A stretch of DNA of 64,000 bases. It comes from Rikenellaceae bacterium. Its GTDB lineage: Bacteria > Bacteroidota > Bacteroidia > Bacteroidales > Rikenellaceae. Under the pieces are notes generated by a model. It worked only from the letters and a program-made list of their open reading frames with translations. It was not told where the DNA came from and did not search any database. The number at the start of each line of letters is the position of its first letter. The stretch's first letter is position 1. Positions 1-64,000 of this stretch are shown piece after piece. Made by a program: the position numbers and the translations under genes. Location of the stretch: the NCBI GenBank assembly GCA_031551275.1, contig JAVBNX010000018.1, positions 5,501-69,500 of the forward strand, in the 5' to 3' direction.

Positions 1-7
1 ATCGGGA

Positions 8-715
8 TCAGTTTTCATCTCTTTTCGTTTCATCATACCTTTTATACATATCTTCAATAAATCGGTCTGTAACGTTTAGTTTTTCAGAGGAATATTCCGC
101 GCGATTCTTCTGCATACTACTTTTTATTTCCTCAATTCCTTTTTGGGGCTCGCCATCGGACTCAATAAGCATTTCATTGACAATGTATTCCGCCCAAAGT
201 TCAAGGTCGGATGAAGTCAATACGGGCTCTGTCGCAAAATAGGTCAGGAATTGTTGGGTGTTGGATTCCACATATTCTTTCATCGCCATCCCCAACGGTT
301 CTGAGAAAGCGCCATCCGACCACCATGCCGCCCGCGTGGCCAATACGAAATAAAATGGATGCCTGCTCCTATCGGTGCTTGATAGACTGTCGATAAGCGC
401 GGATGTTTTCCCGTCATCATAAAGACCTCTTTTTTGTTGAAAAACGTCTTTGAAAATTTGAGGGATCTGCGGGTCGGATAAATATTCGCTTAATGTTTTA
501 TCCCCTATCTTTTCGCCTAAACCAATCTGTCTGAGGCGTTTGTCATCTTTGACTGCGCCCGAGTCCGCAATCATAATTTCATAAACTTCGGCTTTCTCGA
601 TTGTTTCAGCAGCAATGCTGTCAGCAGGTTTGTCTGCTTTCCTGCTATTATGGCATGAGCTTATCAAAACAAGGGAGAGGATGATAATTCTGTTTCTCAT
701 ATTGTATCGACTCAT
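8..715 (-). CDS. hypothetical lipoprotein, function unknown
   Basis: 235-aa ORF. The N-terminus MSRYNMRNRIIILSLVLISSC has a hydrophobic core plus a lipobox Cys. No family recognised. The gene is visibly AT-richer than its neighbours. The start could instead be the Met at 700. Confidence 0.55.
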   Translation of the reverse strand: MSRYNMRNRIIILSLVLISSCHNSRKADKPADSIAAETIEKAEVYEIMIADSGAVKDDKRLRQIGLGEKIGDKTLSEYLSDPQIPQIFKDVFQQKRGLYDDGKTSALIDSLSSTDRSRHPFYFVLATRAAWWSDGAFSEPLGMAMKEYVESNTQQFLTYFATEPVLTSSDLELWAEYIVNEMLIESDGEPQKGIEEIKSSMQKNRAEYSSEKLNVTDRFIEDMYKRYDETKRDEN

Positions 716-753
716 TTTTTACTCTAAGACAAAGGTATAAAATAAAGGAAACG

Positions 754-790
754 AAAAACCCTCCGGAAACTTTCGTCTCCGGAGGGTTTC
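754..790 (-). terminator. rho-independent terminator downstream of efp
   Basis: Hairpin ccctccggaaac/tttc/gtctccggaggg with one mismatch. On the minus strand it is followed by a T-run (AAAAA on plus at 754-758). Confidence 0.55.
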
Positions 791-808
791 TTTGAATTAT
801 ACAGTACC

Positions 809-1378
809 TTAGTTTTTCACGCGCTCGTAGTACTCCCTGCTGCGGGTGTCGACGCGGATCTTCTCGCCCGTGGCGATGAACAGCGGGACGCGGACCGTGG
901 CCCCGGTGTCGACCGTGGCGGGTTTCAACGAGTTCGAGGAGGCGGTGTCGCCTTTGATGCCGGGCTCGGTGTAGGTGACTTCCATCTCGATGATCGGGGG
1001 GAGTTCGGCGGAGAGGACCTGCTCCTTTTCGGTGTGGAACAGTACCTCGATTACCTGGCCCTCGCGCATCAGGTCGTTGTTCTCGATCATGTTGCGGTCA
1101 ATCGTGATCTGCTCGAAGGTCTCCGTGTGCATGAAGTTGGAGCCCATGTCGTCGTCGTAGAGGTATTGGTAGGGACGGCGCTCGATGCGGACCTGCTCGA
1201 TGCTCACGCCTGCCGTGAAGGTGTTTTCCAGGATGCGGCCGTTCTCCAGGTTCTTCATTTTCGTCCGTACGAAAGCGGGGCCTTTGCCCGGTTTGACGTG
1301 CTGGAACTCAACGATGATATAGGTCTTGCCGTTGTATTCCAGGCACATGCCGTTCTTAAAGTCTGCTGTTGTAGCCAT
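809..1378 (-). CDS. efp: elongation factor P
   Basis: 189 aa. [44 protein letters not shown] is the canonical EF-P N-terminal KOW-like region containing the KPGKG loop. Confidence 0.95.
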
Positions 1379-1437
1379 TTTGTTTTTTGTTTAGGGTGCG
1401 AAGGTAATACTTTTCCTTCAAAAATCAATGGAACAGA

Positions 1438-4400
1438 CTACTCCGCATCCTTCTCGAACTGCTTGCGGTAGGCGGACGGCGATAAATCGAAGTAGTTCTT
1501 GAAGTATTTCCCGAAGTAGTTCAACGAGCTGAAACCCAAATGATAGGTAATGTCGCTGATGTTCATTTCGGGGTGCTCCCTGAGCATGCGGGCGGCCACC
1601 TTGAGCTTGATGTTCTGGATAAATTCGTGGGGGGTCTGGCCCAGGATGCCCTTCATCTTCAAAAAGAGTTTCGTGCGGCTGATGCCCATCTCGGCGCACA
1701 AAAGGCCCACATCCACGCTGCCCGCGCCGATGTTCTGTTCGACGATGCGCACGGCCTTCTCGATGAACTCCTTATCCAGGTTGTTGGTGGTAACGGCTTC
1801 GGCGGGGCTTTGCTCCTCGCGGGAGAATTTCTCCTGCAAGAGGCGCCGGTTGTTCAGCAGGGTCACGCACCGGGCCACCAGAAGCCTGACGTTGAACGGT
1901 TTGGTTATATAGTCGTCCGCCCCGCAGTTCAGTCCCTCGAGGTGGTGTTCCAGCGAACCCAGGGCCGTGAGCAGCACCACGGGGATGTGGCAGGTGTCGA
2001 AATCGGTCTTCAGCCTTACGCAGAGTTCGTTGCCGGGCATCCCGGGCATCATGATGTCGGAGATTACCAGGTCGGGGGAGAGTTCCCGGGCGATGCGCAG
2101 CCCCTCCTCGCCGCCGGTCGCCTCCAGGATGCGGAACATGGGGTCGAAGATGCGCACCAGAAGGTCCCGGAGCTTGGCGTCGTCCTCGACCACCAAAAGG
2201 GTGCTGTCGTTGGCGAACAGGGCGGTGTGCTGTTCGGTAATCTGGTCGATGAACTTGCGGTCCTCGATGTCGGAGAAGGGGATCTCGCCCGCGCCCGGCT
2301 CCTCGTCGGGGGCGATCTCCACGGCGGGGTTGTCCTGTATGACCCGGTCGTCGGCGGGAAGCTCGGCGATGAACAAACTGCCCAACCCCGGACTGCTCTG
2401 CACCCGCAGCGTGCCCCGGTGGGACTCCACGATGTTGCGGGTCAGCGACAGGCCGATGCCCGTGCCGGTCTGGTCGAAGGCGGAGTTGACCTGGTTGTCG
2501 GCCTGGTAGAAACGCTCGAAGATCTTCTCCTGCATCGGGAGGGGGATGCCGATGCCGTTGTCACCGACCGTGATGGTAACGGTTTCGGGCGTGATCTCGA
2601 TGCGGATGGAGATCTTGCCTCCCTCGGGGGTGTATTTGAAGGCATTGGACAGCAGGTTGTTGAGCACCTTGAGCATCTGGGCCGGGTCGAACCAGACCAT
2701 CGCCTGGGGTTGGTCGCTCTCCATCCCAAAGTCGATGCGCTTGAGCTCGGCGAAGCTCGTAAAGGCGAGGTAGGTCTCCCGGACGAAGGCGACCAGGTCG
2801 CCCTTTTTGACCTTGAGGCGGAACATCCCCTGGTCGTACTTCATAAAGTCGAGCAACTCGTTGATCAGGCGGCTCATCTTGATCCCGCCCTTGTGTATCT
2901 CCGAGAGGCTCTTGTGAACGCCCGATGTAATGCCGCTCGAGAGCAGCAGCATCTCGATCTGGCCGATGATAAGGGTCAACGGGGTCTTCAGTTCGTGGGA
3001 TACGTTGGCAAAGAACCTCAGCTTGGCCTGGTTGACCTCCTCGCGCAGGAGTTTGTCCTGGCGTTCCAGCTCCAGCGAGTTGCGCAACAGAAGCCGCGAG
3101 CGGTAGAAGTGGATTACCCAGGCGGCGGCCGAAAGGGTCAGAAGTGCGTAGAGCAAATAGGCCCACCACCGGGCGTACAGGGGGGCGAGCACCTCGATCC
3201 CCAGCGTCGTGACGGCGGCCTGCCTTCCGCCCGCCCCCAAGGCGCGGACATTCAGGGTGTAATCGCCGTAGGGGAGGTTCATGTAACGGATCGCCGCGCC
3301 CTTGCGCAGGGGGATCCACTCGGTGTCGAAGCCCGACAGGCGGTATTCGTACTCGACCTGGCCCAGGTGGGCGAAGTTGTCGTCGCCGACCTCCACGGCG
3401 ATGTTGTTCTCGCTGCTGTTCAGCCTCACGCTCCGGGTCAGGGGCAGGCTGCGGGAGAGGATGGCGCTGTTGTCGCCCGTTTTGATGACGCGGTTGTTGA
3501 CCATCAGCGAACTCAGCCACATCCTGAAATCGAGGTCCCCCGCACTGAGCTGTTTGGGGTCGAGCGTGGCGATGCCGTCCATCCCGCCCATCACGATGCG
3601 CCCGTCGGCCAGTTGGAGGATGCATCCCGGGAGCATGGACTGGAGCGGGAAGCCCCCCGAGGCCTCGTAGTTGCGGCACGCGCCGGTTTGCAGGTCCAGC
3701 CACAGAAGGCCCATGCTGCTGCCCGCCAGTAGGTTGCCTTCGGGATCCTGGCAGATGCTGCCCAGGTAGTCGTTCTTTAGGCTCGAATTGTCGGAGTTGT
3801 AGCAGGTAAACTCGTCCGAGCGGGGATCGTAGAGGATGATTCCGAAGCCCGCCGTGGCGATGGCGATCCGTCCGTCGGAGGTCTCGGCCAGGGCCGTGGC
3901 GGTAATGTCGTCCGCGGAGGTAACCTCAGCCAGCTCCCGCTTGAAGTCCCTCACGTAGTTGGTCTGCGGGTCGTAACAGCACAGGCTGTTGCCCGCGATC
4001 CAGAGCTTGCCCTCCCGGTCGATGATCATCGCGTCGACCGAGAAGATGCTGTTCTCCAGCACGTAGGTCTTTTTGACCTCGTAGTTTTTCAGGTCCATGT
4101 AGTAGACCCCGGCCAGCGTGCCGATGAAAAGGATGCCGTTCTTCTCGACCAGGGCGATCACAGACTCCGAGCGCCAGTTGTTCGAGTCGATCTTGAAGTA
4201 TCGGAAGCGGCCCGTGTGCGTGTCGTAGCGGCATACCCCGCCCAGGTGGGTCCCGATCCACAGGATGCCGTCGTCGTTGAAGTATAGCGACTTGATGTTG
4301 TAGTGCAGCTCGGGACCGGCGTCCATCGGGAAGACCTTCTTTTGGCCCGAGGCAGGGTCCAGCCTGACCAGGCCGCTCCCCTCGGTGGCGAGGTAGAGCT

Positions 4401-5445
4401 CGCCCTGGCCCCCCTCCACGATCTTGCTTACCACCGGGTAGCGCCCCAACCCCAGGTCGGTAAAGCGGAAGATGTTGGCCTTTGGGTTGCAGTAGTCCAC
4501 ACCCCCGTAATAGGTACCCACCCACATCGTCCCCTGCTCGTCCCGCATGATTACCCATACAGAGGAGTGGCTCAATCCGCTTGCGCCGGCCTCTTTGAGG
4601 CCCACGTGGGAGATCCCGCCTTCGGGGGAGAGGATGTCCACGCCGTTCATCGTCCCGATCCAGATGTTGCCTTCGGTGTCCTCGCACACGGCGCGGATGT
4701 AGTTGCCCGAGAGTTCGCCGTGGCGGTAGTTGCGCACCTCTCCCCCGGGGCCGATCCGGTAGAGGCCCTGGCTGAAGGTCCCCACCCACACGCAGCCCCG
4801 GCTGTCGCTCGCAATGGCGATTACCTCGCTGCACGGGGGCAGCACCGGGCGGCTGCGGGACGCTGAGTCGAAGGCCCACAGGCCGTGCGCCTTGGTGCCC
4901 ACGTAGAGCGGACCCCCGGCGGGCTTGTGCAGGGAGGTTATGGTCGCGGCTGGGTTCTCCAGAAGGGCGTAGCGTTCGACCTTCTGCTCCTTATAAGTAA
5001 ATAAGGTATCCATCAGCCCCATCCACAGCGCGTCGTCGGCGTAAGTAAAGGCGATCGAGGGGGCGGAGATGGTGTTGTGCTGGCGGAAGATGGGACGCTT
5101 CCGGTCGGTGGCCAGGTCGTACTCGATGATCACGAAGTCGGTGTTGATAAAGACGTGGCCCCGCTTATCGCCGCAGATGGTGGGGACCAGGCTCGAATTG
5201 ATCCAGTTGTTCACACCCAGGGGCGAGACCGGCTCCACGCTGTTGCCGTTGTAGATCTTTACCCCGTCGCGCGCGCCGATCCACAACCGGCCGAACTCGT
5301 CCTGGAAAAGGCCGTTGATGTTGGTCTGCGCCAGGCCCGACTCGGCCCCCAAATGGCGGAACGATCCTGTCTCCAGCGCGGTGGCGGCTGGCGGCAGGAG
5401 CAGAAAACACAAAAGGGTCAGAAGCGAACAGCGGCTCATGGTCAC
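1438..5445 (-). CDS. hybrid two-component system sensor kinase/response regulator with AraC-type HTH (HTCS)
   Basis: 1335 aa. Domains in order: signal peptide, long periplasmic propeller-like region, TM segment (WWAYLLYALLTLSAAAWVI), HisKA box FFANVSHELKTPLTLI, HATPase motifs DNGIGIP and GTGIGLSL, receiver LLVVEDD...DLVISDIMMPGM, and a C-terminal AraC HTH (ISDITYHLGFSSLNYFGKYFKNYF). Divergent from the SusC/D operon. Confidence 0.9.
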   Translation of the reverse strand: MTMSRCSLLTLLCFLLLPPAATALETGSFRHLGAESGLAQTNINGLFQDEFGRLWIGARDGVKIYNGNSVEPVSPLGVNNWINSSLVPTICGDKRGHVFINTDFVIIEYDLATDRKRPIFRQHNTISAPSIAFTYADDALWMGLMDTLFTYKEQKVERYALLENPAATITSLHKPAGGPLYVGTKAHGLWAFDSASRSRPVLPPCSEVIAIASDSRGCVWVGTFSQGLYRIGPGGEVRNYRHGELSGNYIRAVCEDTEGNIWIGTMNGVDILSPEGGISHVGLKEAGASGLSHSSVWVIMRDEQGTMWVGTYYGGVDYCNPKANIFRFTDLGLGRYPVVSKIVEGGQGELYLATEGSGLVRLDPASGQKKVFPMDAGPELHYNIKSLYFNDDGILWIGTHLGGVCRYDTHTGRFRYFKIDSNNWRSESVIALVEKNGILFIGTLAGVYYMDLKNYEVKKTYVLENSIFSVDAMIIDREGKLWIAGNSLCCYDPQTNYVRDFKRELAEVTSADDITATALAETSDGRIAIATAGFGIILYDPRSDEFTCYNSDNSSLKNDYLGSICQDPEGNLLAGSSMGLLWLDLQTGACRNYEASGGFPLQSMLPGCILQLADGRIVMGGMDGIATLDPKQLSAGDLDFRMWLSSLMVNNRVIKTGDNSAILSRSLPLTRSVRLNSSENNIAVEVGDDNFAHLGQVEYEYRLSGFDTEWIPLRKGAAIRYMNLPYGDYTLNVRALGAGGRQAAVTTLGIEVLAPLYARWWAYLLYALLTLSAAAWVIHFYRSRLLLRNSLELERQDKLLREEVNQAKLRFFANVSHELKTPLTLIIGQIEMLLLSSGITSGVHKSLSEIHKGGIKMSRLINELLDFMKYDQGMFRLKVKKGDLVAFVRETYLAFTSFAELKRIDFGMESDQPQAMVWFDPAQMLKVLNNLLSNAFKYTPEGGKISIRIEITPETVTITVGDNGIGIPLPMQEKIFERFYQADNQVNSAFDQTGTGIGLSLTRNIVESHRGTLRVQSSPGLGSLFIAELPADDRVIQDNPAVEIAPDEEPGAGEIPFSDIEDRKFIDQITEQHTALFANDSTLLVVEDDAKLRDLLVRIFDPMFRILEATGGEEGLRIARELSPDLVISDIMMPGMPGNELCVRLKTDFDTCHIPVVLLTALGSLEHHLEGLNCGADDYITKPFNVRLLVARCVTLLNNRRLLQEKFSREEQSPAEAVTTNNLDKEFIEKAVRIVEQNIGAGSVDVGLLCAEMGISRTKLFLKMKGILGQTPHEFIQNIKLKVAARMLREHPEMNISDITYHLGFSSLNYFGKYFKNYFDLSPSAYRKQFEKDAE

Positions 5446-5570
5446 AAATCCACAACCAAATTACATATTTCGTCCGGGTTTGCAAAACCAAACGGGATAT
5501 TTTCTTTCCCGGATACAAAAGTGTGGAATGTTCGGTACGAATTTATCCAGTCCGGCCCGGGGCAATGGGC

Positions 5571-5578
5571 TAATTTTG
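5571..5578 (+). promoter_or_regulatory. candidate Bacteroidota -7 promoter box (TAnnTTTG) for the PUL operon
   Basis: TAATTTTG matches the TAnnTTTG consensus exactly and lies 9 nt upstream of the GH88-like ATG, in the divergent HTCS/PUL spacer. Confidence 0.3.
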
Positions 5579-5586
5579 ATTTCAGA

Positions 5587-6837
5587 ATGGCCAGGGTGTC
5601 AAATAGCGTTTTCTTGTGCGGGATTTTCGTGATCGCCGCAGTCTTTTTTTGCGGCTGCAAAAACACGGAACCCCCCATGGATAAACTCGTCCAGAAGGCG
5701 CTGGACCGCTCGGTGGTCCAGTGCGAGGGGATGTACAAAAGCCTGGCCGCCACCCCCGGCCAATACCCCTACTCGGTCGACGGGAAGGGGCAATTGCGCA
5801 CCAGCGACCCGTGGTTCTGGTCGGGAGCCTTCTTCCCCGGCACGCTCTGGTACCTTTACGAATACACCGGCCAGCAGCGCATGGGCGAGATGGCCGAAAC
5901 GATGTCCCGGGGCCTCGAAAGCCAGAAGCTCAACCGCAACAGCCACGAAATAGGCTACTCGATCGGGTGCACGTTCTCCAATTCATTGCGCATCCTCGGG
6001 GATGAACACTCCAGGCAGACGGTGCTGACCGCCGCCTCCTCGCTGGCCTCGCAGTTCAACCCCACGGTGGGGTGCATCCGATCGTGGAACCACCCCTTCG
6101 CCTGCCGGTGGGAGTATCCGGTAATCATCGACAACGTCGTGTCGCTCAAATTGCTTCTGGACGCTTGGAAGCTGGACGGCAACCGGGAGTATTACCAAAT
6201 GGCCCTCTCCCACGCCGACAGGACGATCCAGAACCACTTCCGTCCCGATTACAGCTCCTGCCACGTGGTAAGCTACGATACCCTGAGCGGCAAGCCCCTG
6301 CTCAGGGAGACCTACCAGGGCCAGAGCGACAACTCGGCCTGGGCCAGGGGCCAGGCGTGGGGATTGTACGGCTTTACCATGCTTTACGCCGAAACCGGCC
6401 TGGACCGCTACCTGGAGCAGGCGTGCGGGATTGCCGATTTTCTGATCTCCCACCCCCGCCTGCCGCAGGACGGGATACCTTATTGGGACTTCGACGACCC
6501 GCAGATCCCCAACGCCCCCCGCGACGCCTCGGCAGGGGCGATCATGGCCTCGGCGATGGTACAACTGAGTACGCTGGCGCAGGGGCAGAGGGCGGAACGC
6601 TACAAGGCGATGGCCGAGCGGCAGATCCGCACGCTCTGTTCGGACGAGTACATGGCTCCCGCGGGGGAGAATTGCAACTACATCCTGCGCCACGGCGTAG
6701 GCTTCAAGCCTGCGGGCAGCGAGGTCGACGTGCCGCTCTGTTACGCCGATTACTACTTTGTCGAGGCGCTGGTACGCTACCGCACCCTCCACGGGAAGGA
6801 CGATTCGAGAAACAGCCAACTTGCAATCAAAAAATAA
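5587..6837 (+). CDS. GH88-like unsaturated glucuronyl hydrolase, lipoprotein
   Basis: The in-frame ATG at 5587 gives MARVSNSVFLCGIFVIAAVFFCGCK, a lipoprotein signal. The track's upstream extension overlaps the HTCS gene. Motifs DPWFWSGAFFPGTLWYLYEYTG and NSAWARGQAWGLYGF are typical of the GH88 (alpha/alpha)6 fold. Confidence 0.8.
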   Translation: MARVSNSVFLCGIFVIAAVFFCGCKNTEPPMDKLVQKALDRSVVQCEGMYKSLAATPGQYPYSVDGKGQLRTSDPWFWSGAFFPGTLWYLYEYTGQQRMGEMAETMSRGLESQKLNRNSHEIGYSIGCTFSNSLRILGDEHSRQTVLTAASSLASQFNPTVGCIRSWNHPFACRWEYPVIIDNVVSLKLLLDAWKLDGNREYYQMALSHADRTIQNHFRPDYSSCHVVSYDTLSGKPLLRETYQGQSDNSAWARGQAWGLYGFTMLYAETGLDRYLEQACGIADFLISHPRLPQDGIPYWDFDDPQIPNAPRDASAGAIMASAMVQLSTLAQGQRAERYKAMAERQIRTLCSDEYMAPAGENCNYILRHGVGFKPAGSEVDVPLCYADYYFVEALVRYRTLHGKDDSRNSQLAIKK

Positions 6838-6854
6838 TCCAAACTCAACCCTTT

Positions 6855-9800
6855 ATGAAAGACAACGACCTGACTAAAAAAAGGCCATCGAGGTGGATGC
6901 CTCTGGTGATGCTCCTGGGAGCGTTGATGCTCTCCCTGGGTGCAGCCGCCCAGCAGGTAGCTTCCGGCGTGGTGGTCGGAGGAGATCAGAAACCTTTGAT
7001 CGGTGCCACAGTGATCGAGAAAGGGACCACCAACGGGATGACCACCGGCCTGGACGGTAAATTCTCCCTGAAAGTGGCCCCCGGTGCGACCATCCTGGTA
7101 TCCTACATCGGGTATGAAACTCGGGAAATACCGGCGGCCAACGCCGTGAGTGCGACCATCGTCCTGTCGGAAGAATCCACGATGATGGAGAACCTGGTCG
7201 TCGTGGGATACGGCGCCCAGAAAAAAGAGAACCTGACCGGAGCGGTCGCATCGATCAATATCGCCGATATGGTCGACGGGCGTCCGGTAACCAGTGTCTC
7301 CTCCGCGTTGTCGGGGCTCAGCCCCGGCCTTTACGTCCAGCAGGCTACCGGACGGCCCAACGCCGACGGCTCCAACCTGCTGTTGCGCGGCCAGGGAACG
7401 CTCAGCGAGGATGTGAACAGCGCGAGCATGAGCAAGGCCGCCCCGATGATCGTCATCGACGGGATGGTCTCCACGATGAGCGATATGAACGCCCTCAACC
7501 CGATGGATATCGAGCAGATCTCGCTGCTGAAGGATGCGGCTTCCTCGTCGATCTACGGTTCGCGCGCGGCCAACGGCGTGATCCTGGTCAAGACCCGCCA
7601 GGGTGCCGAAAGCCGGTTTACCATCAACTACGCGGGCTATTGGGCCATGGCGCAGCCCTCCAACACGATCGAGACCGTGTCGAACTACGCCGACTACATG
7701 ACCTATTACAACGAGGCGCAACAAAACTCCTCCCCGGGAGCCTCGCCCCAATACAAGGATGCGACCATCCGCGCCTGGCTGGCCAACGACGATCCTTTGC
7801 GCTACCCCAATACCGACTGGCGGGACGAGATCTTCCAGAACGGGGTAATCAACAACCACTCGCTTTCGTTCAGCGGGGGAAGCAAGGAGATCAGGGCCTT
7901 CGGGTCGTTCGGTTACCTGCACAATCCGGGCATCATCGAGAACTCGACCTATGAGCAATACAACGGACGGATCAACGTGAGCGCCGACGTGAGGAAGTGG
8001 CTTACCCTGGGTGTCAACGCGCGCGGTTCGGTGGGCGACGCCGAGATGGGTTCCAAGGCGATGTCCAACCTGTTCGGCGGCATCGGCTCGCCGGGTATCG
8101 TCTACCGCCATCCCGACGGGCGCTACGGCGGCGCGGAAGCGACCGACGAGAGCCAGCAGATCCAGAGCCCGTTGTACGCCTTCAACAGCCGCCAGGGCAA
8201 CATCGTGAGCCGGGCGGTCCAATCGCGCTTCTTCGGAACGATCAGGCCCATGAAAGGCCTGACCGTCGAGGGTGCGTTCAACTACTCCTATACCGATATC
8301 ACGGAGCGCGAAACGCCGCTACTGGCCGAGATATGGAGCTTCCAGCGCAACGTGGTCATCAAAGAGAAGGCCGAGCACGACTATGCGCGCAACCGCCTCA
8401 ACGAGAGCGTACACGTACAGGGCGAGGTAATCGCACGCTACTCGACCACCTTTGCCGCCAAGCGCCTCAGCTTCGACGCCATGGCCGGTGCAAGCCAGGA
8501 GAAGACCAACGCGGGCTGGTTCGAAGCCCAGCGTTACGACCTGATAGACCCCAACCTGACCTCGATCAACGCGGCCACCGGCGAACAGATCGCCTCGGGG
8601 GTTGATCTGGGGGAAGGCTACGCCATGCGCTCCTATTTCGGGCGGGTCAACCTGGCCTGGGAGAACAAATACCTTCTGGAGGCCAACCTGCGGGTGGACC
8701 AGTCGTCGAAATTCGCACCCGACTACCGCACCGGTTGGTTCCCCTCGGTATCGGCAGGGTGGAGGATCGACCAGGAGAAATTCTTCGAGCCCCTCAAAAA
8801 GGTGGTCTCCAGCCTCAAGCTGAGGGCCTCCTACGGTTCGCTGGGTAATGAGAACATCGGCAACTACCAGTACCAGTCCAACTACACCAAAGATCCCTAC
8901 GTGCTCAACTATGCGTTGGCCAACGGGATGACCTATACGCTCTCCAACGCCGCTATCCAATGGGAATCGACCTACCTGGCCAACCTAGGGATCGACGTGG
9001 GCTTGTTCAACAACCGCCTGGAGGGGACCTTCGAGGTCTTCGACAAGATGTCCAAGAACGTTCTGGCCGTCTATCCCGCTCCCCTGCTGGTGGGTACGGC
9101 AAAGATCCCGGCCAGCAACGGGGCGCACATCAACAACCGGGGGCTCGAGTTGAGCCTCAAATGGAGGGACAGGATCGGCAAGGACTTCAACTATTACGTG
9201 AGCGGCAACTTCAGCTACATCCGCAACGAAGTGACCAAATACAAAGGGGACGAAAGGACCGTTTCCGGGGCCAACCTGGTCCAGGAGGGCCACCCGATCA
9301 ACGTGCAGTATGTCTACCGCGTCAGCAAGATCGTCAAAGACAGCGAGGATGTGGCCTATGTGCAGCAGATGATCGACAACGCCCCGTACGGCGGGGACGG
9401 TAAGAAACTCGACCCGTTCGCCGCGGTGGGAGGACGCCCCGGTTTGGGAGATTTCCTTTATACCGACATCAACGGCGACGGGGTTATCAACGACGACGAC
9501 AAGGTGCTGGTCGGATTCGGGCAGGTTCCCCCCATTACCTACGGTGCGCAGCTCGGGTGTTCCTGGAAAGGGATCGACTTCTCGGTCATGCTTCAGGGCA
9601 TCAAGGGGTATAAATGGCTCTGGCAGGACAACTTCAACATGGGCTACCTGAACTACGGCGGACCCATCAACAAGGAGTGGGCGGAAAACGCCTGGAGGCC
9701 ATCCAACCCCGAGGCCACCATGCCCAGGCTCAACATCCGCGGAACTGAGCAGAACAACGTGGAGAGCGACTACTGGGTGGCCGACAAATCGTACATGAGG

Positions 9801-9995
9801 ATCAAGAACATCCAGCTCGGCTACCAGTTCCCCAAAAAATGGACCGAAAAGATCCAGGTGTCCAGCGCAAGGATCTACGTGAGCCTGGAAAATTTCTTTA
9901 CCTTTACTAACTACAAGGGTATCGACCCCGAGGTAAGCGGAACCAACTATCCCACCCTCAAGCAGACCGTCTTCGGTGTGAACATCAATTTTTAA
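6855..9995 (+). CDS. SusC/RagA-family TonB-dependent outer-membrane transporter
   Basis: Start moved to the ATG at 6855 (MKDNDLTKKRPSRWMPLVMLLGALMLSLGAAAQQ). CarboxypepD_reg-like segment GATVIEKGTTNGMTTGLDGKFSLKV, plug segment NLVVVGYGAQKKENLTGAV, C-terminal barrel ending ...GVNINF. Confidence 0.92.
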   Translation: MKDNDLTKKRPSRWMPLVMLLGALMLSLGAAAQQVASGVVVGGDQKPLIGATVIEKGTTNGMTTGLDGKFSLKVAPGATILVSYIGYETREIPAANAVSATIVLSEESTMMENLVVVGYGAQKKENLTGAVASINIADMVDGRPVTSVSSALSGLSPGLYVQQATGRPNADGSNLLLRGQGTLSEDVNSASMSKAAPMIVIDGMVSTMSDMNALNPMDIEQISLLKDAASSSIYGSRAANGVILVKTRQGAESRFTINYAGYWAMAQPSNTIETVSNYADYMTYYNEAQQNSSPGASPQYKDATIRAWLANDDPLRYPNTDWRDEIFQNGVINNHSLSFSGGSKEIRAFGSFGYLHNPGIIENSTYEQYNGRINVSADVRKWLTLGVNARGSVGDAEMGSKAMSNLFGGIGSPGIVYRHPDGRYGGAEATDESQQIQSPLYAFNSRQGNIVSRAVQSRFFGTIRPMKGLTVEGAFNYSYTDITERETPLLAEIWSFQRNVVIKEKAEHDYARNRLNESVHVQGEVIARYSTTFAAKRLSFDAMAGASQEKTNAGWFEAQRYDLIDPNLTSINAATGEQIASGVDLGEGYAMRSYFGRVNLAWENKYLLEANLRVDQSSKFAPDYRTGWFPSVSAGWRIDQEKFFEPLKKVVSSLKLRASYGSLGNENIGNYQYQSNYTKDPYVLNYALANGMTYTLSNAAIQWESTYLANLGIDVGLFNNRLEGTFEVFDKMSKNVLAVYPAPLLVGTAKIPASNGAHINNRGLELSLKWRDRIGKDFNYYVSGNFSYIRNEVTKYKGDERTVSGANLVQEGHPINVQYVYRVSKIVKDSEDVAYVQQMIDNAPYGGDGKKLDPFAAVGGRPGLGDFLYTDINGDGVINDDDKVLVGFGQVPPITYGAQLGCSWKGIDFSVMLQGIKGYKWLWQDNFNMGYLNYGGPINKEWAENAWRPSNPEATMPRLNIRGTEQNNVESDYWVADKSYMRIKNIQLGYQFPKKWTEKIQVSSARIYVSLENFFTFTNYKGIDPEVSGTNYPTLKQTVFGVNINF

Positions 9996-10007
9996 CGAGT
10001 CGCGACG

Positions 10008-11750
10008 ATGAAAACATACAAAAAATACATAGGCATTTTGGCCGCGCTCGCGGCGATGCAGGGGTGCTACGACCTGGATATGTATCCCACCACCCAGATC
10101 TCGTCCGGAACCTTCTGGTTGGATGAGGAGGACGCCAAGGAGGGGATCATGTCGGTCTACGCGAACATGAACGAGGAGGGTTCTTATGGCTATTGCGTGC
10201 TGCAGGATACCTATACCGACGTGGCTCAGGGCCCCGGAAGCGCCCGCGAGATCGGTACGCTGACCGGAGCGGACGCCCACCTGGTCAACAACTGGCAGCA
10301 CACCTGGGAGGGCGTGCAAAGGGCCAACCACGTGATCGCCATGGTCTCCCCGATGGGGGAGGAGAAGATCAACCCCCTCTCCAAAGCCCGTATCCTGGGC
10401 GAGGCCTACTTCATGCGGGCGTTGTACTACTTCCACCTAACCGACCTGTTCGGGGACCTGCCCATCTACGACGAAAGCTGGGAGGTAACGGAGAATTTTA
10501 CCCGGATGTACCTGCCCCGCAGCCCCCAATCCGATGTGTGGGACTTTATCATCTCCTCCCTGGACAAGGCCGTGGAGAGCCTGCCGGTGGCGTGGCCCGC
10601 GAGCGATTACGGCCGGGCGACCAAAGGGGCCGCCTACGCCCTGAGGGGGAAGGCCAAACTCTGGAAAAAAGACTACAAGGGAGCCATTGCGGACTTCGAG
10701 GAGATCGTTTACAACAAGACCTACGAATTCGGCTACACCCTCTACCCCAATCTGATGACGCTGTTCCTGACCGCGGGACCCGTTCCCGGCGACAAGGAGA
10801 CGATCTTCGCCATCCAGGCCAGCGGGATGTTGAACAACAACCTCGGGACGAGGGTAAACGTGCTGTTCGGCAACCGGGGAACCTACCTCAACGCCCAGGC
10901 GACCTGTACGCCCTCGGTCGATCTGGCCGATATGTACGAGTACAAGGACGGCAAGCCTTTCAGTTGGACGGAGATCTATCCCGACTGGGACGACTACGAC
11001 CCCGTTACCAAGACCTATCCCCGCAAGGAGGAGGTATTCCGCGGGGCGATCTCGGGGGTTACCCTTACCAAGATGCCCGACACCACCGCGCTGGGTAAGC
11101 TCTACCGCAGCCGCGACCCGAGGCTCTGCCAGACCATCATCGTGCCCTGGTCGACCTACCTGGGCTGGTCGGGCTCGGCGGCTAAGAACTTGCTGTTGGC
11201 CGTGGCCGACGGGGGCTCGGTGGCCAACGGGTTCATCCCCCAGGACCGGGGCTACTGGACCCACTACTACCGCAAGTTCGTCTACACGGGCGATTTGAAC
11301 GGTACGGTTCCCAACAACCGCTACAACTGTCCCATCAACGTGCCCCTGATCCGGCTTGCGGACGTGCTGCTGATGCTCTCCGAGGCCTACAACGAGGACA
11401 ACCAGCTCGACAAGGCCATCATTGAACTCAACAAGGTCAGGGCCAGGTTCTCGACCGGTATGCCGGGGCTGAACAGCGGCCCGGCGTGGCTGGCGGTCGG
11501 TAACAAACAGCAGATGCAGCAGAGGATCATCAAGGAGCGCGCCCTCGAACTCCACGGCGAAGGCCACCGCTTCGGCGATCTGAGGCGTTGGGGTGTGGCT
11601 GAGGATCTGCTCGACCAGAGCAAGGTCAGGGCCGTGGACGGGATGCACCAGTTTACCCGCTCGTTCAAGGAGCGCAACTATCTGTGGCCCCTGCCGACCG
11701 AGGAGTTGATCAACTGTCCCAATCTTTTACCCAATAACAACGGCTGGTAA
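10008..11750 (+). CDS. SusD/RagB-family nutrient-binding lipoprotein
   Basis: 580 aa, immediately downstream of SusC. Lipobox LAAMQGC. Typical SusD TPR-like segments (RANHVIAMV, EAYFMRALYYFHL, LLMLSEAYNE, ERALELHGEGHRFGDLRRWG). Confidence 0.92.
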   Translation: MKTYKKYIGILAALAAMQGCYDLDMYPTTQISSGTFWLDEEDAKEGIMSVYANMNEEGSYGYCVLQDTYTDVAQGPGSAREIGTLTGADAHLVNNWQHTWEGVQRANHVIAMVSPMGEEKINPLSKARILGEAYFMRALYYFHLTDLFGDLPIYDESWEVTENFTRMYLPRSPQSDVWDFIISSLDKAVESLPVAWPASDYGRATKGAAYALRGKAKLWKKDYKGAIADFEEIVYNKTYEFGYTLYPNLMTLFLTAGPVPGDKETIFAIQASGMLNNNLGTRVNVLFGNRGTYLNAQATCTPSVDLADMYEYKDGKPFSWTEIYPDWDDYDPVTKTYPRKEEVFRGAISGVTLTKMPDTTALGKLYRSRDPRLCQTIIVPWSTYLGWSGSAAKNLLLAVADGGSVANGFIPQDRGYWTHYYRKFVYTGDLNGTVPNNRYNCPINVPLIRLADVLLMLSEAYNEDNQLDKAIIELNKVRARFSTGMPGLNSGPAWLAVGNKQQMQQRIIKERALELHGEGHRFGDLRRWGVAEDLLDQSKVRAVDGMHQFTRSFKERNYLWPLPTEELINCPNLLPNNNGW

Positions 11751-11757
11751 TACTTTT

Positions 11758-12963
11758 ATGCGAAATTACATTCTTTTAGCCTTCCTGCCCCTGGCAATTT
11801 TCTCCTGCAAGCAGGCCCCTCAACAGGCTTACTCAGACAGCATGGATCCGGCAGCCATACGCCGGGTGGTCAACGATGCGATCGTATGGCAGACGCAGAA
11901 CATGCCCCAGGCGGGCCGCCACGAGTGGAATCCCCAATACACCGGCTGGGCCGACGGGGTCTTCCTGAGCGCGGTCTCCGACTGGGCCGAATACGATAAC
12001 GAGCGGAGCCTCAGGGAGTGGTACCAGGGGGTCGCCGAAAAGGTGCGTTGGGAACCTGCCTGGCGCACGATCAACCCCGCCAACGACGTGGCCGTGAGCC
12101 TGGCTTACGCGAAGATCTGGCAGAACGCCGAGATCAAGGAGCGCTTCCCTCTCTCCGAGATCGGGGAGTGGAACACCGACAAGGTACGCGAGTTGTTCGG
12201 CGGCTGGGGGCCTCTGATCCCCACCATCGAGAGGCTGGACTACCAGATGAAGTACTGCCCGCAGACCGACGACAGCCTTCGTTTCGAGAACCCGCTCAAC
12301 CACGAGCGCTGGTGCTGGTGCGACGCGCTGTACATGGCCGCGCCGACCTACGTGGCGTTCGCCAACATTACAGGCAACCAAGCGTACCTCGACTTCATGG
12401 AGAAGGAGTTCTGGCTTACCTTCGATGTGCTCTACTCCCCCCAGGACAGCCTGATCTACCGCGACACCCGCTTTATCGGGCAAAAGGAGAAAAACGGTGC
12501 CAAAGTCTTCTGGGGCCGGGGCAACGGCTGGGTGTTGGGCGCGCTGGCGCGTGTGATCGATCTGCTGCCGGCGGACTATCCCACCCGGGACCGCTACGTG
12601 GAGATGTACCAGCAGATGATGGCCCGGGTCGCCTCCCTGCAGGATGAGAACGGCTACTGGCATACCAGCATGCTCGATACGGAGAACTACACCTCCCCAG
12701 AGACCAGCGCGACGGGCTTCTTTACCTACGCGCTCTGGTGGGGGATCAACCGGGGGCTGATGGGCGAGGAGTATGTGCCGAAGGCCGAAAAAGCGTGGAA
12801 AGCGATGGTCGCGGCGGTCCATCCCGGCGGCAAACTGGGCTATGTGCAGCCCATCGGCGACGCGCCCGAGAACATATCCTTTGAAAAAAACGAGGTGTAC
12901 GGCACGGCCGCCTTCGCCCTGGCGGGGCTTGAGGCTGCCCGGTACGCCGAAACGATCGATTGA
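11758..12963 (+). CDS. GH105-like unsaturated rhamnogalacturonyl/glucuronyl hydrolase, lipoprotein
   Basis: 401 aa. Lipobox LAIFSC. YteR/YesR-type motifs WCWCDALYMAAP and FWGRGNGWVLGALARV. Confidence 0.8.
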   Translation: MRNYILLAFLPLAIFSCKQAPQQAYSDSMDPAAIRRVVNDAIVWQTQNMPQAGRHEWNPQYTGWADGVFLSAVSDWAEYDNERSLREWYQGVAEKVRWEPAWRTINPANDVAVSLAYAKIWQNAEIKERFPLSEIGEWNTDKVRELFGGWGPLIPTIERLDYQMKYCPQTDDSLRFENPLNHERWCWCDALYMAAPTYVAFANITGNQAYLDFMEKEFWLTFDVLYSPQDSLIYRDTRFIGQKEKNGAKVFWGRGNGWVLGALARVIDLLPADYPTRDRYVEMYQQMMARVASLQDENGYWHTSMLDTENYTSPETSATGFFTYALWWGINRGLMGEEYVPKAEKAWKAMVAAVHPGGKLGYVQPIGDAPENISFEKNEVYGTAAFALAGLEAARYAETID

Positions 12964-12965
12964 CC

Positions 12966-14132
12966 ATGACATCCAGAGAGAGAATTCAATTAGCCGTCGA
13001 CCACAAAGAGGCCGATAGGGTACCCTATGACCTGGCCGGGACGACCGTGACCGGGATCTGCGTCGGGGCATTCAAAAACGCCATGCGCGAGAGGGGACTC
13101 TCCACCGAATTCCAGAAGGAGGTGGATCCCATTTCGCAGATCGTAACCCCCGTCGAGGAGACGCTCGAGGTGTTGAAATCCGACACGCGCCGCATCGGTG
13201 CGCGCCGGGTAATCGACTACGAGGATATCCGCACCAAGCAGGGGACGGAGTGGTCGCTGGTCGACCATTGGGACTGCCTGTGGAAACTGGACGAGACCAA
13301 GGACCTCTACTACAACCAGTTTACACACCCGTTGGAGAGCTACGACTCGATTACCGAGGGGTTGCAGAAATGGCACGTGCCAGACTGGAGCAAATACGTG
13401 CCCCAGATGGAGAAGGACATCGCCGAGCAGGCTCCCTTCCTGGACGGATACGCCGGGATCGCCGACAGGAATTGCGCGGGGCTGACCGAGATGTCGCTCC
13501 GCATCCGGGGCTACACCAAGTGGTACATGGACCTGTTCCTCGATCCCGAGGGGGTGGACGCGCTTCTGGAACAGATTACCCAACACAAGCTCGACTACTG
13601 GAAGTCGCTGTTCGACTGGATGGATAAAAACGGGGTAACCCAGAAGATCGACGTGGTCAGCGAGTGCGACGATCTGGGAACCCAGTCCTCGACGCTGATC
13701 GACCCCGACCAGTTGCGCGAGCTGGTCATCCCGCGTTTCAAGCGGATCTGGGCTTATACCAAGCAGCGCGCTCCCCACGCCAAAAACTTCATGCACACCT
13801 GCGGGGCGGTCAGGCCCCTGCTGCCCGATCTGATCGAGGCGGGGCTGGATATCTACAACCCGGTGCAGTTTACCGCCAAGGACATGGACCTGGCGGGATT
13901 GAAGCGCGACTTCGGGAAAGACCTGGTCTTCTGGGGCGGGGGGATCGACACCCAGTCGACCCTGTGCAAGGGTACCCCCCAGCAGGTCTCGGACGAGATC
14001 AAGCGCATACTCGACATCATGGCCCCGGGCGGAGGCTTCGTCTTCGCCCCGGTGCACAACATTCAGGACGACGTTTCGGCCGCCAACTTCTGGGCCATGT
14101 GGGACACGTTGCAGGAGTACGGAAAATATTAG
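12966..14132 (+). CDS. uroporphyrinogen decarboxylase (URO-D)/MtaA-like family protein, cytoplasmic
   Basis: The first ATG is at 12966 (the track starts at TTG 12960). No signal peptide. N-terminus MTSRERIQLAVDHKEADRVPYDL and C-terminus PGGGFVFAPVHNIQ are typical of the URO-D TIM-barrel family. An H-x-C motif (FMHTCGAV) resembles the Zn site of MtaA-type methyltransferases. Confidence 0.7.
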   Translation: MTSRERIQLAVDHKEADRVPYDLAGTTVTGICVGAFKNAMRERGLSTEFQKEVDPISQIVTPVEETLEVLKSDTRRIGARRVIDYEDIRTKQGTEWSLVDHWDCLWKLDETKDLYYNQFTHPLESYDSITEGLQKWHVPDWSKYVPQMEKDIAEQAPFLDGYAGIADRNCAGLTEMSLRIRGYTKWYMDLFLDPEGVDALLEQITQHKLDYWKSLFDWMDKNGVTQKIDVVSECDDLGTQSSTLIDPDQLRELVIPRFKRIWAYTKQRAPHAKNFMHTCGAVRPLLPDLIEAGLDIYNPVQFTAKDMDLAGLKRDFGKDLVFWGGGIDTQSTLCKGTPQQVSDEIKRILDIMAPGGGFVFAPVHNIQDDVSAANFWAMWDTLQEYGKY

Positions 14133-14138
14133 GATACC

Positions 14139-15395
14139 ATGAAAAACTACCGCTGGACGATCTGCGCCCTGTTGTTCTTCGCCACCACGATCAACTACCT
14201 CGACAGGGCGGTGATCGGCCTGTTGAAAGAGACCTTGACCGGGGAGTTCAACTGGAGCGAGAGCGACTACGGCAACATCATCATCTGTTTCCAGGTCGCC
14301 TACGCCGTTTCGCTGCTGGGCGTGGGCTGGATCATCGACAAGGTGGGGACCAAACTGGGTTACACCCTTTCGATGATCGTCTGGAGCGTGGCCGCCGTCT
14401 TCCACGCCTTCGCGCGCGGGACTGTGGGCTTCGGCGCGGCAAGGGCCATGCTGGGCGCGGGCGAGGCGGGTAACTTCCCCGCCGCCAACAAGACCGTGGC
14501 CGAGTGGTTCCCCTTGAAGGAGCGCGCCCTGGCCACCGGGATCTACAACTCGGGATCGACCATCGGGGCCATCGTCGCGCCGATCGCCGTGCCGTTCATC
14601 GCCATCCAGTGGGGATGGAAATGGGCCTTTATCGCCACGGGTCTGATCGGGTTTATCTGGCTGGTCTTCTGGTTGCTTTGCTACCGCGCGCCGGACAAGG
14701 CGCAGGTGGAAGCCATGCAGGCCGAGCAACCCGAACCGGAGGAGTCCACCGCCAAGGTAAGCTGGTTCAGGCTGTTGGGTTACAAGCAGACCTGGGCTTT
14801 CGTGGTGGGGAAATTCTTCTCCGACCCCGTCTGGTGGTTCTTTTTGTTCTGGCTTCCCGCCTTCCTTAAATCGGAGTACGGGCTGACCGGGATGCAGGTC
14901 TCGCTGCCCTTGATCGTGGTCTACGCCATCTCCTCGGTGGGGAGCGTGTTCGGCGGCTGGCTGCCCAAACGGATGATCGAGGCGGGCAGAAGCGAGTCGG
15001 GCTCACGCAAGACCTCGATGCTGGTCTACGCGTTGATCCCGCTCCTGGTGCTGGTGGCCCAATGGGCGGGACGGTTCAATATGTGGTACGCGATCATTAT
15101 CATCGCGCTGGCTTGCGCGGCGCACTGCGCGTGGATGGCCAATTTGTTCGCCACGGTCTCTGATATGTTCCCCAAGAAGGCCGTCGCCTCGGTAACGGGC
15201 ATCGGCGGGATGGCCGGATCGGTGGGCGGGATCCTGATCGCCTGGGCCGCCGGTCTGCTCTTCGACCACTACAAGGCGATGGGCGATATCCGCGTGGGCT
15301 ACGGGATCATGTTCATGGTCTGCGCAGTGGCCTACCTGATCGCCTGGCTGATCATGCATTTCCTGGTCCCGAAATACAAGCGCCTCGATATATGA
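14139..15395 (+). CDS. MFS transporter, hexuronate (ExuT)-like
   Basis: 418 aa with about 12 predicted hydrophobic segments. N-terminus WTICALLFFATTINYLDRAVIGLLK is characteristic of the ACS/ExuT subfamily. Confidence 0.85.
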   Translation: MKNYRWTICALLFFATTINYLDRAVIGLLKETLTGEFNWSESDYGNIIICFQVAYAVSLLGVGWIIDKVGTKLGYTLSMIVWSVAAVFHAFARGTVGFGAARAMLGAGEAGNFPAANKTVAEWFPLKERALATGIYNSGSTIGAIVAPIAVPFIAIQWGWKWAFIATGLIGFIWLVFWLLCYRAPDKAQVEAMQAEQPEPEESTAKVSWFRLLGYKQTWAFVVGKFFSDPVWWFFLFWLPAFLKSEYGLTGMQVSLPLIVVYAISSVGSVFGGWLPKRMIEAGRSESGSRKTSMLVYALIPLLVLVAQWAGRFNMWYAIIIIALACAAHCAWMANLFATVSDMFPKKAVASVTGIGGMAGSVGGILIAWAAGLLFDHYKAMGDIRVGYGIMFMVCAVAYLIAWLIMHFLVPKYKRLDI

Positions 15396-16657
15396 AAAAG
15401 CTGATCTTTGCGGCGGTCGGTTTGTTGGCGGCCGCCTGCTGCCGGGTTGCTGAACCGAAGCCCGAACCGGGCGCGTTTTGCGTGAACATCCCCGCGGAGC
15501 ATCCCCGGATGGTTTTGAACAAGGCTGAGTTGGAAGCCCTTAAAGCGCATGTCGCCTCGGCGGAACAGCCCTGGAAAGGCGCGTGGGAAAACCTGCAGGC
15601 CACGGTCGAAAAGTACGCTTCCGACGAGTGGCAGCCCGATGTGTACATGGGCGACAACACGATGGATTACTACAAAGCCCTGATGCGGGACGGGGACGCG
15701 GCACGCGATCTGGCGATCGCCTACTGGGTCTCCGGCGAGGAGAGGTACGCCCGAAAAGGGGCGGCGATCCTCGCGGCCTGGCTGCCCAAAGAGGGTGCGC
15801 TGCCCGGCACGGCCTTCGATATGGAGGTCAACTACCCCAACCTGGGGATGCTGACCGGGCGGAGTATTTTTCCGTACCTCTACGCCTACGATCTGTTGAA
15901 AGGGGCGGGTAAGATCCCCGCCGGGGCGGATGCCAGGCTCGAGGAGTGGCTGCGCAGCCGCGTGGAGTACGTCAAGCAAGGCTCCCTGCGTTGGCGCGAC
16001 AGCAACTACTTTGACCGCCAATGGTACCAGAACCACCTGGTGGCCGACGCGATGGGCCTGATGGCGATCGCCGTGACCCTGAGGGACAGCGCGCTGATGC
16101 AGTATGCGGTCGACTCGCCCATCAACGAAAGGGACGTTAAGGAGTTGGTCTCCGGAATAATCCTGATGGAGGGCCAGCCAAAATACTACCGCGAGCCGGG
16201 CGACTGGCCCACCCAAACGGGCGAGATCGCCGACCGCTACCGCCATTTCGCCATAGGCGGACATTACAAAGATTATGTAACTTTGCCCGACCGGGGACTG
16301 CAATACTGCGGGCTTTCGTCGAGCCTGCTGCTCTCCATCGCCGAGATGGGACGGCACAACGGGATCGACGTCTACCAATACGTCGCGCCCGAGGGGGAGA
16401 ACCTCAAGCTGCCGATGCTGTTCTATTCGGAGTTCTACATCACGCACGATTCGTCGGTCAACGGCGGGTTCTATGCCGGGGAGGACGACTGGATCAACGC
16501 TGGGGACGCCGACACGTGGGAGATGTGGGAGGTGGCCAATAAACGGTGGCCCGGCGAGGAAAAATTCCGCGAAGTGTTGCGCGTCAACCGGGGGAATTAC
16601 CTTTCGATGCACCAACTGGGGCCGGTTTCGCTGACCCATGCGGAAAAAATAGATTAA
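15392..16657 (+). CDS. polysaccharide lyase-like (alpha/alpha)-toroid lipoprotein (alginate_lyase/PL5-PL38-like), paralog 1
   Basis: 421 aa. ATGA start/stop overlap with the MFS gene. Lipobox LAAAC. Motif WYQNHLVADAMG contains an Asn-His pair like the catalytic NH of PL5-type lyases, and GEIADRYRHFAIGGHY gives an Arg/Tyr segment. CAZy family not assigned. Confidence 0.55.
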   Translation: MKKLIFAAVGLLAAACCRVAEPKPEPGAFCVNIPAEHPRMVLNKAELEALKAHVASAEQPWKGAWENLQATVEKYASDEWQPDVYMGDNTMDYYKALMRDGDAARDLAIAYWVSGEERYARKGAAILAAWLPKEGALPGTAFDMEVNYPNLGMLTGRSIFPYLYAYDLLKGAGKIPAGADARLEEWLRSRVEYVKQGSLRWRDSNYFDRQWYQNHLVADAMGLMAIAVTLRDSALMQYAVDSPINERDVKELVSGIILMEGQPKYYREPGDWPTQTGEIADRYRHFAIGGHYKDYVTLPDRGLQYCGLSSSLLLSIAEMGRHNGIDVYQYVAPEGENLKLPMLFYSEFYITHDSSVNGGFYAGEDDWINAGDADTWEMWEVANKRWPGEEKFREVLRVNRGNYLSMHQLGPVSLTHAEKID

Positions 16658-16658
16658 A

Positions 16659-18599
16659 ATGAAAAAAATCCTTTTGCTGTTGTGCCTTTTGGCCGGGATG
16701 AAGGCCTTCGGGGCCTTTCCGGAGCGTCCACGGTTGGTCCTTTCGGCCTCGGACCTGGTGGAGTTGAGAGAGCATGTGGAGTCGGAGAAGCAGCCCTGGA
16801 AATGGGCCTGGGAGAACCTGCAAAAGGATGCCGAGCGGTATATGGCGGAGAAATTCCAGCCCATGCCCTACTTCGGGCCCGACAGCAAAAAGTGCTACGA
16901 CGTTTTGATGCGGGACGCCTACGCGGCCCGCGACCTGGCCATCGCCTATTACGCCTCGGGCGAGAAGCGCTACGCCGAAAAGGCCGCCATGATCCTGGCC
17001 GCGTGGCTGCCCAGGGAGGGCCCCCTGCCCGGGACGGCGTTCGATCCCGAGTTGAACTACTCGAGCCTGGGGATGCTTGCCGCCCGCTCGATCTTCCCCT
17101 ACCTCTACGCCTACGACCTGTTGAAAGGGGGCGGCATGATCCCCGAGGGGGCCGATGCGAGGCTGGAGGAGTGGTTGAGAAGCCGTGCGGAGCAAATCCG
17201 CGAGGGAGCCCGCCGGTGGAAGGATAACGACTACTTCGATAAGCAGTATTACCAGAACCACATCGTCGCCGACGCGATGGGCCTGATGGCGATCGGGATC
17301 ACTTTGGGCGACGAACAGATGGTCCGGTACGCGGTCGACTCGCCCGGGAACGAGCGCGATCTGAAAGATTTGATCGCCGGGATCATCCTGATGGAGGGCG
17401 AGAAACCCTACTACCGCGAGCCGGGCGACTGGCCCGTGCAGACGGGCGAGATCGCCGACCGCTACCGCCACTTCGAGATCGGGGGGCACTACAAGGACTA
17501 TGTGACCAAGCCCAACCGGGGGCTGCAGTACTGCGGGCTCTCGACCACGCTGTTGATGATCGCCGCCGAGATGGGGCGTTTGAACGGGATCGACCTGTGG
17601 GGCTATGTCGCCCCGGGGGGCGAAACGCTGCGCCTGCCGTTGGAGTTCTACTCGGGATTCTATTACCTGAAAAGCGATACGATCCAGGGCGGGTTCTACA
17701 CCGGGGAGAAACCCTGGATCAACGGCAACGAGTCGTGCACCTGGACGATGTGGGAGGTGGGCAACAAGCGCCTGCCCGGCGAAAAGAAATTCGAGGCGGT
17801 CCTGGAGGCCAACCGGGGCGGGAAGTATATGCCCCTGCATTTGCTGGGCCCCGTGGCGTTGACCCACGCCGTGGCCCTGACTCCGGAGCAGGAGATGGCT
17901 GCCCTCAAATTGCTTCCCTGGAAGACAACCTTTGAGGACGGTATGAGAGGCGATTGGCAGGAGAAATGGCATCTGGATGGCGAGGTCGGGACGGTAAAAA
18001 CCTCGCCCAAAGGGCTGGAAATGAAGGCCGGGCCCCAGGAGAAGAACAACGCCGACCACATGGTTTTGTGGGCCAAACCGGAGTTCAAGGGCCCCGTCAG
18101 GATCGAATACGACTTTACCCGGTTGGATAAATCGAAGGCCGGGACGGTCAATATCATCTACCTGATGGCCACCGGAAGCGGCCAGGGCCCCTACAAGGAG
18201 GATATTTTCGAATGGAACGACCTGCGCAAAGTCCCCGCGATGGCTACCTATTTCGACCACATGAACGCCTACCACATCAGCTACGCGACCGTGGACCCGG
18301 AGGGCAGCTACGTACGTGCGCGCAGATATATGCCCCTGCTGAACAAGGGATTGAACGGCACGGCTTTAACGCCCGAGTACATCCATGCCGATATGTTCAA
18401 GCCCGGCGTGAAGTACCACATCACAGTCATCCAACACGGCGACAGGCTCTTTCTGGAGGCGACCGGCAAGGGGAAGACCGAGCTCTTCTGGTTCGATACC
18501 TCGACCCTGCCGCCTTTGGACCGCGGGCGCGTAGGCCTGCGGTTGATGTGGACGCGCAACTCGCTCTTCTCGGATTTCTCGGTCGGAACGCTGGAATAA
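16659..18599 (+). CDS. polysaccharide lyase-like toroid protein, paralog 2, with C-terminal YesU/DUF1961-like (ConA-like) domain
   Basis: 646 aa with an SPI-type signal (MKAFGAF). The first ~410 aa are about 70-75 percent identical, by eye alignment, to the upstream gene (YYQNHIVADAMG, GEIADRYRHFEIGGHY). The extra ~230-aa C-terminal domain (nt ~17901-18599) resembles DUF1961 by recall. Confidence 0.55.
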   Translation: MKKILLLLCLLAGMKAFGAFPERPRLVLSASDLVELREHVESEKQPWKWAWENLQKDAERYMAEKFQPMPYFGPDSKKCYDVLMRDAYAARDLAIAYYASGEKRYAEKAAMILAAWLPREGPLPGTAFDPELNYSSLGMLAARSIFPYLYAYDLLKGGGMIPEGADARLEEWLRSRAEQIREGARRWKDNDYFDKQYYQNHIVADAMGLMAIGITLGDEQMVRYAVDSPGNERDLKDLIAGIILMEGEKPYYREPGDWPVQTGEIADRYRHFEIGGHYKDYVTKPNRGLQYCGLSTTLLMIAAEMGRLNGIDLWGYVAPGGETLRLPLEFYSGFYYLKSDTIQGGFYTGEKPWINGNESCTWTMWEVGNKRLPGEKKFEAVLEANRGGKYMPLHLLGPVALTHAVALTPEQEMAALKLLPWKTTFEDGMRGDWQEKWHLDGEVGTVKTSPKGLEMKAGPQEKNNADHMVLWAKPEFKGPVRIEYDFTRLDKSKAGTVNIIYLMATGSGQGPYKEDIFEWNDLRKVPAMATYFDHMNAYHISYATVDPEGSYVRARRYMPLLNKGLNGTALTPEYIHADMFKPGVKYHITVIQHGDRLFLEATGKGKTELFWFDTSTLPPLDRGRVGLRLMWTRNSLFSDFSVGTLE

Positions 18600-18605
18600 A
18601 ATAAA

Positions 18606-18630
18606 GAAGGGAGCCTCAAAGGCTCCCTTC
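18606..18630. terminator. bidirectional hairpin between convergent genes
   Basis: gaagggagcct/caa/aggctcccttc forms a perfect 11-bp stem, sitting between the lyase paralog 2 stop and the methyltransferase stop. Confidence 0.5.
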
Positions 18631-18634
18631 CCGG

Positions 18635-19408
18635 TTACAGTTTCCTGCCTATGTAGAACACATAGCCGTAAAACTCCTTGTATTTGTGGTAGAGTCCCAT
18701 TTCATGGCGTTGGCTGGCGATCAGCGACTCGGCGGTGGGATTTCCTGCGTATTTCTTCAGGAAGATCTCCTGCGCGGCCGCCTGCGGGGCGTAGAAATCC
18801 TCGGTCCAGCAGCTCTCCGGCAGGATAAAGTGCGCGACCGGGACATACCCCGCCCGTTGCATCTGGGCGACGTTGTCGGGGATCGTCGTGATCAGGGGGT
18901 AGGAGTCCATCCAGAACTTTTCGATCTCGGCGGGACGCTCGGCCGTAAACCACGACGCCTCGGTCACGGCGACGTAGCCGCCGGGTTTGAGCATGCGCCG
19001 CCACTCGGTCAGGCCCCTCTCGAAGCCGATGTTGTAGATCGCGCCCTCCGACCAGATCAGGTCCAGCTCTTCATCCCCGAAGGAGAGGTCGTCCATCGAG
19101 CCGACCACGCCCTGCACCCTGTCTTGGAGGCCCAGGGCGGCGGCGTTCGCGTTGAACCGGTCGATAAAGGCGGGGAACAGGTCGATGCCGGTAATATGTC
19201 CCTGGACGTGCTGCGCCAGGGTCATGGTCTGGCCGCCCGTGCCGCAGCCGATATCGGCGATGCGGGATTGGGGAGTCAGGTTATCGATGTATTCCAGCGC
19301 CCTGAGGGTCATTTCGGGGCTTCCCGGGCCTTGGCGTTCAACGCCTGAGAAGTATTCGCAGATCAGGTTGAAGTCGAAATCGTGAACGGTTTTATATTCG
19401 TTTTCCAT
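18635..19408 (-). CDS. class I SAM-dependent methyltransferase
   Basis: 257 aa. SAM motif [13 protein letters not shown], followed by LKPGGYVAV (post-II/III motifs). Confidence 0.85.
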
Positions 19409-19589
19409 TGTTGTTTTTCGTTGAAAATCAATAATAAAAAGAGTGCCCGGAAAGAGAATTCCGGGAAAAACGAAAGGGACAATCCGAAAGTTTAATGCTT
19501 CACGGATTGTTTACAACACCGAATCCGAATATAGGAAGAGGGTAAACATCCAAGGGTTTTAGTACTGCAAAGGTAAGCAAAGTTTCTGG

Positions 19590-21746
19590 TTACAGCATCG
19601 GTCTGAGGTTTTCCCACTTCACATCCCAGTTGCCGTCCTGCGGGAAGCCGGGGTTGGGGATGGCCGGCGCACCCGTCCATCCGGCGCACATCATCGCCAC
19701 CGTGGCCAGGGTCCCGCCGTTGCCCGAGATGGAGATACGCATGGCAGGACTGTTGTAGTTGTGCCCGTTGGGCTTGTACTGGTTGGCGGACTCCTCTTTC
19801 AGCAGGGCCTCGAGGGCCGTTTCGGGCTGGTTCAACCGTATGGCGCACATGGCGGTCATCGGATAGTCCCATCCCCAGGTCGAGGGCCAGTTCCAGTTTT
19901 GCATGACCCAGCCCAACGTGTTGCGCATCACGGCGGTGTCCACCAAAGGGGTCTGGGGCAGCACGCCGAAGGCGGACAGTACGCTCATGTGGTCCGAGGT
20001 AAAACGCTCGTCCTGGTAGGTCTGGGGGACCGACTCGGCGGCGAGGTAGAGCCCGTCCTTTTGGGCCAGGGGGGAGAGTTTGGATAGGACCTCGTCCCAT
20101 TTCTTCTCGCGGGGCAGGCCCATCCTTTCACGCCATTGCTGCGCGAGGTCCAGCGCGTAATGCCAGTAGGCCAGCTCGTAGGGCGGGTTGACGGTCTCCT
20201 CGGGGGTCAGGCTCTCCTGCGCGGGGATCACGCCCTTGAGGATATAGCGGTCGGCTTGGGGATCGTAATCGGCAAAATCGGCCATGAATGCCGCCGTTTC
20301 AAAGACGATGTCCTTGTATTTTTCAAGCGTCTCGGGGGTCGGGTCGGCGCGGTACAACAACTCGGCGAAGTACAAGGGATGCGGCTGCTGCCAGATCAGG
20401 AACGAGGAGATGTAGGAGGGCGACTCGCCCGCCCAGGGATCGGTCATCTTCATCCACCTGACCCCTTCGAAGCCCTGCCTTCGGGCGATCTCCCGCGCTG
20501 CGGGCATGGCAGACCCGTACCAGGGCATGATTCCGGCCAAACGTTCGGGACGGTTCCACAGCGCGTAGTGGATGCCGTGCCACCACGTCATCTCGAGGTG
20601 GAACTTGCCGAACCAGGAGTTGTAGCACAAGGCGGTCTCCTGGGGCGGCATCGACCCGGAATTCATCGCGGCGGTAATGTATTGCGAGAGCACGACGCGC
20701 CGCTCCAGTTCTTTGGCCCTCGGATCCTTGCAGGCGGAAAAGTCGACCGCCCCGCCGCTCTTCCAGAAAGTTTCCCAGCTTTTGGCGCAGGCCTTTTGAT
20801 CCGCGTTGAAACCGGCGGGAGAGGCTGTCGCGGCCGGGGGTTCGGGTGCGAATTCGCACGTAAAGGCGATCACATCGCCCGAGAGGGCCGAGAGGCGGAA
20901 TTTGTGGAGCTCGGGCTGCGTAAGCTCGCAGTCGCCCTGCCAGCAGATCCGGATATAGTAGGCCGTCGTGTCGAGGGTGTGCTCGATCAGGGCTTGCCCT
21001 TTGTCCTGTTTTACGACGCGGGAGGTGTGCTTTTCAGGGCTGTCCCAGTCGCACGCGTCGTCGGAGTGCAGGCCCGTGGGGTAGGGCAGGCTCAGATCGA
21101 CGGACATCGCCCCTTCCGATACCCTTTGGGAGCGGACCCGCGCGGCGATCCGGTCGTTGTCGGGACTGCACAGGGTGGTTACCTCGGTGGGTACGCCGCA
21201 AACCTGATAGCTGCTCGTGATCTCCCCGCGCCACATATCCAGCGTCTGGTCGATATCGGTAACCTGCTCCGGGGTAACTTTCGCCCCGTTGTCGGCGACC
21301 ATATGCAGCCCGACAAGCCCTAAGTGAAGCCTGTGGGGGTTGGTGCGGAACCACCGCCCCGCGCCCTGCCCGCCTGTGGGATCGGCTGCGTCGAACTCGG
21401 GAGCCAAACGGAAATCGAAGTAGGCGTAAGGCTCCTCGCGTCCCCGGAAATTGTAGTTTTTAAGGTACTGGTCGGGCGTGTAGTGCATCACGTCAGGGAA
21501 GGAGTGCCAGCCCCACTCCGACATCGTGCCCAGGCAAACGCCCTGTTGGTAGAGCTCAGGGAAAGTCTGTAGCCCCGTGGCGTCGACCGTCATGGCGAAG
21601 GCCCCGTTGCCCACCGTGAGCGACGAGTAAGGCTCGAATCCGGTTATGTGGGGGTTATTGCGCGTGACCAGGGCATGGCGGTCGATCTTCCCGCTGCCGC
21701 ACGCCGCTAAAAAGAGCGTCAAGGCGAAAAGGACTATTTTTTTCAT
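19590..21746 (-). CDS. large lipoprotein of unassigned family, possibly a glycoside hydrolase-like (alpha/alpha) barrel protein
   Basis: 718 aa. Lipobox LFLAACGSG. Trp/aromatic-rich conserved-looking segments (MSEWGWHSFP, FHLEMTWWHGIHYALWNRP, FLIWQQPHPLYFAE). The function is guessed from context only. Confidence 0.4.
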   Translation of the reverse strand: MKKIVLFALTLFLAACGSGKIDRHALVTRNNPHITGFEPYSSLTVGNGAFAMTVDATGLQTFPELYQQGVCLGTMSEWGWHSFPDVMHYTPDQYLKNYNFRGREEPYAYFDFRLAPEFDAADPTGGQGAGRWFRTNPHRLHLGLVGLHMVADNGAKVTPEQVTDIDQTLDMWRGEITSSYQVCGVPTEVTTLCSPDNDRIAARVRSQRVSEGAMSVDLSLPYPTGLHSDDACDWDSPEKHTSRVVKQDKGQALIEHTLDTTAYYIRICWQGDCELTQPELHKFRLSALSGDVIAFTCEFAPEPPAATASPAGFNADQKACAKSWETFWKSGGAVDFSACKDPRAKELERRVVLSQYITAAMNSGSMPPQETALCYNSWFGKFHLEMTWWHGIHYALWNRPERLAGIMPWYGSAMPAAREIARRQGFEGVRWMKMTDPWAGESPSYISSFLIWQQPHPLYFAELLYRADPTPETLEKYKDIVFETAAFMADFADYDPQADRYILKGVIPAQESLTPEETVNPPYELAYWHYALDLAQQWRERMGLPREKKWDEVLSKLSPLAQKDGLYLAAESVPQTYQDERFTSDHMSVLSAFGVLPQTPLVDTAVMRNTLGWVMQNWNWPSTWGWDYPMTAMCAIRLNQPETALEALLKEESANQYKPNGHNYNSPAMRISISGNGGTLATVAMMCAGWTGAPAIPNPGFPQDGNWDVKWENLRPML

Positions 21747-21759
21747 AGGTCCGGATTGT

Positions 21760-21786
21760 AAAAAGGGAAGGCTTTTGGGCCTTCCC
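21760..21786 (-). terminator. rho-independent terminator of the pilus-like operon
   Basis: On the minus strand: gggaaggc/ccaaaa/gccttccc followed by TTTTT, located 25 nt after the stop of the 21811-24132 gene. Confidence 0.55.
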
Positions 21787-21810
21787 CGTTGTTTTTATGC
21801 GTTGAAAAGC

Positions 21811-24132
21811 CTATTGCCAGTCGAGCTTGGGATAGGTCGGATTCCCGCCGTTCCAGCTTCCGTAGTTGCCCCAATAGGAGCTCCATCCCGTGGTGGACGA
21901 GTTTGGCCATGCCGTGGCGGAGAAAGCGGTCCCTTTGACGTCGGTCAGGAGGGTCTTAGAGGCGTCGTAGTAGCACGAAATGCCCTCTCCGCCCTGGTAA
22001 TACCGTCCGGCCACCGCGCCTGTGGTTGCCGAGGCTTCGGCGTAGACCGCGCCCGAAGTCCAGCAGGCAGTGATCGTCGCGCCGGTGTAACGGCAGTATC
22101 CGCACACGCCGCCCGCGTTGGTCGTGGTGGGGTTGGTCACGCTGCCGGTGTTCCAGCAGGCGGTCATCAGGCCCGCCACGCCGTTGTAGCCGACCACGCC
22201 GCCTATGTTACCCACAGCGTCGCTGCTGCCCGTGCCGTTCACGCCCTCGATAGCCGCCGAGTTGTAGCAGGAGACCACGGTGGGAGTCCCTTCCGGAGCG
22301 GTCGCACCGTTGATGCTGTTCGCACCGGCGACCCCGCCCACGAAGGTACGTCCCTTGACGGCGGCCGTGTTGCCGCACTCCTTGACCAGGCCTACGGTTT
22401 GTCCGGCGATCCCGCCGATGTAGGAACTCGAGGTGGTCCCCCCGCCGTCCACGACCGCGTTGTTCATGCAGCGCTCGATGGTCGAGGAAATCCCGTTGTA
22501 GGCCGCGATGCCTGCGCAGAATTGGCCTGCGGTGGACACAGCGCCCGAGTTGGTGCAGCGTGCGATCGTCCCCGCGTCGTTGCGGGCGCAGACCCCGCCG
22601 ATGTAGGCGAGAGAGATGGCCGGTACGCTTACCTTGCCCTTGTTCTGGCATCCGGTAATTGAACCGTTGTCCTGGTTGACGGCGCAGATACCCGCCGCAA
22701 CGCTCTTCCCGGCCAGATCGACCTCGTTGACGCAGTCGGAGATCGTCCCGCCCACGTTGAAGACGCAGAGTACCGCGACGGTGTCCTTGCCGGCCACGCT
22801 GCCCGAAGCGATGTGGATCTTATTGAGCGTACCCCGGTTGTAGGCGAACATGGCGACCTTGTCGTTGCTGCCCGGAATATTCAGTTCGTTGATCTTGAAT
22901 CCATTGCCGTTGTATGTCCCGGAGAAGGGCTTAGCCGGGGTCCCCACGGGGGCCCATGTGATGCCGGTCAAATCGATGTCGTTCTCCTGCTTGTAGCTCT
23001 TGGCGGGGTTGTCCTTGATGACCATCAACTCCTCGATGATCGAGACCAGCGCCACGCCGTTGTCTTCGCGGGGGATGACCTTGCCTGCGCCGTCGACGCT
23101 GAAGCGGATCATCGTGGTGGCAGGAAGCCCCACCCGGATGGCGGGATCGGTGCCTTTTTGGATCGATGTGATCGCGCCGCCCGCCTGGGCGAAGTCGGTA
23201 AAGGGCATCGAGCCTTTGCCGTCGTCGTCGAGGGTAACCTGCCCGGTCGCGCCGTTCGAGAAGGCGACGTCGAGAACGGTCCCGGCGGGATAGCCTGTGA
23301 TCTCGAAGTTGCTTACCAGGGCCTGGCCGCTGCCCGCGCCCGCGCCGCCCTCGTTCCAGTCGTCGATCGCCACGGGGGTTATGACCAGCTTGCCGGCCAG
23401 AAGCATCATGTTGAACTTGTAGCGCGTGCCCGCCGCGAAGGTCGTTTGGGGAGCCTCCACGGTGCACCAGTAGGTCTTGCCCTGGTAGGTCAGCGAAACG
23501 TCGGTCGAGGCCACCTCATCGGGGGGCAGGATCGCCTGGAAGCGGGTCTGGCCCGGGATGTTGTAGGCGGTCAGCAGGTCGTCGGCCGTCTCCAGGGTAA
23601 CCACCGAGGTAGCCATCGCTTCGGTGGGCAGACCCTGCACGGTAATGTCCATCAGCGTGTTGGCGTGCCCCATCGCCACCCCGGCAAGGTTCTTGACCGG
23701 ATCGTGGGCCGCGAGTTTGGTCTTCAATACGTCGGCGTCCAGCAGGCCTTTCAGGGTACCGTCCTGCGCGGAAGGCGTGCCTGCGGGTTGCAGGGTCAGC
23801 CAGATATCGTACTTGCCCAGGGTGGGGTAGGCGATCGCCGTGGTCTTGGGAAGCCACTTGGCCTGGGTAGCGTTGTAGGCGTAGAGGGCCGTGTTGTCCT
23901 CGGTGCTGACCGCTACGGTCAGTTCGTGGCCGATGGCCGCCGCCCCGCGTCCCGACAAGGGGTCCATGGTCGGATCGTCGCCCAACGCTTTGGTAGCGTA
24001 GGCCTGCGGGATGTAAAGGTTTACCGATTCGAGTGAGGCGGCTCCCTGGCCGGGCATTTGTTCCTGCTTGGCGCAGCCGACCGCCGCGGCGCAGCCGAGG
24101 ATCAGAAGGGCGATATGGTTTATCTTTTTCAT
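21811..24132 (-). CDS. fimbrillin-like lipoprotein fused to a GLUG-like repeat domain (putative tip/adhesin subunit)
   Basis: Start moved to the Met at 24132 (MKKINHIALLILGCAAAVGCAK, lipobox). The N-terminal ~260 aa are fimbrillin-like. The C-terminal ~400 aa (nt 21811-23040) hold at least 9 repeats of the pattern C-x-N-x-G...GG[IV][AVC]G (DCVNEV, GCQNKG, RCTNSG, RCMNNA, ECGNTA, SCYNSA, ACWNTG, ACWTSG...). The protein ends ...NPTYPKLDWQ. Confidence 0.6.
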   Translation of the reverse strand: MKKINHIALLILGCAAAVGCAKQEQMPGQGAASLESVNLYIPQAYATKALGDDPTMDPLSGRGAAAIGHELTVAVSTEDNTALYAYNATQAKWLPKTTAIAYPTLGKYDIWLTLQPAGTPSAQDGTLKGLLDADVLKTKLAAHDPVKNLAGVAMGHANTLMDITVQGLPTEAMATSVVTLETADDLLTAYNIPGQTRFQAILPPDEVASTDVSLTYQGKTYWCTVEAPQTTFAAGTRYKFNMMLLAGKLVITPVAIDDWNEGGAGAGSGQALVSNFEITGYPAGTVLDVAFSNGATGQVTLDDDGKGSMPFTDFAQAGGAITSIQKGTDPAIRVGLPATTMIRFSVDGAGKVIPREDNGVALVSIIEELMVIKDNPAKSYKQENDIDLTGITWAPVGTPAKPFSGTYNGNGFKINELNIPGSNDKVAMFAYNRGTLNKIHIASGSVAGKDTVAVLCVFNVGGTISDCVNEVDLAGKSVAAGICAVNQDNGSITGCQNKGKVSVPAISLAYIGGVCARNDAGTIARCTNSGAVSTAGQFCAGIAAYNGISSTIERCMNNAVVDGGGTTSSSYIGGIAGQTVGLVKECGNTAAVKGRTFVGGVAGANSINGATAPEGTPTVVSCYNSAAIEGVNGTGSSDAVGNIGGVVGYNGVAGLMTACWNTGSVTNPTTTNAGGVCGYCRYTGATITACWTSGAVYAEASATTGAVAGRYYQGGEGISCYYDASKTLLTDVKGTAFSATAWPNSSTTGWSSYWGNYGSWNGGNPTYPKLDWQ

Positions 24133-24145
24133 CGTTCGCTCGAAA

Positions 24146-24889
24146 TTACTGGATGGTAAGGGTAATCGTGTTGTTGCTGCCGGCAGCCAGCGCGGGGGCC
24201 GTGGAGAGGGTAAATTCGACGACACCGCCGTTTACCATGGCCCAACCCTTGTCGGTCGTGTTCAAAAGCGTGGCCTGGGCCGTCGCATCGAGGATCAGTT
24301 GCGCCTCCTTGATCGAGCCGTCGGCGTCGCAGTAGGCATCGAATCCCTTGTAAGTCAGTGCGGTAATTTTATCCCCGGAAGCGGTCGCGAAGGAGACCTT
24401 GCTGCGCTGGTGGGAGAGCGTGACCGCCAGTGAGGCCTGCGCCGAGACGTTGGTCAGGGTGGCCGAGAGCCAGTCCGCCGAGAGGAAGTCGACCTTTTCG
24501 GTCTGGTCCGTGGGAACAGCCGCCCCGATCGCCGTGCGCACCGCCGTCGAGGGCCAGAGCACCTCGACCCGGATCGGGCCCACCGGATAGTAGAGCATGG
24601 TGGCCGAGGAGGCCGCCTTCAGCGTCCCCGCGTCGTACACATAATCTGCCGCGCGGTTGTAGTTGTCGCCCGTGCACTTGACCGAAGCGAGGGAGAAGTC
24701 CAGCTCGGCGTCCGCAAGGCCGAAGTAGTCCGCGGGGGCGTAGTTCTGCGCCGCTTTGGTAATCCCCTCCACGCGGATCACGAGGGCTTGCTCCCCGGCC
24801 TGTTGGGGCTCGCTCTTCGAGCAGGCTGCCATCGCCGTTAAGGCGGGTATCAGCACGATATATTTGATATATCTTTTCATTTCTGTCAA
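24146..24889 (-). CDS. small fimbrillin-like lipoprotein
   Basis: 247 aa. Lipobox LTAMAACSK. All-beta-looking composition. Sits between the two large subunits with 3-13 nt spacers. The start could be the Met at 24880. Confidence 0.45.
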   Translation of the reverse strand: MTEMKRYIKYIVLIPALTAMAACSKSEPQQAGEQALVIRVEGITKAAQNYAPADYFGLADAELDFSLASVKCTGDNYNRAADYVYDAGTLKAASSATMLYYPVGPIRVEVLWPSTAVRTAIGAAVPTDQTEKVDFLSADWLSATLTNVSAQASLAVTLSHQRSKVSFATASGDKITALTYKGFDAYCDADGSIKEAQLILDATAQATLLNTTDKGWAMVNGGVVEFTLSTAPALAAGSNNTITLTIQ

Positions 24890-24892
24890 GGA

Positions 24893-27415
24893 TTAGAAAG
24901 ATTGGAACAGGACCACATCAGGCCATTTGGTTTTCAGGGCGGCTTCCCAGCCCAGGGTCGGGTAGACCGTGGTGGCTCCACCGAAATTCCATCCCCCGAG
25001 GGAAGACCAGTTGGTGTCCCACCCGTTTCCGGAAGCGGCCACGGGCCAGCCCGAAGCATCGCCCGAAAATTCGGTCGCATTGGCGTCGGCGATCATATCG
25101 GAGGCCCGGAACAAACCCGACGCGGTTCCCGCCTGGTTTCCTATGACCCCGTTTATGGTCGTTGCCGTGCTCGAGGTAACGGTTGTGCCTACGGCGTAAA
25201 CGGCTTTGGTTGTGTAGGCGGTAAAGTTGGTTCCGGCGACGCCCCCGATCTGGGCCGCACTGGCTCCCTGACCCGTTACGCTGCCTCCCTTGCTGTAACA
25301 CGAGATCACAAAGGATTGGTTTACGCCCATAACGCCGCCGATGCCCGCCGAACCTGAGGCACTTCCGCCCAGGTTGGCGCATCCGATTATTTCGCTTGAG
25401 TACCCGTTGCGTGTTGCCCCGGCGGCAGAATAGGAACCGGTGTTGGACCCGGCGATCCCGCCGATGTTGTTTTTGCCTTCAATGCTTCCCGAATTGCCGC
25501 AATTAAGGATCAGCGTGCCGTTCTGGTTCTTGCCTACGATACCCCCGACCGAGTTGCCGTTGCTGGAACCGGTCCAGGCAAGGCTGTATGATCCTACTGA
25601 AACGTTGCCTGTATTGAAACACTCCTTGATCGTGGAACCGTTGTTAGTGGCCCCCACGATCCCTCCCGTGTCGCGCGCGGTCAAAGCGGATGTGGGATTG
25701 CTCAGGTTGCCGGTATTCAGGCAGCCGATTACCTCGACGCCCTGGTTGGCCGTCCCGACGATGCCGCCCACGTTGTTGGCCGTGGCGGTAATGTTGCCGT
25801 TGTTGCGGCAGTTGACGATCTTGGCATAGGGAGGGGTAGCCGCGGCACTCTGGGAAGATCCGGCGATGCCCCCGATGTTGGCATTCCCGTTGATTGATGC
25901 GTTGTTGACGCAGTTTTCGATAACCCCATTGTTGACAGCCGCAATGGAGCCGCAACCGTTACCGGCGTTCGAGGAGATGTTACCGGATGCAATTACCACG
26001 TTTTTCACTTTCCCTGTGGCACTGACAGTGGCAAACAGCCCGGCATTGCTCGTCGGCGTAACGTTCAGCGAGATGGTCAGGTTAGAGAGGCTGTTGCCGC
26101 CCCCGTCGTAGCTTCCGGTCAGGGCCCCCAGGGGAGTCCAGTTCGAACCGCTTAGACTGATATCGCAGATCTGGCCATAGTGCAGGGCCAGGCCTGTGCC
26201 GACCGCTTCCAGTTCGGTGCGGTTGGCGACGAACTTGGGCTTGGCGGCCGTGCCGTCGCCTTTGTTGAGTTCGGCGGCGGTCTCGGTAATGGTCAGGTAG
26301 CCGTAGTCGGGGAGTTTGTAGATGTTCGCGCCTACGGTAACCTTCACTTTGGTCAGCTCCCCGGCCGGCAGGCGGGAGAGGGTAATGTTGCCCTCGCTGA
26401 CCGGGGCGGTAAATTTCGCCGCTTCGGCGTCCTCGAATTCGATCTGGGTAATCCCTGTGAAGTAGTCCGAGGTAATGGGGATGGTAATCTTCTCCACGCC
26501 GCCGTTCTCGTCGGCCATGATGTCGCCCAGGTCCGATTCGGTCCACTCGCCGGGGGTCATCGTGACCGAGGCCACGGTGGGCTGGTCGATATTAACGGTA
26601 ACGGTGTAGCTCTCGCCCGCCTCGAGGGTAATGTCGGAGCCGCCCGCCGGGGGCGCGATGGGCATATCCTCGCCGATCAGGTAGGTGTCGACCGTCACGC
26701 TGGCGATCGAGGTCAGGGTCGTCCCGTCGGGGATAAGGTAGAAGATCTTTTCGGTGTCGTCAGCGCCCCCGTTGGCCGTGGTAACCGAGTAGGAGGCGGT
26801 GTAGGCCGTCGCTGAGGCCGAGGAGACCGTTTTTACGGTCGGGGCGGCCAGCGCGTTGAACACCCCGGTCGTCTTGCCCGCCTTCAGCCCGATGGTCACG
26901 TCGTGGTCGCCCGGGAAGGTGGATTTGACGTTGACCTTGACCTTGAGCTGGCACATCAGGTGGCGGAATTCCATGGTCCTGTCGGTGGAGTTCTTGCCGG
27001 TGACCAGGTTGTTGCTCAACAGGTAGTCGCCCGCGGCGCCTTCCGCGGCCGCGAGGGCGATGTTGCCGTCGTTGGTGGTCACGCTCGGGGTCGATACGTC
27101 GCCCGCGTTGGCCAGGGCCACGAAGTGGAGCGTGCTGCCGTCCTGGGGCCAGAAGAAGGTGTTGGCCGTGGTCATTACCGCGCTCCCGTCGAAGGTGGCG
27201 GGGGCTCCCGAGACCACCAGGTTGGACCAGGTCGTGCTCTGGCCTTTTAAGGCGTACAGGTTGATGGGCAGCTCCGACGGCGTGCGGGTCGAACCTGCGA
27301 TCCGGGCATCGAAGATGACTGAATCCTGCCCGGTCGTGGCCGGGACCTCTTTGGCGCAGCCCGCGAAGAGCATCGCGGCCAGGGAGAGGATCAGGTAGAG
27401 GTTAAATCGCTTCAT
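24893..27415 (-). CDS. fimbrillin-like lipoprotein fused to a GLUG-like repeat domain (putative tip/adhesin subunit), paralogous architecture
   Basis: 840 aa. Lipobox MLFAGCAK. Fimbrillin-type segment MEFRHLMCQLKVKVNV. The C-terminal region (nt 24893-26233) has at least 7 repeats (NCVNNA, NCRNNG, GCLNTG, ECFNTG, NCGNSG, GCANLG, SCYSKG), each followed by GGI[AV]G. The protein ends ...TVYPTLGWE.... Confidence 0.6.
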   Translation of the reverse strand: MKRFNLYLILSLAAMLFAGCAKEVPATTGQDSVIFDARIAGSTRTPSELPINLYALKGQSTTWSNLVVSGAPATFDGSAVMTTANTFFWPQDGSTLHFVALANAGDVSTPSVTTNDGNIALAAAEGAAGDYLLSNNLVTGKNSTDRTMEFRHLMCQLKVKVNVKSTFPGDHDVTIGLKAGKTTGVFNALAAPTVKTVSSASATAYTASYSVTTANGGADDTEKIFYLIPDGTTLTSIASVTVDTYLIGEDMPIAPPAGGSDITLEAGESYTVTVNIDQPTVASVTMTPGEWTESDLGDIMADENGGVEKITIPITSDYFTGITQIEFEDAEAAKFTAPVSEGNITLSRLPAGELTKVKVTVGANIYKLPDYGYLTITETAAELNKGDGTAAKPKFVANRTELEAVGTGLALHYGQICDISLSGSNWTPLGALTGSYDGGGNSLSNLTISLNVTPTSNAGLFATVSATGKVKNVVIASGNISSNAGNGCGSIAAVNNGVIENCVNNASINGNANIGGIAGSSQSAAATPPYAKIVNCRNNGNITATANNVGGIVGTANQGVEVIGCLNTGNLSNPTSALTARDTGGIVGATNNGSTIKECFNTGNVSVGSYSLAWTGSSNGNSVGGIVGKNQNGTLILNCGNSGSIEGKNNIGGIAGSNTGSYSAAGATRNGYSSEIIGCANLGGSASGSAGIGGVMGVNQSFVISCYSKGGSVTGQGASAAQIGGVAGTNFTAYTTKAVYAVGTTVTSSTATTINGVIGNQAGTASGLFRASDMIADANATEFSGDASGWPVAASGNGWDTNWSSLGGWNFGGATTVYPTLGWEAALKTKWPDVVLFQSF

Positions 27416-27429
27416 ATCTCCTTTTGTTA

Positions 27430-28275
27430 TTATTCGACAACGTAGCCCTCATGGACGTTCCATCCCGTGACCTGTCCGGTAATGTCGAACGAGTCGAGGG
27501 TAATGGTTATGTTCTTCGGGGTGCTCTTGTTTGTGTTGAAATCCGCGAGCACGGAGTCCAAATCGAAGGCGATGGCCTGGGTGGAGGTCCCGTCCTTGAG
27601 TTTGATGTTCAAAACCAGGTCGTGGCGGATGCCGGGGATGATTCCGAACAGTCTGGCCGTGGCCACGCAGCCCGAGGGGCCCATCTCGAAGACAGGCGCC
27701 AGGTTCAGGCGCGGGGATTCCAGCACCGAGTAGCCGTCCAGTTCGACCCCGGAGGAGACGCCCGTCAGCGATGCGGATACGACCGAGTTGATCGCGTTCT
27801 GGATCCCCCCCGCGGCTTGCAGGGAGATGTTCAGCTCGCGGACCTGCTGGACCATCGGGGCGTTGATCACACCGCCGTCGGCACCTACCTGTACTTCGCC
27901 CGCGTAGGCAAACAGCCAGCCCGGCTCGTTGATGGCGACCAGCGTGGTGGTGTTGTAGCTTACCACGGCGGTCTTGGTCGCGTCGGTGTGGGTAATGGTC
28001 ATCCCCGCGGGCTGGTTGTAGATGTAGACGCGTTGCGTCCCGGTCAGCACCTCCACGGGGAAGGTCACGCCCGTTCCCGAAAGAGTGAACCGGTGGCTGC
28101 CTACCGCCACAAGGTAGTTGGCCGGAACGGCCGCCGAGGAGGTGCGCGCACTCCAGTCGGGGTTGACCGTTACGGCACCCTTCCGGTACGGGGTTACTCC
28201 GTCGTCCTCTTGGAGGCAGGAGGTCATCACGCAACAGAGTGCAGCGGCGGCGATGAAGAGTCTCTTTGCTTTCAT
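27430..28275 (-). CDS. FimB/Mfa2-like fimbrial anchor/terminator lipoprotein
   Basis: 281 aa. Lipobox CVMTSC. Size, first-in-operon position and beta-rich two-domain look resemble Mfa2-family proteins. This is recognition by recall, not a strict motif. Confidence 0.45.
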   Translation of the reverse strand: MKAKRLFIAAAALCCVMTSCLQEDDGVTPYRKGAVTVNPDWSARTSSAAVPANYLVAVGSHRFTLSGTGVTFPVEVLTGTQRVYIYNQPAGMTITHTDATKTAVVSYNTTTLVAINEPGWLFAYAGEVQVGADGGVINAPMVQQVRELNISLQAAGGIQNAINSVVSASLTGVSSGVELDGYSVLESPRLNLAPVFEMGPSGCVATARLFGIIPGIRHDLVLNIKLKDGTSTQAIAFDLDSVLADFNTNKSTPKNITITLDSFDITGQVTGWNVHEGYVVE

Positions 28276-28327
28276 ATTTGAGTTTTAGGTTGTCGTTGGT
28301 TTGTGTCGGTGCCGATTTTCGATAAAG

Positions 28328-28335
28328 CAAATTTA
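28328..28335 (-). promoter_or_regulatory. candidate TAnnTTTG -7 box for the pilus-like operon
   Basis: The minus strand reads TAAATTTG, about 52 nt upstream of the Mfa2-like start codon. Confidence 0.3.
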
Positions 28336-28467
28336 GGAGTAATCAACGCGGGGGATTGTATAATATTATTCATTTTACCCATTAAAAACGTACAGGCCCC
28401 CAAAGGCCAAAATCAATATTGTTGAATTTTGTGTACGAAAATGGTGGGCCTATATTATAGGGTGTTG

Positions 28468-28475
28468 TATTTTTG
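28468..28475 (+). promoter_or_regulatory. candidate TAnnTTTG -7 box for lyase paralog 3
   Basis: TATTTTTG lies 21 nt upstream of the ATG at 28496. Confidence 0.3.
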
Positions 28476-28495
28476 TGTAAAGCTAAACCAGAATT

Positions 28496-30319
28496 ATGAA
28501 ACCAATGTATGCAACCGCCGCCGTTTTGCTGACCGCCTGCTCCCTGCTGGGAGCCTGCAAAGAGAAGGACGGCAAATCTTCCCGCCCCTACACCGACCTG
28601 ACGGTAACCTCCCCCTATCCCTACCAGGTGAGGTTCGAGGGCAGCACCGAAACCGTGGAGTTTACCTGCTCCTTTACCACCTCCTGGGAGGCCTCCGTCA
28701 GGGCGTTGGACGGGGGGAGTTGGATCTCGATCTCTTCGCCCGCGCGGGGCGAGGGTGACGGAACGGTCCGCCTCGCGGTCGATCCCAACCCCGACGGCGC
28801 GGTCCGCCTGGCCGAGCTGACTTTCAGCTCCAACGGGGCGACGGTCAAGCACGAGATCATGCAGGAGGCCAAGGGGACCACCCTGACCTTCCCCGGGACG
28901 ACCATCCACTCCTGCATCCAATTTACCGAGGACCACCTCAACCGGTTGAAGTCCGCATACACCACCGCGCCCGCGGGCTCGACCCTGCGTTCGGCCTTCG
29001 ACGCGCTGACCACGCGGTGCAACAATTACAGTGCGTCGTTCAACGCCTCGGCCGGTGTGCAGCCCGCCGCCGGCATAGCGGAGAACAACTCCGACGACTA
29101 CTACACGCGCATCCTCAACCGGGCGGCGATCGCACGCGACTACGCCTTGCTGTACCACCTGACCGGAACGACCTCCTACGCAACCAATTCGGTGGCCATC
29201 ATGATGGCCTGGGCCAACTTCTCGACGGATATCGACTTTACCCAGTACCGCAGCGCGGACGATGAGGACGGCGGCGCCTCGTCGGATTACAGCCCCAACA
29301 TGGGCATGAAACTGGCGCGCTCGATCTACCCCATCTTCTCGGCCTACGATATGCTGCAGGAAACGGGTGTGATGACCGACGACCAGAAAGCGGTCATCGC
29401 AAGGTGGTTCAGGGCGACCTATCCCCAGATCATGGTCTGCCAGGAGCGGTGGCGCAACAACAACTACCACAACATGCAGCTCTGGCAAAACCACCTGGTC
29501 GCCGCCAGCATGGGCGTGATGGCCGCCGGCGCGGCGTTGCGCGACCCGCGCATCGTAAGGCTCGGGCTCAACTCCCAAGACAACACCCGCAACCTGGTCC
29601 GCTGCATCCAGGGGACGATCTTCGTGGAGGCGGACGGCAACCTCTCCAACGACGGCAGCCTGGACTGGATGGGCCCCTGCCACCGCGAAGTACTTACCTC
29701 GGCCTACTACCAGAAGGTGCAGACCGGCGAGATCTACGACCGCTACCGCCACGACACGGGACGCCAGAAAGGCTTCCAGTACTCGGGCCTCTCGACCACC
29801 TTGCTGGTTACCGCCGCGCAGATGGCCAACCACCTCTCGGCGAAGATCAACGGGCAGGATATTTTCGACTACGTGGCCCCCACGGGCGAGAACCTGCTCA
29901 TGCCGCTGGAGTACTACGTGGACTTCTACAACGTGCCCACCACCAACCCCGGGACCAACCCCGTGGAGGGATCATACGCCCTTTCGGGCTACCGCAAGGC
30001 CCAGATCAGGGATGTGATCCCCGGCAAGACGACCTATTACGGCGATGAGGACGAGAAAGACGGCGCGGAAACCAAGATGAACCGCATCGGCATCGCGGGC
30101 GACTACGCAGGCATCTTCGAGTTGGGCTGGAGCTACTACCCCAACAGCGTGCGACTCAAGACGTTCGTGATGGCCAACAACTACGGCCGCGGGGGCAAGG
30201 CCTTTAAGTACGACGATCCCGACCCCGCCAAGGTAAGGAACAACTTCGATCCCTACTCGTCCCTGAACGGTTACTTCCGCTTCTTCTCGGTCCGCAACGG
30301 GCTGGATGTGACCAACTAA
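28496..30319 (+). CDS. BACON-like domain plus polysaccharide lyase-like toroid lipoprotein, paralog 3
   Basis: 607 aa. Lipobox LLGAC. The N-terminal ~100 aa (TVEFTCSFTTSWEASVRALDGGSWISISSPARGEGDGTVRLAVDPNPDGAVRLAELTF) fit the BACON pattern. The body shares LWQNHLVAASMG and GEIYDRYRH...FQYSGLSTTLL with the two paralogs at 15392 and 16659. Confidence 0.55.
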   Translation: MKPMYATAAVLLTACSLLGACKEKDGKSSRPYTDLTVTSPYPYQVRFEGSTETVEFTCSFTTSWEASVRALDGGSWISISSPARGEGDGTVRLAVDPNPDGAVRLAELTFSSNGATVKHEIMQEAKGTTLTFPGTTIHSCIQFTEDHLNRLKSAYTTAPAGSTLRSAFDALTTRCNNYSASFNASAGVQPAAGIAENNSDDYYTRILNRAAIARDYALLYHLTGTTSYATNSVAIMMAWANFSTDIDFTQYRSADDEDGGASSDYSPNMGMKLARSIYPIFSAYDMLQETGVMTDDQKAVIARWFRATYPQIMVCQERWRNNNYHNMQLWQNHLVAASMGVMAAGAALRDPRIVRLGLNSQDNTRNLVRCIQGTIFVEADGNLSNDGSLDWMGPCHREVLTSAYYQKVQTGEIYDRYRHDTGRQKGFQYSGLSTTLLVTAAQMANHLSAKINGQDIFDYVAPTGENLLMPLEYYVDFYNVPTTNPGTNPVEGSYALSGYRKAQIRDVIPGKTTYYGDEDEKDGAETKMNRIGIAGDYAGIFELGWSYYPNSVRLKTFVMANNYGRGGKAFKYDDPDPAKVRNNFDPYSSLNGYFRFFSVRNGLDVTN

Positions 30320-30332
30320 AACCAGAAAATAC

Positions 30333-30372
30333 GAAGGCCCGCCGGAATTTTCGGCGGGCCTTCATTGTTTTT
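30333..30372. terminator. strong hairpin terminator between convergent genes
   Basis: gaaggcccgccg/gaatttt/cggcgggccttc is a perfect 12-bp GC-rich stem, followed by attgttttt on the plus strand. Confidence 0.65.
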
Positions 30373-30382
30373 CGGCGGTCGC

Positions 30383-30934
30383 TTAGAAGCGGTATGCCAG
30401 CGAAACGCCCAGGCGGGTCAAGCCGAAGACGGTCTCCGTCTTGCCTTGCTCGAGCAGCAGGGTGGGGTCGTTCTTGCAGTAAACGTCTGCGTCGAAACAC
30501 CATACACCAGCGCCGATAAAGGCGTCCAGGGACCAGCGGTGGTTGAACCTCCAAGTGTAACCGTAATCCAGGCCGCCGCCGTAAGCGACGCCTTCGCGGA
30601 TATTTTTCTTCTTGGTTATCTGCAACTTGTCGAAGTCGCCGTAGTTGCCGTGCAGACCCAGGTAGTGGCCGTTGAATTTCTCGCAGAAGTAGTAGCGCAG
30701 TTCAGCCGTAGCCCACCAGCCTTTCAGGCTCATGCCTTCGTCTTCCCAGTAGGGCGAGTAGTAGCCTTCGGCCAACAGGGTAAAGTGTTTGGAGAGGCCG
30801 AATTCGAACCCGAGGTTGGGCACGAGGACTGCATCTCCCAACAGGTTGGTACGGATGGTAACCTGCGCATTCGCGCGATAACCCGATGCGCACAGCACGA
30901 GGGCCAGGATGGCTGCCGAAACAAGTTTTTTCAT
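30383..30934 (-). CDS. DUF3575-family outer-membrane beta-barrel protein
   Basis: MKKLVSAAILALVLCASGYRANAQVTIRTNLLGDAVLVPNLGFEFGLSKHFTL and the C-terminal aromatic residue (..LAYRF) match DUF3575. This family commonly heads Bacteroidota fimbrial loci. Confidence 0.7.
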   Translation of the reverse strand: MKKLVSAAILALVLCASGYRANAQVTIRTNLLGDAVLVPNLGFEFGLSKHFTLLAEGYYSPYWEDEGMSLKGWWATAELRYYFCEKFNGHYLGLHGNYGDFDKLQITKKKNIREGVAYGGGLDYGYTWRFNHRWSLDAFIGAGVWCFDADVYCKNDPTLLLEQGKTETVFGLTRLGVSLAYRF

Positions 30935-31064
30935 AATCGTTATCATTTTTTATTTAGGGTTTTCTTTCTTACGCAGCATCAGGTTATAATACTGCATAAT
31001 AATACGAGTACAAAATTATTCAAATTATTTTGATTTGCGAACTGTTTGGACTAATTTTACCCTC

Positions 31065-32378
31065 ATGTCTACCAAAAACCGGACCATAATCGTCACAGCC
31101 ATTGCACTGTGCGTAGTTATAGCAGCCATATTAACATATTTTAAAGTATTTCGCCGGACACCCGCCGGGGAGCAGGAGGTGTGCGTGGCCGAGGAGATCG
31201 AGCTCAAGTACGGCCTGCCCTGTCGGGACTATACCATAGAATACGGGACCGTGCAGAGCGGGCAGACGCTCTCTTCGATCCTCAACAACTACGGCATAGG
31301 CCCGGGGACGATCGATCGCGTCGCCAAAACGGTCGAGCCGGTCTTTTCGCTGCGCAACATCAAAGCCGGCAACCACTACGCCGTCTTTCTGGCCGCCGAC
31401 TCCTTGTCGGCCGACTCGCTGGCAACGCTCCGGCACTTTGTCTACGAGTCCTCGCTGACCGACTACCTGGTCATCTCCCTGGAGGGGGACTCCGTGTCGG
31501 CCGTCCTGGGCCGCAAGGATGTGCAGACCGAGCGTTGCAGGGCGCGGGGGACAATCGAGTCCTCGCTCTGGAACGCGATGGTCGGACAGGGGTTGCCCCC
31601 CTCTCTCGCCATGGAGCTCTCGGAGATCTACGCCTGGAGCGTCGACTTCTTCGGGTTGCAGCAGGGCGACCAGTTCAACGTGATCTACGACCGTTTGAGC
31701 GTCGATTCGCTCATGGTGGGCGTGGGGACGATCTGGGGCGCCGAGTTCCTTCACGCCGGAAAGACCTACTACGCCATACCTTTTATGCAGGGCGAGAAGG
31801 TAACCTATTGGGATGAGAACGGAGCCTCGCTGCGCAAGACGCTGCTGAAGGCGCCCTTGCGCTTCTCGCGCATCTCGTCGAGGTTTACCGCCTCGCGGAT
31901 GCACCCCGTGCTCAAGGTCCGCCGGGCCCACTACGCGGTCGATTACGCCGCCCCCTCGGGCACGCCCGTCCACTCGGTCGCCGACGGGGTGATCCTGAGC
32001 GCAGGCTGGTCGGGCGGCGGCGGGAACACCGTCAAGATCCGCCACGCCAACAATTTGCAGTCGGCCTACCTCCACCTGAAAGGCTACGCGTCCGGCATCA
32101 AAGCCGGCAAGCGGGTCAGCCAGGGCGATCTGATCGGCTACGTCGGCTCGACGGGGCTGTCCACCGGTCCCCACCTCGACTTCAGGCTCTGGCGGGGCAA
32201 CCAGCCGATCGACCCGTTGAAGGCCCCCTCCGATCCGGTGGAGCCGATCTCCGAGCAGAACAAGGCCGCCTTCGGGGAGGTAAAATCCCGCATCCTGGGC
32301 GAGCTGGCCGATACGTTGCCCGACAGTTTGAGGATTACCTCCCTAACCATGCTGTCATGCAGCCCGACAGAAGAATAA
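31065..32378 (+). CDS. M23-family metallopeptidase (membrane anchored)
   Basis: The ATG at 31065 gives MSTKNRTIIVTAIALCVVIAAIL (TM anchor). M23 catalytic motifs HYAVDYAAPSGTPV and GYVGSTGLSTGPHLDF. Confidence 0.85.
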   Translation: MSTKNRTIIVTAIALCVVIAAILTYFKVFRRTPAGEQEVCVAEEIELKYGLPCRDYTIEYGTVQSGQTLSSILNNYGIGPGTIDRVAKTVEPVFSLRNIKAGNHYAVFLAADSLSADSLATLRHFVYESSLTDYLVISLEGDSVSAVLGRKDVQTERCRARGTIESSLWNAMVGQGLPPSLAMELSEIYAWSVDFFGLQQGDQFNVIYDRLSVDSLMVGVGTIWGAEFLHAGKTYYAIPFMQGEKVTYWDENGASLRKTLLKAPLRFSRISSRFTASRMHPVLKVRRAHYAVDYAAPSGTPVHSVADGVILSAGWSGGGGNTVKIRHANNLQSAYLHLKGYASGIKAGKRVSQGDLIGYVGSTGLSTGPHLDFRLWRGNQPIDPLKAPSDPVEPISEQNKAAFGEVKSRILGELADTLPDSLRITSLTMLSCSPTEE

Positions 32379-32782
32379 CCGCTTTCATACGCCGCCACCA
32401 CGTGATGACGCTGGCCACCGGCTCGGGCGACCGTCCCTGGTGCTCGAATGCGTTCTATGCCTATATGGAGGCCCAAAACGCCTTTGTGATCACAGCCAAC
32501 CCCAACACCCGGCACGGGGCCGAGATGGAGGCCAACCCCATGGTCGCCGGCTCGATCGTGCTCGAAAGCCGGATCGTCGGCAACCTGCAGGGCGTCCAGT
32601 TCGAAGCCCTCGTCTATCCCGCCCCCGAACACCCCTTGAAAGAGGAGGCCCGCGCGGCCTACCTCAAACGATTCCCATACGCGGTATTCGCCGACCTCGA
32701 CCTGTGGATCGTTGCGCCCACTCACTTGAAGCTCACGGACAATAGGCTGGGCTTCGGCAAGAAATTAATATGGAAAGAGTAG
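32357..32782 (+). CDS. pyridoxamine 5'-phosphate oxidase-like (YhbP/UPF0306-type) FMN-binding fold protein
   Basis: 141 aa. ITAFIRRHHVMTLATGSGDRPWCSNAFYAY is typical of the YhbP family. Confidence 0.65.
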   Translation: MQPDRRITAFIRRHHVMTLATGSGDRPWCSNAFYAYMEAQNAFVITANPNTRHGAEMEANPMVAGSIVLESRIVGNLQGVQFEALVYPAPEHPLKEEARAAYLKRFPYAVFADLDLWIVAPTHLKLTDNRLGFGKKLIWKE

Positions 32783-33441
32783 AGATCGTCATAGTCGCCG
32801 CCGGAAAGGGGGCGCGCTTCGGTCAGGAGCTGCCCAAGCAGTTCCAACTGCTGGACGGCATCCCCATCCTGGCCCGCTCCATCGACGCCATGCACCGGGC
32901 CCTGCCCGACGCCGGGATCACGGTCGCCCTCTCCCCCGAGGGCAAGACGGTGTGGAACGAGCTGTGCGCCCGGTACGACGTGCCCGCGCACAGGCGCTGC
33001 AACGGAGGCCCGACCCGGTTCCACACCGTGCAGAACGCGCTGGAAGCGTTGCCCGATTGCGACATCATCCTGGTGCACGACGCAGCCCGGCCTTTAGTGA
33101 CCCAAAGGGTGGTCGACGAGGTAATGGCCATCGTCCGCCGCGGCCGCGCCTCGGTCCCGGTCATCCCCTGCGTCAATTCGCTGCGCTTTATCGTGGGCAA
33201 CGAGTCCGTGCCGATGGACCGCGTCAACATCCGCATGGTCCAAACCCCCCAGGCCTTCCCCGCCGTCCAACTCCGGGAGGCCTACAAGCAACTCTACCAC
33301 TCCACCTTTACCGACGACGCCACGGTGGTCGAGAACATCGGCTTCAAGGTCTCGGTCTGCCAGGGCGACGACGACAACATCAAGATTACCTGCCCGATGG
33401 ACCTCCGCCTGGCCGAATACATCCTCGAGCAGCGCAAGTAG
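32770..33441 (+). CDS. ispD: 2-C-methyl-D-erythritol 4-phosphate cytidylyltransferase
   Basis: 223 aa. VIVAAGKGARFGQELPKQF, ILVHDAARP and VQTPQAF are canonical IspD motifs. Confidence 0.9.
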   Translation: MERVEIVIVAAGKGARFGQELPKQFQLLDGIPILARSIDAMHRALPDAGITVALSPEGKTVWNELCARYDVPAHRRCNGGPTRFHTVQNALEALPDCDIILVHDAARPLVTQRVVDEVMAIVRRGRASVPVIPCVNSLRFIVGNESVPMDRVNIRMVQTPQAFPAVQLREAYKQLYHSTFTDDATVVENIGFKVSVCQGDDDNIKITCPMDLRLAEYILEQRK

Positions 33442-33443
33442 CC

Positions 33444-33980
33444 ATGAACAGCGAGTACAAATACGTGGCCGACCGCCGCAGCAGACTGATTACCCTGGGG
33501 GTCGGGCTGGCCGTCCTGGCCGGGCTCGGGCTCTTCACGATCCTGGGCGACGGCAGCTACCTGCCCGCCTCGATCATGGCCACACTGCTGGGCATTACCT
33601 TATTATATGTGTTGTCCATCCCGGTCAAGATGCGCATCACGGATACCCACCTGGAGATCCTCTGCATTCTGGAGATGACCCGGATCCACGTCGGGGACAT
33701 CAAGCGCGTGGAGGCGCTCGAACCCGCCCGCATGAGGGCCACCATCCCCATCCTGGGCAGCTACGGATTTTTCGGCTACTACGGCTATTACCTCAATTTG
33801 AAGAGCTGGGAGATGGTCAAGGTCTACGCTTCCAGGTGGAGCAACTTCGTGGAGATCGAGGACATCTACGAGCAGAAATACATCGTCAGCGCGGACGATC
33901 CCGCCCAATTCATCGAGAGCCTGAACAAAGCCATCCGCCGCCACACCGAGCAGCTCTACGACGGGATGGAGAACCGGTAG
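33444..33980 (+). CDS. membrane protein with bacterial PH-like domain
   Basis: The in-frame ATG at 33444 gives MNSEYKYVADRRSRL, followed by two hydrophobic helices. The track's upstream extension overlaps ispD out of context. Confidence 0.5.
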   Translation: MNSEYKYVADRRSRLITLGVGLAVLAGLGLFTILGDGSYLPASIMATLLGITLLYVLSIPVKMRITDTHLEILCILEMTRIHVGDIKRVEALEPARMRATIPILGSYGFFGYYGYYLNLKSWEMVKVYASRWSNFVEIEDIYEQKYIVSADDPAQFIESLNKAIRRHTEQLYDGMENR

Positions 33981-33983
33981 GGA

Positions 33984-35021
33984 TCAGGCGCGGGTGTAGG
34001 GCGCAACGTCCATCGCGCAGGGCTCGGCCCCGTCCAGCATACTGAAATACCCCGCAGCCGCGATCATGGCCGCGTTGTCGGTCGTGAATTTAAATTCGGG
34101 TAGGTAAGCCTTCCAACCCCTGCGCCGGCACGCCTCTTCGACCGCATTCCTCAGCCCCGAGTTGGCCGAGACGCCTCCGGCGATGGCGATCTCTTTGATA
34201 TTTAAATCCTTCGCCGCCCGGATCAGGTTCTTCATCAAAATCTCGATGATGGTGTGCTGCAACGAGGCGCACAGATCGGCGGTATTTTGCTCGATAAAGG
34301 CCGGGTCGAGGGCCAGTCGGTCCCTCAGAAAATAGAGGAAAGAGGTCTTCAGCCCGCTGAAGCTGTAATCGTAGCCGCCGACCACGGGCCTTGCGAAGCG
34401 GAACCGCAACGGATCGCCCTGCCTGGCGTAACGGTCGATGACCGGGCCTCCGGGGTAGGGCAGCCCCATTACCTTGGCGCACTTGTCGAAGGCCTCGCCC
34501 GCAGCGTCGTCGATGGTCGTGCCGATGATCGTCATCCGGGTATAATCCTCCACCAGAATGATCTGCGTATGCCCGCCCGAGACCAGCAGCGTCAGAAACG
34601 GGAACGAGGGGTGGGGCGTCTCTTTGTCCGGCACGTCGATAAAGTGGGAGAGGATGTGGCCGTTGAGGTGGTTGACCTCGAACATGGGGATGTTGCGCGC
34701 GATGGCCAGCCCTTTGGCGAAGGATAGCCCCACCAGCAGCGAACCCATCAGCCCGGGTCCCCGCGTGAAGGCGATCATATCGATCCCTTCGGGGGTAAGG
34801 CCCGCCTGTTTGAGGGCCGTGTCGATTACCGGGATGATGTTTTGCTGGTGCGCGCGCGAGGCCAGCTCGGGGATCACGCCCCCGTATTTTTGGTGGACGT
34901 CCTGGCTGGCGATCACGTTGGAGAGCAACTCCGTGCCCCGCAAAACGGCCGCCGAGGTGTCGTCGCACGACGATTCGATGCCCAGGGTAACGATCTGATC
35001 CTTGTTTTTGAGGAATTCCAC
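33984..35021 (-). CDS. tsaD: tRNA N6-adenosine threonylcarbamoyltransferase
   Basis: 345 aa. LGIESSCDDTSAAV, HQQNIIPVI and VNHLNGHI are canonical Kae1/TsaD motifs. Confidence 0.95.
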   Translation of the reverse strand: MEFLKNKDQIVTLGIESSCDDTSAAVLRGTELLSNVIASQDVHQKYGGVIPELASRAHQQNIIPVIDTALKQAGLTPEGIDMIAFTRGPGLMGSLLVGLSFAKGLAIARNIPMFEVNHLNGHILSHFIDVPDKETPHPSFPFLTLLVSGGHTQIILVEDYTRMTIIGTTIDDAAGEAFDKCAKVMGLPYPGGPVIDRYARQGDPLRFRFARPVVGGYDYSFSGLKTSFLYFLRDRLALDPAFIEQNTADLCASLQHTIIEILMKNLIRAAKDLNIKEIAIAGGVSANSGLRNAVEEACRRRGWKAYLPEFKFTTDNAAMIAAAGYFSMLDGAEPCAMDVAPYTRA

Positions 35022-35053
35022 GATTTTGATTAGCTTTGTAGGTTAAATAAACC

Positions 35054-38000
35054 GTGCGCAAAGTTATAAAAATATCGGTAAAAGTGGTGCTGGGCGTCGT
35101 CCTGGTATCCGTACTATTGCCCGTGGTCCTGGGGGGGGCTCTGCTGATCCCGTGGGTCCAGAACCTGGCCGTGGACGCCGCCGCGCGGTGGGCCTCCAAG
35201 AAGTTGGAGACCAAAGTCGAGGTCGGGCACATCCGCATCCATCCCCGGGGCACGGTTACCCTTTCGGGCTTCTACGTCGAGGATTTCCGCGGCGACACGC
35301 TGTTGTACGCCCCGAAGCTCGACGCCGCACTCGCCCCCATGGGGATCGGCGGCGGCGGTATCCGCTTCCGGGAGATCGGCCTGGACAGCGCGAAACTCTA
35401 CCTGTTCAGCCCCGATGAGGGGGAGATGAATATGGTCCGGATCATTAGGCGTATCAGCGGGAAGAAAGAGAAGAAGGACAAACCGTTTGCCATTGCCGCC
35501 AAAAAGGTCGACATATCCCGGATGACCTTCCGTATGCAGAAGCAGACGATCAGGGAGCGCGCGGGCTTCAACGCCGAGGACATCGAGTTTACAGATATAG
35601 ACCTCGATGTGGAGGATTTCGGGGTGGTGGGAGACAGTATTTTCATGCAGATCAAGGGTGTAACGGCCAAAGAGAAAGGCGGTTTGGACGTGCAATCCTT
35701 CCGCGCGCGCCACTTCTCGATCGCGAGCCGCTCGATGCGTTTCAACTCCGTGGAGTTTACCTCGCCCGGTACGGCGGTCTCTCTGCCCCGGCTGGACTTT
35801 CTGTACGAGTCGTGGAAGAGCTACGCCGAATTCCTGACCGACGTGAGGATGGAGGCCGAGAGCGACCTCTCGAAGGTCGATTTCTCCACGATCGCCCTTT
35901 TCGCCCCCGCCATGCAGGGCAATAAGCTGGTCGTCGACCGCTTCACCGGCTCCGTGCAGGGCCCCGTGGCCGCCCTCTCGGGCCAGATCGCGGAGTGCGT
36001 CGCGGGGGAGACCAGCCTGAAAGGCTCTTTCACGAGCCGGGGCCTTCCCGACATCGCCCGGACCCGTTTCCACATCGATATCGCGCAGTTGCAGACCACG
36101 GCCCAAGACGCGAAACGCATCGCCGGGGAGTTTACCCGGGGCAAGGCCGCGGAGTGGAACCTGCCCGATCCGGGGCCTCTGGCTTTGACGGGTATGTTCG
36201 ACGGTACATTGGCCGACTTCTCGTCCGAGCTGTTGGCCGCCTCCCCGCGCGGGGACCTCGACGCGCAGGTGGCTTCCCGGATGGAGAACGGTTCGCGGAT
36301 CCTCTCGGGGCGCGCTACCGCCACGGATCTCGATCTGAGGATGCTCTTCGACAACCCCAGGATGGGCCGCGCCACCCTGTCCGCCTCGGGCGAGGCCGCT
36401 TTGAGCCAGGGCAGGTTCGCCGCCAAAGGCAAGGCCGAGGTCGCCCGCCTGCGCTACAACAACTACACCTACCACAGCCTGATCGCCGCGGGAACCTACG
36501 CCGAAGGGCGTTTCAAGGGCGATGTCAGCTCCTCGGACCCCAACCTCGACTTCGACGGCTACGCCGAGCTGGAGCTGGGCGCGGCCACGCCCGATTACCT
36601 GTTGGACCTGCGGCTTCACAACGCCGACCTGGCCAAACTGCACCTCAACAAGCGCGACTCGATCTCGCTCTTGTCCTGCCGGTTGCACGGCCATGCCTCG
36701 GGGCATGACCTGAACGATCTGAACGGGGAGATCTTTATCGACGACCTGCTATACGTCAACCCGGTCGATTCGGTCAGGGCGGGCGAGATCCGGTTCGACG
36801 CGGTAAACAACGAGCAGATCAAGTCGCTGGTCATGGACGCCCCCTTCGCCCGGGCTGAGTACCACAGCACGGCGGATTACAGCTACATGAGCGAATTTTT
36901 TAGGCGCACCGTCGCCTCCTACCTGCCCGCTTTGCAGAATGGCGGCAGGAAGGCTCAGCGCGCCGCGCCCCTGCCGCAGAACGCCCCCGACAGCTATACG
37001 CTCTTGAAAGTCAACGTACTGGAGGCCAACAACGTGGCAGGTATCTTTATGCCGGGTTTGGAGGTGGCCAGAAACAGCAATTTAACCCTGCTGTTCAACC
37101 CGAGATCCGACAAATTTTCGGTCTCCCTGCAATCCGACTACCTCGAGCAGGGCCCCTTCCTCGCCTCGGGCATCCAGTTGGACAGCCGCAACGAGGGCGA
37201 CTCGATCTCGTTGTACCTTCGCACGGACGACCTCTACGCGATGGGGATGCACACGCCGGAATTCTCGCTGCTGGGCGGATTGAAATACAACCGGATCGAC
37301 CTGGGGGCGAGGTTCCGCAACACGCCCACGTCCAGCCCCTCGCTGATCTCGGTCGGGGCGGAGTTCGAGCGCGACACGGTCACGGGCGCGCCCCGGGCGC
37401 GTATCCGGGTGGCCCCCTCGACGGTCTACACCGGGGAGCGGAGCTGGCGCATACTCTCCCGCGAGATCGTTTGCGATACCTCGCGGGTGGAGGTCCAGAG
37501 TTTCCGGGTGATCTCCCAGGGCCAGGAGCTCTCCGTAAACGGGGTCGCCTCGCGCAGCAAGGCCGACACGCTGCACATCAAGCTCAACCACTTCGATATC
37601 TCCCCCTTCGGGCGCTTTACCGAGCGGATGGGCTACACGCTCAACGGCTACACGGGGGGCTACGCGGATATCGTTTCGCTCTTCGGGGGCGCGTCGTTGT
37701 ACGCGGAGGTCAACCTCGACGAGGTGGCGGTCAATCAGGTCAAGGCCCCGCCCATGCTCTTCCGCAGCACGTGGGACTTCGCCAACGAGCGCGCGCGGAT
37801 GACCCTGACGGGTCGTGAGCGGGGCGACACGATCATCCGGGGCTACTACCGCCCCGCCGAGCGGAGGCTGCTGGCCTACGCAACCCTGAAAAACATCGAC
37901 CTCGCGTTGCTGGACCCCCTGCTGGAGGATGTGACCGGCCGGACCACGGGGCGCGCCGACGCCGACCTGACCGCACGGGGCAGCTTCTCCAACCTCGACG

Positions 38001-39577
38001 TGGACGGCACGATCCAGGTAAGGGACCTGCTCACGAGGGTTGACTTCACGGGGGTCGACTACACCGTGCCCCGGGCGACGGTCAACGTGGCCTCGGGAGT
38101 GCTGAAACTCCCGCCCACGGCCTTCCAGGACAAGAACGGCAACAAGGGCACGCTGGAGATGAACCTCAATTTGCAGCGCCTCAAAAACATAACCTACTCG
38201 GTAACCGCCCGCCCGCAGAATATGCTGGTGCTCAACACCACCCAACGCGACAACGACCTGTTCTACGGGGAAGTCTACGGCTCGGGTACGATGAACATCG
38301 AGGGCAACAAGCGGGGGGTCAGTATGAAAATCAACGCCACCACGGGCGAGAACTCGCGCTTTTTCATGCCTTTGACGGGCAAGAGCGACATCTCGGAGGC
38401 GGACTTCATTACCTTCCGGGTCCCCGAGGTAAAGGTCGACCCCGACGACGAGGTCCTGCGCCGCAAGCTCGCCTTCGAACGCAAGGCCCGGCGGGTGGAG
38501 AGCGGGCAGGGGGTGGCGATGGATATTGCTATGGCTTTGAACGTCAGGCCCAACACCGACTTCCAACTGGTCATCGATCCCAAGGTGGGGGACATCATCC
38601 GGGGGAGGGGCAACGGCACGATCAATCTGCACCTCAACCCGAGGAACGGCGAGCTGAGCATGTACGGCGACTACCAGATTACCGAGGGGAACTACCTTTT
38701 TACCTTGCAGAACATCATCAACAAACGCTTCGTGATCGAGCCGGGCAGCGTGATCCGGTGGATGGGCGAGGCGACCGACCCGATGTTGGATATCGAGGCC
38801 GTCTACAACGTGAAGACCTCGCTCACGCCTTTGGCCCCGCAGCTCTCGCAGAGTTCGCGCCGCAGCGCGACGGTCGAGTGCGTCATCAATCTGGAAGACA
38901 GGCTCTCCCACCCGGCGATCACCTTCGACGTGAGGGTCCCCGGCGCCGATCCCGAGACGCAGAGCATCGTGGCCAACGCGCTGAACACCCAGGAGATGAA
39001 GGCCACCCAATTCTTCTGGCTGCTGGCCGCCAACAGTTTTTACATGGAGACCTCCTCTTCGATGTCGGGCATGGCCGCGACGGGGGCTTCGGCCACGGGG
39101 CTGGAATTTTTATCCAACCAATTGAGCAACTGGATGTCGTCGGATAAATACAGTTTCGATTTGCGCTACCGCCCCAAGAGCGAGTTGACCCCCGACGAGA
39201 TCGACTTTTACTTCTCGAGCGAACTGATCCGCAACCGCTTGATCATCGAGGTGGAGGGCAACTACGACCTGGGCGACGACCCCTCCAAGGTCTCCTCCCA
39301 CGCGGTCAACTCCATTCCCGGCGACTTTACCGCTACCTGGCTGATCGACCGCCAGGGCAACCTGCGCGCCAAGGGTTTTACCCGCACCATCGAGAGCTTC
39401 GACGAAAACCAGGGATTGCGGGAAAGCGGCGTGGGCTTGTATTATAAAGAGGATTTTAATACCTTTGGCGACATTATTACCAACTTTAAAGAGCGATTCA
39501 AAAGCAAGAAACGCAAGGCCGCAGAGGCCGCGGTCCGGCAGGCCGAGAGTGAGAAACCGGAAAAATCAGAAAAATAA
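35054..39577 (+). CDS. translocation and assembly module TamB-like protein (DUF490 C-terminus)
   Basis: 1507 aa with a GTG start and an N-terminal TM anchor. Long beta-rich body. The C-terminal region (...FDLRYRPKSELTPDEIDFYFSSELIRNRLIIEVEGN) is typical of TamB. Confidence 0.8.
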   Translation: MRKVIKISVKVVLGVVLVSVLLPVVLGGALLIPWVQNLAVDAAARWASKKLETKVEVGHIRIHPRGTVTLSGFYVEDFRGDTLLYAPKLDAALAPMGIGGGGIRFREIGLDSAKLYLFSPDEGEMNMVRIIRRISGKKEKKDKPFAIAAKKVDISRMTFRMQKQTIRERAGFNAEDIEFTDIDLDVEDFGVVGDSIFMQIKGVTAKEKGGLDVQSFRARHFSIASRSMRFNSVEFTSPGTAVSLPRLDFLYESWKSYAEFLTDVRMEAESDLSKVDFSTIALFAPAMQGNKLVVDRFTGSVQGPVAALSGQIAECVAGETSLKGSFTSRGLPDIARTRFHIDIAQLQTTAQDAKRIAGEFTRGKAAEWNLPDPGPLALTGMFDGTLADFSSELLAASPRGDLDAQVASRMENGSRILSGRATATDLDLRMLFDNPRMGRATLSASGEAALSQGRFAAKGKAEVARLRYNNYTYHSLIAAGTYAEGRFKGDVSSSDPNLDFDGYAELELGAATPDYLLDLRLHNADLAKLHLNKRDSISLLSCRLHGHASGHDLNDLNGEIFIDDLLYVNPVDSVRAGEIRFDAVNNEQIKSLVMDAPFARAEYHSTADYSYMSEFFRRTVASYLPALQNGGRKAQRAAPLPQNAPDSYTLLKVNVLEANNVAGIFMPGLEVARNSNLTLLFNPRSDKFSVSLQSDYLEQGPFLASGIQLDSRNEGDSISLYLRTDDLYAMGMHTPEFSLLGGLKYNRIDLGARFRNTPTSSPSLISVGAEFERDTVTGAPRARIRVAPSTVYTGERSWRILSREIVCDTSRVEVQSFRVISQGQELSVNGVASRSKADTLHIKLNHFDISPFGRFTERMGYTLNGYTGGYADIVSLFGGASLYAEVNLDEVAVNQVKAPPMLFRSTWDFANERARMTLTGRERGDTIIRGYYRPAERRLLAYATLKNIDLALLDPLLEDVTGRTTGRADADLTARGSFSNLDVDGTIQVRDLLTRVDFTGVDYTVPRATVNVASGVLKLPPTAFQDKNGNKGTLEMNLNLQRLKNITYSVTARPQNMLVLNTTQRDNDLFYGEVYGSGTMNIEGNKRGVSMKINATTGENSRFFMPLTGKSDISEADFITFRVPEVKVDPDDEVLRRKLAFERKARRVESGQGVAMDIAMALNVRPNTDFQLVIDPKVGDIIRGRGNGTINLHLNPRNGELSMYGDYQITEGNYLFTLQNIINKRFVIEPGSVIRWMGEATDPMLDIEAVYNVKTSLTPLAPQLSQSSRRSATVECVINLEDRLSHPAITFDVRVPGADPETQSIVANALNTQEMKATQFFWLLAANSFYMETSSSMSGMAATGASATGLEFLSNQLSNWMSSDKYSFDLRYRPKSELTPDEIDFYFSSELIRNRLIIEVEGNYDLGDDPSKVSSHAVNSIPGDFTATWLIDRQGNLRAKGFTRTIESFDENQGLRESGVGLYYKEDFNTFGDIITNFKERFKSKKRKAAEAAVRQAESEKPEKSEK

Positions 39578-39589
39578 TACGTTAAGAAA

Positions 39590-40264
39590 ATGAGCATGCT
39601 TCTTCAGGCAATCGAGACGGGGGCTGAGGCGCCCGAAAAAGTAATGGGTTTAGGCGAACTGGTCGTAGCGGGCGGATGGTTGATGATCCCTTTGATCCTG
39701 CTGGCCGGAGCCACGGTCTGGATCTTTGTGGAGCGCTACCTGGCCATCCGCCGCGCCTCTGTGGTCGACATGAACTTTATGAACCGCATCCGGGACTACA
39801 TCTCCGAGGGCAGGGTGGAAGCCGCCCTGGACCTGTGCCGGAGCACCGACACGCCCATCTCGCGCATGATAACCAAGGGGATCGAGCGGATCGGCAGGCC
39901 CATGACCGACGTGCAGCACGCCATCGAGAACGTGGCCAACCTGGAGGTCTCCCGCCTGGAGAGCGGCCTTCCCTTTCTGGCGACCATCGCCGGGGGCGCG
40001 CCCATGATCGGCTTTTTGGGTACGGTCGTGGGGATGGTCCAGGCCTTTATGGACCTCTCGCTGGCTGAGGGCGGGATCAACATGGCGCTGCTCTCCAAGG
40101 GGATGTACGTGGCCATGATCACCACCGTAGGCGGTCTTCTGGTGGGTATCCCCGCCTACTTCGGTTACAACTACCTGGTGGCGCGGATCGAAAAGCTGGT
40201 CTTCCAGATGGAGGCCAACTCGATCGCCTTTATGGATATCCTGAACCAACCCGCACAAAAGTAG
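39590..40264 (+). CDS. exbB: MotA/TolQ/ExbB proton-channel protein
   Basis: 224 aa with three TM segments and the conserved segment LATIAGGAPMIGFLGTVVGM. Confidence 0.85.
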   Translation: MSMLLQAIETGAEAPEKVMGLGELVVAGGWLMIPLILLAGATVWIFVERYLAIRRASVVDMNFMNRIRDYISEGRVEAALDLCRSTDTPISRMITKGIERIGRPMTDVQHAIENVANLEVSRLESGLPFLATIAGGAPMIGFLGTVVGMVQAFMDLSLAEGGINMALLSKGMYVAMITTVGGLLVGIPAYFGYNYLVARIEKLVFQMEANSIAFMDILNQPAQK

Positions 40265-40270
40265 ACGGCT

Positions 40271-40666
40271 ATGGCAATCAAACGCGGATCGAAAGTCGAG
40301 GTGTCGTTCAGCGCGGCATCGATGACGGACATGATCTTCCTGCTTTTGCTCTTCCTGATGATCGCCACCACGATGATCGGCCCCAACAACGCCCTGAAGC
40401 TGTTGTTGCCCAAGAGCGCGAACCAACTCAAGGACAAGCCCTACACCACCGTCTCGATCACCGAGGAGTTGCAATACTACGTCGAACTGACCCCCGTGCC
40501 GTTCTCCCAGCTGGAGAGCGCCCTGAAGGCGAAACTTACCGACGCCGAGGACCCCACCGTCTCGCTGCACTGCGACAAGACCGTCCCGGTCGACGAGGTG
40601 GTCAAGGTGATGAACATCGCCAAGGACAACCACTACAAGTTGATACTGGCCACCACGCCGAATTAA
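40271..40666 (+). CDS. exbD: ExbD/TolR biopolymer transport protein
   Basis: 131 aa. SMTDMIFLLLLFLMI contains the TM segment with its conserved Asp. Confidence 0.85.
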   Translation: MAIKRGSKVEVSFSAASMTDMIFLLLLFLMIATTMIGPNNALKLLLPKSANQLKDKPYTTVSITEELQYYVELTPVPFSQLESALKAKLTDAEDPTVSLHCDKTVPVDEVVKVMNIAKDNHYKLILATTPN

Positions 40667-40711
40667 TCTGCGGACTCCCTGGCGGGACGGGCGGGAGCAC
40701 CTTATAAAAAC

Positions 40712-40747
40712 TCCCTCCCCTACGGTCAGGGGAGGGACGGGGAGGGG
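40712..40747 (+). other. C-rich/G-rich hairpin overlapping a G-quadruplex-type motif in the exbD-tonB spacer
   Basis: tccctcccct/acggtc/aggggaggga is a perfect 10-bp stem at 40712-40737. The runs GGGG A GGG AC GGGG A GGGG at 40729-40747 satisfy the G3+N1-7 x4 pattern. Confidence 0.5.
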
Positions 40748-40791
40748 TAATCGAGAGACAATGTTCCGGCCGACACGACAAAACAACGTAG

Positions 40792-41589
40792 ATGTACTTA
40801 TATAAGGAACAGGAAGGGAAGAAAGACAAGTGGATCGCCTCGGCGGCGACCCTCGCCTACGTTTTGCTGTGGGTCGTGCTGATCCTGACCGTGAGTTTTA
40901 CCTTTCCCGAGCAGCAGGAGCCCGACCAGGGCATCATGATCAACTTCGGGGACACCGATTCCGCCTCGGGGGATATGGACCCCAACGTGGCGGAGAATGC
41001 CGGGGCGCCCTCCCAGCCCGACGCCTCCTCTGGCGAGCAGGATATCCTCACGCAGGAGCATGAGCCTGCGCCCGTTGTGGCCCCCGCCGTTCGCCCCGCG
41101 CAGAACAACACGCAGCAGCGCCCCTCGCAAAATACCACGGCGACCACCCCGGCGCAACCTACCCAACAGGTCAACCCGGCCGCCCTTTTCCCCGGCGCGA
41201 CCCAGGGCAGTACCTCGGCTTCAGAGGGGACGGGAACAGGTGCCGGCAACCAGGGCAACCTGGCAGGCAGCCCCACGGGCAGCCACGCCGGCACGGGAAC
41301 GGGCGATTCGGGCGTGAGTTTCAATTTGAGTGGCCGCCAGCCCGTCGGGACGCTCCAACGCCCCGTCTATACCGAAAACCAGCGGGGTACCTATAAAGTG
41401 ATCGTCAGAATTATCGTCAACCCTGACGGAAAGGTCACTTCGGCCTCCTACCAGCCGACCGGCTCGACCACCAACGACTCCGCGTTTGTCAACGCCGCGC
41501 TCAGTGCGGCACGAAAATCGCAGTTCAGCGTCTCGGAGGCCGCCAACGACCAGACGGGGACTATCACATACGTTTTCAATATACGCTAA
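40792..41589 (+). CDS. tonB: TonB-family energy transducer
   Basis: 265 aa. N-terminal TM anchor, Pro/Gln-rich linker, C-terminal TonB_C-like module (YKVIVRIIVNPDGKVTSASY...ALSAARKSQF). Position after exbBD. Confidence 0.7.
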   Translation: MYLYKEQEGKKDKWIASAATLAYVLLWVVLILTVSFTFPEQQEPDQGIMINFGDTDSASGDMDPNVAENAGAPSQPDASSGEQDILTQEHEPAPVVAPAVRPAQNNTQQRPSQNTTATTPAQPTQQVNPAALFPGATQGSTSASEGTGTGAGNQGNLAGSPTGSHAGTGTGDSGVSFNLSGRQPVGTLQRPVYTENQRGTYKVIVRIIVNPDGKVTSASYQPTGSTTNDSAFVNAALSAARKSQFSVSEAANDQTGTITYVFNIR

Positions 41590-41957
41590 TGCGTTTCTTA
41601 CTGACCATACTGTTGCTCCTCTCCGGAGCCGTTTACGCCGCACCCGGCATCGAACTCTCCGAGCGCACCTGGGATTTCGGCCGGATCAGCGCCAAGGGCG
41701 GTAAGGTCAAGAAGGAGATTACCGTGACCAACACGGGCGACTCGCCGCTTTTGATCCAGTCGGTCGAGGTGGCCTGCACCTGCACCAAAGTGGAGTATCC
41801 CAAACAACCCATCCTGCCCGGAGCGAGCGCGACGATCTTGATCACGGTCAACCCGAGGGGACAGCAGGGCAGCTTTATCCGGACGGTCAATATATTCAAT
41901 AACTCCGGGGATTTCAGGCAGATCGTGGTAATAAAGGGCACAATAACAGTACGATGA
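41589..41957 (+). CDS. DUF1573 domain protein (secreted Ig-like)
   Basis: 122 aa with a signal peptide. WDFGRI...VTNTGDSPLLIQSVEVACTCT is the DUF1573 signature. The start overlaps the tonB stop by 1 nt. Confidence 0.8.
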   Translation: MRFLLTILLLLSGAVYAAPGIELSERTWDFGRISAKGGKVKKEITVTNTGDSPLLIQSVEVACTCTKVEYPKQPILPGASATILITVNPRGQQGSFIRTVNIFNNSGDFRQIVVIKGTITVR

Positions 41958-43270
41958 TGGATATCCTGTTGCAAAATATAACGGTGCTCCCGATGACCGC
42001 CTCGATGGGAGGCCCGCAATTCTTTACCGGAAGCGTGGGCATCTCCGGCGGTAAGATCGCCTTCGCCTCCCCGGATCGGGAGGCCGCCGACGACTTTCTG
42101 ACCACCCGCCCCGCCGCCCGGGTAATCGACGGCCGCGGCAAGATCGTCATGCCGGGCCTGATCAACACCCATTGCCATACCCCGATGGTTTTGATGCGGG
42201 GCTACGCCGACGACATCTCGCTGATGAGCTGGTTGAACGACCGGGTGTGGCCCTTCGAGGCGAAACTCACGGGCGACGACATCGCCCTGGGCACCGAGCT
42301 GGGCATCAGCGAAATGCTGCTGGGCGGGACGACCTGCTTCGTGGATATGTACTGGAAGGAGAACCTGAGCGCGCAGGTGGCCGCCCGCCGGGGCATCCGC
42401 GCCCTGCCCGGGGCCACGTTCTTCGACTCCTATTTCGACCAATTTTTGACCGAACTGGACGAGTTGGTAAAATTTTCCCGCACGCCCGAGTCCAAGGGCC
42501 TGATTACCCCCATGATAGCGCCCCACGCGCCGTACAGCTGCTCGGCCGAACACATCCGCCGCGCGATGGAGTTGTGCGACGAGTACGGTTTGGGTGCAAT
42601 GGTCCACCTGGCCGAGACCCTGGACGAGGCCGTGCAGATGAAGGAGCGTTACAACTGCACCCCGGCCGAGTATCTGGAGAGCGCGGGGATGTTCGACCGC
42701 AAGACGCTGGCCGTGCATTGCGTCCATCTGAGCGACGGGGATATGGATATCCTGGCGCGCAACGACATCCCGGTCGCCCACAACCCGCAGAGCAACATGA
42801 AGCTGGCGAGCGGCATAGCCCCCGTGGCCCGGATGATGGAAAAGGGGATCAAAGTCTGCATCGGGACCGACGGAGCCTGCTCGAACAACGACTTGGACAT
42901 GTGGGACGAGATGCGCACCGCATCCTTCCTGGCCAAGGTCTCGACCATGGACCCGTGCGCGTTGCCCGCCTACAAGGTCCTCGAGATGGCGACCTGCGAC
43001 GCCGCCCACGCCATCGGCCTGGGGGACAAGGTCGGCAGGATCAAACCCGGCATGAGGGCCGACGTGATCGTGATCGACGCCGACAAACCCCACCTCACCC
43101 CCCAGCACGACCCGATCGCCAACCTGGTCTACGCGGGCCACGCCTCGGACGTGCACACGGTAATCGTCGACGGCAGGATCCTGGTCGAGAACGGCCGCCT
43201 TTTGAACGACCAGACCCCGGTCATTATGGAATCCGTGCGCCGCAGGGCCGCGAAATTGGCCCGGAGTTAA
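41954..43270 (+). CDS. amidohydrolase, MtaD/SsnA-like nucleoside deaminase family
   Basis: 438 aa. Metal-binding PGLINTHCH and later HLAET and GTDG motifs. ATGA overlap with the preceding gene. Confidence 0.8.
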   Translation: MMDILLQNITVLPMTASMGGPQFFTGSVGISGGKIAFASPDREAADDFLTTRPAARVIDGRGKIVMPGLINTHCHTPMVLMRGYADDISLMSWLNDRVWPFEAKLTGDDIALGTELGISEMLLGGTTCFVDMYWKENLSAQVAARRGIRALPGATFFDSYFDQFLTELDELVKFSRTPESKGLITPMIAPHAPYSCSAEHIRRAMELCDEYGLGAMVHLAETLDEAVQMKERYNCTPAEYLESAGMFDRKTLAVHCVHLSDGDMDILARNDIPVAHNPQSNMKLASGIAPVARMMEKGIKVCIGTDGACSNNDLDMWDEMRTASFLAKVSTMDPCALPAYKVLEMATCDAAHAIGLGDKVGRIKPGMRADVIVIDADKPHLTPQHDPIANLVYAGHASDVHTVIVDGRILVENGRLLNDQTPVIMESVRRRAAKLARS

Positions 43271-43282
43271 CCCCGCTTGCCG

Positions 43283-44215
43283 ATGGAACTCTCCCTTGTC
43301 ATCGTAACCTACAACCGGGCTGACAGCCTGAAAAACGCCCTGGAAAGCATCGCCGGGGTCTCTACGCCGCGTGATCAATTCGAGGTGGTAGTCGTCGACA
43401 ACCGTTGCACCGACCATACGCAGCAGGTTTGTGAAGAGTTCGCCCGAAGCCATCCCGAAATCGCCTTCCGCTGCGTGACCGAGCCGCAGCAGGGGGTCTC
43501 CCACGCCCGCAATAGGGGGGTGGCTGAGGCCCGCGGGGCGATCATCTCGATGGTCGACGACGACGAGACCGTCCCCGTGGATTTTATCGAAGTCTACCTC
43601 GACTTTTTCGCCTCCCACCCCGACGCGCTGGCCGCAGGCGGCAAAATGTTGCCCGTCTACGCCGTGGAGAGGCTTCCGAGGTGGTTCTCGCCCCTTTTCG
43701 ACCGCTCGATAGGCAGTAAGGTCGATCTGGGCGACAGGGACAGGCTCTTCCCCCAGTCGAGGTACCCGATGGGCGGGAATTACGCCGTCCGCAGGGAGGT
43801 TTTCGAGCGTTTCGGCACCTTCAGCCCCGACCTCGGCCGCAACGCCAAAAAAGTCATGGGGGGCGAGGAGAAAGATTTTTTCGACCGCATCCGCCGCGGG
43901 GGCGTACCGGTGTATTACCTGGCCGCCTCCTACGTGTGGCACCATATCCCCGCGTCGCGCGTCTCGAAAGAGTACACCCGCAGGCTCTTCCCTTTGATGG
44001 GCCAGAGCGAAAGGGTGCGCACCCTGAGCGTGTCGAAAGCAGCTTACGTGAAGCGCTGCCTGGCTGAAATATTCAAGTGGGGGGCTACGTGCGTATTGAT
44101 GCTCTGGTATTTGCTGACCCTGCGTCCCGCCAAGGGATGGGCCATCGTCGAGATGCGAACCGGGATCACGAAGGGTTTGCTTGGGCTTTCCGCTTACCTT
44201 TTTGTAAAAAATTGA
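43283..44215 (+). CDS. family 2 glycosyltransferase
   Basis: The ATG at 43283 gives MELSLVIVTYNRADSL. VVVDNRCTD and MVDDDE (DxD) are GT2 hallmarks. C-terminal TM helix. Confidence 0.8.
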   Translation: MELSLVIVTYNRADSLKNALESIAGVSTPRDQFEVVVVDNRCTDHTQQVCEEFARSHPEIAFRCVTEPQQGVSHARNRGVAEARGAIISMVDDDETVPVDFIEVYLDFFASHPDALAAGGKMLPVYAVERLPRWFSPLFDRSIGSKVDLGDRDRLFPQSRYPMGGNYAVRREVFERFGTFSPDLGRNAKKVMGGEEKDFFDRIRRGGVPVYYLAASYVWHHIPASRVSKEYTRRLFPLMGQSERVRTLSVSKAAYVKRCLAEIFKWGATCVLMLWYLLTLRPAKGWAIVEMRTGITKGLLGLSAYLFVKN

Positions 44216-44226
44216 TTACCAGAGAG

Positions 44227-44244
44227 TTGCAAAATATTTTGCAA
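44227..44244. repeat. 18-nt perfect palindrome TTGCAAAATATTTTGCAA
   Basis: Read directly from the sequence, 12 nt after the GT2 stop, inside a 390-bp AT-rich spacer. It has imperfect flanking extension (agagag.../...atactct). Confidence 0.8.
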
Positions 44245-44564
44245 TACTCTTTTATTTTCATAAATATCGCTGAATCAGCTATTTGCGATTACGGGGCGGC
44301 AAGAACAGTATTATTCAAGTAACCAAATCGTGACCATTTTTGGTTATTTAATGTTTGGACAGAGGAAAAGATTCTAGTTCCACCTCCTAAAGATTCTATC
44401 GCATTTTCTGGTCTGAAAGGCCAAATGAACAATTACATATTAAAGTTTTCGGATTCTCCGGTGGGCATAGGAAGCTAAGGGGGTTTTTGATAAAATATCT
44501 TCAAATCAACCGTTAGAGGGGCCAATCATGACGATAAGTACACTTTTAGTACACCTTGATAAAC

Positions 44565-44604
44565 GGATAACGCCTGATAATCGACAGATTATCAGGCGTT
44601 ATCC
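44565..44604 (-). terminator. 18-bp perfect hairpin abutting the 3' end of tRNA-Leu
   Basis: ggataacgcctgataatc/gaca/gattatcaggcgttatcc. It lies one nucleotide from the tRNA discriminator base. Confidence 0.55.
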
Positions 44605-44605
44605 G

Positions 44606-44690
44606 TACTCGGAACGGGAATCGAACCCGTACGGCCGCTATGGCCACAGGATTTTAAGTCCGGCGTGTCTACCAATTCCACCATCCGAGC
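44606..44690 (-). tRNA. tRNA-Leu (anticodon TAA)
   Basis: The reverse complement GCTCGGATGGTGGAATTGGTAGACACGCCGGACTTAAAATCCTGTGGCCATAGCGGCCGTACGGGTTCGATTCCCGTTCCGAGTA has D-loop GGAATTGGTAGAC, anticodon loop CTTAAAA, a long variable arm and T-loop GGTTCGATTCC. It also has a G1-U72 wobble and a C-U mismatch in the anticodon stem. Confidence 0.7.
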
Positions 44691-44700
44691 AATCCGGGGG

Positions 44701-44708
44701 CAAAGATA
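44701..44708 (-). promoter_or_regulatory. candidate TAnnTTTG box for tRNA-Leu (second copy at 44744-44751)
   Basis: The minus strand reads TATCTTTG 10 nt upstream of the mature tRNA 5' end. An identical TATCTTTG lies 43 nt further upstream. Confidence 0.35.
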
Positions 44709-44862
44709 GTGAAAGCAGCGCGCAATCCTATCTTCGCGGGACGCAAAGATACAAAAAAGCCAAGCGCAATTTCCAAGTTCGGCGGGGAAATCGCCCGGGA
44801 TTTCAAACCGCTTTGTAATAAGGTGCGAATAAAAAAGCCACTTTCTTGAAAATTTTTGCGGA

Positions 44863-44897
44863 TATTTTTGCGGATTAAGAATTAATACGTATTTTTG
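44863..44897 (+). promoter_or_regulatory. tandem candidate TAnnTTTG boxes for the tRNA-Thr-Tyr-Gly-tuf operon
   Basis: TATTTTTG occurs at 44863-44870 and again at 44890-44897, within repeated atttttgcgg/atttttgcc units. The proximal box is 35 nt upstream of tRNA-Thr. Confidence 0.4.
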
Positions 44898-44931
44898 CCA
44901 ACCCAAAATGAGGGGAAAACTGACAGCGAAT

Positions 44932-45005
44932 GCCGATGTAGCTCAGTTGGCCAGAGCAGCTGATTTGTAATCAGCTGGTCGGGGGTTCGAATCCCTCCAT
45001 CGGCT
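44932..45005 (+). tRNA. tRNA-Thr (anticodon TGT)
   Basis: GCCGATGTAGCTCAGTTGG...GCTGATTTGTAATCAGC...GGTTCGAATCC...CATCGGCT. The cloverleaf was checked by hand; 74 nt. Confidence 0.9.
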
Positions 45006-45039
45006 CGGGAAAGTAACAAAGTGTTCTGAAATAAGTTTA

Positions 45040-45121
45040 GGGAGAGTTCCAGAGTGGCCAAATGGGGCAGACTGTAAATCTGTTAGCGTAGCTTTCGGTG
45101 GTTCGAATCCATCCTCTCCCA
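45040..45121 (+). tRNA. tRNA-Tyr (anticodon GTA)
   Basis: GGGAGAGTTCCAGAGTGGCCAAATGG...GCAGACTGTAAATCTGT, a long variable arm, and GGTTCGAATCC...CTCTCCCA. Confidence 0.9.
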
Positions 45122-45142
45122 CGCATTGAAAAACGCAGGCAG

Positions 45143-45215
45143 GCGGAAGTAGCTCAGTTGGTAGAGCATTAGCCTTCCAAGCTAAGGGTCGCGAGTTCGA
45201 ACCTCGTCTTCCGCT
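45143..45215 (+). tRNA. tRNA-Gly (anticodon TCC)
   Basis: GCGGAAGTAGCTCAGTTGGTAGAGC...TTAGCCTTCCAAGCTAA...GAGTTCGAACCTC...CTTCCGCT. Confidence 0.9.
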
Positions 45216-45374
45216 CAAAACCCCCTGCAAGAGCAACACAAGAGAAGTACGCCCTGTGGCGAACGACTATAAGTTAGTGAAAATCAGGGAGTTCCCTATA
45301 TAAAGGGGGCTTCATTTTTGCGTTGAACAGAAACAAAACCGGAAAGCGACAACAAACTTAAATAACTTTTACTC

Positions 45375-46571
45375 ATGGCAAAAGAAAAATTTGACAGGTC
45401 CAAACCGCACGTGAACATCGGTACCATCGGTCACGTTGACCACGGCAAAACCACCCTGACCGCAGCCATTACCACCGTACTGGCCAAGAAAGGTCTCTCC
45501 GAGTTGCGCTCGTTCGACTCGATCGACAACGCTCCCGAGGAGAAAGAGCGTGGTATTACCATCAACACCTCGCACGTCGAGTATTCGACCGCCAACCGCC
45601 ACTACGCGCACGTTGACTGCCCGGGTCACGCCGACTACGTGAAGAACATGGTTACGGGTGCCGCCCAGATGGACGGTGCGATCATCGTGGTTGCCGCCAC
45701 CGACGGTCCCATGCCCCAAACCCGTGAGCACATCCTGCTCGCACGCCAGGTAAACGTTCCCCGTATCGTCGTGTTCCTCAACAAGGTCGACATGGTGGAT
45801 GACGAGGAGATGTTGGAACTGGTTGAGATGGAAGTTCGCGAGCTCTTGAGCTTCTACAACTTCGACGGCGACAACACCCCCGTTATCCGCGGTTCCGCAC
45901 TCGGTGCGCTGAACGGCGAAGCCAAGTGGGAAGACAAGGTGATGGAGCTGATGGACGCTGTTGACAGCTACATCCCCATTCCTCCCCGCGAAAACGAAAA
46001 ACCCTTCCTGATGCCCGTCGAGGACGTATTCTCGATCACCGGCCGCGGTACCGTTCTGACGGGCCGTATCGAAACCGGTGTGATCAAAGTGGGCGAGCCC
46101 GTTGAGATCGTAGGTCTGCAGGAGAAAGGCGTTAAGCCCATGACCTCGACCTGTACCGGCGTCGAAATGTTCCGCAAGCTGCTCGATTCCGGCGAGGCCG
46201 GCGACAACGTAGGTCTGCTGATGCGCGGTATCGACAAGAAGGACGTGAAGCGTGGTATGGTCGTTGCCAAACCCGGCTCGATTACCCCGCACACTGTGTT
46301 CGAGGCTGAGGTCTACATCCTCAAAAAAGAGGAAGGCGGCCGCCACACCCCGTTCCACAACAAATACCGTCCGCAGTTCTACCTGCGTACGCTGGACGTA
46401 ACCGGTGAGTGCGAATTGCCCGCAGGCGTGGATATGATCATGCCCGGCGACAACATCACCATTACCGTTACGCTGATCTACCCCGTAGCCCTGAACGTAG
46501 GTCTGCGCTTCGCGATCCGCGAAGGCGGCCGTACGGTAGGTGCAGGTCAGATCACCAAGATCGTCGAGTAG
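45375..46571 (+). CDS. tuf: elongation factor Tu
   Basis: [33 protein letters not shown]..., [12 protein letters not shown]. Confidence 0.98.
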
Positions 46572-46617
46572 CAATACTCAAATCCCGCAACGGTCCCCGG
46601 ACCGTGCGCGCGGGGGG

Positions 46618-46740
46618 GTCGGTTCAAAATAGGGTGTGAGTGCAACGCCCGACCCGATGTGGGACGAAGGAGCGTACTTATGTACGTGACTGAGTCACGC
46701 GAGGGGAGAAGGCAGCAATCGCGCCATATTTTGAATCGAC
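46618..46740 (+). ncRNA. unassigned structured element between tuf and tRNA-Trp (candidate small RNA or processed spacer)
   Basis: The 14-nt arms gtcggttcaaaata (46618-46631) and tattttgaatcgac (46727-46740) pair, with one G-U. They enclose internal hairpins cgtac/ttat/gtacg, cgtgac/tga/gtcacg and cgcga/16 nt/tcgcg. The element ends 4 nt before tRNA-Trp. Confidence 0.35.
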
Positions 46741-46744
46741 AAAA

Positions 46745-46815
46745 AGGAGTGTAGTTCAAGGGCAGAATAGCGGTCTCCAAAACCGTTGATGGGGGTTCGA
46801 ATCCCTCCACTCCTG
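46745..46815 (+). tRNA. tRNA-Trp (anticodon CCA)
   Basis: AGGAGTGTAGTTCAAGGGCAGAAT...GCGGTCTCCAAAACCGT...GGTTCGAATCC...CACTCCTG. It occupies the conserved position upstream of secE. Confidence 0.85.
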
Positions 46816-46836
46816 CAAAAATAAAAACGAAAGACT

Positions 46837-47037
46837 ATGAAAGTCGTCGAATACGCAAAAGAATCCTACTCGGAGCTGGTCGAAAAGGTATCCTGGCCCT
46901 CCTGGTCGCAGTTGCAGAGTTCTGCCGTCGTCGTGATGGTTGCTTCCCTAATCTTTGCAATCGTGGTCATGGCCATGGACATCAGCTTCGAAACCATAAT
47001 GAAGACCATTTACGGTTTCCTTTATCCTTACAAGTAA
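46837..47037 (+). CDS. secE: preprotein translocase subunit SecE
   Basis: 66 aa with a single C-terminal TM helix. VEKVSWPSW motif. Conserved position before nusG. Confidence 0.9.
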   Translation: MKVVEYAKESYSELVEKVSWPSWSQLQSSAVVVMVASLIFAIVVMAMDISFETIMKTIYGFLYPYK

Positions 47038-47038
47038 G

Positions 47039-47602
47039 ATGAGCGATAAGGAGCTTAAACAATGGTATGTCGTACGTGCCATCGGCGGAAAGGAGAAGAA
47101 GGTAAAGGAGTACATCGAGGCTGAAATACGCCACTCCCACCTCGAAGACTTCATTTCGCAGGTGCTGATCCCCACCGAAAAGGTCTACACGATCCGCAAC
47201 GGCAAGAAGGTCAGCAAGGAGAAGGTTTCCTATCCTGGTTACGTGTTGGTTGAGGCAGCCCTGGTAGGTGAAATCCCGTTCATTCTTCGCAACACCCCCA
47301 ATGTACTCGGCTTCCTCGGAGATTCCAAGGAGTCCAGCTCCAAAATGGAGGCTACGCCGCTTCGTCCACACGAGGTCGCGCGTATTCTGGGCAGGGTCGA
47401 CGAAATGAGTGCAAGCGAGGAGGAAAACGAAGTTCCGTTCTTTGTCGGCGAGACGGTCAAGGTTACCGACGGTCCTTTTGCAAGTTTCGAAGGAACCATT
47501 GAGGCCGTGGACAACGACAGGAAGAAACTTCGCGTGAGTGTGAAGATCTTCGGGAGAAAGACTCCGATGGAGTTAAGTTTCATGCAAGTTGAGAAAGAGT
47601 AA
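47039..47602 (+). CDS. nusG: transcription termination/antitermination factor NusG
   Basis: 187 aa. [14 protein letters not shown] (NGN domain) and C-terminal KOW motif [19 protein letters not shown]. Confidence 0.95.
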
Positions 47603-47613
47603 AAAGTAAAATT

Positions 47614-48054
47614 ATGGCAAAAGAGGTTGCTGCGTTTATCAAACTGCAGATCAAAGGCGGAGCCGCCAACCCTTCTCCTCCCGTAGGACCCGCGTTGGGT
47701 TCGAAGGGTGTGAACATCATGGACTTCTGTAAGCAGTTCAATGCCCGCACCCAAGACAAGGCAGGAAAGGTTCTCCCGGTGGTCATTACCGTCTACGGCG
47801 ATAAGTCGTTCGACTTTATCGTCAAGCAACCCCCCGTAGCCGTTCAACTCAAGGAGATGGCAAACGCCAAGTCCGGATCGCCCGAGCCCAACCGTAAAAA
47901 GGTAGGATCGGTCACCTGGGACCAGGTAAAGGCTATCGCCGAGGATAAAGCGTCAGACCTGAACAGCTTTACCTTAGAGTCGGCTATGAAGATGGTTGCC
48001 GGAACTGCCAGAAGCATGGGTATTACCGTAACCGGCGAATTTCCTAAAATGTAA
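47614..48054 (+). CDS. rplK: 50S ribosomal protein L11
   Basis: [35 protein letters not shown]. Confidence 0.97.
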
Positions 48055-48060
48055 TTAAGA

Positions 48061-48762
48061 ATGGGTAAGCTGACAAAAAATCAAAAAACTGTCCTGGCCA
48101 AAATAGAGCCCGATAAGCTCTACAAGCTCCAGGAAGCGGCCGCTCTTCTGAAGGACATTACCTTTACGAAGTTCGACGCGTCGGTCGATATCGACGTGCG
48201 TCTGGGAGTTGACCCGCGCAAGGCAAACCAAATGGTCCGCGGCGTTGTTACCCTCCCCCACGGGACGGGTAAGGAGGTGCGCGTACTGGTCCTGTGTACT
48301 CCCGACAAGGAGGCAGAGGCCACGGCCGCCGGTGCGGACTATGTGGGACTGGACGAATACATCGACAAGATCAAAGCAGGTTGGACCGATGTGGACGTGA
48401 TCATTACCATGCCCAGCGTAATGGCAAAAGTGGGCGCCCTGGGTCGTATCCTGGGTCCCCGCGGGCTGATGCCCAACCCCAAGACGGGTACCGTCACGAT
48501 GGAGGTTGGCAAGGCCGTCGAAGAGGTAAAAGCCGGTAAGATCGACTTCAAAGTCGACAAATTCGGTATCGTACACACTTCGATCGGCAAAGTATCTTTC
48601 ACACCCGAAATGATCGTCGACAACGCGCGTGAGTTCATGGCTACCATCATGAAACTCAAGCCGAGCGCCGCCAAGGGAACCTACGTGTTGAGCCTGTACC
48701 TTTCAACCACGATGAGCCCCGGTTTGCCGGTCGACACCCGTTCGGTGGATGTTAAAGCATAA
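48061..48762 (+). CDS. rplA: 50S ribosomal protein L1
   Basis: [35 protein letters not shown]. Confidence 0.97.
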
Positions 48763-48774
48763 GGAGGATAGAAG

Positions 48775-49302
48775 ATGACAAGAGCAGAAAAAACCATTGT
48801 AATCGACTCCCTGGTACAAAAACTCCAGGAGTATCCTCACTTCTATCTGACCGACCTGACCGGTTTGAACGCTGAGAAGACCGCTGCCCTGCGCAAGATG
48901 TGCTTCGAGAAGGACGTCAAACTGGAGGTGGTCAAGAACACCCTGCTCGGCAAGGCTTTGGAGAAGGTGGAGAAGAACGACGCGGAACTGGTCTCGGTAT
49001 TGAGCGGTTCGACTGCCGTTATGTTCACCCACTCGGCCAAAGTTCCCGCCGTCCTGATCAAGGATTTCCGCAAAAAGAACGCCATCCCGGCGCTCAAAGC
49101 CGCCTACGCGCAGGAATGCGTCTACCTGGGCGAGCAATCGCTGGAGTCGCTGGTCAACATCAAGAGCCGCGAAGAGCTGATCGGCGAAGTGATCGGTCTG
49201 CTGCAATCGCCCGCTCAAAACCTTATCTCCGCACTCCAGGGCGCTGCCGGACAAAAAGTCGCAGGCATCGTGAAGGCTATCGAGGAGAAGAAGGGTGCTT
49301 AA
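48775..49302 (+). CDS. rplJ: 50S ribosomal protein L10
   Basis: 175 aa, position between rplA and rplL. FYLTDLTGLNAEKTAALRKMC. Confidence 0.93.
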   Translation: MTRAEKTIVIDSLVQKLQEYPHFYLTDLTGLNAEKTAALRKMCFEKDVKLEVVKNTLLGKALEKVEKNDAELVSVLSGSTAVMFTHSAKVPAVLIKDFRKKNAIPALKAAYAQECVYLGEQSLESLVNIKSREELIGEVIGLLQSPAQNLISALQGAAGQKVAGIVKAIEEKKGA

Positions 49303-49357
49303 TGAAGTGAGCAAAGCAAAAAAGTAAAAAACAAAAACGAATAAAAATTCTACAAAA

Positions 49358-49738
49358 ATGGCAGATGTAAAGAAATTAGCTGAAGAGTTGGTAAACCTGA
49401 CAGTTAAGGAAGTAACCGAATTGGCAGCCATCCTCAAGGATGAGTACGGCATTGAGCCCGCAGCCGCAGCCGTTGCAGTTGCAGCTCCCGCAGCAGCCGG
49501 TGCAGCAGCCGACGCTCCTGCAGAGAAGAGCACCTTCGACGTAGTTTTGACCTCCGCTGGCCAAGCCAAACTGCAGGTCGTCAAAGTCGTTAAGGACATC
49601 ACCGGCCTGGGCCTCAAAGAAGCCAAGGACCTGGTTGACGGCGCTCCCAAGGCTGTTAAAGAGGGTGTTTCCAAAGAGGAAGCCGAATCGGTTAAAGCTC
49701 AACTCGAAGAGGCCGGCGCTGACGTCGAACTCAAATAG
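49358..49738 (+). CDS. rplL: 50S ribosomal protein L7/L12
   Basis: Ala-rich hinge [17 protein letters not shown] and C-terminal domain [23 protein letters not shown]. Confidence 0.97.
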
Positions 49739-49763
49739 TCAGACCGCTTTTCAAAGCGAAACA

Positions 49764-49799
49764 GGTATGGGGCTTAGGTTTCTAAGCTCCGTACCTTTT
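49764..49799 (+). terminator. rplL-rpoB intergenic hairpin plus T-run (attenuator/partial terminator)
   Basis: ggtatggggcttag/gttt/ctaagctccgtacc is a 14-bp stem including two G-U pairs, followed by TTTT. It lies 26 nt after the rplL stop. Confidence 0.6.
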
Positions 49800-50021
49800 C
49801 CAATTTAGTAACACAATTGTCGCCCGTGGGGGGCAGAGGGGCTAAAGAGAGAGCCCGAAACACCACATCCACAACAGCTTGCTTGTTCAAGCGACACGAC
49901 ATCACATAAGCAGGAAATTCTCCCTTCCTGTTTTTCCGGTCCAGGGCCGGTCATTAACTTTACGCTCGGTGCAGTTTCCCGGCGGACAAAGCGGTAACAC
50001 ACGTTGTTACATAAAATTTTA

Positions 50022-53834
<3,813 letters not shown>

Positions 53835-53864
53835 TACTACGGTAAGAAGAAAAAAGCAAAAGAT

Positions 53865-58116
<4,252 letters not shown>

Positions 58117-58118
<2 letters not shown>

Positions 58119-58184
58119 GGACCTTATATAAAAAGAAATCCCCTCATTCAACGGTGAGGGGATTTCTTTTTATATAAGGTCCTT
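58117..58184. terminator. 30-bp perfect inverted repeat, bidirectional terminator after rpoC
   Basis: aaggaccttatataaaaagaaatcccctca (58117-58146), loop ttcaacgg, then tgaggggatttctttttatataaggtcctt (58155-58184). The left arm begins inside the rpoC stop codon. Confidence 0.75.
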
Positions 58185-58196
58185 GGCGCTCTCCTT

Positions 58197-58220
58197 TGCA
58201 GCTTTTTGTAAAAAGCTGCA
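58197..58220. terminator. second palindromic hairpin in the convergent rpoC/ROK spacer
   Basis: tgcagcttttt/gt/aaaaagctgca, with perfect 11-nt arms. Confidence 0.45.
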
Positions 58221-58252
58221 CCAAAAACTTTTCTGATATTACTTTGCTCGGA

Positions 58253-59224
58253 TTAACCTGCCACCCACACAAGTGACGATGCGCCGAGGACTGCGGCGTT
58301 TTTATCCATCAGGGCGGAGGGCAGGATGTCGATCTTGCCTTTGTAGTTGGCCAGAAGGTTCTCCTCCATAGCTTTCTTCGCGGGCTCGAAGAGCAACTTT
58401 CCGGCACGGGCCACGCCGCCGAAGACGAAGATCGCCTGTGGACGGGTGATCGTTATCGCGGTGGCTAACGCCGCGCCCAGGGTCTCCCCGGTGCGGGTCA
58501 GCGTTTCGAGGGCGACGGCGTCGCCGCTTTGGGCGGCCTCGGTCACCATCTTGGCGGTCAGGTTATTATAGGAGACCTCGCGCAACGCGCTCGGCATGCG
58601 GCGCAGCGCCATCACGTCGAAAGCCGTGCGCACGATGCCGGATGCCGAAACATAGGTTTCAAGGCAGCCCTTCAGTCCGCAGCCGCACTCGCGTCCGCCG
58701 GGCGTGACGATGCAGTGGCCGAATTCGCCCGCGAAACTGTCGTGGCCGTAGATGATGCGACCGTTGGCCACAAAACCGCTGCCCAGGCCCGTGCCGAGGG
58801 TTATGAGGATGAAATTGGTCATGCCCTGCGCCGCGCCGTAGACCATCTCGCCTACCGCCGCCGCCTTGGCGTCATTGGTCAGGATCACCGGGATGCCCGG
58901 GAAGAATGCGCGTATCTTGTCGGCGAAAGGGATCACCATGCCCTTCCAGGGAAGGTTGGCCGCATATTCGATCGTGCCGTCATAGTAGTTGGCGTTAGGC
59001 GCGCCCACGCCGATGCCCGCCAGGCGGTAGTCGAAGCCCACGCCGTTGCGCAGCGCAGAGATGCCCTCGCACAGCGCGGCGACATAGGCGTCTATGTCCT
59101 TGCCGAAGCCGTCGGTCGGGATGTGCCCCTCGGCTACGATATTGCCCTGGCGGTCTACAAGGCCGAAAACTGTGTTGGTTCCGCCGACGTCGACGCCTAC
59201 GGCAAGCTCTTTTTGTTCACTCAT
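58253..59224 (-). CDS. ROK-family sugar kinase (glucokinase-like)
   Basis: 323 aa. LAVGVDVGGTNTVFGLVD (ATP site) and the ROK Zn motif GHCIVTPGGRECGCGLKGCLE. Confidence 0.88.
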   Translation of the reverse strand: MSEQKELAVGVDVGGTNTVFGLVDRQGNIVAEGHIPTDGFGKDIDAYVAALCEGISALRNGVGFDYRLAGIGVGAPNANYYDGTIEYAANLPWKGMVIPFADKIRAFFPGIPVILTNDAKAAAVGEMVYGAAQGMTNFILITLGTGLGSGFVANGRIIYGHDSFAGEFGHCIVTPGGRECGCGLKGCLETYVSASGIVRTAFDVMALRRMPSALREVSYNNLTAKMVTEAAQSGDAVALETLTRTGETLGAALATAITITRPQAIFVFGGVARAGKLLFEPAKKAMEENLLANYKGKIDILPSALMDKNAAVLGASSLVWVAG

Positions 59225-59324
59225 GGTATCTGGTAGTGTTTAGGTTTTTTAAATAAGAATTTAAAAATAGTTATTATTTATTAATTTGCGATATTTGCAC
59301 TTGACAATATTTCAACACGTTACT

Positions 59325-60296
59325 ATGCACTCCCGACAAGAGTTATCGCAAATGATTGAGCAGCATATCGTTGAGCTGCATTTCCCGGATTCGCCGTCAG
59401 GGCTTTACGATCCCATACGCTACTCTTTGGAGGGCGGCGGCAAGCGTCTGCGCCCGTTGGTACTGCTGCTTGCGTGCGAAATTTTCGGGGGCGACCCGCG
59501 CCGCGCGCTACCCCTGGCCGCCGCCGTGGAGGTCTTTCACAATTTCACGCTGCTGCACGACGATATAATGGACAATGCGGGCGTGCGCCGCGGCAAACCC
59601 TCCGTGCATGTCTGTTGGGACGCCAACACGGCCATCCTCTCGGGCGATGTGATGATGATTTGGGCTTACCGTCTGCTTGCCGGGGGGTTGAACGGCGACG
59701 GGCGTCTGCTCGACCAATTCAGCCTTATGGCCACCGAGGTATGCGAGGGGCAGCAGTATGACATGGATTTCGAATCGCGCGAACAGGTGTCGCACGGACA
59801 ATATATGGATATGATCGCCCTGAAAACCGCCGCGCTGATAGCCCGCTCGGCGCGCATGGGGGCGATGGCCGCCGGTGCCGACGAGGCCGACTGCGAGGCG
59901 CTTTACCGTTTCGGTTACCAGCTCGGGCTGGCGTTCCAGCTCCAGGACGACCTGCTGGACAGCTACGGCGACAACGTGGCTTTCGGCAAGAAACCCGGCG
60001 GTGACATTATCGAGGGCAAGAAGAGTTTCCTGACTGTAGAGGCCATGCACCGCGCCACGCCGCAAACGCGCGGCGAACTCTCCGCGCTGCTTTCGGACAC
60101 GGCGCTGCCCGACGAGCAGAAGGTCGCCCGCGTGAGGGCGATCTACGACTCGCTCGACGTGATGGCCTCCACACAGGCCGAAATACGCCGCCACACCGCC
60201 CTGGCGCTCGAAGCCCTCGACGCCGTAGCCGCGCCCGCCGCCCGCCTTAAGCACCTGCGCGAGTTGGCCCGGGAGCTCACCGACCGTAAAAAATAA
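59325..60296 (+). CDS. polyprenyl diphosphate synthase (trans-isoprenyl type)
   Basis: ATG at 59325 (the track starts at TTG 59286). First DDxxD (LLHDDIMDNAGVRRGK) and second DDxxD (FQLQDDLLDSYGD). Confidence 0.88.
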   Translation: MHSRQELSQMIEQHIVELHFPDSPSGLYDPIRYSLEGGGKRLRPLVLLLACEIFGGDPRRALPLAAAVEVFHNFTLLHDDIMDNAGVRRGKPSVHVCWDANTAILSGDVMMIWAYRLLAGGLNGDGRLLDQFSLMATEVCEGQQYDMDFESREQVSHGQYMDMIALKTAALIARSARMGAMAAGADEADCEALYRFGYQLGLAFQLQDDLLDSYGDNVAFGKKPGGDIIEGKKSFLTVEAMHRATPQTRGELSALLSDTALPDEQKVARVRAIYDSLDVMASTQAEIRRHTALALEALDAVAAPAARLKHLRELARELTDRKK

Positions 60297-60300
60297 CCCT

Positions 60301-61539
60301 ATGCAGCGCAAGGATATAGAGATAATGGCCCCCGTGGGGTCGTGGGAGTCGCTCCACGCCGCGATCCAGGGTGGGGCGGACGCCATATATTTCGGTGCCG
60401 GGGGACTGAATATGCGCTCACGCTCGTCGGCCAATTTTTCGCTCGACGACCTGGCCCGCATAGTTAGGACAACGCGCGAACACGGTGTCAAAAACTACCT
60501 GACCCTCAATACGATCCTTTATGACGAGGACCTGGGGCAGATGCGCGCTATCGTCGACCGTGCCGCCGCGGAAGGTATAGACGCCGTGATAACGGCCGAC
60601 CAGGCTGCGATCCTCTACGCCCGCAGCCGCGGAGTGGAGGTGCATATTTCGACCCAGCTCAACCTCTCGAACGCCGAGGCCGTGCGCTTCTACTCCCAAT
60701 GGGCTGACGTGGTGGTGCTGGCGCGCGAACTGAGCCTCGACCAGGTGGAGGCGATACACCGCACCATCGTCGCGGAAAATATCTGCGGCCCCGCCGGAAA
60801 ACCCGTGCGCATCGAGATGTTCGCCCACGGCGCGCTCTGCATGGCCGTTTCGGGCAAGTGCTACCTGAGTCTGCATGAGAACGGTTGCTCGGCCAACCGG
60901 GGCGCATGCCGCCAGCTTTGCCGTCGCTCGTATGAGTTGCGCGACCGTGACACGGGAGAGCAGATCGCCATCGAGGGCCAATACCTGCTCTCGCCAAAGG
61001 ACCTCTGCACGGTGGGCTTCCTCGACCGCTTTATCGGTGCAGGAGTGCGCGTTCTGAAGATCGAGGGGCGAGCCCGGGCCCCGGAGTACGTAAAACGCAC
61101 GGTAGAGATTTATAACCAGGCTGTTAACGCTATCATCGACAAAACATACACCAAGGAGTGTATCTCTCAATGGGAAAGTGAGTTAAATGAAGTTTTCAAC
61201 CGCGGCTTCTGGGGCGGATACTACCTTGGCGGCCAGGTGGTCGAACTGAGCGGGAGCTACGGCTCGTCCGCCAGCCACCGCAAGGAATACGTAGGCAAGG
61301 TGACCAACTATTTCCGCCGCCATGGCGTCGCCGAGATCACCCCAGAGGCCTCGCCCCTCTGTAAAGGCGACCGCTATATCATTCTGGGCGAAACCACCGG
61401 CATGGTCGAGGGCACGGCGGATGAGGTGCGCATCGACGACCTGCCGGTCGACACGGCCCCGCAGGGCGTCCCCTGCTCTATACTCACCCCCACGGAGGTG
61501 CGCCGCGGGGATAAACTCTACAAAATAGTCGAGGCATGA
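60301..61539 (+). CDS. U32-family protein (peptidase U32/Fe-S hydroxylase-type)
   Basis: 412 aa. EIMAPVGSWESLHAAIQGGADAIYFG and the Cys cluster CMAVSGKCYLSLHENGCSANRGACRQLCRR. Confidence 0.85.
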   Translation: MQRKDIEIMAPVGSWESLHAAIQGGADAIYFGAGGLNMRSRSSANFSLDDLARIVRTTREHGVKNYLTLNTILYDEDLGQMRAIVDRAAAEGIDAVITADQAAILYARSRGVEVHISTQLNLSNAEAVRFYSQWADVVVLARELSLDQVEAIHRTIVAENICGPAGKPVRIEMFAHGALCMAVSGKCYLSLHENGCSANRGACRQLCRRSYELRDRDTGEQIAIEGQYLLSPKDLCTVGFLDRFIGAGVRVLKIEGRARAPEYVKRTVEIYNQAVNAIIDKTYTKECISQWESELNEVFNRGFWGGYYLGGQVVELSGSYGSSASHRKEYVGKVTNYFRRHGVAEITPEASPLCKGDRYIILGETTGMVEGTADEVRIDDLPVDTAPQGVPCSILTPTEVRRGDKLYKIVEA

Positions 61540-62753
61540 GACCTTTCAAGAAAATAGTGACGGACCTGGGCGTTATCATCCTTGTGGCGATGGCGCTCGG
61601 CAGCGTCGCCGGGTATCTGATGGGCCCCTCTGCCGCCATCTTCGATCCCCCGGGCGAACTGTTCATACGTCTTATCAAGATGCTGGTGGTGCCGCTGGTG
61701 TTCGTGTCGATCCTTTCGGGCGCGGTGTCGCTCGGCGCGACGCGCAAGGCGGGCAAAGTGGCGGCGTGGACGCTCGGTTTCATCGGGGTCACTTCGCTGC
61801 TGGCGGGAGTCGTTGCCGCCCTTGCCGGCGCATGGCTGCGTCCGGGCGAGGGTATCGACCCCGCGCTGGTGGCCGCATACCGAGGCGGCGCACAGGCCGT
61901 CGCACAGGCGCCTCACGTCGGATTCTGGGACCTTATACTGTCGCTCGTGCCCGCGAATCCCGTGGGCGCACTGACCGAGGGCAATATCCTTCAGATCATA
62001 TTCTTCGCCATGCTGCTCGGCTTCGGCATAAGTACGTTGCAGGGTGAGCGCAAAACGGCACTTGTAAATATGGTCGACGGGGCGCTCGATGCGCTGATAT
62101 GGTGCATCCGCGTGGTAATGTGGACCGCTCCGGTGGGCGTGTTCGCACTTATGGCCTCGGCGGTCGGCACGATGGGTTTCGACATCTTCGCGCACCTTGC
62201 GCGTTTGCTGGCCATAGACCTGGGCGTGGTACTGCTTTTCGGGTTGCTGTTCTATCCGGCGTGCGTGGCGCTGCTCTCGAACGTCCCGGTGTGGCTGTAT
62301 ATGCGCTCGATGCTCAAACCCCAGGGCGTGGCTTTCTCGACGGCCTCGTCTTTGGCCACCCTGGCGTCCAATATGCAGACCTGTGAGCAGGATATGCACC
62401 TGAGCAAAGAGACCTGCGCCTTCGTGCTGCCGCTCGGGGCCACTGTCAATATGACCGGCAACGTGATCTTCTACACTCTTTCGGCGCTATTCTTCGCACA
62501 GTTCTACGGCATCGCGCTGCCCATGGCCTCGTACGTGGCCATCGTGGCTTCGGCGGTATTGAGCGCCGTGGGACAGGCGGGCGTGCCGGGGCCCACCTTC
62601 ACCCTTTTCGCGGTCTTCATCGCCGGGGGCATCCCGCTGGAGGGCATAGGTCTGCTGTTCGCCGTGGACCGCCTTTTCGACATGATCCGCACGGTGCTCA
62701 ACATCACCGGCGACGCCGCATGCGCCGCCGTGGTAGACAGGCAGGCGGCATAA
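61536..62753 (+). CDS. dicarboxylate/amino acid:cation symporter (DAACS/GltP family)
   Basis: 405 aa, polytopic. FSTASSLATLA, GATVNMTGNV and RTVLNITGDA motifs. ATGA overlap with the U32 gene. Confidence 0.88.
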   Translation: MRPFKKIVTDLGVIILVAMALGSVAGYLMGPSAAIFDPPGELFIRLIKMLVVPLVFVSILSGAVSLGATRKAGKVAAWTLGFIGVTSLLAGVVAALAGAWLRPGEGIDPALVAAYRGGAQAVAQAPHVGFWDLILSLVPANPVGALTEGNILQIIFFAMLLGFGISTLQGERKTALVNMVDGALDALIWCIRVVMWTAPVGVFALMASAVGTMGFDIFAHLARLLAIDLGVVLLFGLLFYPACVALLSNVPVWLYMRSMLKPQGVAFSTASSLATLASNMQTCEQDMHLSKETCAFVLPLGATVNMTGNVIFYTLSALFFAQFYGIALPMASYVAIVASAVLSAVGQAGVPGPTFTLFAVFIAGGIPLEGIGLLFAVDRLFDMIRTVLNITGDAACAAVVDRQAA

Positions 62754-62773
62754 ACAGCTAAAATAATAAAAAT

Positions 62774-62813
62774 GGCGTGCACCCGCGAAAAACCGGAGGT
62801 GCACGCCCTTTTT
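62774..62813 (+). terminator. rho-independent terminator
   Basis: ggcgtgcacc/14-nt loop/ggtgcacgcc followed by cTTTTT. Confidence 0.7.
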
Positions 62814-62942
62814 ATGTAAAAAACCGCCTGTTTGCGGCAAATTAATAGTTTCGTTAATGGTGGATTAATGGGTTTGTTTACCCCACACGCCTACTTTTAT
62901 AATTGCAAGAGGCAAAAAATAACCTGAAAAAACCATACTTCT

Positions 62943-64000
62943 ATGAAATTCACTTTACGCTGCGCCATTGCAGCAATCTTTGCCGCGACACTATTTACGG
63001 GATGCACGACCGACGACGTGGGCCCCAACCACGGGAAGATCGACCCCGCCGACCTGTATGAGATCACGGACGAGGCCTTCGCCGACTACCTTATCTATAA
63101 CTGCAACCGCACGGACGACTACCAGCTGCCCTTCGGCACCGCCCTGGTGCAGGACGGCAGGAAGTATATCAATAAAAAGGTGGCCTCCAGGGCGACGATC
63201 CTCTACCTGGTCAAGGACGCCACCCGCATCACCGACCTCACCAACGCGGGAGTGCCCACGGCAGCCACCAAGATAGTGAGCCTTGACGGTATCCAGTACT
63301 TCACCGGCCTGGATGAGATCCGCCTCACCTCTAACCTCGTCGCGGGCGAGTTGGACCTGCGCGCACTGACACGTCTGACCACCCTTGAGATGAACACCAA
63401 CGTGGTCAACTCGCTGCTGTTGCCCGCCACGATGGTGCGTCTGCGCTACAACGCCAGCTCGACCAATTCGGACGTCACCAAAAAGATCGCCGCCATCGAC
63501 CTGTCCGGGTGCGCCAACATAAACCATATCTCGCTTACCAACCAGAATATCGCCGCCGCAGGATTCACCCTGCCCGCGACCTACGCCAACCTCCACGAGA
63601 TCGACCTGACGGGCAATCCCGGCGCGCCGTTCGCCGTTCCCGCGGCGCTCTACGACCAGCTGACCACCAGCGGCGGGGTGATGCCAGCCGGCGCCAACCC
63701 GACCACCTATCCCGCGCTTTTCTTCCAGGTGCCCGATGCCGCCTTCGCAGATTACATTTTCTACCGCGCCACCGACGCGTCTGCTTCTGATAAACTTCCC
63801 GCCGGTTCTGTAATGAAACACACAGACAACAAGATTTATATATGCAAGCCGCTCGCCGCGACGGCCACCGTGCTCAACGTCGCCAAGACTTCGGCGGCGA
63901 TCACCACCCTTACCGGCGCCTCGGTGCCCACCGCCTCGACCAAGATCGCCGATGCCGACGGACTGCAGTTCTTCACCGGGTTGAAGGAGTTCACGGCCAC
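62943..64000 (+). CDS. leucine-rich-repeat-like surface lipoprotein, 3' end outside the window (ORF absent from the supplied track)
   Basis: I translated this by hand from the ATG at 62943 to the window end and found no stop. MKFTLRCAIAAIFAATLFTGCTTDD has a lipobox. LRR-like segments (LDGIQYFTGLDEIRLTSN, LTRLTTLEMNTN, IDLSGCANINHISLTN, LHEIDLTGN). The N-terminal module recurs from about 63735. Confidence 0.7.
   Translation, partial: MKFTLRCAIAAIFAATLFTGCTTDDVGPNHGKIDPADLYEITDEAFADYLIYNCNRTDDYQLPFGTALVQDGRKYINKKVASRATILYLVKDATRITDLTNAGVPTAATKIVSLDGIQYFTGLDEIRLTSNLVAGELDLRALTRLTTLEMNTNVVNSLLLPATMVRLRYNASSTNSDVTKKIAAIDLSGCANINHISLTNQNIAAAGFTLPATYANLHEIDLTGNPGAPFAVPAALYDQLTTSGGVMPAGANPTTYPALFFQVPDAAFADYIFYRATDASASDKLPAGSVMKHTDNKIYICKPLAATATVLNVAKTSAAITTLTGASVPTASTKIADADGLQFFTGLKEFTA

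Follow-up and report, generated by a model that had tools for sequence, protein, structure and literature searches.

A compact locus of a Rikenellaceae bacterium pairs GH88 and GH105 with an unnamed group of lyases and may target a rhamnose- and glucuronate-containing glycan

Which glycan is degraded by a PUL that combines two types of unsaturated-uronyl hydrolases with lyases lacking any pectin, alginate or GAG signature? The question is raised by a compact locus in the window, the whole 64,000-nucleotide stretch of Rikenellaceae DNA that was analysed here. An earlier note, made from the sequence alone, considered the substrate not deducible. This was too pessimistic, since the comparative context narrows it to a glycan containing rhamnose and a 4-linked uronate.

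Layout of the locus

The plus-strand operon (5587-18599) encodes, in this order, GH88, SusC, SusD, GH105, an MtaA-like URO-D-fold protein, an MFS transporter of the ACS type and two tandem lyase paralogs, termed lyase A and lyase B. All genes were found where the earlier note had placed them, and its description of a tightly packed operon with gaps of 1 to 17 nt and a 4-nt MFS/lyase overlap agrees with the distances measured from GH88 to lyase B (17, 12, 7, 2, 6, -4 and 1 nt), the overlap being an ATGA at the MFS/lyase A junction. The divergent upstream gene (1438-5445, minus strand) likewise proved to encode an HTCS sensor/regulator, with the Pfam domains Reg_prop (7e-36), Y_Y_Y, HisKA, HATPase_c, Response_reg and HTH_18, and a signal-like hydrophobic stretch at its N-terminus. 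It is separated from GH88 by a 141-nt spacer. A search with the pattern TANNTTTG gave a single plus-strand match upstream of the operon, TAATTTTG (5571-5578), 9 nt 5' of the GH88 start, which is a candidate Bacteroidetes -7 promoter box by consensus match only. At its other end the operon is closed by a 13-bp GC-rich hairpin (18604-18632), found in a terminator scan between lyase B and a convergent SAM methyltransferase gene, which is probably a bidirectional terminator.

The SusC-like TonB-dependent transporter (6855-9995, plus strand; Pfam CarbopepD_reg_2 and Plug) starts with an ATG at 6855 followed by a signal peptide. Its partner is a SusD-like surface glycan-binding lipoprotein (10008-11750, plus strand; Pfam SusD_RagB, 3e-38, and SusD-like_3) with a lipobox. 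GH88, GH105, SusD and lyase A are predicted lipoproteins, and the cellular locations given for the other operon proteins are likewise predictions. As the earlier note had stated for sulfatase, KdgF and isomerase/reductase genes, the Pfam domain content of the operon includes no sulfatase, KduI, KduD or KdgF. KduI, UxaC, RhaA, RhaB and RhaM are encoded elsewhere in the genome.

Lyases, uronyl hydrolases and their relatives

Lyase A (15392-16657, plus strand), a clade I lipoprotein, and lyase B (16659-18599, plus strand) both match PF05426 Alginate_lyase (1.5e-17 and 2.3e-19, respectively). Due to this match the lyases, which the earlier note had called unassigned, are assigned at the level of the fold, yet they remain unassigned at the level of the CAZy family. 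Lyase B is 65% identical to lyase A, its sister in the tree with a support of 100. Judged by sequence, it is the tandem duplicate of lyase A, extended at the C-terminus by a DUF1961/YesU-like domain (residues 436-641). A type-I signal peptide marks it as secreted, with the periplasm as its predicted location. A third paralog, lyase C (28496-30319, plus strand), which like the mid-operon URO-D gene goes unmentioned in the earlier note, is separated from the main operon by a pilus operon and has its own -7 box at 28468-28475. This clade II protein combines BACON and Alginate_lyase Pfam domains with a lipobox and, in the tree, falls among the BACON-type lyases found together with clade I lyases in other PULs. 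It is probably the surface endo-lyase of the system.

Foldseek searches with the AF2 model of lyase A (pLDDT 91.9) retrieved BoPL38 and PL5 as best matches (TM 0.6-0.72, 13-16% identity), along with PL17 and GAG lyases. With the family profile, 3nfv is matched at 6e-11 and 8bdq at 5e-8, whereas the single-sequence E-value is 0.013. Invariant in the alignment of the lyase group are Q210, N214, H215, R282, R284 and Y305 (lyase A numbering), of which the Asn-His pair N214-H215 and Y305 correspond to the catalytic residues N242/H243 and Y298 of BoPL38 (10.1101/2024.12.11.627697), Y305 being aligned with Y298. PL38 (Bacteroides ovatus BoPL38, 8bdq/9fi*) and PL5 (Sphingomonas A1-III, 1qaz) share with this group the (alpha/alpha)-toroid fold, the catalytic Tyr and the Asn-His pair. 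However, besides the low identity, BoPL38 H297 is replaced by Gln, a DRYRH motif is specific to the group studied here, and its members sit with GH88/GH105, RhaM and DUF1961 rather than with alginate genes. By sequence profile and model, the lyases make up an unnamed, rare branch within the (alpha/alpha)-toroid 'Alginate_lyase' fold which is not of the canonical pectin, alginate or GAG type. The absence of canonical lyases noticed earlier stands, and all homologs are annotated only as 'hypothetical protein' or 'alginate lyase family protein'. Literature searches retrieved no characterised equivalent of the lyases or of the PUL, in line with the earlier remark that the locus matches no canonical one.

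The GH88/GH105 pairing proposed in the earlier note is backed by PDB matches for both proteins. GH88 (5587-6837, plus strand; lipobox FFCGC) matches 3wiw, the Pedobacter heparinus enzyme Phep_2830, best (2.3e-101) and the Bacillus UGL 1vd5 at 7e-47. Its D182 aligns with the catalytic D149 of the Bacillus enzyme, and E121 occupies the position of D88. The GH88 enzymes characterised so far are known to attack unsaturated glucuronyl ends in beta linkage. GH105 (11758-12963, plus strand; Pfam Glyco_hydro_88 model, 5e-76) matches 4ce7, an ulvan enzyme, at 2.7e-60 and 5noa, which we take to be the AGP GH105 BT3687, at 6.3e-53. The matches to 3k11, presumably the GH105 of the RG-I PUL, and to YteR are weaker (9e-20 and 5e-11). 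By these scores GH105 appears closest to the beta-glucuronyl (ulvan/AGP) type, much closer than to 3k11 or YteR. There is precedent for the pairing in ulvan degradation, where GH88 or GH105 act after lyases (PMC8511951).

For comparison, a clustered set of 36 related loci was surveyed. Across this set the lyases, two to six per locus, are accompanied by GH88 or GH105, L-rhamnose mutarotase (RhaM; in part of the loci), acetylesterases and DUF1961/YesU; marine loci carry sulfatases in addition. The lectin YesU recognises a 6-deoxyhexose (PMC6120924). RhaM is found within 10 of the 36 loci, with an eleventh case outside that clustering, and one locus (L042) contains a rhamnulokinase-like FGGY kinase. 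A natural GH105-lyase fusion (P0032) links the lyase to an unsaturated-uronyl hydrolase. True GH88 also occurs in Bacteroides and Pseudopedobacter loci, and is the sole unsaturated-uronyl hydrolase in the Bacteroides-type ones. The closest syntenic PUL (L037/L177) encodes SusC/D, DUF1961, GH105, a lyase, RhaM, two BACON-lyases, URO-D, MFS and AKR; its URO-D and MFS are 68% and 65% identical to those of the operon.

The URO-D-fold protein and candidate methyl transfer

The mid-operon gene (12966-14132, plus strand; ATG at 12966) encodes an MtaA-like, predicted cytoplasmic URO-D-fold protein (Pfam URO-D, 7e-20), which is a candidate substrate:corrinoid methyltransferase. Its profile matches MtaA (4ay7) at 7e-10, compared to 2e-4 for true UROD; H277-x-C279 aligns with the zinc ligands of MtaA and H364 with the third ligand, and MtaA is also the best fold match of the AF2 model (pLDDT 94.8). 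The NCBIfam MtaA/CmuA score, however, is far below the cut-off (49.7 vs 235). The adjacent MFS (14139-15395, plus strand) belongs to the anion:cation symporter (ExuT/DgoT) group (TIGR00893, 2.5e-66) and shares 62% identity with the MFS of the L159 corrinoid operon and 42% with a paralog beside UxaC.

Alistipes orthologs (81-83% identical) are found in the gene order AKR, URO-D, MFS, corrinoid protein, Met_synt_B12 and second URO-D, and the same parts recur in L159, in L168 and beside L003. Six loci from at least three lineages have URO-D, MFS, corrinoid protein, activator and second URO-D in one operon. The genome studied here encodes one corrinoid protein with a DxHxxG motif, a MetH-type activator and an MT2 ortholog. 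A predicted complex of URO-D and the corrinoid protein scores 0.78, the best control 0.00; the mark applied is attained by 58 of 80 solved complexes and by 2 of 110 mismatched pairs. Between runs at least 77% of contacts agree, with a partner pLDDT of at least 81, although the score may partly reflect resemblance to solved methyltransferase/corrinoid complexes. The neighbours of the URO-D/MFS pair in the Alistipes relatives, where a corrinoid protein, a second URO-D and a MetH-type activator belong to the same operon, suggest that URO-D may remove the methyl group of an imported methylated uronate in a B12-dependent manner. Neither the MFS nor the AKR in relatives indicates which compound is methylated, and the same holds for the PL8/PL9 and GH105 loci to which URO-D orthologs are linked.

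Members of the UroD superfamily are listed in PMC10418091. The parallel to MtaABC of methanogens and the Odm/Vdm O-demethylases of acetogens lies in the candidate methyltransferase of URO-D fold, which has an H-x-C metal motif, and in the single operon that in relatives joins it to a corrinoid protein with DxHxxG motif and to another protein of URO-D fold. Unlike in these systems, the activator is a MetH-type domain instead of a RACE/RamA ATPase, the genes are embedded in glycan loci beside sugar-acid transporters and the scores lie far below family cut-offs. In marine porphyran PULs, too, an enzyme has been proposed to take off a methyl group that prevents the sugar from being catabolised, namely a cytochrome P450 6-O-methyl-galactose demethylase (PMC6292453). 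That enzyme is oxygen-dependent and of unrelated fold, whereas the route considered here would be anaerobic and B12-dependent.

The putative target glycan and its alternatives

We propose that this gut-type Bacteroidales host uses the locus as an HTCS-controlled PUL for an acidic plant or algal glycan whose key bond most likely joins L-rhamnose to glucuronate at O-4, be it in the backbone of an ulvan-like rhamnoglucuronan or in AGP/gum-type Rha-GlcA caps. To this reading as a whole, including the methyl step, we give an even chance. Gene content and order, folds, conserved catalytic residues and comparative context are observed, whereas the glycan, the cellular locations, each enzymatic step and the methyl transfer are inferred from them. 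The substrate is narrowed by what related loci carry: GH88/GH105, RhaM, acetylesterases, DUF1961/YesU and, in marine relatives, sulfatases. Since RhaM, rhamnosidase, esterase and sulfatase are all missing from the operon, we infer rhamnose from the relatives only, that is from RhaM, the L042 kinase and the recurrent DUF1961/YesU. Glucuronate is most likely preferred over galacturonate, in view of the true GH88, the ulvan/AGP-like GH105, the ulvan precedent and the marine sulfatases. The polymer would be cut at the cell surface by BACON-tagged lyase C and the fragments taken up by SusD/SusC. In the periplasm lyases A and B, the latter with its YesU-like lectin domain, would complete beta-elimination, and GH88 and GH105 would trim the 4,5-unsaturated uronate off at the non-reducing ends. 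The ExuT-type MFS would import the anionic product, and the MtaA-like URO-D would pass the methyl group of a methylated uronate-type product to the single corrinoid protein of the genome. The demethylated product might then enter the KduI or UxaC routes. The logic of the earlier note, from lyase via unsaturated oligosaccharide and GH88/GH105 to ExuT-like import, is consistent with the domains found and with where the proteins are predicted to be located.

AGP PULs of Bacteroides use the Rha-alpha-1,4-GlcA lyase PL27, which has the fungal counterpart PL42, together with GH105 BT3687. As would be the case here, L-rhamnose is freed from O-4 of GlcA by a lyase and the unsaturated glucuronate is removed by GH105; moreover, 5noa is the second-best structure match of our GH105, and some related loci have GH43 and GH2 as neighbours. 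AGP PULs differ in their lyase fold, while the operon studied here is devoid of a galactan-degrading enzyme and its relatives have two to six paralogous lyases in each locus, some of them BACON-tagged surface forms. The ulvan loci of Formosa agariphila, with PL28/PL40 lyases, GH88/GH105, GH78 and sulfatases (PMC8511951), share the order of lyase, 4,5-unsaturated uronate on rhamnose, and GH88 or GH105, with both hydrolase families in use. The best structural relative of our GH105 is the ulvan enzyme 4ce7, and rhamnose genes recur in relatives. However, PL24, PL25, PL28 and PL40 were not recognised among the Pfam or PDB matches, our lyases are of a different fold family, sulfatase, GH78, GH3 and dehydratase are absent, the host is gut-type, and URO-D plus MFS are added.

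The main rival target, rhamnogalacturonan-I with its alternating GalA and Rha, seems unlikely to us. The lyases would then act on RG, the unsaturated residue set free by GH105/GH88 would be GalA, and pectin would be the source of the methyl group handled by URO-D, e.g., a methyl-esterified or methyl-etherified uronate. YesU is part of the Bacillus subtilis RG-I operon, and the logic of lyase, GH105, acetylesterase and YesU/DUF1961 with rhamnose as a product is common to the lyase loci, the yes operon and the RG-I PUL of Bacteroides thetaiotaomicron; RhaM accompanies the lyases of related loci as well. RG-I is also what two closely related Rikenellaceae loci (L034 and L035) point to, in which the lyases adjoin a PL26 PcRGLX-like RG exolyase, a GDSL esterase, GH43 and GH2. 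URO-D orthologs near a Pel9A-like beta-helix protein and GH105, and an otherwise pectinolytic genome (six GH28, one CE8), agree with this. Yet the PL26 neighbourhood is confined to just these two loci, true GH88 is present here and stands alone in Bacteroides-type loci, and GH105 is much nearer to the ulvan/AGP type. Compared with the yes operon and the B. thetaiotaomicron PUL, the new lyase group takes the place of PL4, PL9, PL11 and PL26, GH88 is present, and GH28 and GH106 are absent from the operon. Even less probable is a rhamnose-free polyuronide or GAG-like polymer, such as alginate, beta-1,4-glucuronan, heparosan, hyaluronan or a chondroitin-type bacterial capsule. In its favour are the Pfam family name, the nearest lyase structures (PL38, PL5 and PL17 of the alginate/glucuronan families, plus GAG lyases) and an operon without further glycosidase, which would suit a pure uronate or disaccharide-repeat polymer; Phep_2830, the best GH88 match, reportedly prefers heparin-type disaccharides. 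This is countered by the low identity to PL38 and PL5, by the recurrence of RhaM in related loci and by an operon that lacks PL6, PL7, PL17, KdgF, DEH reductase, sulfatase and amino-sugar genes; to our knowledge, alginate pathways make no use of GH88 or GH105.

A different doubt, to which we assign somewhat more weight than to either of these polymers while still favouring demethylation, concerns URO-D itself. It might act in some other way on the acid sugar that is imported, or supply a split methionine synthase, in which case its corrinoid neighbourhood would reflect methionine or C1 metabolism only; some 'lyase' paralogs might also be oligosaccharide dehydratases instead of lyases. A cofactor-free dehydratase that makes the same unsaturated end does exist in ulvan PULs (PMC8511951). 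Since a separate Hcy-binding/pterin module (C25:317311-318687) is present and no full-length MetH was seen in the genome, the corrinoid protein and the activator could be a split MetH, and corrinoid genes adjoin the URO-D ortholog in just 6 of 24 loci. For demethylation, on the other hand, speak the six operons that unite all five components, the conserved MtaA zinc motif and the predicted complex that passes its controls. The 3.3-Mb genome moreover has 11 PF01208 matches, several of them in PULs, one beside a sugar transporter (C7) and one directly 5' of RhaM.

Gene organization of the operon and its two hydrolases

The region holds a PUL with two undescribed parts, an unclassified group of toroid lyases and an embedded module made up of an MtaA-like protein and an MFS transporter. 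The earlier note had read the locus as a PUL of the lyase/unsaturated-uronyl-hydrolase type, and our analysis supports this reading and finds the locus to be real. ORF listing, Pfam, NCBIfam and inspection of the N-termini confirm its gene map. Eight plus-strand genes encode, in this order, a GH88 lipoprotein (5587-6837), SusC (6855-9995), SusD (10008-11750), a GH105 lipoprotein (11758-12963), a URO-D-fold protein of 388 aa (12966-14132), the MFS transporter (14139-15395) and the tandem paralogs lyase A (15392-16657) and lyase B (16659-18599). A hybrid two-component regulator (HTCS; 1438-5445, minus strand) is divergent from the operon. The SusC/SusD pair (6855-11750) that defines a PUL is found together with GH88, GH105, lyases and a divergent HTCS. 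The intergenic gaps of 17, 12, 7, 2, 6, -4 and 1 nt bear out the tight packing that had been described. A Bacteroidetes-type -7 box, TAATTTTG, lies upstream of the first gene (5571-5578), a 13-bp hairpin follows the last one (18604-18632), and the G+C content is even throughout the region. Gene calls were kept only if backed by Pfam or BLAST; in this genome of 60% GC the longest ORFs are sometimes antisense, as over SusC and KduI. Pfam searches also agree that sulfatase, KduI, KduD and KdgF are all absent from the operon, and the same is true for CE8.

Both hydrolase assignments hold, and both proteins carry lipoprotein signals. The GH88 protein matches 3wiw of Pedobacter heparinus over residues 24-402 (2.3e-101) and the Bacillus UGL 1vd5 (7e-47). 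Of the two active-site Asp residues of the Bacillus enzyme, D149 has its counterpart in D182, and E121 stands in place of D88, a position at which 3wiw retains the Asp. The GH105 protein matches the Nonlabens ulvan enzyme 4ce7 (2.7e-60), Bacteroides 5noa (6.3e-53), 3k11 (9e-20) and YteR (5e-11). Judged from these matches, the beta-glucuronyl types are much nearer to it than YteR or 3k11, which we take to be an enzyme from an RG-I PUL.

A class I SAM-dependent methyltransferase gene (18635-19408, minus strand) is convergent with the end of the PUL, and the terminator hairpin is common to both. It is followed by a gene for a 718-aa lipoprotein (19590-21746, minus strand), which we excluded as a missing glycosidase, as it is on the opposite strand and beyond the terminator. 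This lipoprotein has no Pfam match; its neighbours in the protein atlas are clusters labelled GH95-N-terminal-like, 'putative polygalacturonase' and DUF5703. Contig C25 of the source genome encodes a paralog with 40% identity (65167-67254), about 4 kb from the only KduI gene of the genome.

An unclassified group of toroid lyases

The earlier note had recognised none of the canonical pectin (PL1/9/10/11), alginate (PL6/7/17) or GAG (PL8/12/13) lyases. This was borne out, as the three lyases of the window, lyases A and B and a third paralog termed lyase C, match PF05426 only in Pfam. The ulvan-typical families PL24/25/28/40 were likewise not found by Pfam among the operon proteins and lyase C. 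As a single sequence, lyase A reaches 8bdq in the PDB at an E-value of 0.013, and lyase B is without a match. A profile built from 30 family members detects 3nfv (6e-11), BoPL38 (5e-8) and the PL5 enzyme A1-III (1.5e-6). For lyase A, AF2 predicts an (alpha/alpha) toroid (pLDDT 91.9), whose best fold matches are BoPL38, 3nfv, PL5, PL17 and GAG lyases, with TM values of 0.5-0.72 and 13-16% identity; for the comparison with PL38 and PL5, the TM values are 0.58-0.72. Residues invariant in the lyase group include Q210, N214, H215, R282, R284 and Y305. Of these, N214-H215 corresponds to the N242/H243 pair, whose catalytic role has been demonstrated in BoPL38 (10.1101/2024.12.11.627697), and Y305 aligns with BoPL38 Y298. 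Because the toroid fold and these residues are kept, yet sequence similarity is remote, beta-elimination by the predicted lyases is plausible, whereas their sequences do not support membership in PL38 or PL5. The lyases form an undescribed, unclassified toroid group, for which none of the sources searched has a name.

The group is rare. A word-limited search among 5.8 billion proteins returned 63 clusters, all annotated as 'hypothetical' or as 'alginate lyase family protein', and no member was found in 40 genomes from the same genus, family and order. Scanning genome contigs with lyase B alone gave zero relatives; an alignment-based query was needed and recovered 34 loci. The hosts are Paludibacter, Rikenellaceae/Alistipes, several Bacteroides, Pseudopedobacter, Cryptobacteroides, many Verrucomicrobiota, Planctomycetota, one Clostridia MAG and Microlunatus, and one protein of the group from gut Bacteroides is present on up to 235 contigs. 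Lyases of the group are nearly always multi-copy, and the Bacteroidota loci pair them with GH88 or GH105.

In a quick maximum-likelihood tree the Bacteroidota members split into two clades. Clade I consists of proteins of about 415 aa and includes lyases A and B as a pair of tandem duplicates (support 100), and clade II consists of BACON-tagged proteins and includes lyase C. The latter (28496-30319) is a lipoprotein with a BACON domain, and its gene has a -7 box of its own; between this gene and the operon lie the SAM methyltransferase, the 718-aa lipoprotein and a pilus operon. As most PULs have one lyase of each clade, we regard lyase C as the surface enzyme of the system, displaced from the operon.

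The group extends beyond the FCB and PVC phyla, with deep-branching members in the Clostridia MAG (locus L062), which encodes three large lyase paralogs of 792-1016 aa, and in Microlunatus parietis (L065). The loci L004 and L043 of Planctomycetes bacterium GWF2_41_51 represent the same system in non-PUL form: their lyase paralogs are interspersed with two URO-D proteins, SSF transporters, GH2, a BcGHD (PF10022) protein, a PEP-CTERM-tagged protein and several Laminin_G_3 proteins.

Narrowing the substrate through related loci

The substrate had been called not deducible. Related loci narrow it down, but it can still not be named. We counted companion genes over 36 clustered related loci, which contain 2-6 lyases each. 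L-rhamnose mutarotase (RhaM) is found in 10/36 (an 11th case was seen outside the clustering), SASA-type acetylesterase in 8, GH88 in 6-7, GH105 in about 7, SSF transporters in 7, sulfatases in 6, every one of them marine or from Verrucomicrobiota, and 2-hydroxyacid dehydrogenase in 5 loci. Moreover, one protein (P0032) is a natural fusion of GH105 with a lyase. DUF1961/YesU is recurrent, either free or fused, and a domain of this kind forms the C-terminus of lyase B. YesU is a lectin that prefers glycans carrying fucose, a 6-deoxyhexose (PMC6120924), and lyase B therefore probably has a binding module at its C-terminus. A compact type of locus, conserved in Bacteroides and Pseudopedobacter, consists of HTCS, GH88, lyase, SusC, SusD, RhaM, BACON-lyase, lyase, DUF1961 and esterase. 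It lacks any further glycosidase, which fits a polymer whose breakdown to rhamnose and 5-dehydro-4-deoxy-glucuronate would require lyases together with an unsaturated-uronyl hydrolase. In another related Bacteroidota PUL (L003), a nitroreductase-family gene (7639-8268) is in an unusual position between SusC and SusD.

Alginate was rejected as the substrate, its sole support being the Pfam name. Rhamnose on O-4 of glucuronate, as part of either an ulvan-like backbone or AGP-type caps, would be the favoured linkage, because the GH88 is a true one, the GH105 is of the ulvan/AGP type and in ulvan loci GH88 or GH105 acts after the lyases (PMC8511951). RG-I is a serious rival: PL26, a GDSL esterase, GH43 and GH2 adjoin the lyase PUL in two Rikenellaceae loci, and the source genome is pectinolytic elsewhere. 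A search for PL26, PL8 and PL9-like orthologs elsewhere in the source genome found none; RhaA, RhaB, RhaM, KduI and UxaC are all encoded there outside the operon. Literature searches on new PL families and on DUF1961 did not find a characterised equivalent. Assignment of the substrate of the lyases would establish a new lyase family and account for a PUL type that recurs in gut and aquatic bacteria.

The embedded MtaA-like protein and its putative corrinoid partner

The 388-aa URO-D-fold protein has no signal peptide. Its profile is closer to MtaA (4ay7, 7e-10) than to true uroporphyrinogen decarboxylases (2e-4), and MtaA is also the closest fold to its AF2 model (pLDDT 94.8); against the MtaA/CmuA family TIGR01463 it scores 49.7 bits, far under the cut-off of 235.4. 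In the alignment with MtaA, H277-x-C279 coincides with the zinc ligands H-I-C, and H364 occupies the position of the third ligand, where MtaA has a Cys. Orthologs with 57-83% identity are widespread in Bacteroidia, the nearest being in Alistipes. Among 24 ortholog loci, 18 have an MFS gene and 10 an aldo-keto reductase (AKR) gene next to the ortholog, 5 have GH105 at a distance of up to 8 kb, and 1 has PL8 together with a Pel9A-like protein. In 6/24 loci, namely those of four Alistipes MAGs, L159 and L168, a single operon encodes the ortholog, a corrinoid protein, a Met_synt_B12 activator and a second URO-D protein of 332 aa. The MFS transporter of the window and its L159 counterpart share 62% identity, and the corrinoid/activator/URO-D set is also found beside the lyase PUL of L003. 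The URO-D/MFS pair is a further case of MtaA-like enzymes in glycan loci, with corrinoid-protein operons in relatives.

The source genome (3.29 Mb, 29 contigs, 96% complete; RpoB shares 80% identity with that of a sheep-colon Alistipes MAG and 78% with that of a Rikenellaceae MAG) has all parts of such a corrinoid-dependent system, dispersed over other contigs. The DxHxxG corrinoid protein and the activator are encoded at C17:5306-6848 and the ortholog of the second methyltransferase at C16:43088-44080; orthologs of the AKR or GFO/IDH/MocA proteins of the relatives' module were not found in the genome. The C17 corrinoid protein is the only stand-alone one of the genome, and its gene is followed by one for a MetH-type activation-domain protein. 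A predicted complex of the URO-D protein with this corrinoid protein scored 0.78, a mark reached by 58/80 solved complexes and 2/110 mismatched pairs, and the best control scored 0.00. At least 77% of the contacts agree between runs, and the pLDDT of the partner is at least 81; the prediction was run from custom alignments, and part of the score may come from resemblance to solved complexes. Taken together, these data support the URO-D protein as a candidate substrate:corrinoid methyltransferase, which would act on a compound imported by the ExuT-type MFS transporter. This compound would most likely be a methylated uronate, and the methyl group could be transferred in either direction. The corrinoid protein and its activator may, however, belong to a split methionine synthase, since an Hcy-binding/pterin module, the pterin part of which is partial, is encoded separately at C25:317311-318687 and a full-length MetH was not seen in the genome.

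Coming back to methyl transfer by the URO-D protein, the two parts of the PUL can be combined in a tentative reading, which we consider rather doubtful: a new lyase family cleaving rhamnose-(1,4)-glucuronate-type bonds would work together with a B12-dependent, oxygen-free demethylase of methylated uronates, which would be one of approximately eight PUL- or sugar-linked MtaA-like paralogs of the genome, all using the single corrinoid protein. If this were true, the demethylase would be the anaerobic counterpart of the P450 sugar demethylases. Oxygen-free demethylation of sugars or uronates would then fill a gap in anaerobic methylated-sugar catabolism and link glycan foraging in the gut to vitamin B12 and to C1 or methionine metabolism. 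MtaA-like clusters have been described without mention of Bacteroidota or sugars (PMC10418091). Literature searches on corrinoid/cobalamin sugar demethylation in PULs and on URO-D in PULs found no characterised equivalent, and reports on the anaerobic catabolism of methylated sugars such as 4-O-methyl-glucuronate were not found either.

The source genome has 11 PF01208 (URO-D) matches, some of which are in other PULs or, on C7, beside a sugar transporter. Paralogs of the operon's URO-D gene are at C7:94794-96053, C16:93857-95110, C16:37763-39070, C20:180274-181476, C10:74520-75653, C25:401145-402272, C20:210001-210750 and C9:3653-4387. The C7 paralog is the first gene of a PUL that also encodes a Sugar_tr MFS, GH35 and GH5, and a C16 paralog is the last gene of a PUL with GH31, DUF4959/DUF4998 and DUF4185. 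Finally, at C16:36949-39390 (L030:6949-9390) an AraC-type regulator gene is divergent from a two-gene unit, in which a URO-D paralog is immediately upstream of L-rhamnose mutarotase, and in the Planctomycetes locus L004 RhaM also adjoins a URO-D gene. This adjacency hints that such a paralog might be specific for methyl-rhamnose.

Follow-up and report, generated by a model that had tools for sequence, protein, structure and literature searches.

Inspection of the window, that is, the whole 64,000-nucleotide stretch of DNA analyzed here, reveals a PUL operon with the gene order GH88-SusC-SusD-GH105-like-URO-D-MFS-PLa-PLb. The features of this locus, including codons of the URO-D gene discussed below, are as follows:

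1438-5445, minus strand: HTCS hybrid two-component sensor/regulator (Pfam Reg_prop, Y_Y_Y, HisKA, HATPase_c, Response_reg, HTH_18)
5587-6837, plus strand: GH88 unsaturated glucuronyl hydrolase lipoprotein, operon gene 1 (Pfam Glyco_hydro_88)
6855-9995, plus strand: SusC-like TonB-dependent transporter (CarbopepD_reg_2, Plug; start MKDNDLTKK)
10008-11750, plus strand: SusD-like glycan-binding lipoprotein (Pfam SusD_RagB, SusD-like_3)
11758-12963, plus strand: GH105-like unsaturated uronyl hydrolase with a signal peptide (Pfam Glyco_hydro_88, E=5e-76)
12966-14132, plus strand: UroD-superfamily protein of 388 aa, proposed substrate:corrinoid MT1-type methyltransferase (sequence, structure and locus comparison)
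13794-13802, plus strand: codons His277-Thr278-Cys279, predicted metal ligands (phmmer against 4AY7, hhalign, family counts)
13965-13967, plus strand: codon Cys334 in STLCKG, a ligand candidate of the initial annotation, not conserved (family counts)
14055-14057, plus strand: codon His364, predicted third metal ligand (hhalign; FVFAPVH versus FVLSSGC)
14139-15395, plus strand: MFS transporter of the anion:cation symporter / D-galactonate-hexuronate type (Pfam MFS_1; TIGR00893, E=2.5e-66)
15392-16657, plus strand: PLa, secreted (alpha/alpha)-toroid polysaccharide-lyase-like protein (Pfam Alginate_lyase, E=1.5e-17)
16659-18599, plus strand: PLb, a PLa paralogue (65% identity) with C-terminal DUF1961/DUF6250, last operon gene (sequence comparison)
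18604-18632: 13-bp G+C-rich hairpin with T-runs after the last operon gene, likely terminator

The locus has the attributes of a PUL, with a SusC/SusD pair, CAZymes and an HTCS, and its genes are co-oriented with gaps of at most 17 nt (17, 12, 7, 2, 6, -4 and 1 nt along the operon). The HTCS is divergent from the operon and is likely the PUL regulator. No terminator-like site was found on the plus strand inside the operon which, together with the tight gaps, bears out the initial annotation in treating co-transcription of the URO-D gene with the PUL as almost certain; the hairpin at 18604-18632 is likely a bidirectional terminator. The protein encoded by operon gene 1 has a lipobox-type N-terminus and finds its best PDB match in 3WIW (E=2.3e-101); this true GH88 gene upstream of SusC is absent from the initial annotation. 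The second hydrolase is designated GH105-like on the basis of its best PDB match, 4CE7, an unsaturated 3S-rhamnoglycuronyl hydrolase (E=2.7e-60). Neither PLa nor PLb has a sequence match in the PDB, and a low-confidence three-sequence model of PLa/PLb (pLDDT 53) matches the folds of PL38, PL17 and PL5 only, with TM ~0.45, which would support a uronate lyase-like toroid and nothing finer. An Rfam scan of the window and of four related loci (L006, L012, L016 and L090) returned tRNAs alone and no cobalamin riboswitch. A scan for sigma-70 promoters, whose models do not extend to Bacteroidetes promoters, gave 3 matches versus 4.6 expected.

The URO-D reading frame begins with ATG and ends with TAG. 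It starts 2 nt, rather than the 3 nt first reported, after the stop codon of the upstream hydrolase (TGA, 12961-12963), and the 6 nt reported before the MFS start correspond to positions 14133-14138. Direct reading of the N-terminus of the 388-aa protein MTSRERIQLAVDHKEADRVPYDL reveals no hydrophobic signal segment, in keeping with the cytoplasmic location originally assigned to it. The gene is under purifying selection, with dN/dS values of 0.04-0.16 against orthologues at a dS near saturation. Its GC content is 59.8%, compared with 59.5% for the window. A different sample holds a 6.6 kb contig that encodes an identical protein.

Profile and structure comparisons place the protein in the UroD superfamily. 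The HMM check named in the initial annotation, Pfam URO-D (PF01208), returns E=6.9e-20 and 71.8 bits (cut-off 23.9) and covers residues 181-385 only, that is to say, the C-terminal half. MtaA (4AY7) is both the best PDB sequence match and the best structural match (E=3e-14) of an AF2 model of the protein (pLDDT 80.5, pTM 0.85), with HemE structures next; MtaA and HemE structures together span E=3e-14 to 1e-7 and TM 0.56-0.72. The UroD/MtaA-like fold proposed at the outset, a TIM barrel, is thereby upheld. The protein nevertheless misses the curated MT2-A cut-offs (TIGR01463, 48.8 versus 235.4 bits; NF040654, 47.2 versus 400; NF041608, 31.8 versus 600), and the sole MT1 enzyme scoring in PDB searches, CdmB (9RUI), does so marginally, over the last 65 residues (E=0.045-0.46). 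The hemE equivalog TIGR01464 gives no match at E<=0.01, unlike the MT2 proteins neighboring the gene in relatives, which do match it, and HemE chains in the PDB align with 40-50 C-terminal residues (E=0.4-0.8). A genuine HemE, which the initial annotation had named as a possible refutation, is excluded at the sequence level by this missing match and by sequence similarity confined to the C-terminal region, and no heme biosynthesis genes were seen among the window ORFs scanned. Homologues are numerous: a profile search recovers 1026 clusters (50% identity) at E<=1e-30. Members in the examined loci derive mostly from Bacteroidales MAGs. Homologues are named 'uroporphyrinogen decarboxylase' by JGI annotation pipelines.

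Two motifs had been put forward as sources of zinc ligands, FMHTCGAV (residues 275-282) and STLCKG (residues 331-336). In a 155-sequence alignment of the family, His277 is found in 153/153 sequences aligned there, and position 279, aligned in 154, is Cys in 114, Asp in 39 and Glu in 1, an alternation of Cys and Asp that is expected of a metal ligand. The alignment by phmmer to 4AY7 sets His277 and Cys279 opposite the MtaA zinc ligands, and hhalign sets them opposite the His-x-Cys of the neighboring MT2 proteins (probability 99.5%, E=3e-23); the likeness of the first motif to the MtaA His-x-Cys therefore withstands closer alignment. The third position is less uniform between methods. In hhalign, residue 364, a His in 145 of 153 family sequences, lies opposite the Cys that serves MtaA-type MT2 as third ligand, whereas phmmer places Gly356, not His364, opposite the third Cys of MtaA. 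The residue is thus Gly356 or His364 and never Cys, such that the protein departs from the MtaA-type triad of His-x-Cys plus a distal Cys. The AF2 model is weak around His364 (pLDDT 56-68). Taken from the alignments, His364 is likely the third ligand and the metal site of the family is predicted to be His277-Cys/Asp279-His364. Two acidic residues are also widely kept in the 155-sequence set, Asp235 in 142 and Asp236 in 153 sequences. The second motif does not hold up as a ligand source: Cys334 is K, S or R in close homologues, and across the family the position is Cys in 5/155 and Pro in 102. Cys104 was likewise rejected as a core ligand, being invariant in close homologues yet present in 12/155 sequences family-wide.

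A set of 82 non-redundant loci was surveyed for corrinoid genes within 10 kb. A stand-alone corrinoid protein is encoded in 10 of them. Within the clade of the window protein, a corrinoid protein lies beside the gene in 7 of 11 informative loci, where the cassette of URO-D gene and MFS adjoins the corrinoid protein (CoP), an MtaA-like MT2 and a MetH-type activation protein (Act). The other four informative loci (the window, L014, L015 and L090) have no corrinoid genes within ~10 kb; none of the ~30 loci of a second clade, clade B, has them within 10 kb, and two distant members beside ABC or TRAP transporters have no corrinoid gene within 8 kb. The clade-B loci carry a Tat-type GFO oxidoreductase together with an MFS. 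The full set of corrinoid protein, MT2 and activator occurs at L006, L009-L012, L016, L017, L054, L061 and L068, and is missing from the window, L014, L015, L090 and clade B.

At least four gene orders, differing between lineages, are seen among the corrinoid-linked loci. With X denoting the URO-D gene, these are AKR-X-MFS-CoP-Act-MT2 in Alistipes, X-MFS-CoP-MT2-Act in L006, MFS-X-Act-AraC-CoP-MT2-MtaB-RACo in Paludibacter and CoP-MT2-(URO-D+Trx)-HcyMT-CobW-MFS-X in L054. In the Alistipes and L006 corrinoid operons the URO-D gene is the sole MT1 candidate. The presence of MtaB at L016 and L061 could stem from a common glycan source, whose methyl esters would yield methanol, and not from direct partnership with the URO-D protein. 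Coupling to a B12 domain is also found within the family itself: in the protein P0386 the family domain (37% identity over residues 1-388, E=7e-75, every motif kept) is fused to B12-binding_2 and B12-binding domains with DLHDIG (DxHxxG) present, although the window protein is unfused. A pterin-binding domain is missing from all annotated loci. An MFS adjoins the URO-D gene in 61 of the 82 loci, every MFS protein scanned is of the D-galactonate/hexuronate type, and in the loci examined a transporter for carboxylates or sugars almost always accompanies the family member. The MFS of the window is 69% identical to that of a corrinoid-linked Alistipes locus, L011. Contexts in the clade include GH88/GH105, GH78, GH106, PL8, PL9-like proteins and PLa/PLb homologues.

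The lack of a visible corrinoid partner in the window, remarked on from the start, is confirmed by tblastn of all 64 kb, which at E<=10 returned no corrinoid protein, MtaA-like MT2, MtaB, activation protein or aldo-keto reductase. In common gut Alistipes, CoP-Act-MT2 occupies a fixed, conserved chromosomal site, and its corrinoid protein P0171 is listed in >2000 index blocks of the collection. In L012, a regulator-AKR-X-MFS cassette is inserted directly upstream of this site. A separate chromosomal location of the module, as in gut Alistipes, would explain why the partner is missing from the window, whose RpoB is 87% identical to that of A. indistinctus. The host genome presumably carries the CoP-Act-MT2 module, and we predict that its corrinoid protein, MT2 and activation genes occupy the conserved Alistipes site, which is flanked by a C11 peptidase gene on one side and glutamine synthetase III on the other.

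With moderate confidence, we read the URO-D gene as encoding a cytoplasmic, metal-dependent, donor-side (MT1-type) corrinoid methyltransferase that would act on a methylated sugar acid. The corrinoid role is supported by the linkage in 7 of 11 loci of the clade, the B12 fusion of P0386 and the conserved corrinoid module of Alistipes. Fold, conserved residues, operon structure, linkage in relatives and the fusion protein are observed; which metal is bound, which way the methyl group moves and what serves as substrate and acceptor are inferred. The initial annotation had offered two activities. O-demethylation is the best-supported role, given the corrinoid, MT2 and activation neighbors of orthologues and the P0386 fusion, whereas nothing speaks in favor of keto-uronate decarboxylation. 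The PUL glycan is the probable source of the substrate, which would be a methylated uronate or sugar acid, and to name 4-O-methyl-glucuronate as the exact compound is a guess.

In the proposed pathway, the secreted lyases and the GH88/GH105 hydrolases would break down a uronic-acid-containing glycan, and the adjoining anion-type MFS would bring in the methylated acidic sugar product. The substrate would bind at the His277-Cys279-His364 metal site, where the metal, probably zinc, would polarize the methyl-oxygen bond. Co(I) of a separate corrinoid protein would take the methyl group, and the ordinary sugar acid that remains would enter central catabolism. The MtaA-like MT2, with its full His-Cys-Cys zinc site, would then methylate an acceptor, for which homocysteine or another thiol is probable, and oxidized cobalt would be repaired by the MetH-type activation protein. 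A homocysteine S-methyltransferase is also encoded in the operon of one relative (L054). The chemistry speaks against the proposal insofar as known UroD-type MT1 enzymes act on aryl ethers and halides, which are easier to demethylate than an unactivated alkyl methyl ether.

Comparison with known systems reveals both shared and divergent features. MtaA of Methanosarcina mazei (4AY7) has the UroD TIM barrel, His-x-Cys zinc ligands that align with His277 and Cys279 of the URO-D protein and, as in the proposed system, a separate corrinoid protein as partner. In contrast, identity in the structural alignment is 17%, His364 most likely stands in for the third Cys ligand, and the N-terminal 130 residues of the URO-D protein, with extra beta-hairpins, are unaligned. 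MtaA moves methyl groups from cobalt to a thiol (MT2), whereas the URO-D protein is proposed to donate them to cobalt (MT1), and a genuine MtaA-like MT2 is separately encoded in related operons. The functional class proposed here is that of OdmB, VdmB, MtvB, MtoB and CdmB, substrate-specific corrinoid loaders, some of them zinc-containing, whose genes are grouped with genes for corrinoid protein, MT2 and activator (PMC13222342). The URO-D protein shares with UroD-superfamily MT1 enzymes extensions among the first beta-strands, and with CdmB (9RUI) a weak similarity of the C-terminal 65 residues that includes the terminal GKY (E=0.045); CdmB, however, is metal-free and has Phe where the family has His364. 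Known MT1 substrates are aryl methyl ethers and halomethanes, used by acetogens, Desulfitobacterium and archaea, in contrast to the Bacteroidales PUL and acidic-sugar transporter seen here, and the Alistipes activator is a MetH-type SAM-dependent activation domain as opposed to a RACo/RamA ATPase.

More distant parallels exist. CmuA, like P0386, fuses a UroD-type methyltransferase domain to a B12-binding domain, whereas the window protein is unfused and scores far under the TIGR01463 mtaA_cmuA cut-off; the substrate of CmuA, chloromethane, and its hosts, aerobic methylotrophs, also differ. MetE, a weak structural match, has a UroD-like barrel with a His/Cys/Glu/Cys zinc site, and the related operons share with MetH the B12-binding_2, B12-binding and Met_synt_B12 activation domains, to which L054 adds the homocysteine domain S-methyl_trans. 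The methyl source in the proposed system would be an imported methylated compound, as opposed to the methyl-tetrahydrofolate of MetE and MetH. The mlp gene clusters described by Kountz and Balskus encode MtaA-like proteins, mostly in Firmicutes, and neither sugars nor Bacteroidetes are mentioned (PMC10418091).

Most loci combine a carboxylate or sugar transporter with sugar enzymes and have no corrinoid gene in 8-10 kb (clade B, L014, L015, L090, P0387 and P0375), which would also fit a corrinoid-independent metal enzyme of sugar-acid catabolism whose proximity to corrinoid genes stems from co-regulation around a methyl-bearing glycan. We consider this unlikely. One such enzyme would be a non-homologous KduI replacement that isomerizes the 4-deoxy-5-keto-uronate from GH88/GH105, with the aldo-keto reductase of relatives as a KduD stand-in; kduI and kduD were not seen among the window ORFs scanned, the AKR-X-MFS cassette recurs beside GH88/GH105 and lyases, and L016 and L061 hold a complete MtaB/MtaC/MtaA-like methanol system that requires no extra MT1. 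Set against this, the UroD superfamily to our knowledge includes neither isomerases nor dehydratases, and clade-B contexts contain neither lyases nor GH88/GH105, so the isomerase role is unfit for the family as a whole. Corrinoid-independent catalysis would also leave unexplained the fusion of P0386 to a B12-binding domain, the sole-MT1 status of the gene in the Alistipes and L006 corrinoid operons, and the combination of corrinoid protein, homocysteine methyltransferase and CobW at L054. The known chemistries of the superfamily are uroporphyrinogen decarboxylation and methyl or alkyl transfer (PMC10418091, PMC13222342).

A corrinoid MT1 enzyme with a non-sugar methyl donor, either a methoxylated aromatic acid freed from the glycan (for example ferulate or vanillate) or a small methylated acid, is a distinctly improbable reading. 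It draws on the characterized O-demethylating UroD-type MT1 enzymes, all of which use aryl methyl ethers (PMC13222342), and on the distant member P0375, whose neighbors, an RraA-like protein and a transporter of the TRAP type, could suggest aromatic or organic-acid catabolism. The partner MFS proteins do give weaker matches to aromatic-acid:H+ symporters (TIGR00895, E=7.6e-20 to 2.9e-30), yet the D-galactonate/hexuronate family is far better for the transporter (2.5e-66 versus 7.6e-20). The neighbors, moreover, are sugar-specific (GH88, GH105, GH78, GH106, GH123 and lyases, with glycoside-3-dehydrogenase-like oxidoreductases and LacI/GntR sugar-type regulators), and the PUL has no esterase or aromatic-ring catabolic gene. 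Despite the Pfam match and the JGI product name, a HemE placed by chance in the PUL has a negligible likelihood, as the sequence similarities described above do not extend beyond the C-terminal half, the family retains a pattern of metal ligands for which HemE has no use, and linkage is consistently to sugar transporters and never to heme genes.

Returning to the MT1-type corrinoid methyltransferase as the preferred reading, we tentatively suggest that anaerobic Bacteroidales, including gut Alistipes, may have a corrinoid carbohydrate O-demethylase, a new UroD-fold MT1 branch with a His-Cys/Asp-His site from which the methyl group would pass through the conserved module to a thiol. Sugar methyl ethers, such as those of 4-O-methyl-glucuronate, 6-O-methyl-galactose and the 2-O-methyl-fucose and 2-O-methyl-xylose of RG-II, obstruct glycoside hydrolases and downstream catabolism. 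Our literature searches turned up neither a corrinoid-dependent sugar demethylase nor any work on the URO-D family in PULs; the sole route of sugar demethylation found was that of the O2-dependent P450s of marine aerobes (PMC6292453). These P450 O-demethylases of marine Bacteroidetes act on 6-O-methyl-D-galactose, depend on O2 and NAD(P)H and release formaldehyde (PMC6292453). Their genes likewise accompany glycan-degradation genes in Bacteroidetes, and they remove a methyl group that blocks catabolism; fold and chemistry differ, however, and the proposed system would be O2-free and would conserve the methyl group.

The family is a concrete candidate for how sugar methyl ethers are removed in the gut, rumen, sediments and digesters by strict anaerobes. 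If the proposal is true, it would provide an O2-free counterpart of the P450 sugar demethylases and would extend corrinoid methyltransferase systems beyond acetogens and methanogens to primary glycan degraders. It would give a function to the orphan corrinoid-protein/MtaA-like/activation module of gut Alistipes and correct the widespread mis-annotation of homologues as 'uroporphyrinogen decarboxylase'. In the gut, the methyl groups of dietary or microbial glycans would supply one-carbon units or methionine in a B12-dependent manner, with a path from glycan methyl groups to methionine or to volatile methyl-sulfur compounds, and the availability of vitamin B12 would be tied to fiber use in Bacteroidales.

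The gene for the UroD-superfamily protein lies, as the initial annotation proposed, inside a polysaccharide utilization locus (PUL) operon; the operon is larger than that annotation gave, extending to a GH88 gene concealed in a longer mechanical open reading frame (5077-6837). The locus comprises:

Divergent, upstream of the operon: hybrid two-component regulator
5587-6837, + strand: GH88 unsaturated glucuronyl hydrolase lipoprotein (a true GH88), between HTCS and SusC
From 6855, after the GH88 gene: SusC
Downstream of SusC: SusD, then a GH105-like hydrolase (best hit 4CE7)
12966-14132, + strand: the gene under study, ATG start, 388 residues
Directly downstream: MFS transporter, D-galactonate/hexuronate type
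15392-16657 and 16659-18599, operon end: two secreted lyase-like paralogues (Pfam Alginate_lyase; 65% identical), the second with a DUF1961 tail
18604-18632: 13-bp hairpin ending the operon

Intergenic gaps are at most 17 nt, and no + strand terminator was found inside the operon. The transporter, initially called ExuT-like, starts the expected 6 nt past the gene's stop, and the hydrolase, originally placed 3 nt upstream, stops at 12963 and leaves 2 nt up to the ATG. The proposed URO-D fold was recovered by Pfam (PF01208) above cut-off, over residues 181-385 only. The N-terminus has no hydrophobic segment, consistent with the cytoplasmic location first assigned, and both reported motifs, FMHTCGAV and STLCKG, occur in the protein. 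The PUL holds two unsaturated-uronyl hydrolases, the GH88 protein (closest solved structure the heparin-type UGL 3WIW, E=2e-101) and the GH105-like enzyme; no sulfatase was found in it.

The remainder of the window consists of housekeeping and fimbrial genes. Its RpoB is 87% identical to that of Alistipes indistinctus, and the nearest homologues of the protein under study come from Alistipes MAGs (81-83% identity). Only the hairpin separates the PUL end from a convergent class I SAM-dependent methyltransferase gene (18635-19408, - strand), which is probably unrelated to the operon. A third secreted Alginate_lyase-type paralogue (28496-30319, ~32% identical) lies 10 kb from the other two; none of the three has a match in PDB sequence or NCBIfam searches, and they may be members of an undescribed lyase family. 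An Mfa-like fimbrillin cluster (21811-28275, - strand) encodes proteins of 804 and 840 aa with Mfa_like_1 and a 281-aa Mfa2-like anchor, and the open reading frames at 19590-21746 (718 aa) and 28382-29833 (483 aa) have no Pfam match. Five tRNA genes (44606-46815) flank the EF-Tu gene (45375-46571) with rpoB and rpoC downstream (50004-58118), the usual str/rif-region arrangement.

Model scores place the protein on a UroD-superfamily branch of its own, since the HemE equivalog model gives no match and scores fall far under the curated MtaA/MtbA/CmuA cut-offs. HemE identity is further excluded by HemE structures aligning with the C-terminal tail only. The AF2 model (pLDDT 80.5) is a UroD barrel that best matches MtaA (4AY7), then HemE and, weakly, MetE. 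A family profile built from 18 homologues was run against 1.84 billion representatives and matches, at E<=1e-30, 1026 clusters (50% identity); nearly all of the matches listed are 370-415 residues long.

Conservation was counted in an alignment of 155 family sequences. His277 is His in 153/153, position 279 is Cys in 114, Asp in 39 and Glu in 1, His364 is His in 145/153, and the count for Asp235 / Asp236 is 142 / 153. The STLCKG cysteine, Cys334, had been put forward as a further Zn ligand; this position is Cys in 5 sequences and Pro in 102, and it was rejected as the third metal ligand. The original likening of FMHTCGAV to the His-x-Cys half of the MtaA Zn site is borne out by two alignments. 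With phmmer, the MtaA zinc ligands pair with His277 and Cys279 and its third Cys falls opposite Gly356; profile-profile alignment to MtaA-like neighbours of relatives (probability 99.5%) retains the His-x-Cys match and sets their third Cys on His364 (FVFAPVH against FVLSSGC). From these counts and alignments, we predict a His-Cys/Asp-His metal site. The AF2 model is weak around residues 356-366. The Cys/Asp alternation at position 279 fits a putative ligand rather than a nucleophile. In contrast to the thiolate-rich zinc site of MtaA, the predicted set would be suited to Lewis-acid activation of oxygen.

A link to corrinoid comes from P0386, a 648-aa family member fused to a B12-binding domain. 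In P0386 the family domain is complete: its identity to the window protein across residues 1-388 is 37% (E=7e-75), and every conserved motif and the terminal GKY are kept. B12-binding_2 and B12-binding domains come after it and carry the cobalt-ligand motif DLHDIG, an architecture shared with CmuA. The fusion argues directly for a family acting on protein-bound corrinoid.

The comparison of relatives took in 80 loci of species-representative genomes and further loci of metagenomes, and 82 non-redundant loci were counted. An MFS transporter of the window transporter's anion-sugar type lies next to the gene in 61/82, a Tat-signal GFO/IDH/MocA oxidoreductase in 42/82, a LacI/GntR-type regulator in 17/82, an aldo-keto reductase (AKR) in 16/82 and a xylose-isomerase-like/3-keto-disaccharide-hydrolase fusion in 14/82. 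A neighbour-joining tree reveals three clades, with the window protein in clade A. In 7 of the 11 informative clade-A loci, three genes lie within ~4 kb on the same strand, encoding a stand-alone corrinoid protein (CoP; B12-binding_2 + B12-binding), an MtaA-like protein of 335 residues whose His-x-Cys...Cys site is complete (MT2) and a Met_synt_B12-type activation protein (Act). With X as the family member, the gene orders are:

Alistipes: regulator-AKR-X-MFS-CoP-Act-MT2
L006: X-MFS-CoP-MT2-Act
Paludibacter L016/L017: AKR-MFS-X-Act, then AraC, CoP, MT2, MtaB, RACo

Two clade-C lineages present still other corrinoid-linked arrangements. The clade-C operon L054 (3507-12762) encodes CoP, an MT2-like protein, a URO-D + thioredoxin-like fusion, a homocysteine S-methyltransferase (PF02574), a CobW-type GTPase, MFS, X and the xylose-isomerase-like/3-keto-disaccharide-hydrolase fusion, and looks like a modular methionine synthase supplied by an imported methyl donor. 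If stand-alone corrinoid proteins are, as expected, few per Bacteroidales genome, the four or five independent juxtapositions are far more than chance would give. No gene other than the family member could encode the donor-side methyltransferase in the Alistipes and L006 operons. Clade B (~30 loci, e.g. L001, L003, L019, L021) has a very regular cassette of Tat-signal GFO/IDH/MocA oxidoreductase, MFS and URO-D-like protein, where the oxidoreductase weakly resembles glycoside 3-dehydrogenase and DUF6807 or GH123 sometimes joins; no corrinoid genes were found within 10 kb. Near distant members, creatininase-family (PF02633) genes lie directly downstream of, and overlapping, the URO-D-like gene (L101, 6430-7185) or ~5.4 kb downstream (L105, 14615-15580).

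Relatives of the Alistipes-locus corrinoid protein occur at 79-94% identity in very many gut assemblies. In gut Alistipes, CoP-Act-MT2 is a conserved three-gene module with a C11 peptidase gene on one side and glutamine synthetase III on the other (L092-L098, ~10001-12383) and no donor-side methyltransferase beside it; its corrinoid protein is listed in >2000 index blocks of the collection, and no functional description of a module at this site was found. The window itself holds no corrinoid protein, MT2 or activation gene by tblastn (E<=10). L012 shares the gut Alistipes neighbourhood, with the regulator-AKR-X-MFS cassette inserted immediately upstream. The cassette adjoins the corrinoid module in L009-L012; in L090, from a common gut lineage, its neighbours are PL8 and PL9-like lyases, and in the window, L014 and L015 it lies within a PUL. 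The constant site of the module and the L012 insertion indicate that the cassette is, by gene order, mobile and the module fixed. We infer that the genome of the window has a predicted CoP-Act-MT2 module elsewhere.

The protein is probably a corrinoid-dependent, donor-side substrate:corrinoid methyltransferase (MT1). A corrinoid-independent sugar-acid enzyme, such as an analogue of KduI that would pair with the AKR, stays a rival, if an unlikely one, because the majority of loci outside clade A lack a corrinoid gene within 10 kb and both distant members sampled (L101 and L105) adjoin sugar ABC or TRAP transporters; however, it leaves unexplained both the P0386 fusion and the corrinoid operons with no other MT1. 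That a corrinoid-dependent MT1 draws on a non-sugar methyl donor is quite improbable.

Every scanned linked transporter is of hexuronate/galactonate type, and clade-A neighbours include GH88/GH105, GH78 and GH106 rhamnosidases, PL8 and PL9-like proteins and homologues of the window's lyases. The most economical reading of this gene content is a substrate that would be an O-methylated uronate or derived keto-acid from a rhamnose- or uronate-containing glycan, with 4-O-methyl-glucuronate one among several candidates. In L016 (15132-19193) and L061 (13999-17923), Bacteroidales MAGs of which one is a Paludibacter sp., lyase and GH88 genes adjoin those for a RACo-type reductive activator and for MtaB, a methanol:corrinoid methyltransferase present at full length (Pfam E=7.6e-160). 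This methanol branch would fit methyl-esterified uronates, and suggests that methanol is used not by acetogens and methanogens only but by glycan degraders as well. The full reading, a corrinoid-dependent sugar demethylase, is advanced more tentatively. Full-text literature searches found no such demethylase and no treatment of the family; the sugar demethylases found were aerobic P450s only (PMC6292453). If true, this reading would make the protein a corrinoid MT1 that is novel in its ligand set, in the class of substrate it acts on and in the group of hosts that carry it.

What the first reader, a model, noticed from the sequence alone, without database searches (positions are those of the whole stretch)
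15392..18599. Tandem paralogous lyase-like toroid proteins with an Asn-His / RYRH signature; a third copy at 28496: candidate uncharacterised polysaccharide lyase group
Three genes share a core with conserved segments:
- 15392-16657: [WY]YQNH[LI]VADAMG and GEI[AY]DRYRH, no accessory domain;
- 16659-18599: same core plus a C-terminal ~230-aa YesU/DUF1961-like, ConA-like domain;
- 28496-30319: same core (LWQNHLVAASMG in the third copy) plus an N-terminal BACON-like domain.

The two adjacent copies are roughly 70-75 percent identical over the stretches I aligned by eye, which suggests a recent tandem duplication. The Asn-His pair and a downstream Arg/Tyr segment resemble the catalytic arrangement of PL5-type (alpha/alpha) toroid lyases. 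I cannot place them in a named PL family, and the flanking sequence does not look like a textbook alginate lyase. Three copies differing in accessory domain and signal type (lipobox in copies 1 and 3, SPI signal in copy 2) suggest division of labour on one substrate.
Basis: partly seen in the sequence, partly recalled or inferred. Interest (0 to 1): 0.7.

Follow-up and report, generated by a model that had tools for sequence, protein, structure and literature searches.

The report
Uncharacterised lyase family in rhamnose-glucuronate locus
Three genes in a Bacteroidales sugar-harvesting locus encode an uncharacterised branch of the alginate-lyase-like enzymes; their neighbours and natural gene fusions suggest they cut a polysaccharide built from glucuronic acid and rhamnose, not alginate.

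Summary
All three ORFs exist as described, carry both motifs, and pass Pfam PF05426 (42-70 bits). c2 ends in a YesU/DUF1961 domain; c3 starts with a BACON-like domain. Corrections: c1/c2 are 66% identical, not 70-75%, and their synonymous sites are nearly saturated, so the duplication is lineage-specific but old. c3 belongs to a separate, ancient "short-loop" subfamily.

AlphaFold models match only (alpha/alpha)-toroid lyases (PL38, PL5, PL17). Profile comparison with PL38 (98% probability) pairs N214/H215 with N242/H243, R284 of DRYRH with R292, and Y305 of GLQY with catalytic Y298. The family is nonetheless separate: members score 157-1045 bits on their own model and at most 52 on a BoPL38-type model.

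c1 and c2 close a SusC/SusD operon. Its unsaturated-glucuronyl hydrolase best matches the ulvan GH105 that splits unsaturated GlcA from rhamnose. Related loci add rhamnose mutarotase, and relatives are fused to GH105-like, GH145-like and DUF1961 domains. Long- and short-loop forms co-occur in 16 of 25 multi-copy loci and are fused in four.

Best reading: a probable new lyase family acting on Rha-alpha-1,4-GlcA linkages. No assay exists, and CAZy assignment could not be tested.

The parts
1438..5445 (-). Hybrid two-component system sensor/regulator, divergent from the operon
   Evidence: Pfam Reg_prop, Y_Y_Y, HisKA, HATPase_c, Response_reg and HTH_18. Homologues at 40-49% identity flank the related loci.
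6855..9995 (+). SusC-like TonB-dependent transporter. The ORF opens at 6072; the likely start is M262, at nt 6855.
   Evidence: Pfam CarbopepD_reg_2 and Plug. Signal-like N-terminus after M262. 50-53% identity to the SusC of related loci.
10008..11750 (+). SusD-like glycan-binding lipoprotein
   Evidence: Pfam SusD_RagB 132 bits and SusD-like_3.
11758..12963 (+). Unsaturated glucuronyl hydrolase (Pfam 'GH88' model, GH105-like); lipoprotein signal
   Evidence: PF07470 at 256 bits. Best solved relative is 4ce7, 'unsaturated 3S-rhamnoglycuronyl hydrolase', at E=2.7e-60. The remaining named hits are GH105/YteR-type proteins; 5noa is labelled 'Family 88'. N-terminus LPLAIFSC.
12960..14132 (+). URO-D / MtaA-CmuA-like cytoplasmic protein of unknown role; conserved member of the locus type
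   Evidence: PF01208 at 72 bits. Weak MtaA hits in NCBIfam (57 bits against a cut-off of 244) and in the PDB (4ay7, E=0.002). 66-68% identical homologues in L002 and L006/L039.
14139..15395 (+). MFS transporter resembling the D-galactonate (sugar-acid) transporter group; overlaps the c1 start by 4 nt
   Evidence: MFS_1 at 183 bits. TIGR00893 D-galactonate transporter at 224 bits, below its cut-off.
15392..16657 (+). c1: long-loop toroid lyase-like lipoprotein, no accessory domain
   Evidence: PF05426 at 64 bits. AF2 pLDDT 88.7. Foldseek top hits are PL38, PL5 and PL17. Predicted catalytic residues N214, H215, R284 and Y305.
16659..18599 (+). c2: long-loop toroid (aa 1-~410) plus C-terminal DUF1961/YesU-like domain (aa 436-641, nt 17964-18581); type I signal
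   Evidence: PF05426 at 70 bits and DUF1961 at 28 bits. YesU 1oq1 at E=0.003. 66% identical to c1. The public annotation calls it 13 aa shorter, as the 633-aa P0002.
18604..18632 (.). 13-bp GC-rich hairpin between the convergent c2 and methyltransferase genes; probable end of the operon
   Evidence: Terminator-like site.
28496..30319 (+). c3: short-loop toroid lyase-like lipoprotein with an N-terminal BACON-like beta-sandwich (aa 72-124, nt 28709-28867); monocistronic
   Evidence: PF05426 at 42 bits and BACON at 24.3 bits. 375 bits on the family model. In the AF2 model most core helices reach pLDDT 85-96. Foldseek returns the same PL38/PL5/PL17 set. QNH at aa 331-333, DRYRH at 415-419, GFQY at 426-429.
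28469..28476 (+). TATTTTTG box about 20 nt upstream of the c3 start (Bacteroidota -7 type, TAnnTTTG)
   Evidence: Read from the sequence. The consensus is from general knowledge and was not tested.
30333..30363 (.). 14-bp hairpin terminator after c3

Best explanation
c1, c2 and c3 are beta-eliminating polysaccharide lyases. They belong to an uncharacterised sequence family within the alginate-lyase-like (alpha/alpha)-toroid superfamily, and they form the depolymerising part of one polysaccharide utilisation system.

Proposed pathway (all steps inferred).
1. The BACON-bearing lipoprotein c3 (short-loop form) makes the first cuts at the cell surface.
2. SusC/SusD import the oligosaccharides.
3. 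In the periplasm the long-loop forms c1 and c2 cut them down to small unsaturated oligosaccharides. c2 is tethered to a YesU-like lectin domain.
4. The GH105-like hydrolase removes the 4,5-unsaturated glucuronate.
5. The sugar-acid-type MFS transporter takes the acid product into the cell.

Proposed chemistry, by homology to PL38 and PL5.
- N214 and R284 neutralise and distort the +1 uronate.
- Y305 abstracts H5 and protonates the leaving O4, giving syn elimination on glucuronate.
- H215 is available as the anti base for a C5-epimeric uronate.

The most likely bond cleaved is L-rhamnose-alpha-1,4-glucuronate. That would mean an ulvan-like glucuronorhamnan backbone or Rha-GlcA motifs of arabinogalactan-type glycans.

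What is shown: homology, fold, conservation of the four residues, operon structure, and the conserved gene partners and fusions. What is inferred: lyase activity, cellular locations, the order of action and the substrate.
For: Fold and catalytic residues.
- Pfam PF05426 is above its cut-off for all three.
- The AF2 models match only toroid lyases, with TM about 0.6.
- hhalign against PL38 gives probability 98.3% and E=2.6e-14 over 272 columns. It aligns QNH to NNH, R284 to R292 and Q304-Y305 to H297-Y298.
- H215, R282, Y283, R284 and Y305 are invariant in 28 sequences. N/H, DRYR and the GLQY Tyr are at least 90% conserved in 63 divergent members.

Genomic context.
- The lyase genes sit in a tight operon with SusC/SusD, a GH105-like hydrolase and an MFS transporter.
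- The hydrolase's best solved relative is the ulvan unsaturated-GlcA-Rha3S hydrolase 4ce7 (E=2.7e-60).
- Rhamnose mutarotase is present in 10 of 37 related genome loci, including 9 of 14 Bacteroidota loci.
- One related locus lies next to uxaA, uxuB, kdgK and eda.

Natural fusions of the toroid.
- With a GH105-like domain in P0033.
- With a GH145-like domain in P0043 (E about 1e-39 to 1e-43 to the GH145 structures 5mum, 5mvh, 4irt and 5muk; 1e-15 to the PL42 Rha-alpha-1,4-GlcA lyase). GH145 enzymes cleave Rha-GlcA caps and work with GH105 (PMC8406133).
- With DUF1961 in both orders.
- YesU is a lectin that binds fucose, another 6-deoxy-L-hexose (PMC6120924).

Subfamily pairing.
- Long and short forms co-occur in 16 of 25 multi-copy loci and are fused in 4.
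Against: - No member of the family has been assayed.
- The window's own operon lacks rhaM.
- The GH105 match was found by sequence only, and 4ce7 acts on a sulfated product. The window and the other gut-type loci show no sulfatase within reach.
- No abundant unsulfated GlcA-Rha polymer in gut habitats is known to me.
- The R284-R292 equivalence rests on a single aligned residue between gaps.
- I could not inspect model coordinates, so the active-site geometry is unverified.
- Two conserved partners, the URO-D-like protein and DUF1961, have no assigned step.
- PL38 relatives show that this fold accepts alginate, glucuronan and glycosaminoglycans.
Confidence: 0.55

Rival explanations
1. They are ordinary polyuronate lyases with PL38- or PL5-like specificity (beta-1,4-glucuronan or alginate). 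The locus would then be a glucuronan or alginate locus.
For: - Pfam 'Alginate_lyase' hits.
- The closest structures are the alginate-active BoPL38 and PL5 enzymes.
- PL38 includes glucuronan lyases, and Bacteroides species grow on cellouronate.
- Lyases plus an unsaturated-glucuronyl hydrolase and a sugar-acid transporter would be enough to use a GlcA homopolymer.
Against: - The family scores at most 52 bits on a BoPL38-type model and lacks the PL38 PYWWPD...DGERNPE segment that carries Y91 and D108.
- The known PL38 carriers named in the papers read (B. ovatus, B. luhongzhouii, B. clarus, A. muciniphila) were not among the 37 loci found with the family's motifs.
- No PL6, PL7, PL15 or PL17 exolyase, KdgF or DEH reductase is in the locus.
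- This reading leaves unexplained the rhaM, the GH145-like fusion and the ulvan-type GH105.
Confidence: 0.17
2. They are glycosaminoglycan-type lyases (hyaluronan, chondroitin, heparosan or similar bacterial capsules). The disaccharides would be finished off by the unsaturated glucuronyl hydrolase.
For: - Some PL38 enzymes cut hyaluronan and chondroitin. Amuc_0778 acts ahead of a GH105, and RiPL38 also cuts these substrates.
- Lyases plus an unsaturated-glucuronyl hydrolase is the minimal glycosaminoglycan gene set.
- RiPL38 also combines a ConA-like domain with an alginate-lyase domain.
Against: - There are no sulfatases and no hexosamine-handling genes in the window locus.
- The hydrolase is nearest to the ulvan enzyme, and its other named solved relatives are GH105/YteR-type rather than glycosaminoglycan GH88 enzymes.
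- rhaM and the GH145 fusion point to rhamnose.
- The family is widespread in free-living Verrucomicrobiota and Planctomycetota.
Confidence: 0.1
3. They are exo-acting cap-removing lyases, functional analogues of PL27, PL42 and GH145. They would only strip terminal rhamnose from Rha-alpha-1,4-GlcA caps of arabinogalactan proteins and would not depolymerise a backbone.
For: - The GH145-like fusion.
- The GH145/GH105 pairing described for B. plebeius.
- rhaM in related loci.
Against: - The locus has no galactanase, galactosidase or arabinofuranosidase to use the remaining glycan.
- Two to six paralogues per locus, one of them a BACON-bearing lipoprotein, is the pattern of backbone depolymerisation.
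Confidence: 0.13
4. They are not lyases. They would be uronate C5-epimerases, hydrolases or non-catalytic binding proteins that kept the toroid fold.
For: - BoPL38 itself has a minor epimerase activity using the same residues.
- No biochemical data exist for this family.
Against: - All four lyase residues are conserved family-wide.
- A hydrolase specific for unsaturated products is in the same operon, and in one relative (P0033) it is fused to the toroid.
Confidence: 0.05

Closest known systems
PL38 (BoPL38 of Bacteroides ovatus, PDB 8bdq/9fhu; BACOVA_01668, PDB 3nfv, is a related structure whose CAZy family I did not verify)
   Same: - Single-domain (alpha/alpha)-toroid fold; these are the best Foldseek hits (TM 0.56-0.62).
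- Profile-profile probability 98.3%.
- Equivalent Asn-His, Arg and Tyr residues.
- Encoded in Bacteroides SusC/SusD loci.
   Different: - 13-17% identity.
- c1, c2 and c3 score only 28, 31 and 14.5 bits on a BoPL38-type model, against 320-660 bits for PL38 members.
- They lack the PL38 N-terminal PYWWPD...DGERNPE segment with Y91 and D108.
- They have Q instead of H297.
- They carry the invariant GEIxDRYRH motif, and a hairpin insert of about 10-17 residues in the long-loop forms.
- The genomic partners differ: ulvan-type GH105, rhaM, DUF1961 and a URO-D-like protein.
PL5 alginate lyases (A1-III 1qaz/1hv6/4f13, Smlt1473, PanPL)
   Same: - Same fold and same Pfam model (PF05426).
- Foldseek TM about 0.58 to the query.
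   Different: - The family profile reaches A1-III only at E=1.6e-5 over about 50 residues.
- The family lacks the NNHSYW motif (recalled from memory, not tested).
- PL5 enzymes act on polymannuronate and are not associated with GH105 or rhaM.
Ulvan lyases (PL24, PL25, PL28, PL37, PL40) and Rha-alpha-1,4-GlcA lyases (PL27, PL42, lyase site of GH145)
   Same: - The predicted bond (rhamnose alpha-1,4 to glucuronate) and the downstream step (GH105 acting on unsaturated GlcA).
- A family member is physically fused to a GH145-like domain.
   Different: - There is no sequence relationship.
- PL24, PL25, PL42 and GH145 are beta-propellers; the other families are also different folds.
- This is a functional analogy inferred from context only.
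YesU of Bacillus subtilis (DUF1961, PDB 1oq1)
   Same: - The c2 C-terminal domain is a weak homologue (E=0.003); the domain in P0056 is a strong one (E=4e-30).
- YesU is encoded in a rhamnogalacturonan cluster alongside a GH105 (general knowledge).
- YesU binds 6-deoxy-L-hexose (fucose) glycans.
   Different: - Here the domain is fused to, or encoded next to, a toroid lyase.
- Its ligand in this system is unknown.
- Invariant H467, E483, Y531, H539, R555 and R628 leave a catalytic role open.

Membership tests
Pfam PF05426 Alginate_lyase (AlgL-like toroid superfamily) | Score above the curated gathering cut-off (22.2 bits) | tested here: met
   64.4, 70.4 and 42.2 bits for c1, c2 and c3. 60 of 63 divergent family members also hit.
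Pfam PF05426 Alginate_lyase (AlgL-like toroid superfamily) | (alpha/alpha)-toroid fold | tested here: met
   The c1 model has pLDDT 88.7. The top 50 Foldseek hits for the c1 and c3 models are all toroid polysaccharide lyases.
CAZy PL38 | Family-level sequence similarity to characterised PL38 enzymes | tested here: not met
   - On a model built from 39 BoPL38 homologues, c1, c2 and c3 score 28, 31 and 14.5 bits, and 175 family members have a median of 14 bits. PL38 members score 320-660 bits.
- phmmer of c1 against 8bdq gives E=0.013.
- Caveat: the model covers only sequences at least 44% identical to BoPL38. It is not the CAZy/dbCAN PL38 model.
CAZy PL38 | N-terminal PYWWPD...DGERNPE segment carrying Y91 and D108 of BoPL38 | tested here: not met
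   These residues are invariant in the PL38 alignment. The segment appears as a template-only insertion of about 50 residues in the hhalign alignment.
CAZy PL38 | Catalytic N242, H243, R292 and Y298 | tested here: met
   Aligned to N214, H215, R284 and Y305. The Tyr alignment is also seen with HMMER. The Arg equivalence is weakly supported.
CAZy PL38 | Assignment by the CAZy/dbCAN PL38 model | not testable with these tools
   No dbCAN library is available. The sequence of RiPL38, a ConA-like domain plus alginate-lyase domain protein that dbCAN calls PL38, could not be fetched.
CAZy PL5 | Family-level similarity to A1-III/AlgL | tested here: not met
   The family profile reaches 1hv6 at E=1.6e-5 (27 bits), over roughly profile positions 287-335 only. 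c1 alone finds no PL5 chain at E<=1.
CAZy PL17 / PL15 / heparinase II-III type | Toroid followed by a Hepar_II_III beta-sandwich domain (PF07940) | tested here: not met
   No PF07940 hit in c1, c2 or c3. The C-terminal domain of c2 is DUF1961.
Bacteroidota polysaccharide utilisation locus | Adjacent SusC/SusD pair with co-oriented carbohydrate-active enzymes and a dedicated regulator | tested here: met
   HTCS regulator, SusC, SusD, hydrolase, transporter, c1 and c2, separated by gaps of -4 to 12 nt. The same set recurs in Bacteroidales and Pseudopedobacter loci; 12 of the 14 Bacteroidota loci show a SusC hit.
Rha-alpha-1,4-GlcA / ulvan lyases (functional class) | Demonstrated beta-elimination at a rhamnose-glucuronate linkage | not testable with these tools
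   Only contextual evidence exists: the GH105 resembling 4ce7, rhaM, and the GH145-like fusion.
Pfam DUF1961 (YesU-like) | Score above the cut-off (25 bits) | tested here: met
   28.0 bits for c2 aa 436-641. 44-51% identity to the stand-alone DUF1961 genes of related loci.
Pfam BACON | Score above the cut-off (25 bits) | tested here: inconclusive
   24.3 bits, E=3.2e-5. The model shows a beta-sandwich at aa 52-122 with pLDDT of only 54-69. Homologues are annotated as BACON.

The most novel reading that the evidence does not exclude
This is a new polysaccharide lyase family with three unusual features.
- Its long-loop and short-loop paralogues form an obligatory pair. They are sometimes fused in one chain, and they would act on a glucuronate-rhamnose glycan that no toroid lyase is known to cut. 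The two forms might divide endo from exo action, or GlcA from its C5 epimer.
- The conserved DUF1961 module would be a new rhamnose-directed binding or catalytic domain.
- The conserved URO-D/MtaA-like protein, sugar-acid MFS transporter and aldo-keto reductase would be an undescribed cytoplasmic route for the released sugars.
Probability: 0.3. Interest if true: 0.7.

Novelty: new variant of a known kind. Interest (0 to 1): 0.5.

Why it matters
If the prediction holds, it would add a polysaccharide lyase family and extend the alginate-lyase fold to rhamnose-glucuronate linkages. Those linkages occur in ulvan-like algal glycans and in the caps of plant arabinogalactan proteins.

It would also define a compact, recognisable locus type shared by gut Bacteroidales and by free-living Verrucomicrobiota and Planctomycetota. 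Many genes now labelled 'alginate lyase family protein' would need re-annotation.

Two conserved partners of unknown role, DUF1961 and a URO-D/MtaA-like protein, would gain a testable context. Cultured carriers exist, so the locus can be tested directly.

Tried and rejected
- Single-sequence PDB searches with c1 and c3 gave only marginal hits. A family profile was needed.
- The word-index homologue search with c1 returned only 28 proteins. The exhaustive profile search showed the family is larger: 171 clusters at E<1e-30.
I then stitched a full BoPL38-like sequence from a frameshifted long-read contig and used that.
- Literature searches for PL43-46, DUF1961, 'new polysaccharide lyase family', and rhaM+GH88+SusD found nothing on this family.
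- The ulvan oligosaccharide dehydratase was considered and dropped. It belongs to PL37, a different family.
- PL27 membership was dropped because no PL27 chain appears among the profile's PDB hits.
- A xanthan or gellan locus was rejected because GH92, GH3, beta-glucosidase and rhamnosidase genes are absent.
- Model coordinates are not exposed, so I could not measure active-site distances or check for a groove or tunnel.
- The window's organism could not be named. The closest locus homologues are about 50% identical and come from Rikenellaceae, Alistipes and Paludibacter MAGs.

Full report
**1. Observation**

The three ORFs are real and sit where stated, all on the + strand: c1 15392-16657 (421 aa), c2 16659-18599 (646 aa) and c3 28496-30319 (607 aa). 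Their third-codon-position GC is 0.81-0.88, like the other credible genes of this roughly 60% GC window.

Both motifs are present in all three.

| Gene | QNH segment | GEIxDRYRH segment |
|---|---|---|
| c1 | WYQNHLVADAMG | GEIADRYRH |
| c2 | YYQNHIVADAMG | GEIADRYRH |
| c3 | LWQNHLVAASMG | GEIYDRYRH |

c1 and c2 are 66% identical over 383 residues. c1 and c3 are 32% identical, E=2e-49.

c2 residues 436-641 pass the Pfam DUF1961 cut-off (28 bits against 25) and weakly match YesU. c3 residues 72-124 fall just short of the BACON cut-off (24.3 against 25). They model as a beta-sandwich, and homologues carry clear BACON annotations.

Two details need correcting.
- The c1/c2 identity is 66%, not 70-75%.
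- The duplication is not recent. Identical residues use the same codon 61% of the time, against 55% expected if synonymous sites were saturated. It is still lineage-specific: c2 is c1's best match in a 5.8-billion-protein collection, and the next best is 50% identical.

**2. Fold and family**

All three pass Pfam PF05426 'Alginate_lyase' (64, 70 and 42 bits; cut-off 22.2). NCBIfam has no model for them.

An AlphaFold model of c1 built on 28 homologues is confident (pLDDT 88.7, pTM 0.89) and all-helical, with one hairpin region. Its top 50 Foldseek PDB matches are all (alpha/alpha)-toroid polysaccharide lyases:
- BoPL38 and BACOVA_01668 (TM 0.56-0.62);
- PL5 A1-III;
- PL17, PL39, PL15, the GAGase II and chondroitinase glycosaminoglycan lyases, and heparinase II;
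- sequence identity is 10-17% throughout.

The c3 model is less confident overall (pLDDT 68.8), although most of its core helices reach 85-96. It returns the same set of lyases.

A profile of the family reaches solved structures only remotely and about equally.

| Structure | Family | E-value |
|---|---|---|
| 3nfv | PL38-like (CAZy family not verified here) | 2.5e-9 |
| BoPL38 | PL38 | about 9e-6 |
| 8bdd | PL17 | 9e-6 |
| A1-III | PL5 | 1.6e-5 |

To test PL38 membership I first rebuilt a BoPL38-like sequence from a frameshifted metagenomic contig. I then collected its homologues (1502 at E<=1e-10), aligned 39 of them, and compared the two families.
- hhalign gives 98.3% probability, E=2.6e-14, 272 columns and 22% identity. 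The two families are homologous.
- The cross-scores separate them completely.

| Sequences scored | On the family's own model | On the BoPL38-type model |
|---|---|---|
| 175 family members | 157-1045 bits | median 14, maximum 52 bits |
| 120 PL38 members | median 30 bits | 320-660 bits |
| c1 / c2 / c3 | 600 / 589 / 375 bits | 28 / 31 / 14.5 bits |

The family also lacks the invariant PL38 N-terminal segment PYWWPD...DGERNPE, which carries BoPL38 Y91 and D108.

The PL38 carriers named in the papers I read are B. ovatus, B. luhongzhouii, B. clarus and A. muciniphila. None of them appears among the 37 genome loci found with the family's two signature motifs.

The family is not rare. It comprises 171 clusters (at 50% identity) at E<1e-30, and 620 at E<1e-10.

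I could not run dbCAN, so a formal CAZy assignment remains open. A ConA-like-plus-alginate-lyase protein that dbCAN calls PL38 (RiPL38) could not be retrieved for comparison.

**3. Catalytic residues**

In BoPL38, Y298 is the syn base and the acid. H243 is the anti base. R292 distorts and neutralises the +1 uronate. N242 and H297 assist (bioRxiv 10.1101/2024.12.11.627697).

The profile-profile alignment gives these equivalences for c1.

| c1 | BoPL38 |
|---|---|
| Q213-N214-H215 | N241-N242-H243 |
| R284 (second Arg of DRYRH) | R292 |
| Q304-Y305 (GLQY) | H297-Y298 |

HMMER independently aligns GLQY...GE with SLHY over 54 residues.

Conservation agrees with these assignments. H215, E278, D281, R282, Y283, R284 and Y305 are invariant in the 28-sequence alignment. 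N/H, E..DRYR and the GLQY Tyr are at least 90% conserved in 63 divergent multidomain members.

The RYRH segment probably supplies the Arg. The catalytic Tyr is most likely the one 20 residues downstream in c1 and c2, and 10 residues downstream in c3.

The Arg equivalence rests on one residue aligned between gaps. I could not inspect coordinates, so it is an inference.

**4. Two subfamilies that travel together**

The spacing between DRYR and the catalytic Tyr splits the family.
- The 'long-loop' form has about 20 residues, with an HF.GGHYKDYVT hairpin. c1 and c2 are of this type.
- The 'short-loop' form has about 8-10 residues. c3 is of this type.

Of the 25 loci with at least two toroid domains, 16 carry both forms. 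At least three more are masked by my pattern or ORF definition. Four Verrucomicrobiota loci encode short and long forms in one polypeptide. Representatives P0029-P0032 are also tandem toroids.

In Bacteroidota loci the short form usually carries an N-terminal BACON domain and lies inside the locus. c3 is thus the window's copy of a standard locus component. Here it lies 9.9 kb away, beyond a methyltransferase gene, a 718-aa lipoprotein gene and an Mfa-type fimbrial cluster on the other strand. That block is not conserved next to related loci. c3 has its own promoter-like box and its own terminator.

**5. Context**

c1 and c2 are the last genes of a tightly packed + strand operon, with gaps of -4 to 12 nt:
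- SusC;
- SusD;
- an unsaturated glucuronyl hydrolase;
- a URO-D/MtaA-like cytoplasmic protein;
- an MFS transporter resembling the D-galactonate (sugar-acid) transporter group;
- c1, then c2.

A divergent hybrid two-component regulator lies upstream, and a hairpin terminator follows c2.

The hydrolase hits the Pfam 'GH88' model. Its best solved relative is 4ce7, the ulvan 'unsaturated 3S-rhamnoglycuronyl hydrolase', at E=2.7e-60. Its other named hits are GH105/YteR-type proteins.

The same gene set recurs in Alistipes, Rikenellaceae, Bacteroides spp., Paludibacter, Cryptobacteroides and Pseudopedobacter. Additions in those loci:
- a stand-alone secreted DUF1961 gene;
- L-rhamnose mutarotase, in 10 of 37 genome loci and 9 of 14 Bacteroidota loci;
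- an aldo-keto reductase.

One locus adjoins uxaA, uxuB, kdgK and eda. Verrucomicrobiota and Planctomycetota loci add sulfatases, SASA esterases and a GH78 rhamnosidase.

Natural fusions tie the toroid to three partners.
- A GH105-like hydrolase, in P0033.
- A GH145-like propeller, in P0043. Its Pfam BNR_4 hit is E=1.4e-94. Against the GH145 structures 5mum, 5mvh, 4irt and 5muk it scores E=5e-43 to 3e-39, and against the PL42 Rha-alpha-1,4-GlcA lyase 7e-15. The gene lies next to kdgK and eda.
- DUF1961, in both orders: N-terminal in P0056 and in L011, C-terminal only in the window's c2.

GH145 enzymes remove rhamnose from Rha-alpha-1,4-GlcA caps, by hydrolysis or by beta-elimination, and hand the product to a GH105 (PMC8406133). 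YesU, the founding DUF1961 protein, is a lectin for fucosylated glycans (PMC6120924). Fucose, like rhamnose, is a 6-deoxy-L-hexose.

**6. Most likely mechanism**

I propose that this system degrades a glycan in which rhamnose is alpha-1,4-linked to glucuronate. The best fit is an ulvan-like alternating GlcA-Rha backbone, because lyases plus a GH105 would be enough to reduce such a polymer to unsaturated uronate and rhamnose. The locus encodes no other glycosidase.

The steps would be as follows.
1. c3, a lipoprotein with a BACON domain and a charged segment after its lipidated Cys, cuts at the surface.
2. SusC/SusD import the fragments.
3. c1 and c2 finish depolymerisation in the periplasm. 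c2 is aided by its lectin-like domain.
4. The GH105-like enzyme releases the unsaturated uronate.
5. The MFS transporter imports it.

Locations, order of action and substrate are all inferred. I rate 'polysaccharide lyase acting on a 4-linked uronate' at about 0.8, and the Rha-GlcA specificity at about 0.5-0.55.

**7. Rivals**

- Glucuronan or alginate specificity, as in PL38 and PL5 (0.17).
- Glycosaminoglycan-type specificity (0.10).
- Cap removal only (0.13).
- Not a lyase at all (0.05).

Each rival leaves at least one recurrent partner unexplained (rhaM, the GH145 fusion or the ulvan-type GH105), or conflicts with the absence of the enzymes that substrate would require.

**8. Novelty and verdict**

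Fold, catalytic machinery and locus logic are all of a known kind. The new elements are:
- a well-separated and apparently unassayed sequence family;
- its constant long-loop/short-loop pairing;
- a predicted specificity that no toroid lyase is known to have;
- two conserved partners without an assigned role.

No paper on the family was found.

I classify it as a new variant of a known kind. It is a good enzyme-discovery lead with cultured carriers available, but it is not a conceptual surprise. Interest: 0.5.

Noticed in passing
window 12960-14132 (+) and 14139-15395 (+): A cytoplasmic URO-D/MtaA-CmuA-like protein and a sugar-acid-type MFS transporter sit inside the operon. They recur together with an aldo-keto reductase and rhaM in related loci (L006/L039, L002/L041, L012). 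No corrinoid partner is visible and the role is unknown. It could be an alternative route for the unsaturated uronate or for rhamnose.
   Followed up: partly
window 17964-18581 (c2 aa 436-641); L011 9140-11164; P0056: DUF1961 is fused to a long-loop toroid at least twice independently, in opposite orders. Elsewhere it is a separate secreted or lipoprotein gene. Eight aligned copies share invariant H467, E483, Y531, H539, R555 and R628 (c2 numbering), which looks like a binding or active site.
   Followed up: partly
window 16659-16697: The public gene call for c2 (P0002, 633 aa) starts 13 codons downstream of the ATG at 16659. That call would remove the signal peptide, so the longer ORF is more plausible.
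   Followed up: partly
window 18635-28275 (- strand): A block of genes separates the operon from c3: a SAM methyltransferase, a 718-aa lipoprotein with only a weak GH95-N-like hit (PF14498, E=0.002), and three Mfa-type fimbrillin or anchor genes. None of it lies next to related loci, so it may be an insertion or rearrangement that displaced c3.
   Followed up: partly
window 6072-9995: The SusC ORF opens about 260 codons upstream of a plausible start (M262, nt 6855, followed by a signal-like segment). The upstream part is probably not translated.
   Followed up: partly
window 44605-58118: The lower-GC stretch at 44-50 kb is the chromosomal core cluster: tRNA-Leu, -Thr, -Tyr and -Gly, tuf, tRNA-Trp, rplA, rplJ, rpoB and rpoC. 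The locus is therefore chromosomal and not on a mobile element.
   Followed up: yes
L028 8320-10513 (Bacteroides sp. KFT8): The long-loop toroid gene of this complete genome matches in two pieces separated by about 1 kb. It looks like a disrupted gene.
   Followed up: no
L045 and L046 (ENA long-read assemblies): PL38, PL17, KdgF and MFS genes of a B. ovatus-type alginate locus are broken into many short ORFs by frameshifts. This is an assembly-quality artefact, and it explains the fragmentary hits.
   Followed up: yes

What the first reader, a model, noticed from the sequence alone, without database searches (positions are those of the whole stretch)
21811..28275. Type V pilus-like operon whose two large subunits are fimbrillin-like lipoproteins fused to about 400-aa GLUG-like, Cys-containing repeat domains
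Four co-directional lipoprotein genes are separated by 3-14 nt spacers and followed by one terminator: Mfa2-like 281 aa, 840 aa, 247 aa and 773 aa. The two large proteins share one architecture: a lipobox, a ~290-aa fimbrillin-like domain, a ~100-aa linker domain, and then 7-9 or more repeats of about 25-35 aa. Each repeat has a Cys in a C-x-N-x-G context followed by GG[IV][AV]G, and both proteins end in a YP-x-L-x-W type tail. A regularly spaced Cys in every repeat would form a Cys ladder if the domain folds as a beta-helix. There is no obvious 400-550-aa major stalk pilin, so the locus may encode a short or non-polymerising adhesin display system rather than a classical Mfa/Fim pilus. A large C-terminal fusion is hard to reconcile with canonical C-terminal strand-exchange polymerisation.
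Basis: partly seen in the sequence, partly recalled or inferred. Interest (0 to 1): 0.7.

Follow-up and report, generated by a model that had tools for sequence, protein, structure and literature searches.

The report
Pilus operon with beta-helix adhesin tips
This is a real four-gene Bacteroidales type V pilus-like operon in which two pilin-fold lipoproteins carry a large GLUG beta-helix module of the kind found in IgA1 proteases; it is an undescribed but recurrent variant of a known pilus system, most likely a very short fibre that displays adhesins.

Summary
Four co-directional minus-strand lipoprotein genes lie at 21811-28275 (281, 840, 244 and 773 aa), separated by 12-14 nt and followed by one strong terminator. 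Pfam finds an Mfa2-like anchor and three fimbrillin-like proteins.

An AlphaFold model of the 840-aa protein puts a type V pilin fold at residues 30-292; its best PDB matches are Bacteroides pilins (E 1e-8). Residues 394-760 form a confident right-handed beta-helix. A profile of this region matches PDB 3n6z (E 4e-31) and the beta-helix domain of M26 IgA1 proteases. There is no protease motif.

The one-Cys-per-coil pattern and the W..W..YPxL tail are features of every GLUG module, not of this locus.

At least ten co-linear homologues exist (825-1395 aa, 26-35% identity). They sit in the same anchor / GLUG-pilin / 240-aa pilin / small-pilin cassette, usually behind DUF3575, DUF3868/OmpA and an ECF sigma/FecR pair. 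Only in this window does the fourth pilin also carry the GLUG module.

Most likely this is a stalk-poor type V fibril with two alternative beta-helix adhesin tips. It is a new variant of a known kind, of moderate interest.

The parts
28328..28335 (-). Candidate Bacteroidetes -7 promoter box TAAATTTG (TAnnTTTG), 53 nt upstream of the ATG of gene A
   Evidence: Read from the sequence. The motif is short, so this is weak evidence; the consensus is quoted from my own knowledge of Bacteroides promoters. No inverted repeats flank it, so there is no sign of an invertible promoter.
27430..28275 (-). Gene A, 281-aa lipoprotein, Mfa2/FimB-like anchor subunit
   Evidence: Pfam Mfa2 23.4 bits against a cut-off of 21.2. 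Six of 7 family members hit Mfa2. It is 29-35% identical to the gene that precedes the GLUG-pilin in L023, L025, L028, L004 and L007. Lipobox VMTS|C.
26540..27415 (-). Gene B, residues 1-292: signal peptide with lipobox (Cys20) and a two-lobed type V pilin (fimbrillin) domain; Arg44 lies in the predicted beta1-beta2 loop
   Evidence: Pfam Mfa_like_1 66 bits, residues 50-291. The AF2 model from alignment A3 has pLDDT 75-90 over residues 30-290, with beta1 at 34-39 and beta2 at 48-57. Foldseek top hits are Bacteroides pilins 3ufi, 4k4k and 3sy6, E 1e-8 to 8e-8, target TM 0.60-0.63; Mfa2, Mfa3 and Mfa4 also match. The Arg in this loop is conserved in 8 of 11 family members.
26240..26533 (-). Gene B, residues 295-392: linker domain, probably a small beta-sandwich
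   Evidence: AF2 predicts beta-strands at only pLDDT 32-55. The region aligns with a conserved linker in the family. The fold is not established.
24944..26236 (-). Gene B, residues 394-824: GLUG-type right-handed beta-helix, made of a head (DISL..WTPLG..GSYDGGGNSL), 7 Cys/Asn-containing coils and a W..W..YPTLGWE cap
   Evidence: AF2 pLDDT 85-97 over about residues 390-760. Foldseek matches 3n6z at E 7e-7, then IgA1 proteases 7uvk and 6xja. The profile of A1 matches 3n6z at E 3.9e-31 and 6xjb/7uvl/6xja at about 1e-21. The co-linear homologue P0030 scores 99.9 bits against Pfam Glug.
24896..24943 (-). Gene B, residues 825-840: a 16-residue extension past the family-conserved C-terminus
   Evidence: Seven co-linear homologues (P0029, P0030, P0044, P0054, P0056, P0057, P0074) and D773 end at YPxLxW[EQ]. 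The extension probably comes from read-through of a lost stop codon into the former spacer (inference).
24146..24880 (-). Gene C, 244-aa lipoprotein, a short fimbrillin-like subunit (candidate adaptor or short stalk); conserved basic residue TK|A after beta1
   Evidence: Pfam Mfa_like_1 23.8 bits, below the cut-off of 27. hhalign gives 94% probability against the D family and 92% against the B family. It is 30-37% identical to the gene that follows the GLUG-pilin in L023, L025, L027 and L028. The orthologue in L023 reaches 27 bits.
23347..24132 (-). Gene D, residues 1-262: lipobox (Cys20) and fimbrillin domain; conserved TK|A site at Lys48
   Evidence: Pfam Mfa_like_1 29.9 bits. It is 27-33% identical to the 274-372-aa fourth gene of L023, L027 and L028, none of which has a GLUG module.
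21814..23325 (-). Gene D, residues 270-773: linker plus GLUG beta-helix (8 Cys coils), ending at YPKLDWQ
   Evidence: BLASTP against B gives E 5e-30 and against P0029 E 1e-27. The GLUG protein P0012 matches at E 7.7e-20. D was included in the profile that hits 3n6z.
21760..21786 (-). Intrinsic terminator: GGGAAGGC-CCAAAA-GCCTTCCC followed by TTTTT
   Evidence: The next same-strand gene (19590-21746) starts about 18 nt later, so partial read-through cannot be excluded.
30383..30946 (-). DUF3575 outer-membrane protein gene, probably the detached first gene of the ancestral locus
   Evidence: Pfam DUF3575 152.6 bits. It is 32-33% identical to the DUF3575 genes that head the related operons L023, L028 and L004. 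It is separated from gene A by an opposite-strand BACON/Alginate_lyase-like gene at 28496-30319.

Best explanation
The locus encodes a stalk-poor type V (Mfa/Fim-class) pilus, that is, a short surface fibril whose job is to display GLUG beta-helix adhesin modules.

Proposed mechanism:
1. All four products are exported as lipoproteins and moved to the cell surface.
2. A surface Arg/Lys-specific protease cuts the beta1-beta2 loop of B (Arg44), C (Lys42) and D (Lys48). This removes the lipidated anchor strand and opens a groove.
3. B and D carry about 500 residues of cargo after their pilin domain, so they have no free C-terminal donor strand. They can only accept a strand, and so they occupy the distal (tip) position. 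They would be two alternative tips, each carrying a beta-helix of roughly 11-12 coils on a small linker domain.
4. C (244 aa) is the candidate adaptor or short stalk.
5. The Mfa2-like protein A keeps its lipid, donates its C-terminal strand and anchors and terminates the fibre.
6. The beta-helix is a non-catalytic binding module homologous to BACOVA_03286 (PDB 3n6z) and to the substrate-gating beta-helix of M26 IgA1 proteases. Its ligand is unknown.

Shown here: gene order, lipoboxes, the pilin fold of B, the beta-helix fold and its homology, conserved basic residues in the loop, and conserved synteny.

Inferred: the cleavage, the order of subunits, polymerisation and the adhesive function.
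For: - Operon structure.
- Pfam Mfa2 and Mfa_like_1.
- Pilin fold of B by AF2 plus Foldseek (3ufi, 4k4k, 3sy6 at E about 1e-8; also Mfa2 5nfi, Mfa3 5nf4, Mfa4 5dhm).
- Beta-helix: AF2 pLDDT 85-97; Foldseek 3n6z, 7uvk, 6xja; profile against the PDB, E 3.9e-31.
- No HExxH motif in any of the four proteins.
- Basic residue after beta1 is conserved in 8 of 11 B-type, 3 of 3 C-type and 3 of 3 D-type sequences.
- The cassette A-B-C-D is conserved in L023, L025 and L028, and B-C-D in L027. None has a 400-550-aa stalk pilin.
- A second, shorter fimbrillin+GLUG family (P0013 and relatives) is the last gene of DUF3575-Mfa2-fimbrillin operons.
- Polarity of type V assembly, and tips lacking donor strands: PMC13655056.
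- Precedent for a tip protein carrying a non-pilin adhesive domain: Mfa5 with its vWA domain, PMC7835359.
Against: - Nothing here shows polymerisation, cleavage or binding.
- No multimer modelling was possible, so the roles of A, C and the tips are assigned by analogy.
- C is about 40 residues short of the Mfa_like_1 profile and is below the Pfam threshold. It may be unable to donate a strand, in which case no stalk exists at all.
- A, C and D have no sequence-level match in the PDB, even with profiles.
- No gingipain-like protease was seen among the window ORFs scanned. Only 64 kb is visible and not every ORF was scanned.
- The DUF3575 gene is detached, and the DUF3868/OmpA gene found in relatives is missing. 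The locus could therefore be a partly decayed version.
Confidence: 0.6

Rival explanations
1. These are non-polymerising surface lipoproteins. B and D stay lipid-anchored monomers. The pilin-fold domain is just a stalk that lifts the GLUG beta-helix off the membrane, and A and C are independent small surface lipoproteins.
For: - No large stalk pilin in this operon or in four related ones.
- C is truncated relative to the Mfa_like_1 profile.
- Residues after the lipid Cys are K/E/D-rich, as in Bacteroidetes surface lipoproteins (the export signal is quoted from my own knowledge).
Against: - An Mfa2-like anchor gene is strictly conserved immediately upstream of the GLUG-pilin.
- A basic residue is conserved in the beta1-beta2 loop, exactly where FimA and Mfa1 are cut.
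Both features make sense mainly if strand exchange occurs.
Confidence: 0.25
2. The beta-helix is an enzyme, a polysaccharide lyase or hydrolase, or a glycan-capture module that works with the flanking polysaccharide utilisation locus. The pilus would be a tether for a carbohydrate-active domain.
For: - The operon lies between Alginate_lyase-family genes (15392-18599 and 28496-30319), next to GH88, SusC/SusD and a hybrid two-component sensor.
- Right-handed beta-helices are common in lyases. Foldseek gives weak hits to a K1 capsule lyase, a GH87 enzyme and a fucoidan lyase (E 0.02-0.9, probability 0.07-0.5).
Against: - The significant matches are all to the non-catalytic GLUG beta-helix (3n6z and the IgA1 protease N-terminal domain). 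The lyase hits are not significant.
- The polysaccharide-locus context is mostly not conserved. L023 and L028 are next to ECF sigma/FecR, and L007 is next to conjugative-transposon genes, although L027 follows a SusC/SusD pair.
- No catalytic family is hit in Pfam or NCBIfam.
Confidence: 0.08
3. The locus is a decaying remnant with no function: a rearranged operon that has lost DUF3868/OmpA, has a detached DUF3575 gene, and has a read-through extension on B.
For: - The DUF3575 gene is separated from the operon by an inserted opposite-strand gene, and there is no DUF3868/OmpA or ECF sigma/FecR nearby, unlike L023 and L028.
- B has 16 extra C-terminal residues.
Against: - All four ORFs are intact, with lipoboxes, tight spacing and a terminator.
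- D has gained a complete 500-residue module with an intact head, coils and cap.
- Composition matches the rest of the window.
Confidence: 0.07

Closest known systems
Porphyromonas gingivalis Mfa1-5 / FimA-E type V pili
   Same: - Lipoprotein precursors and the two-lobed pilin fold.
- A basic residue in the beta1-beta2 loop.
- An Mfa2/FimB-type anchor gene.
- Accessory tip subunits encoded in the same operon, including a tip protein (Mfa5) that carries a non-pilin adhesive domain.
   Different: - No 380-560-aa stalk pilin.
- The gene order starts with the anchor.
- The adhesive module is a GLUG beta-helix fused directly to the C-terminus of a pilin domain, not a vWA protein with a type IX secretion signal.
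- Two such tips sit in one operon.
Small Bacteroides 'putative cell adhesion' pilins solved by structural genomics (PDB 3ufi BACOVA_04980, 4k4k BACUNI_00621, 3sy6 BF1861, 3t2l BF1858)
   Same: These are the best structural matches to B residues 30-292 (E 1e-8 to 3e-7, target TM 0.57-0.63). They are similar in size (257-278 aa) to the pilin domain of B.
   Different: They are only 12-16% identical to B and end soon after the pilin domain, without a linker or beta-helix. I could not verify from a paper whether they are classed as tip or stalk pilins (Xu et al. 2016 is not held).
BACOVA_03286 (PDB 3n6z) and the beta-helix N-terminal domain of M26 IgA1 metalloproteases (PDB 6xja, 6xjb, 7uvk)
   Same: They share the GLUG beta-helix module, with the same head motif and the same one-Cys-per-coil register (I-x-N-C-x-x-x-G ... 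GG[IV]xG). In the pneumococcal enzyme this domain moves to let the IgA1 hinge bind (PMC7695701).
   Different: There is no metalloprotease domain and no HExxH motif. The module is attached to a pilin instead of an enzyme, and it is longer (about 11-12 coils).
Short fimbrillin+GLUG proteins (P0013, P0016, P0018, P0019, P0021, P0022; 543-605 aa) of gut metagenomes
   Same: They hit both Pfam Mfa_like_1 and Glug. Each is the last gene of a DUF3575-Mfa2-fimbrillin operon.
   Different: They have no linker domain and only 5-6 coils. They are a different pilin subfamily, alike only in the GLUG part (27-31% identity over 19-36% of D). One operon lies next to conjugative-transposon genes (L007).

Membership tests
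Type V pilus (FimA/Mfa superfamily) system | Subunits are made as lipoproteins (signal peptide with a lipobox Cys) | tested here: met
   All four proteins have a lipobox ending at Cys20. The Cys is invariant in the B, C and D family alignments; in the A family it aligns in every member with an intact N-terminus but is not listed as invariant in A4, which includes a truncated sequence.
Type V pilus (FimA/Mfa superfamily) system | Pilin fold: two transthyretin-like beta-sandwich lobes | tested here: met
   Tested for B only. AF2 gives pLDDT 75-90, and Foldseek top hits are Bacteroides pilins at E 1e-8, plus Mfa2, Mfa3 and Mfa4. For A and D the evidence is Pfam above threshold. For C it is Pfam below threshold plus hhalign at 92-94%.
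Type V pilus (FimA/Mfa superfamily) system | Arg/Lys protease site in the beta1-beta2 loop of polymerising and tip subunits | tested here: inconclusive
   A conserved basic residue is present at the right place: B Arg44 (8 of 11 homologues), C TK|A (3 of 3) and D TK|A (3 of 3). Cleavage itself cannot be tested here.
Type V pilus (FimA/Mfa superfamily) system | Mfa2/FimB-type anchor subunit | tested here: met
   A scores 23.4 bits against Pfam Mfa2 (cut-off 21.2). Six of 7 orthologues hit Mfa2, best E 4e-7.
Type V pilus (FimA/Mfa superfamily) system | A major stalk pilin with free C-terminal donor strands that polymerises | tested here: not met
   There is no 380-560-aa pilin in the operon or in the related operons. 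The only candidate is C at 244 aa, and its donor capacity is unknown. The locus is therefore filed as a variant, not a canonical Fim/Mfa pilus.
Type V pilus (FimA/Mfa superfamily) system | Formation of heat-stable polymers by strand exchange | not testable with these tools
   This needs biochemistry, EM or multimer modelling.
GLUG module (Pfam PF07581; beta-helix of 3n6z / M26 IgA1 protease N-terminal domain) | Pfam Glug motif above the gathering score | tested here: not met
   B scores 16.3 bits against a cut-off of 20.5, and D has no hit. The co-linear homologue P0030 scores 99.9 bits and P0013 scores 45.9 bits.
GLUG module (Pfam PF07581; beta-helix of 3n6z / M26 IgA1 protease N-terminal domain) | Homology to solved GLUG beta-helices | tested here: met
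   The profile of B, D and their hits matches 3n6z at E 3.9e-31 and 6xjb, 7uvl, 6xja and 7uvk at about 1e-21 to 2e-20.
GLUG module (Pfam PF07581; beta-helix of 3n6z / M26 IgA1 protease N-terminal domain) | Right-handed beta-helix fold with the head motif and the W..W..YPxL cap | tested here: met
   AF2 pLDDT 85-97, with Foldseek best hit 3n6z. The head consensus DIDL..WTPIG..FTGxFDGNG is shared. The cap motif is shared with 59 of 154 other large GLUG proteins.
M26 IgA1 metalloprotease | Zinc metalloprotease domain with HExxH | tested here: not met
   No HExxH motif in any of the four proteins and no peptidase family in Pfam or NCBIfam. This is not an IgA1 protease.
Mfa5-type tip protein | vWA domain and a type IX secretion C-terminal domain | tested here: not met
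   No vWA or Por_Secre_tail hit. B and D are lipoproteins. The resemblance is functional only.

The most novel reading that the evidence does not exclude
The A-B-C-D cassette defines a distinct, undescribed class of 'mini' type V fibrils with no true stalk: an anchor, one short adaptor and a giant beta-helix head. In relatives it is switched on through an ECF sigma/FecR pair coupled to an STN-DUF3575 outer-membrane protein. Its IgA1-protease-type beta-helix would bind a host mucosal glycoprotein such as IgA or mucin. In this genome the module has been copied onto a second pilin, giving one operon two heads with different specificities.
Probability: 0.2. Interest if true: 0.65.

Novelty: new variant of a known kind. 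Interest (0 to 1): 0.42.

Why it matters
Type V pili are the main adhesive fibres of gut and oral Bacteroidia, but what their tips bind is known for very few of them. The GLUG module is very widespread: 13,204 representative proteins match B at E <= 0.001. Yet almost nothing has been written about it (4 papers mention it). Its only studied role is as the substrate-gating beta-helix of IgA1 proteases.

A conserved operon family that places this module at the acceptor-only position of a type V fibre does two things. It gives a testable hypothesis for GLUG function, namely ligand binding at a pilus tip. It also shows how type V tips gain new specificities by C-terminal domain fusion. The stalk-less cassette would be a simple model for studying how type V assembly starts and stops.

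Tried and rejected
1. The word-indexed protein search with full-length B and D found only the proteins themselves plus distant GLUG hits. The search with B residues 1-400 returned nothing, not even the self protein. That is a tool limitation. The exhaustive HMMER search then found ten co-linear homologues.
2. The scan of GTDB species genomes with B found only GLUG-part relatives at 26-35% identity and not the source genome. The organism is therefore not identified. A Bacteroidales origin is inferred from type V pilins, BACON, SusC/SusD and DUF3575.
3. The scan of JGI metagenomes with the N-terminal family alignment found nothing.
4. Direct sequence and profile searches of A, C, D and the B N-terminal family against the PDB found nothing. 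Only the fold comparison identified the pilin domain.
5. I considered that the conserved extreme C-terminus YPxLxWE could be a pilin donor strand, which would make GLUG an insertion in a polymerising pilin. I rejected this because the same motif closes GLUG modules at internal positions of many unrelated giant proteins.
6. Invertible-promoter (phase variation) control: no flanking inverted repeats.
7. IgA1 protease identity: no HExxH motif and no peptidase domain.
8. I could not obtain Xu et al. 2016 to check whether the best structural matches are classed as tip or stalk pilins.
9. The first AF2 run, with only GLUG homologues in the alignment, left the N-terminal 300 residues unmodelled. The second run, with the family alignment, resolved them. 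The linker domain stayed at low confidence in both.

Full report
**1. Observation**

The minus strand of 21811-28275 carries four tightly packed ORFs:
- A: 27430-28275, 281 aa.
- B: 24893-27415, 840 aa.
- C: 24146-24880, 244 aa from ATG. The 244-aa form is the one held in the public collection, and orthologues align from that Met.
- D: 21811-24132, 773 aa.

The spacers are 14, 12 and 13 nt, and all four proteins have a lipobox ending at Cys20. A 9-bp GC-rich hairpin with a T-tract follows D by 24 nt. The scan found no minus-strand terminator-like site inside the operon. A TAAATTTG box, which matches the Bacteroidetes -7 consensus, lies 53 nt upstream of A; this is weak evidence. No inverted repeats suggest an invertible promoter. 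Composition matches the rest of the window, at about 60-65% GC.

**2. Domains**

Pfam results:
- A: Mfa2, 23.4 bits (cut-off 21.2).
- B: Mfa_like_1, 66 bits over residues 50-291, and Glug, 16.3 bits (below threshold).
- C: Mfa_like_1, 23.8 bits (below threshold).
- D: Mfa_like_1, 29.9 bits.

NCBIfam gives nothing. B and D resemble each other only from B401/D368 to the end (29% identity, E 5e-30).

The repeats are real. B has 7 Cys-anchored units and D has 8, spaced 27-40 residues apart. The motif counts are far above those in shuffled sequence.

**3. The C-terminal module**

An alignment of B, D and their distant hits (A1) gives this consensus: DIDL..WTPIG..FTGxFDGNG.TI..L.I....GLFG, followed by repeated I.NC...G.V.G....GGIxG coils.

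As a profile it matches PDB 3n6z (BACOVA_03286, 'putative IgA1 protease') at E 3.9e-31. It also matches the N-terminal beta-helix of M26 IgA1 proteases (6xjb, 7uvl, 6xja, 7uvk) at about 1e-21 to 2e-20.

AlphaFold2 models B residues 390-760 as a beta-helix with pLDDT 85-97. Foldseek returns 3n6z first (E 7e-7), then the IgA1 proteases. Lyases and tailspike proteins appear only at non-significant scores.

In the pneumococcal enzyme this beta-helix is a mobile, non-catalytic domain that opens to admit the IgA1 hinge (PMC7695701). None of the four proteins has an HExxH motif.

The Cys sits at the same position in every coil, both in the family profile and in 3n6z. The 'Cys ladder' is therefore a family trait that follows from the regular coil register.

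The W..W..YPxL tail closes GLUG modules at internal positions of 59 of 154 other large hits. It is the module's cap, not a pilin donor strand.

**4. The N-terminal module**

The exhaustive HMMER search found 13,204 matches at E <= 0.001, mostly giant GLUG proteins. Ten of the best 150 are co-linear with B from the signal peptide onwards: P0029, P0030, P0037, P0043, P0044, P0050, P0054, P0056, P0057 and P0074 (825-1395 aa, 26-35% identity). They share invariant motifs (D.LLSNNL, M.FRH.M), and most have the same C-terminal end. P0030 scores 99.9 bits for Glug and 40 bits for Mfa_like_1.

With this family alignment, AlphaFold2 models B residues 30-290 at pLDDT 75-90. Foldseek then returns Bacteroides type V pilins (3ufi, 4k4k, 3sy6, 3t2l, 4qb7; E 1e-8 to 8e-7) and also P. 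gingivalis Mfa2, Mfa3 and Mfa4.

Arg44 lies in the loop between predicted beta1 (34-39) and beta2 (48-57), the place where FimA and Mfa1 are cut. An Arg is present there in 8 of 11 family members.

The linker (residues 295-392) is predicted as beta-strands, but at low confidence.

**5. Synteny**

- L023: ECF sigma, FecR, STN-DUF3575, DUF3868/OmpA-like, A-like (275 aa), P0029, C-like (244 aa), D-like (278 aa).
- L028: the same layout, but with a tandem-duplicated A-like gene (512 aa) and a 372-aa D-like gene that includes the linker but no GLUG module.
- L025: A-like, P0030, C-like, D-like.
- L027: P0043, C-like, D-like, downstream of a SusC/SusD pair.

None of these has a 400-550-aa stalk pilin. 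None has a GLUG module on the D-type pilin, so D773 is a local elaboration. Its whole C-terminal part (linker, beta-helix and cap) is homologous to that of B-type proteins. It is only about 29% identical to B, so it is not a recent copy.

A second, shorter fimbrillin+GLUG family (P0013 and relatives) ends DUF3575-Mfa2-fimbrillin operons. One of these lies next to conjugative-transposon genes.

In the window, a 187-aa DUF3575 gene (30383-30946) is separated from A by an opposite-strand BACON/Alginate_lyase-like gene. There is no DUF3868/OmpA gene and no sigma/FecR pair.

**6. Mechanism**

According to the 2026 Mfa cryo-EM paper (PMC13655056):
- Stalk and anchor pilins carry C-terminal donor strands.
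- Tip pilins lack donor strands.
- The anchor lacks the protease site.
- Each new subunit inserts its free C-terminus into the groove of the preceding, more distal subunit.

A pilin domain followed by 500 residues of cargo therefore cannot donate a strand, but it can accept one. Mfa5 is a precedent for a tip protein with a non-pilin adhesive domain (PMC7835359).

I therefore propose a short fibril: A as the anchor, C as adaptor or short stalk, and B or D as alternative tips.

The role of C is the weakest point. In five orthologues it ends right after the AGxxxTIxLxx strand, about 40 residues short of the Mfa_like_1 profile.

**7. Rivals**

- Non-polymerising surface lipoproteins (0.25). The conserved anchor gene and the conserved loop Arg/Lys argue against this.
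- A carbohydrate-active or glycan-capture beta-helix linked to the flanking polysaccharide utilisation locus (0.08). The matches to lyases are not significant, and the genomic context is mostly not conserved.
- A decaying locus (0.07). All ORFs are intact, and D has gained a complete module.

**8. Novelty**

No held paper mentions both GLUG and fimbrillin, or fimbrillin together with beta-helix in Bacteroidia. Only four held papers mention the GLUG motif or domain at all. However, the two-domain architecture is already visible in precomputed Pfam annotations, and the parts belong to known families.

The verdict is a new variant of a known kind: a stalk-poor type V operon family with GLUG beta-helix tips, with this window as an unusual two-headed member. 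Interest is moderate.

Noticed in passing
window 28496-30946: A DUF3575 gene (30383-30946, minus strand) is cut off from the pilus operon by an opposite-strand BACON + Alginate_lyase-family lipoprotein gene (28496-30319). In relatives, DUF3575, a DUF3868/OmpA-like gene and the Mfa2-like gene are contiguous. The window looks rearranged and lacks the DUF3868/OmpA gene.
   Followed up: partly
window 1438-18599: A polysaccharide utilisation locus: hybrid two-component sensor (1438-5445, minus strand), two GH88 genes, SusC/SusD (about 6.9-11.75 kb), a URO-D-like gene (12960-14132, odd in this setting), an MFS transporter, and two Alginate_lyase-family genes (15392-18599). The pilus operon sits between lyase genes.
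   Followed up: partly
L023 3035-5973; L028 458-3845: In related operons an ECF sigma factor and a FecR anti-sigma factor precede the DUF3575 gene. In L023 the DUF3575 protein carries an N-terminal STN domain. This suggests control of this pilus family by trans-envelope signalling.
   Followed up: no
L028 4992-6530: A 512-aa protein made of two tandem Mfa2-like anchor modules. Both halves match A281, at 35% and 26% identity.
   Followed up: no
window 24896-24943: B840 continues for 16 residues (AALKTKWPDVVLFQSF) past the C-terminus conserved in its family (YPxLxWE). Relatives stop there and have a 27-40 nt spacer, so this is probably read-through of a lost stop codon.
   Followed up: partly
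window 24146-24880 and orthologues in L023, L025, L027, L028: The 239-252-aa C-type subunit always ends immediately after an AGxxxTIxLxx strand, about 40 residues short of the end of the Mfa_like_1 profile. Whether this truncated pilin can donate or only accept a strand is unexplained.
   Followed up: partly
window 19590-21786: The operon terminator lies only about 18 nt before the ATG of the next same-strand gene, a 718-aa lipoprotein with only a weak GH65-N-like hit. A methyltransferase gene follows. Read-through co-transcription is possible.
   Followed up: no
window 41633-43945 and 40792-41589: A 770-aa ORF (minus strand) and a 265-aa ORF (plus strand) have no Pfam hit at E <= 1e-4.
   Followed up: no
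L001 8001-12602: P0012, the closest GLUG relative of D773, is a 699-aa lipoprotein without a fimbrillin domain. It is followed by a DUF4988 protein, so the same GLUG module is also displayed directly on non-pilin lipoproteins.
   Followed up: no
(tool behaviour): The word-indexed protein search with B residues 1-400 returned no hit, not even the identical stored protein P0001. Negative results from that tool for this composition are unreliable.
   Followed up: yes
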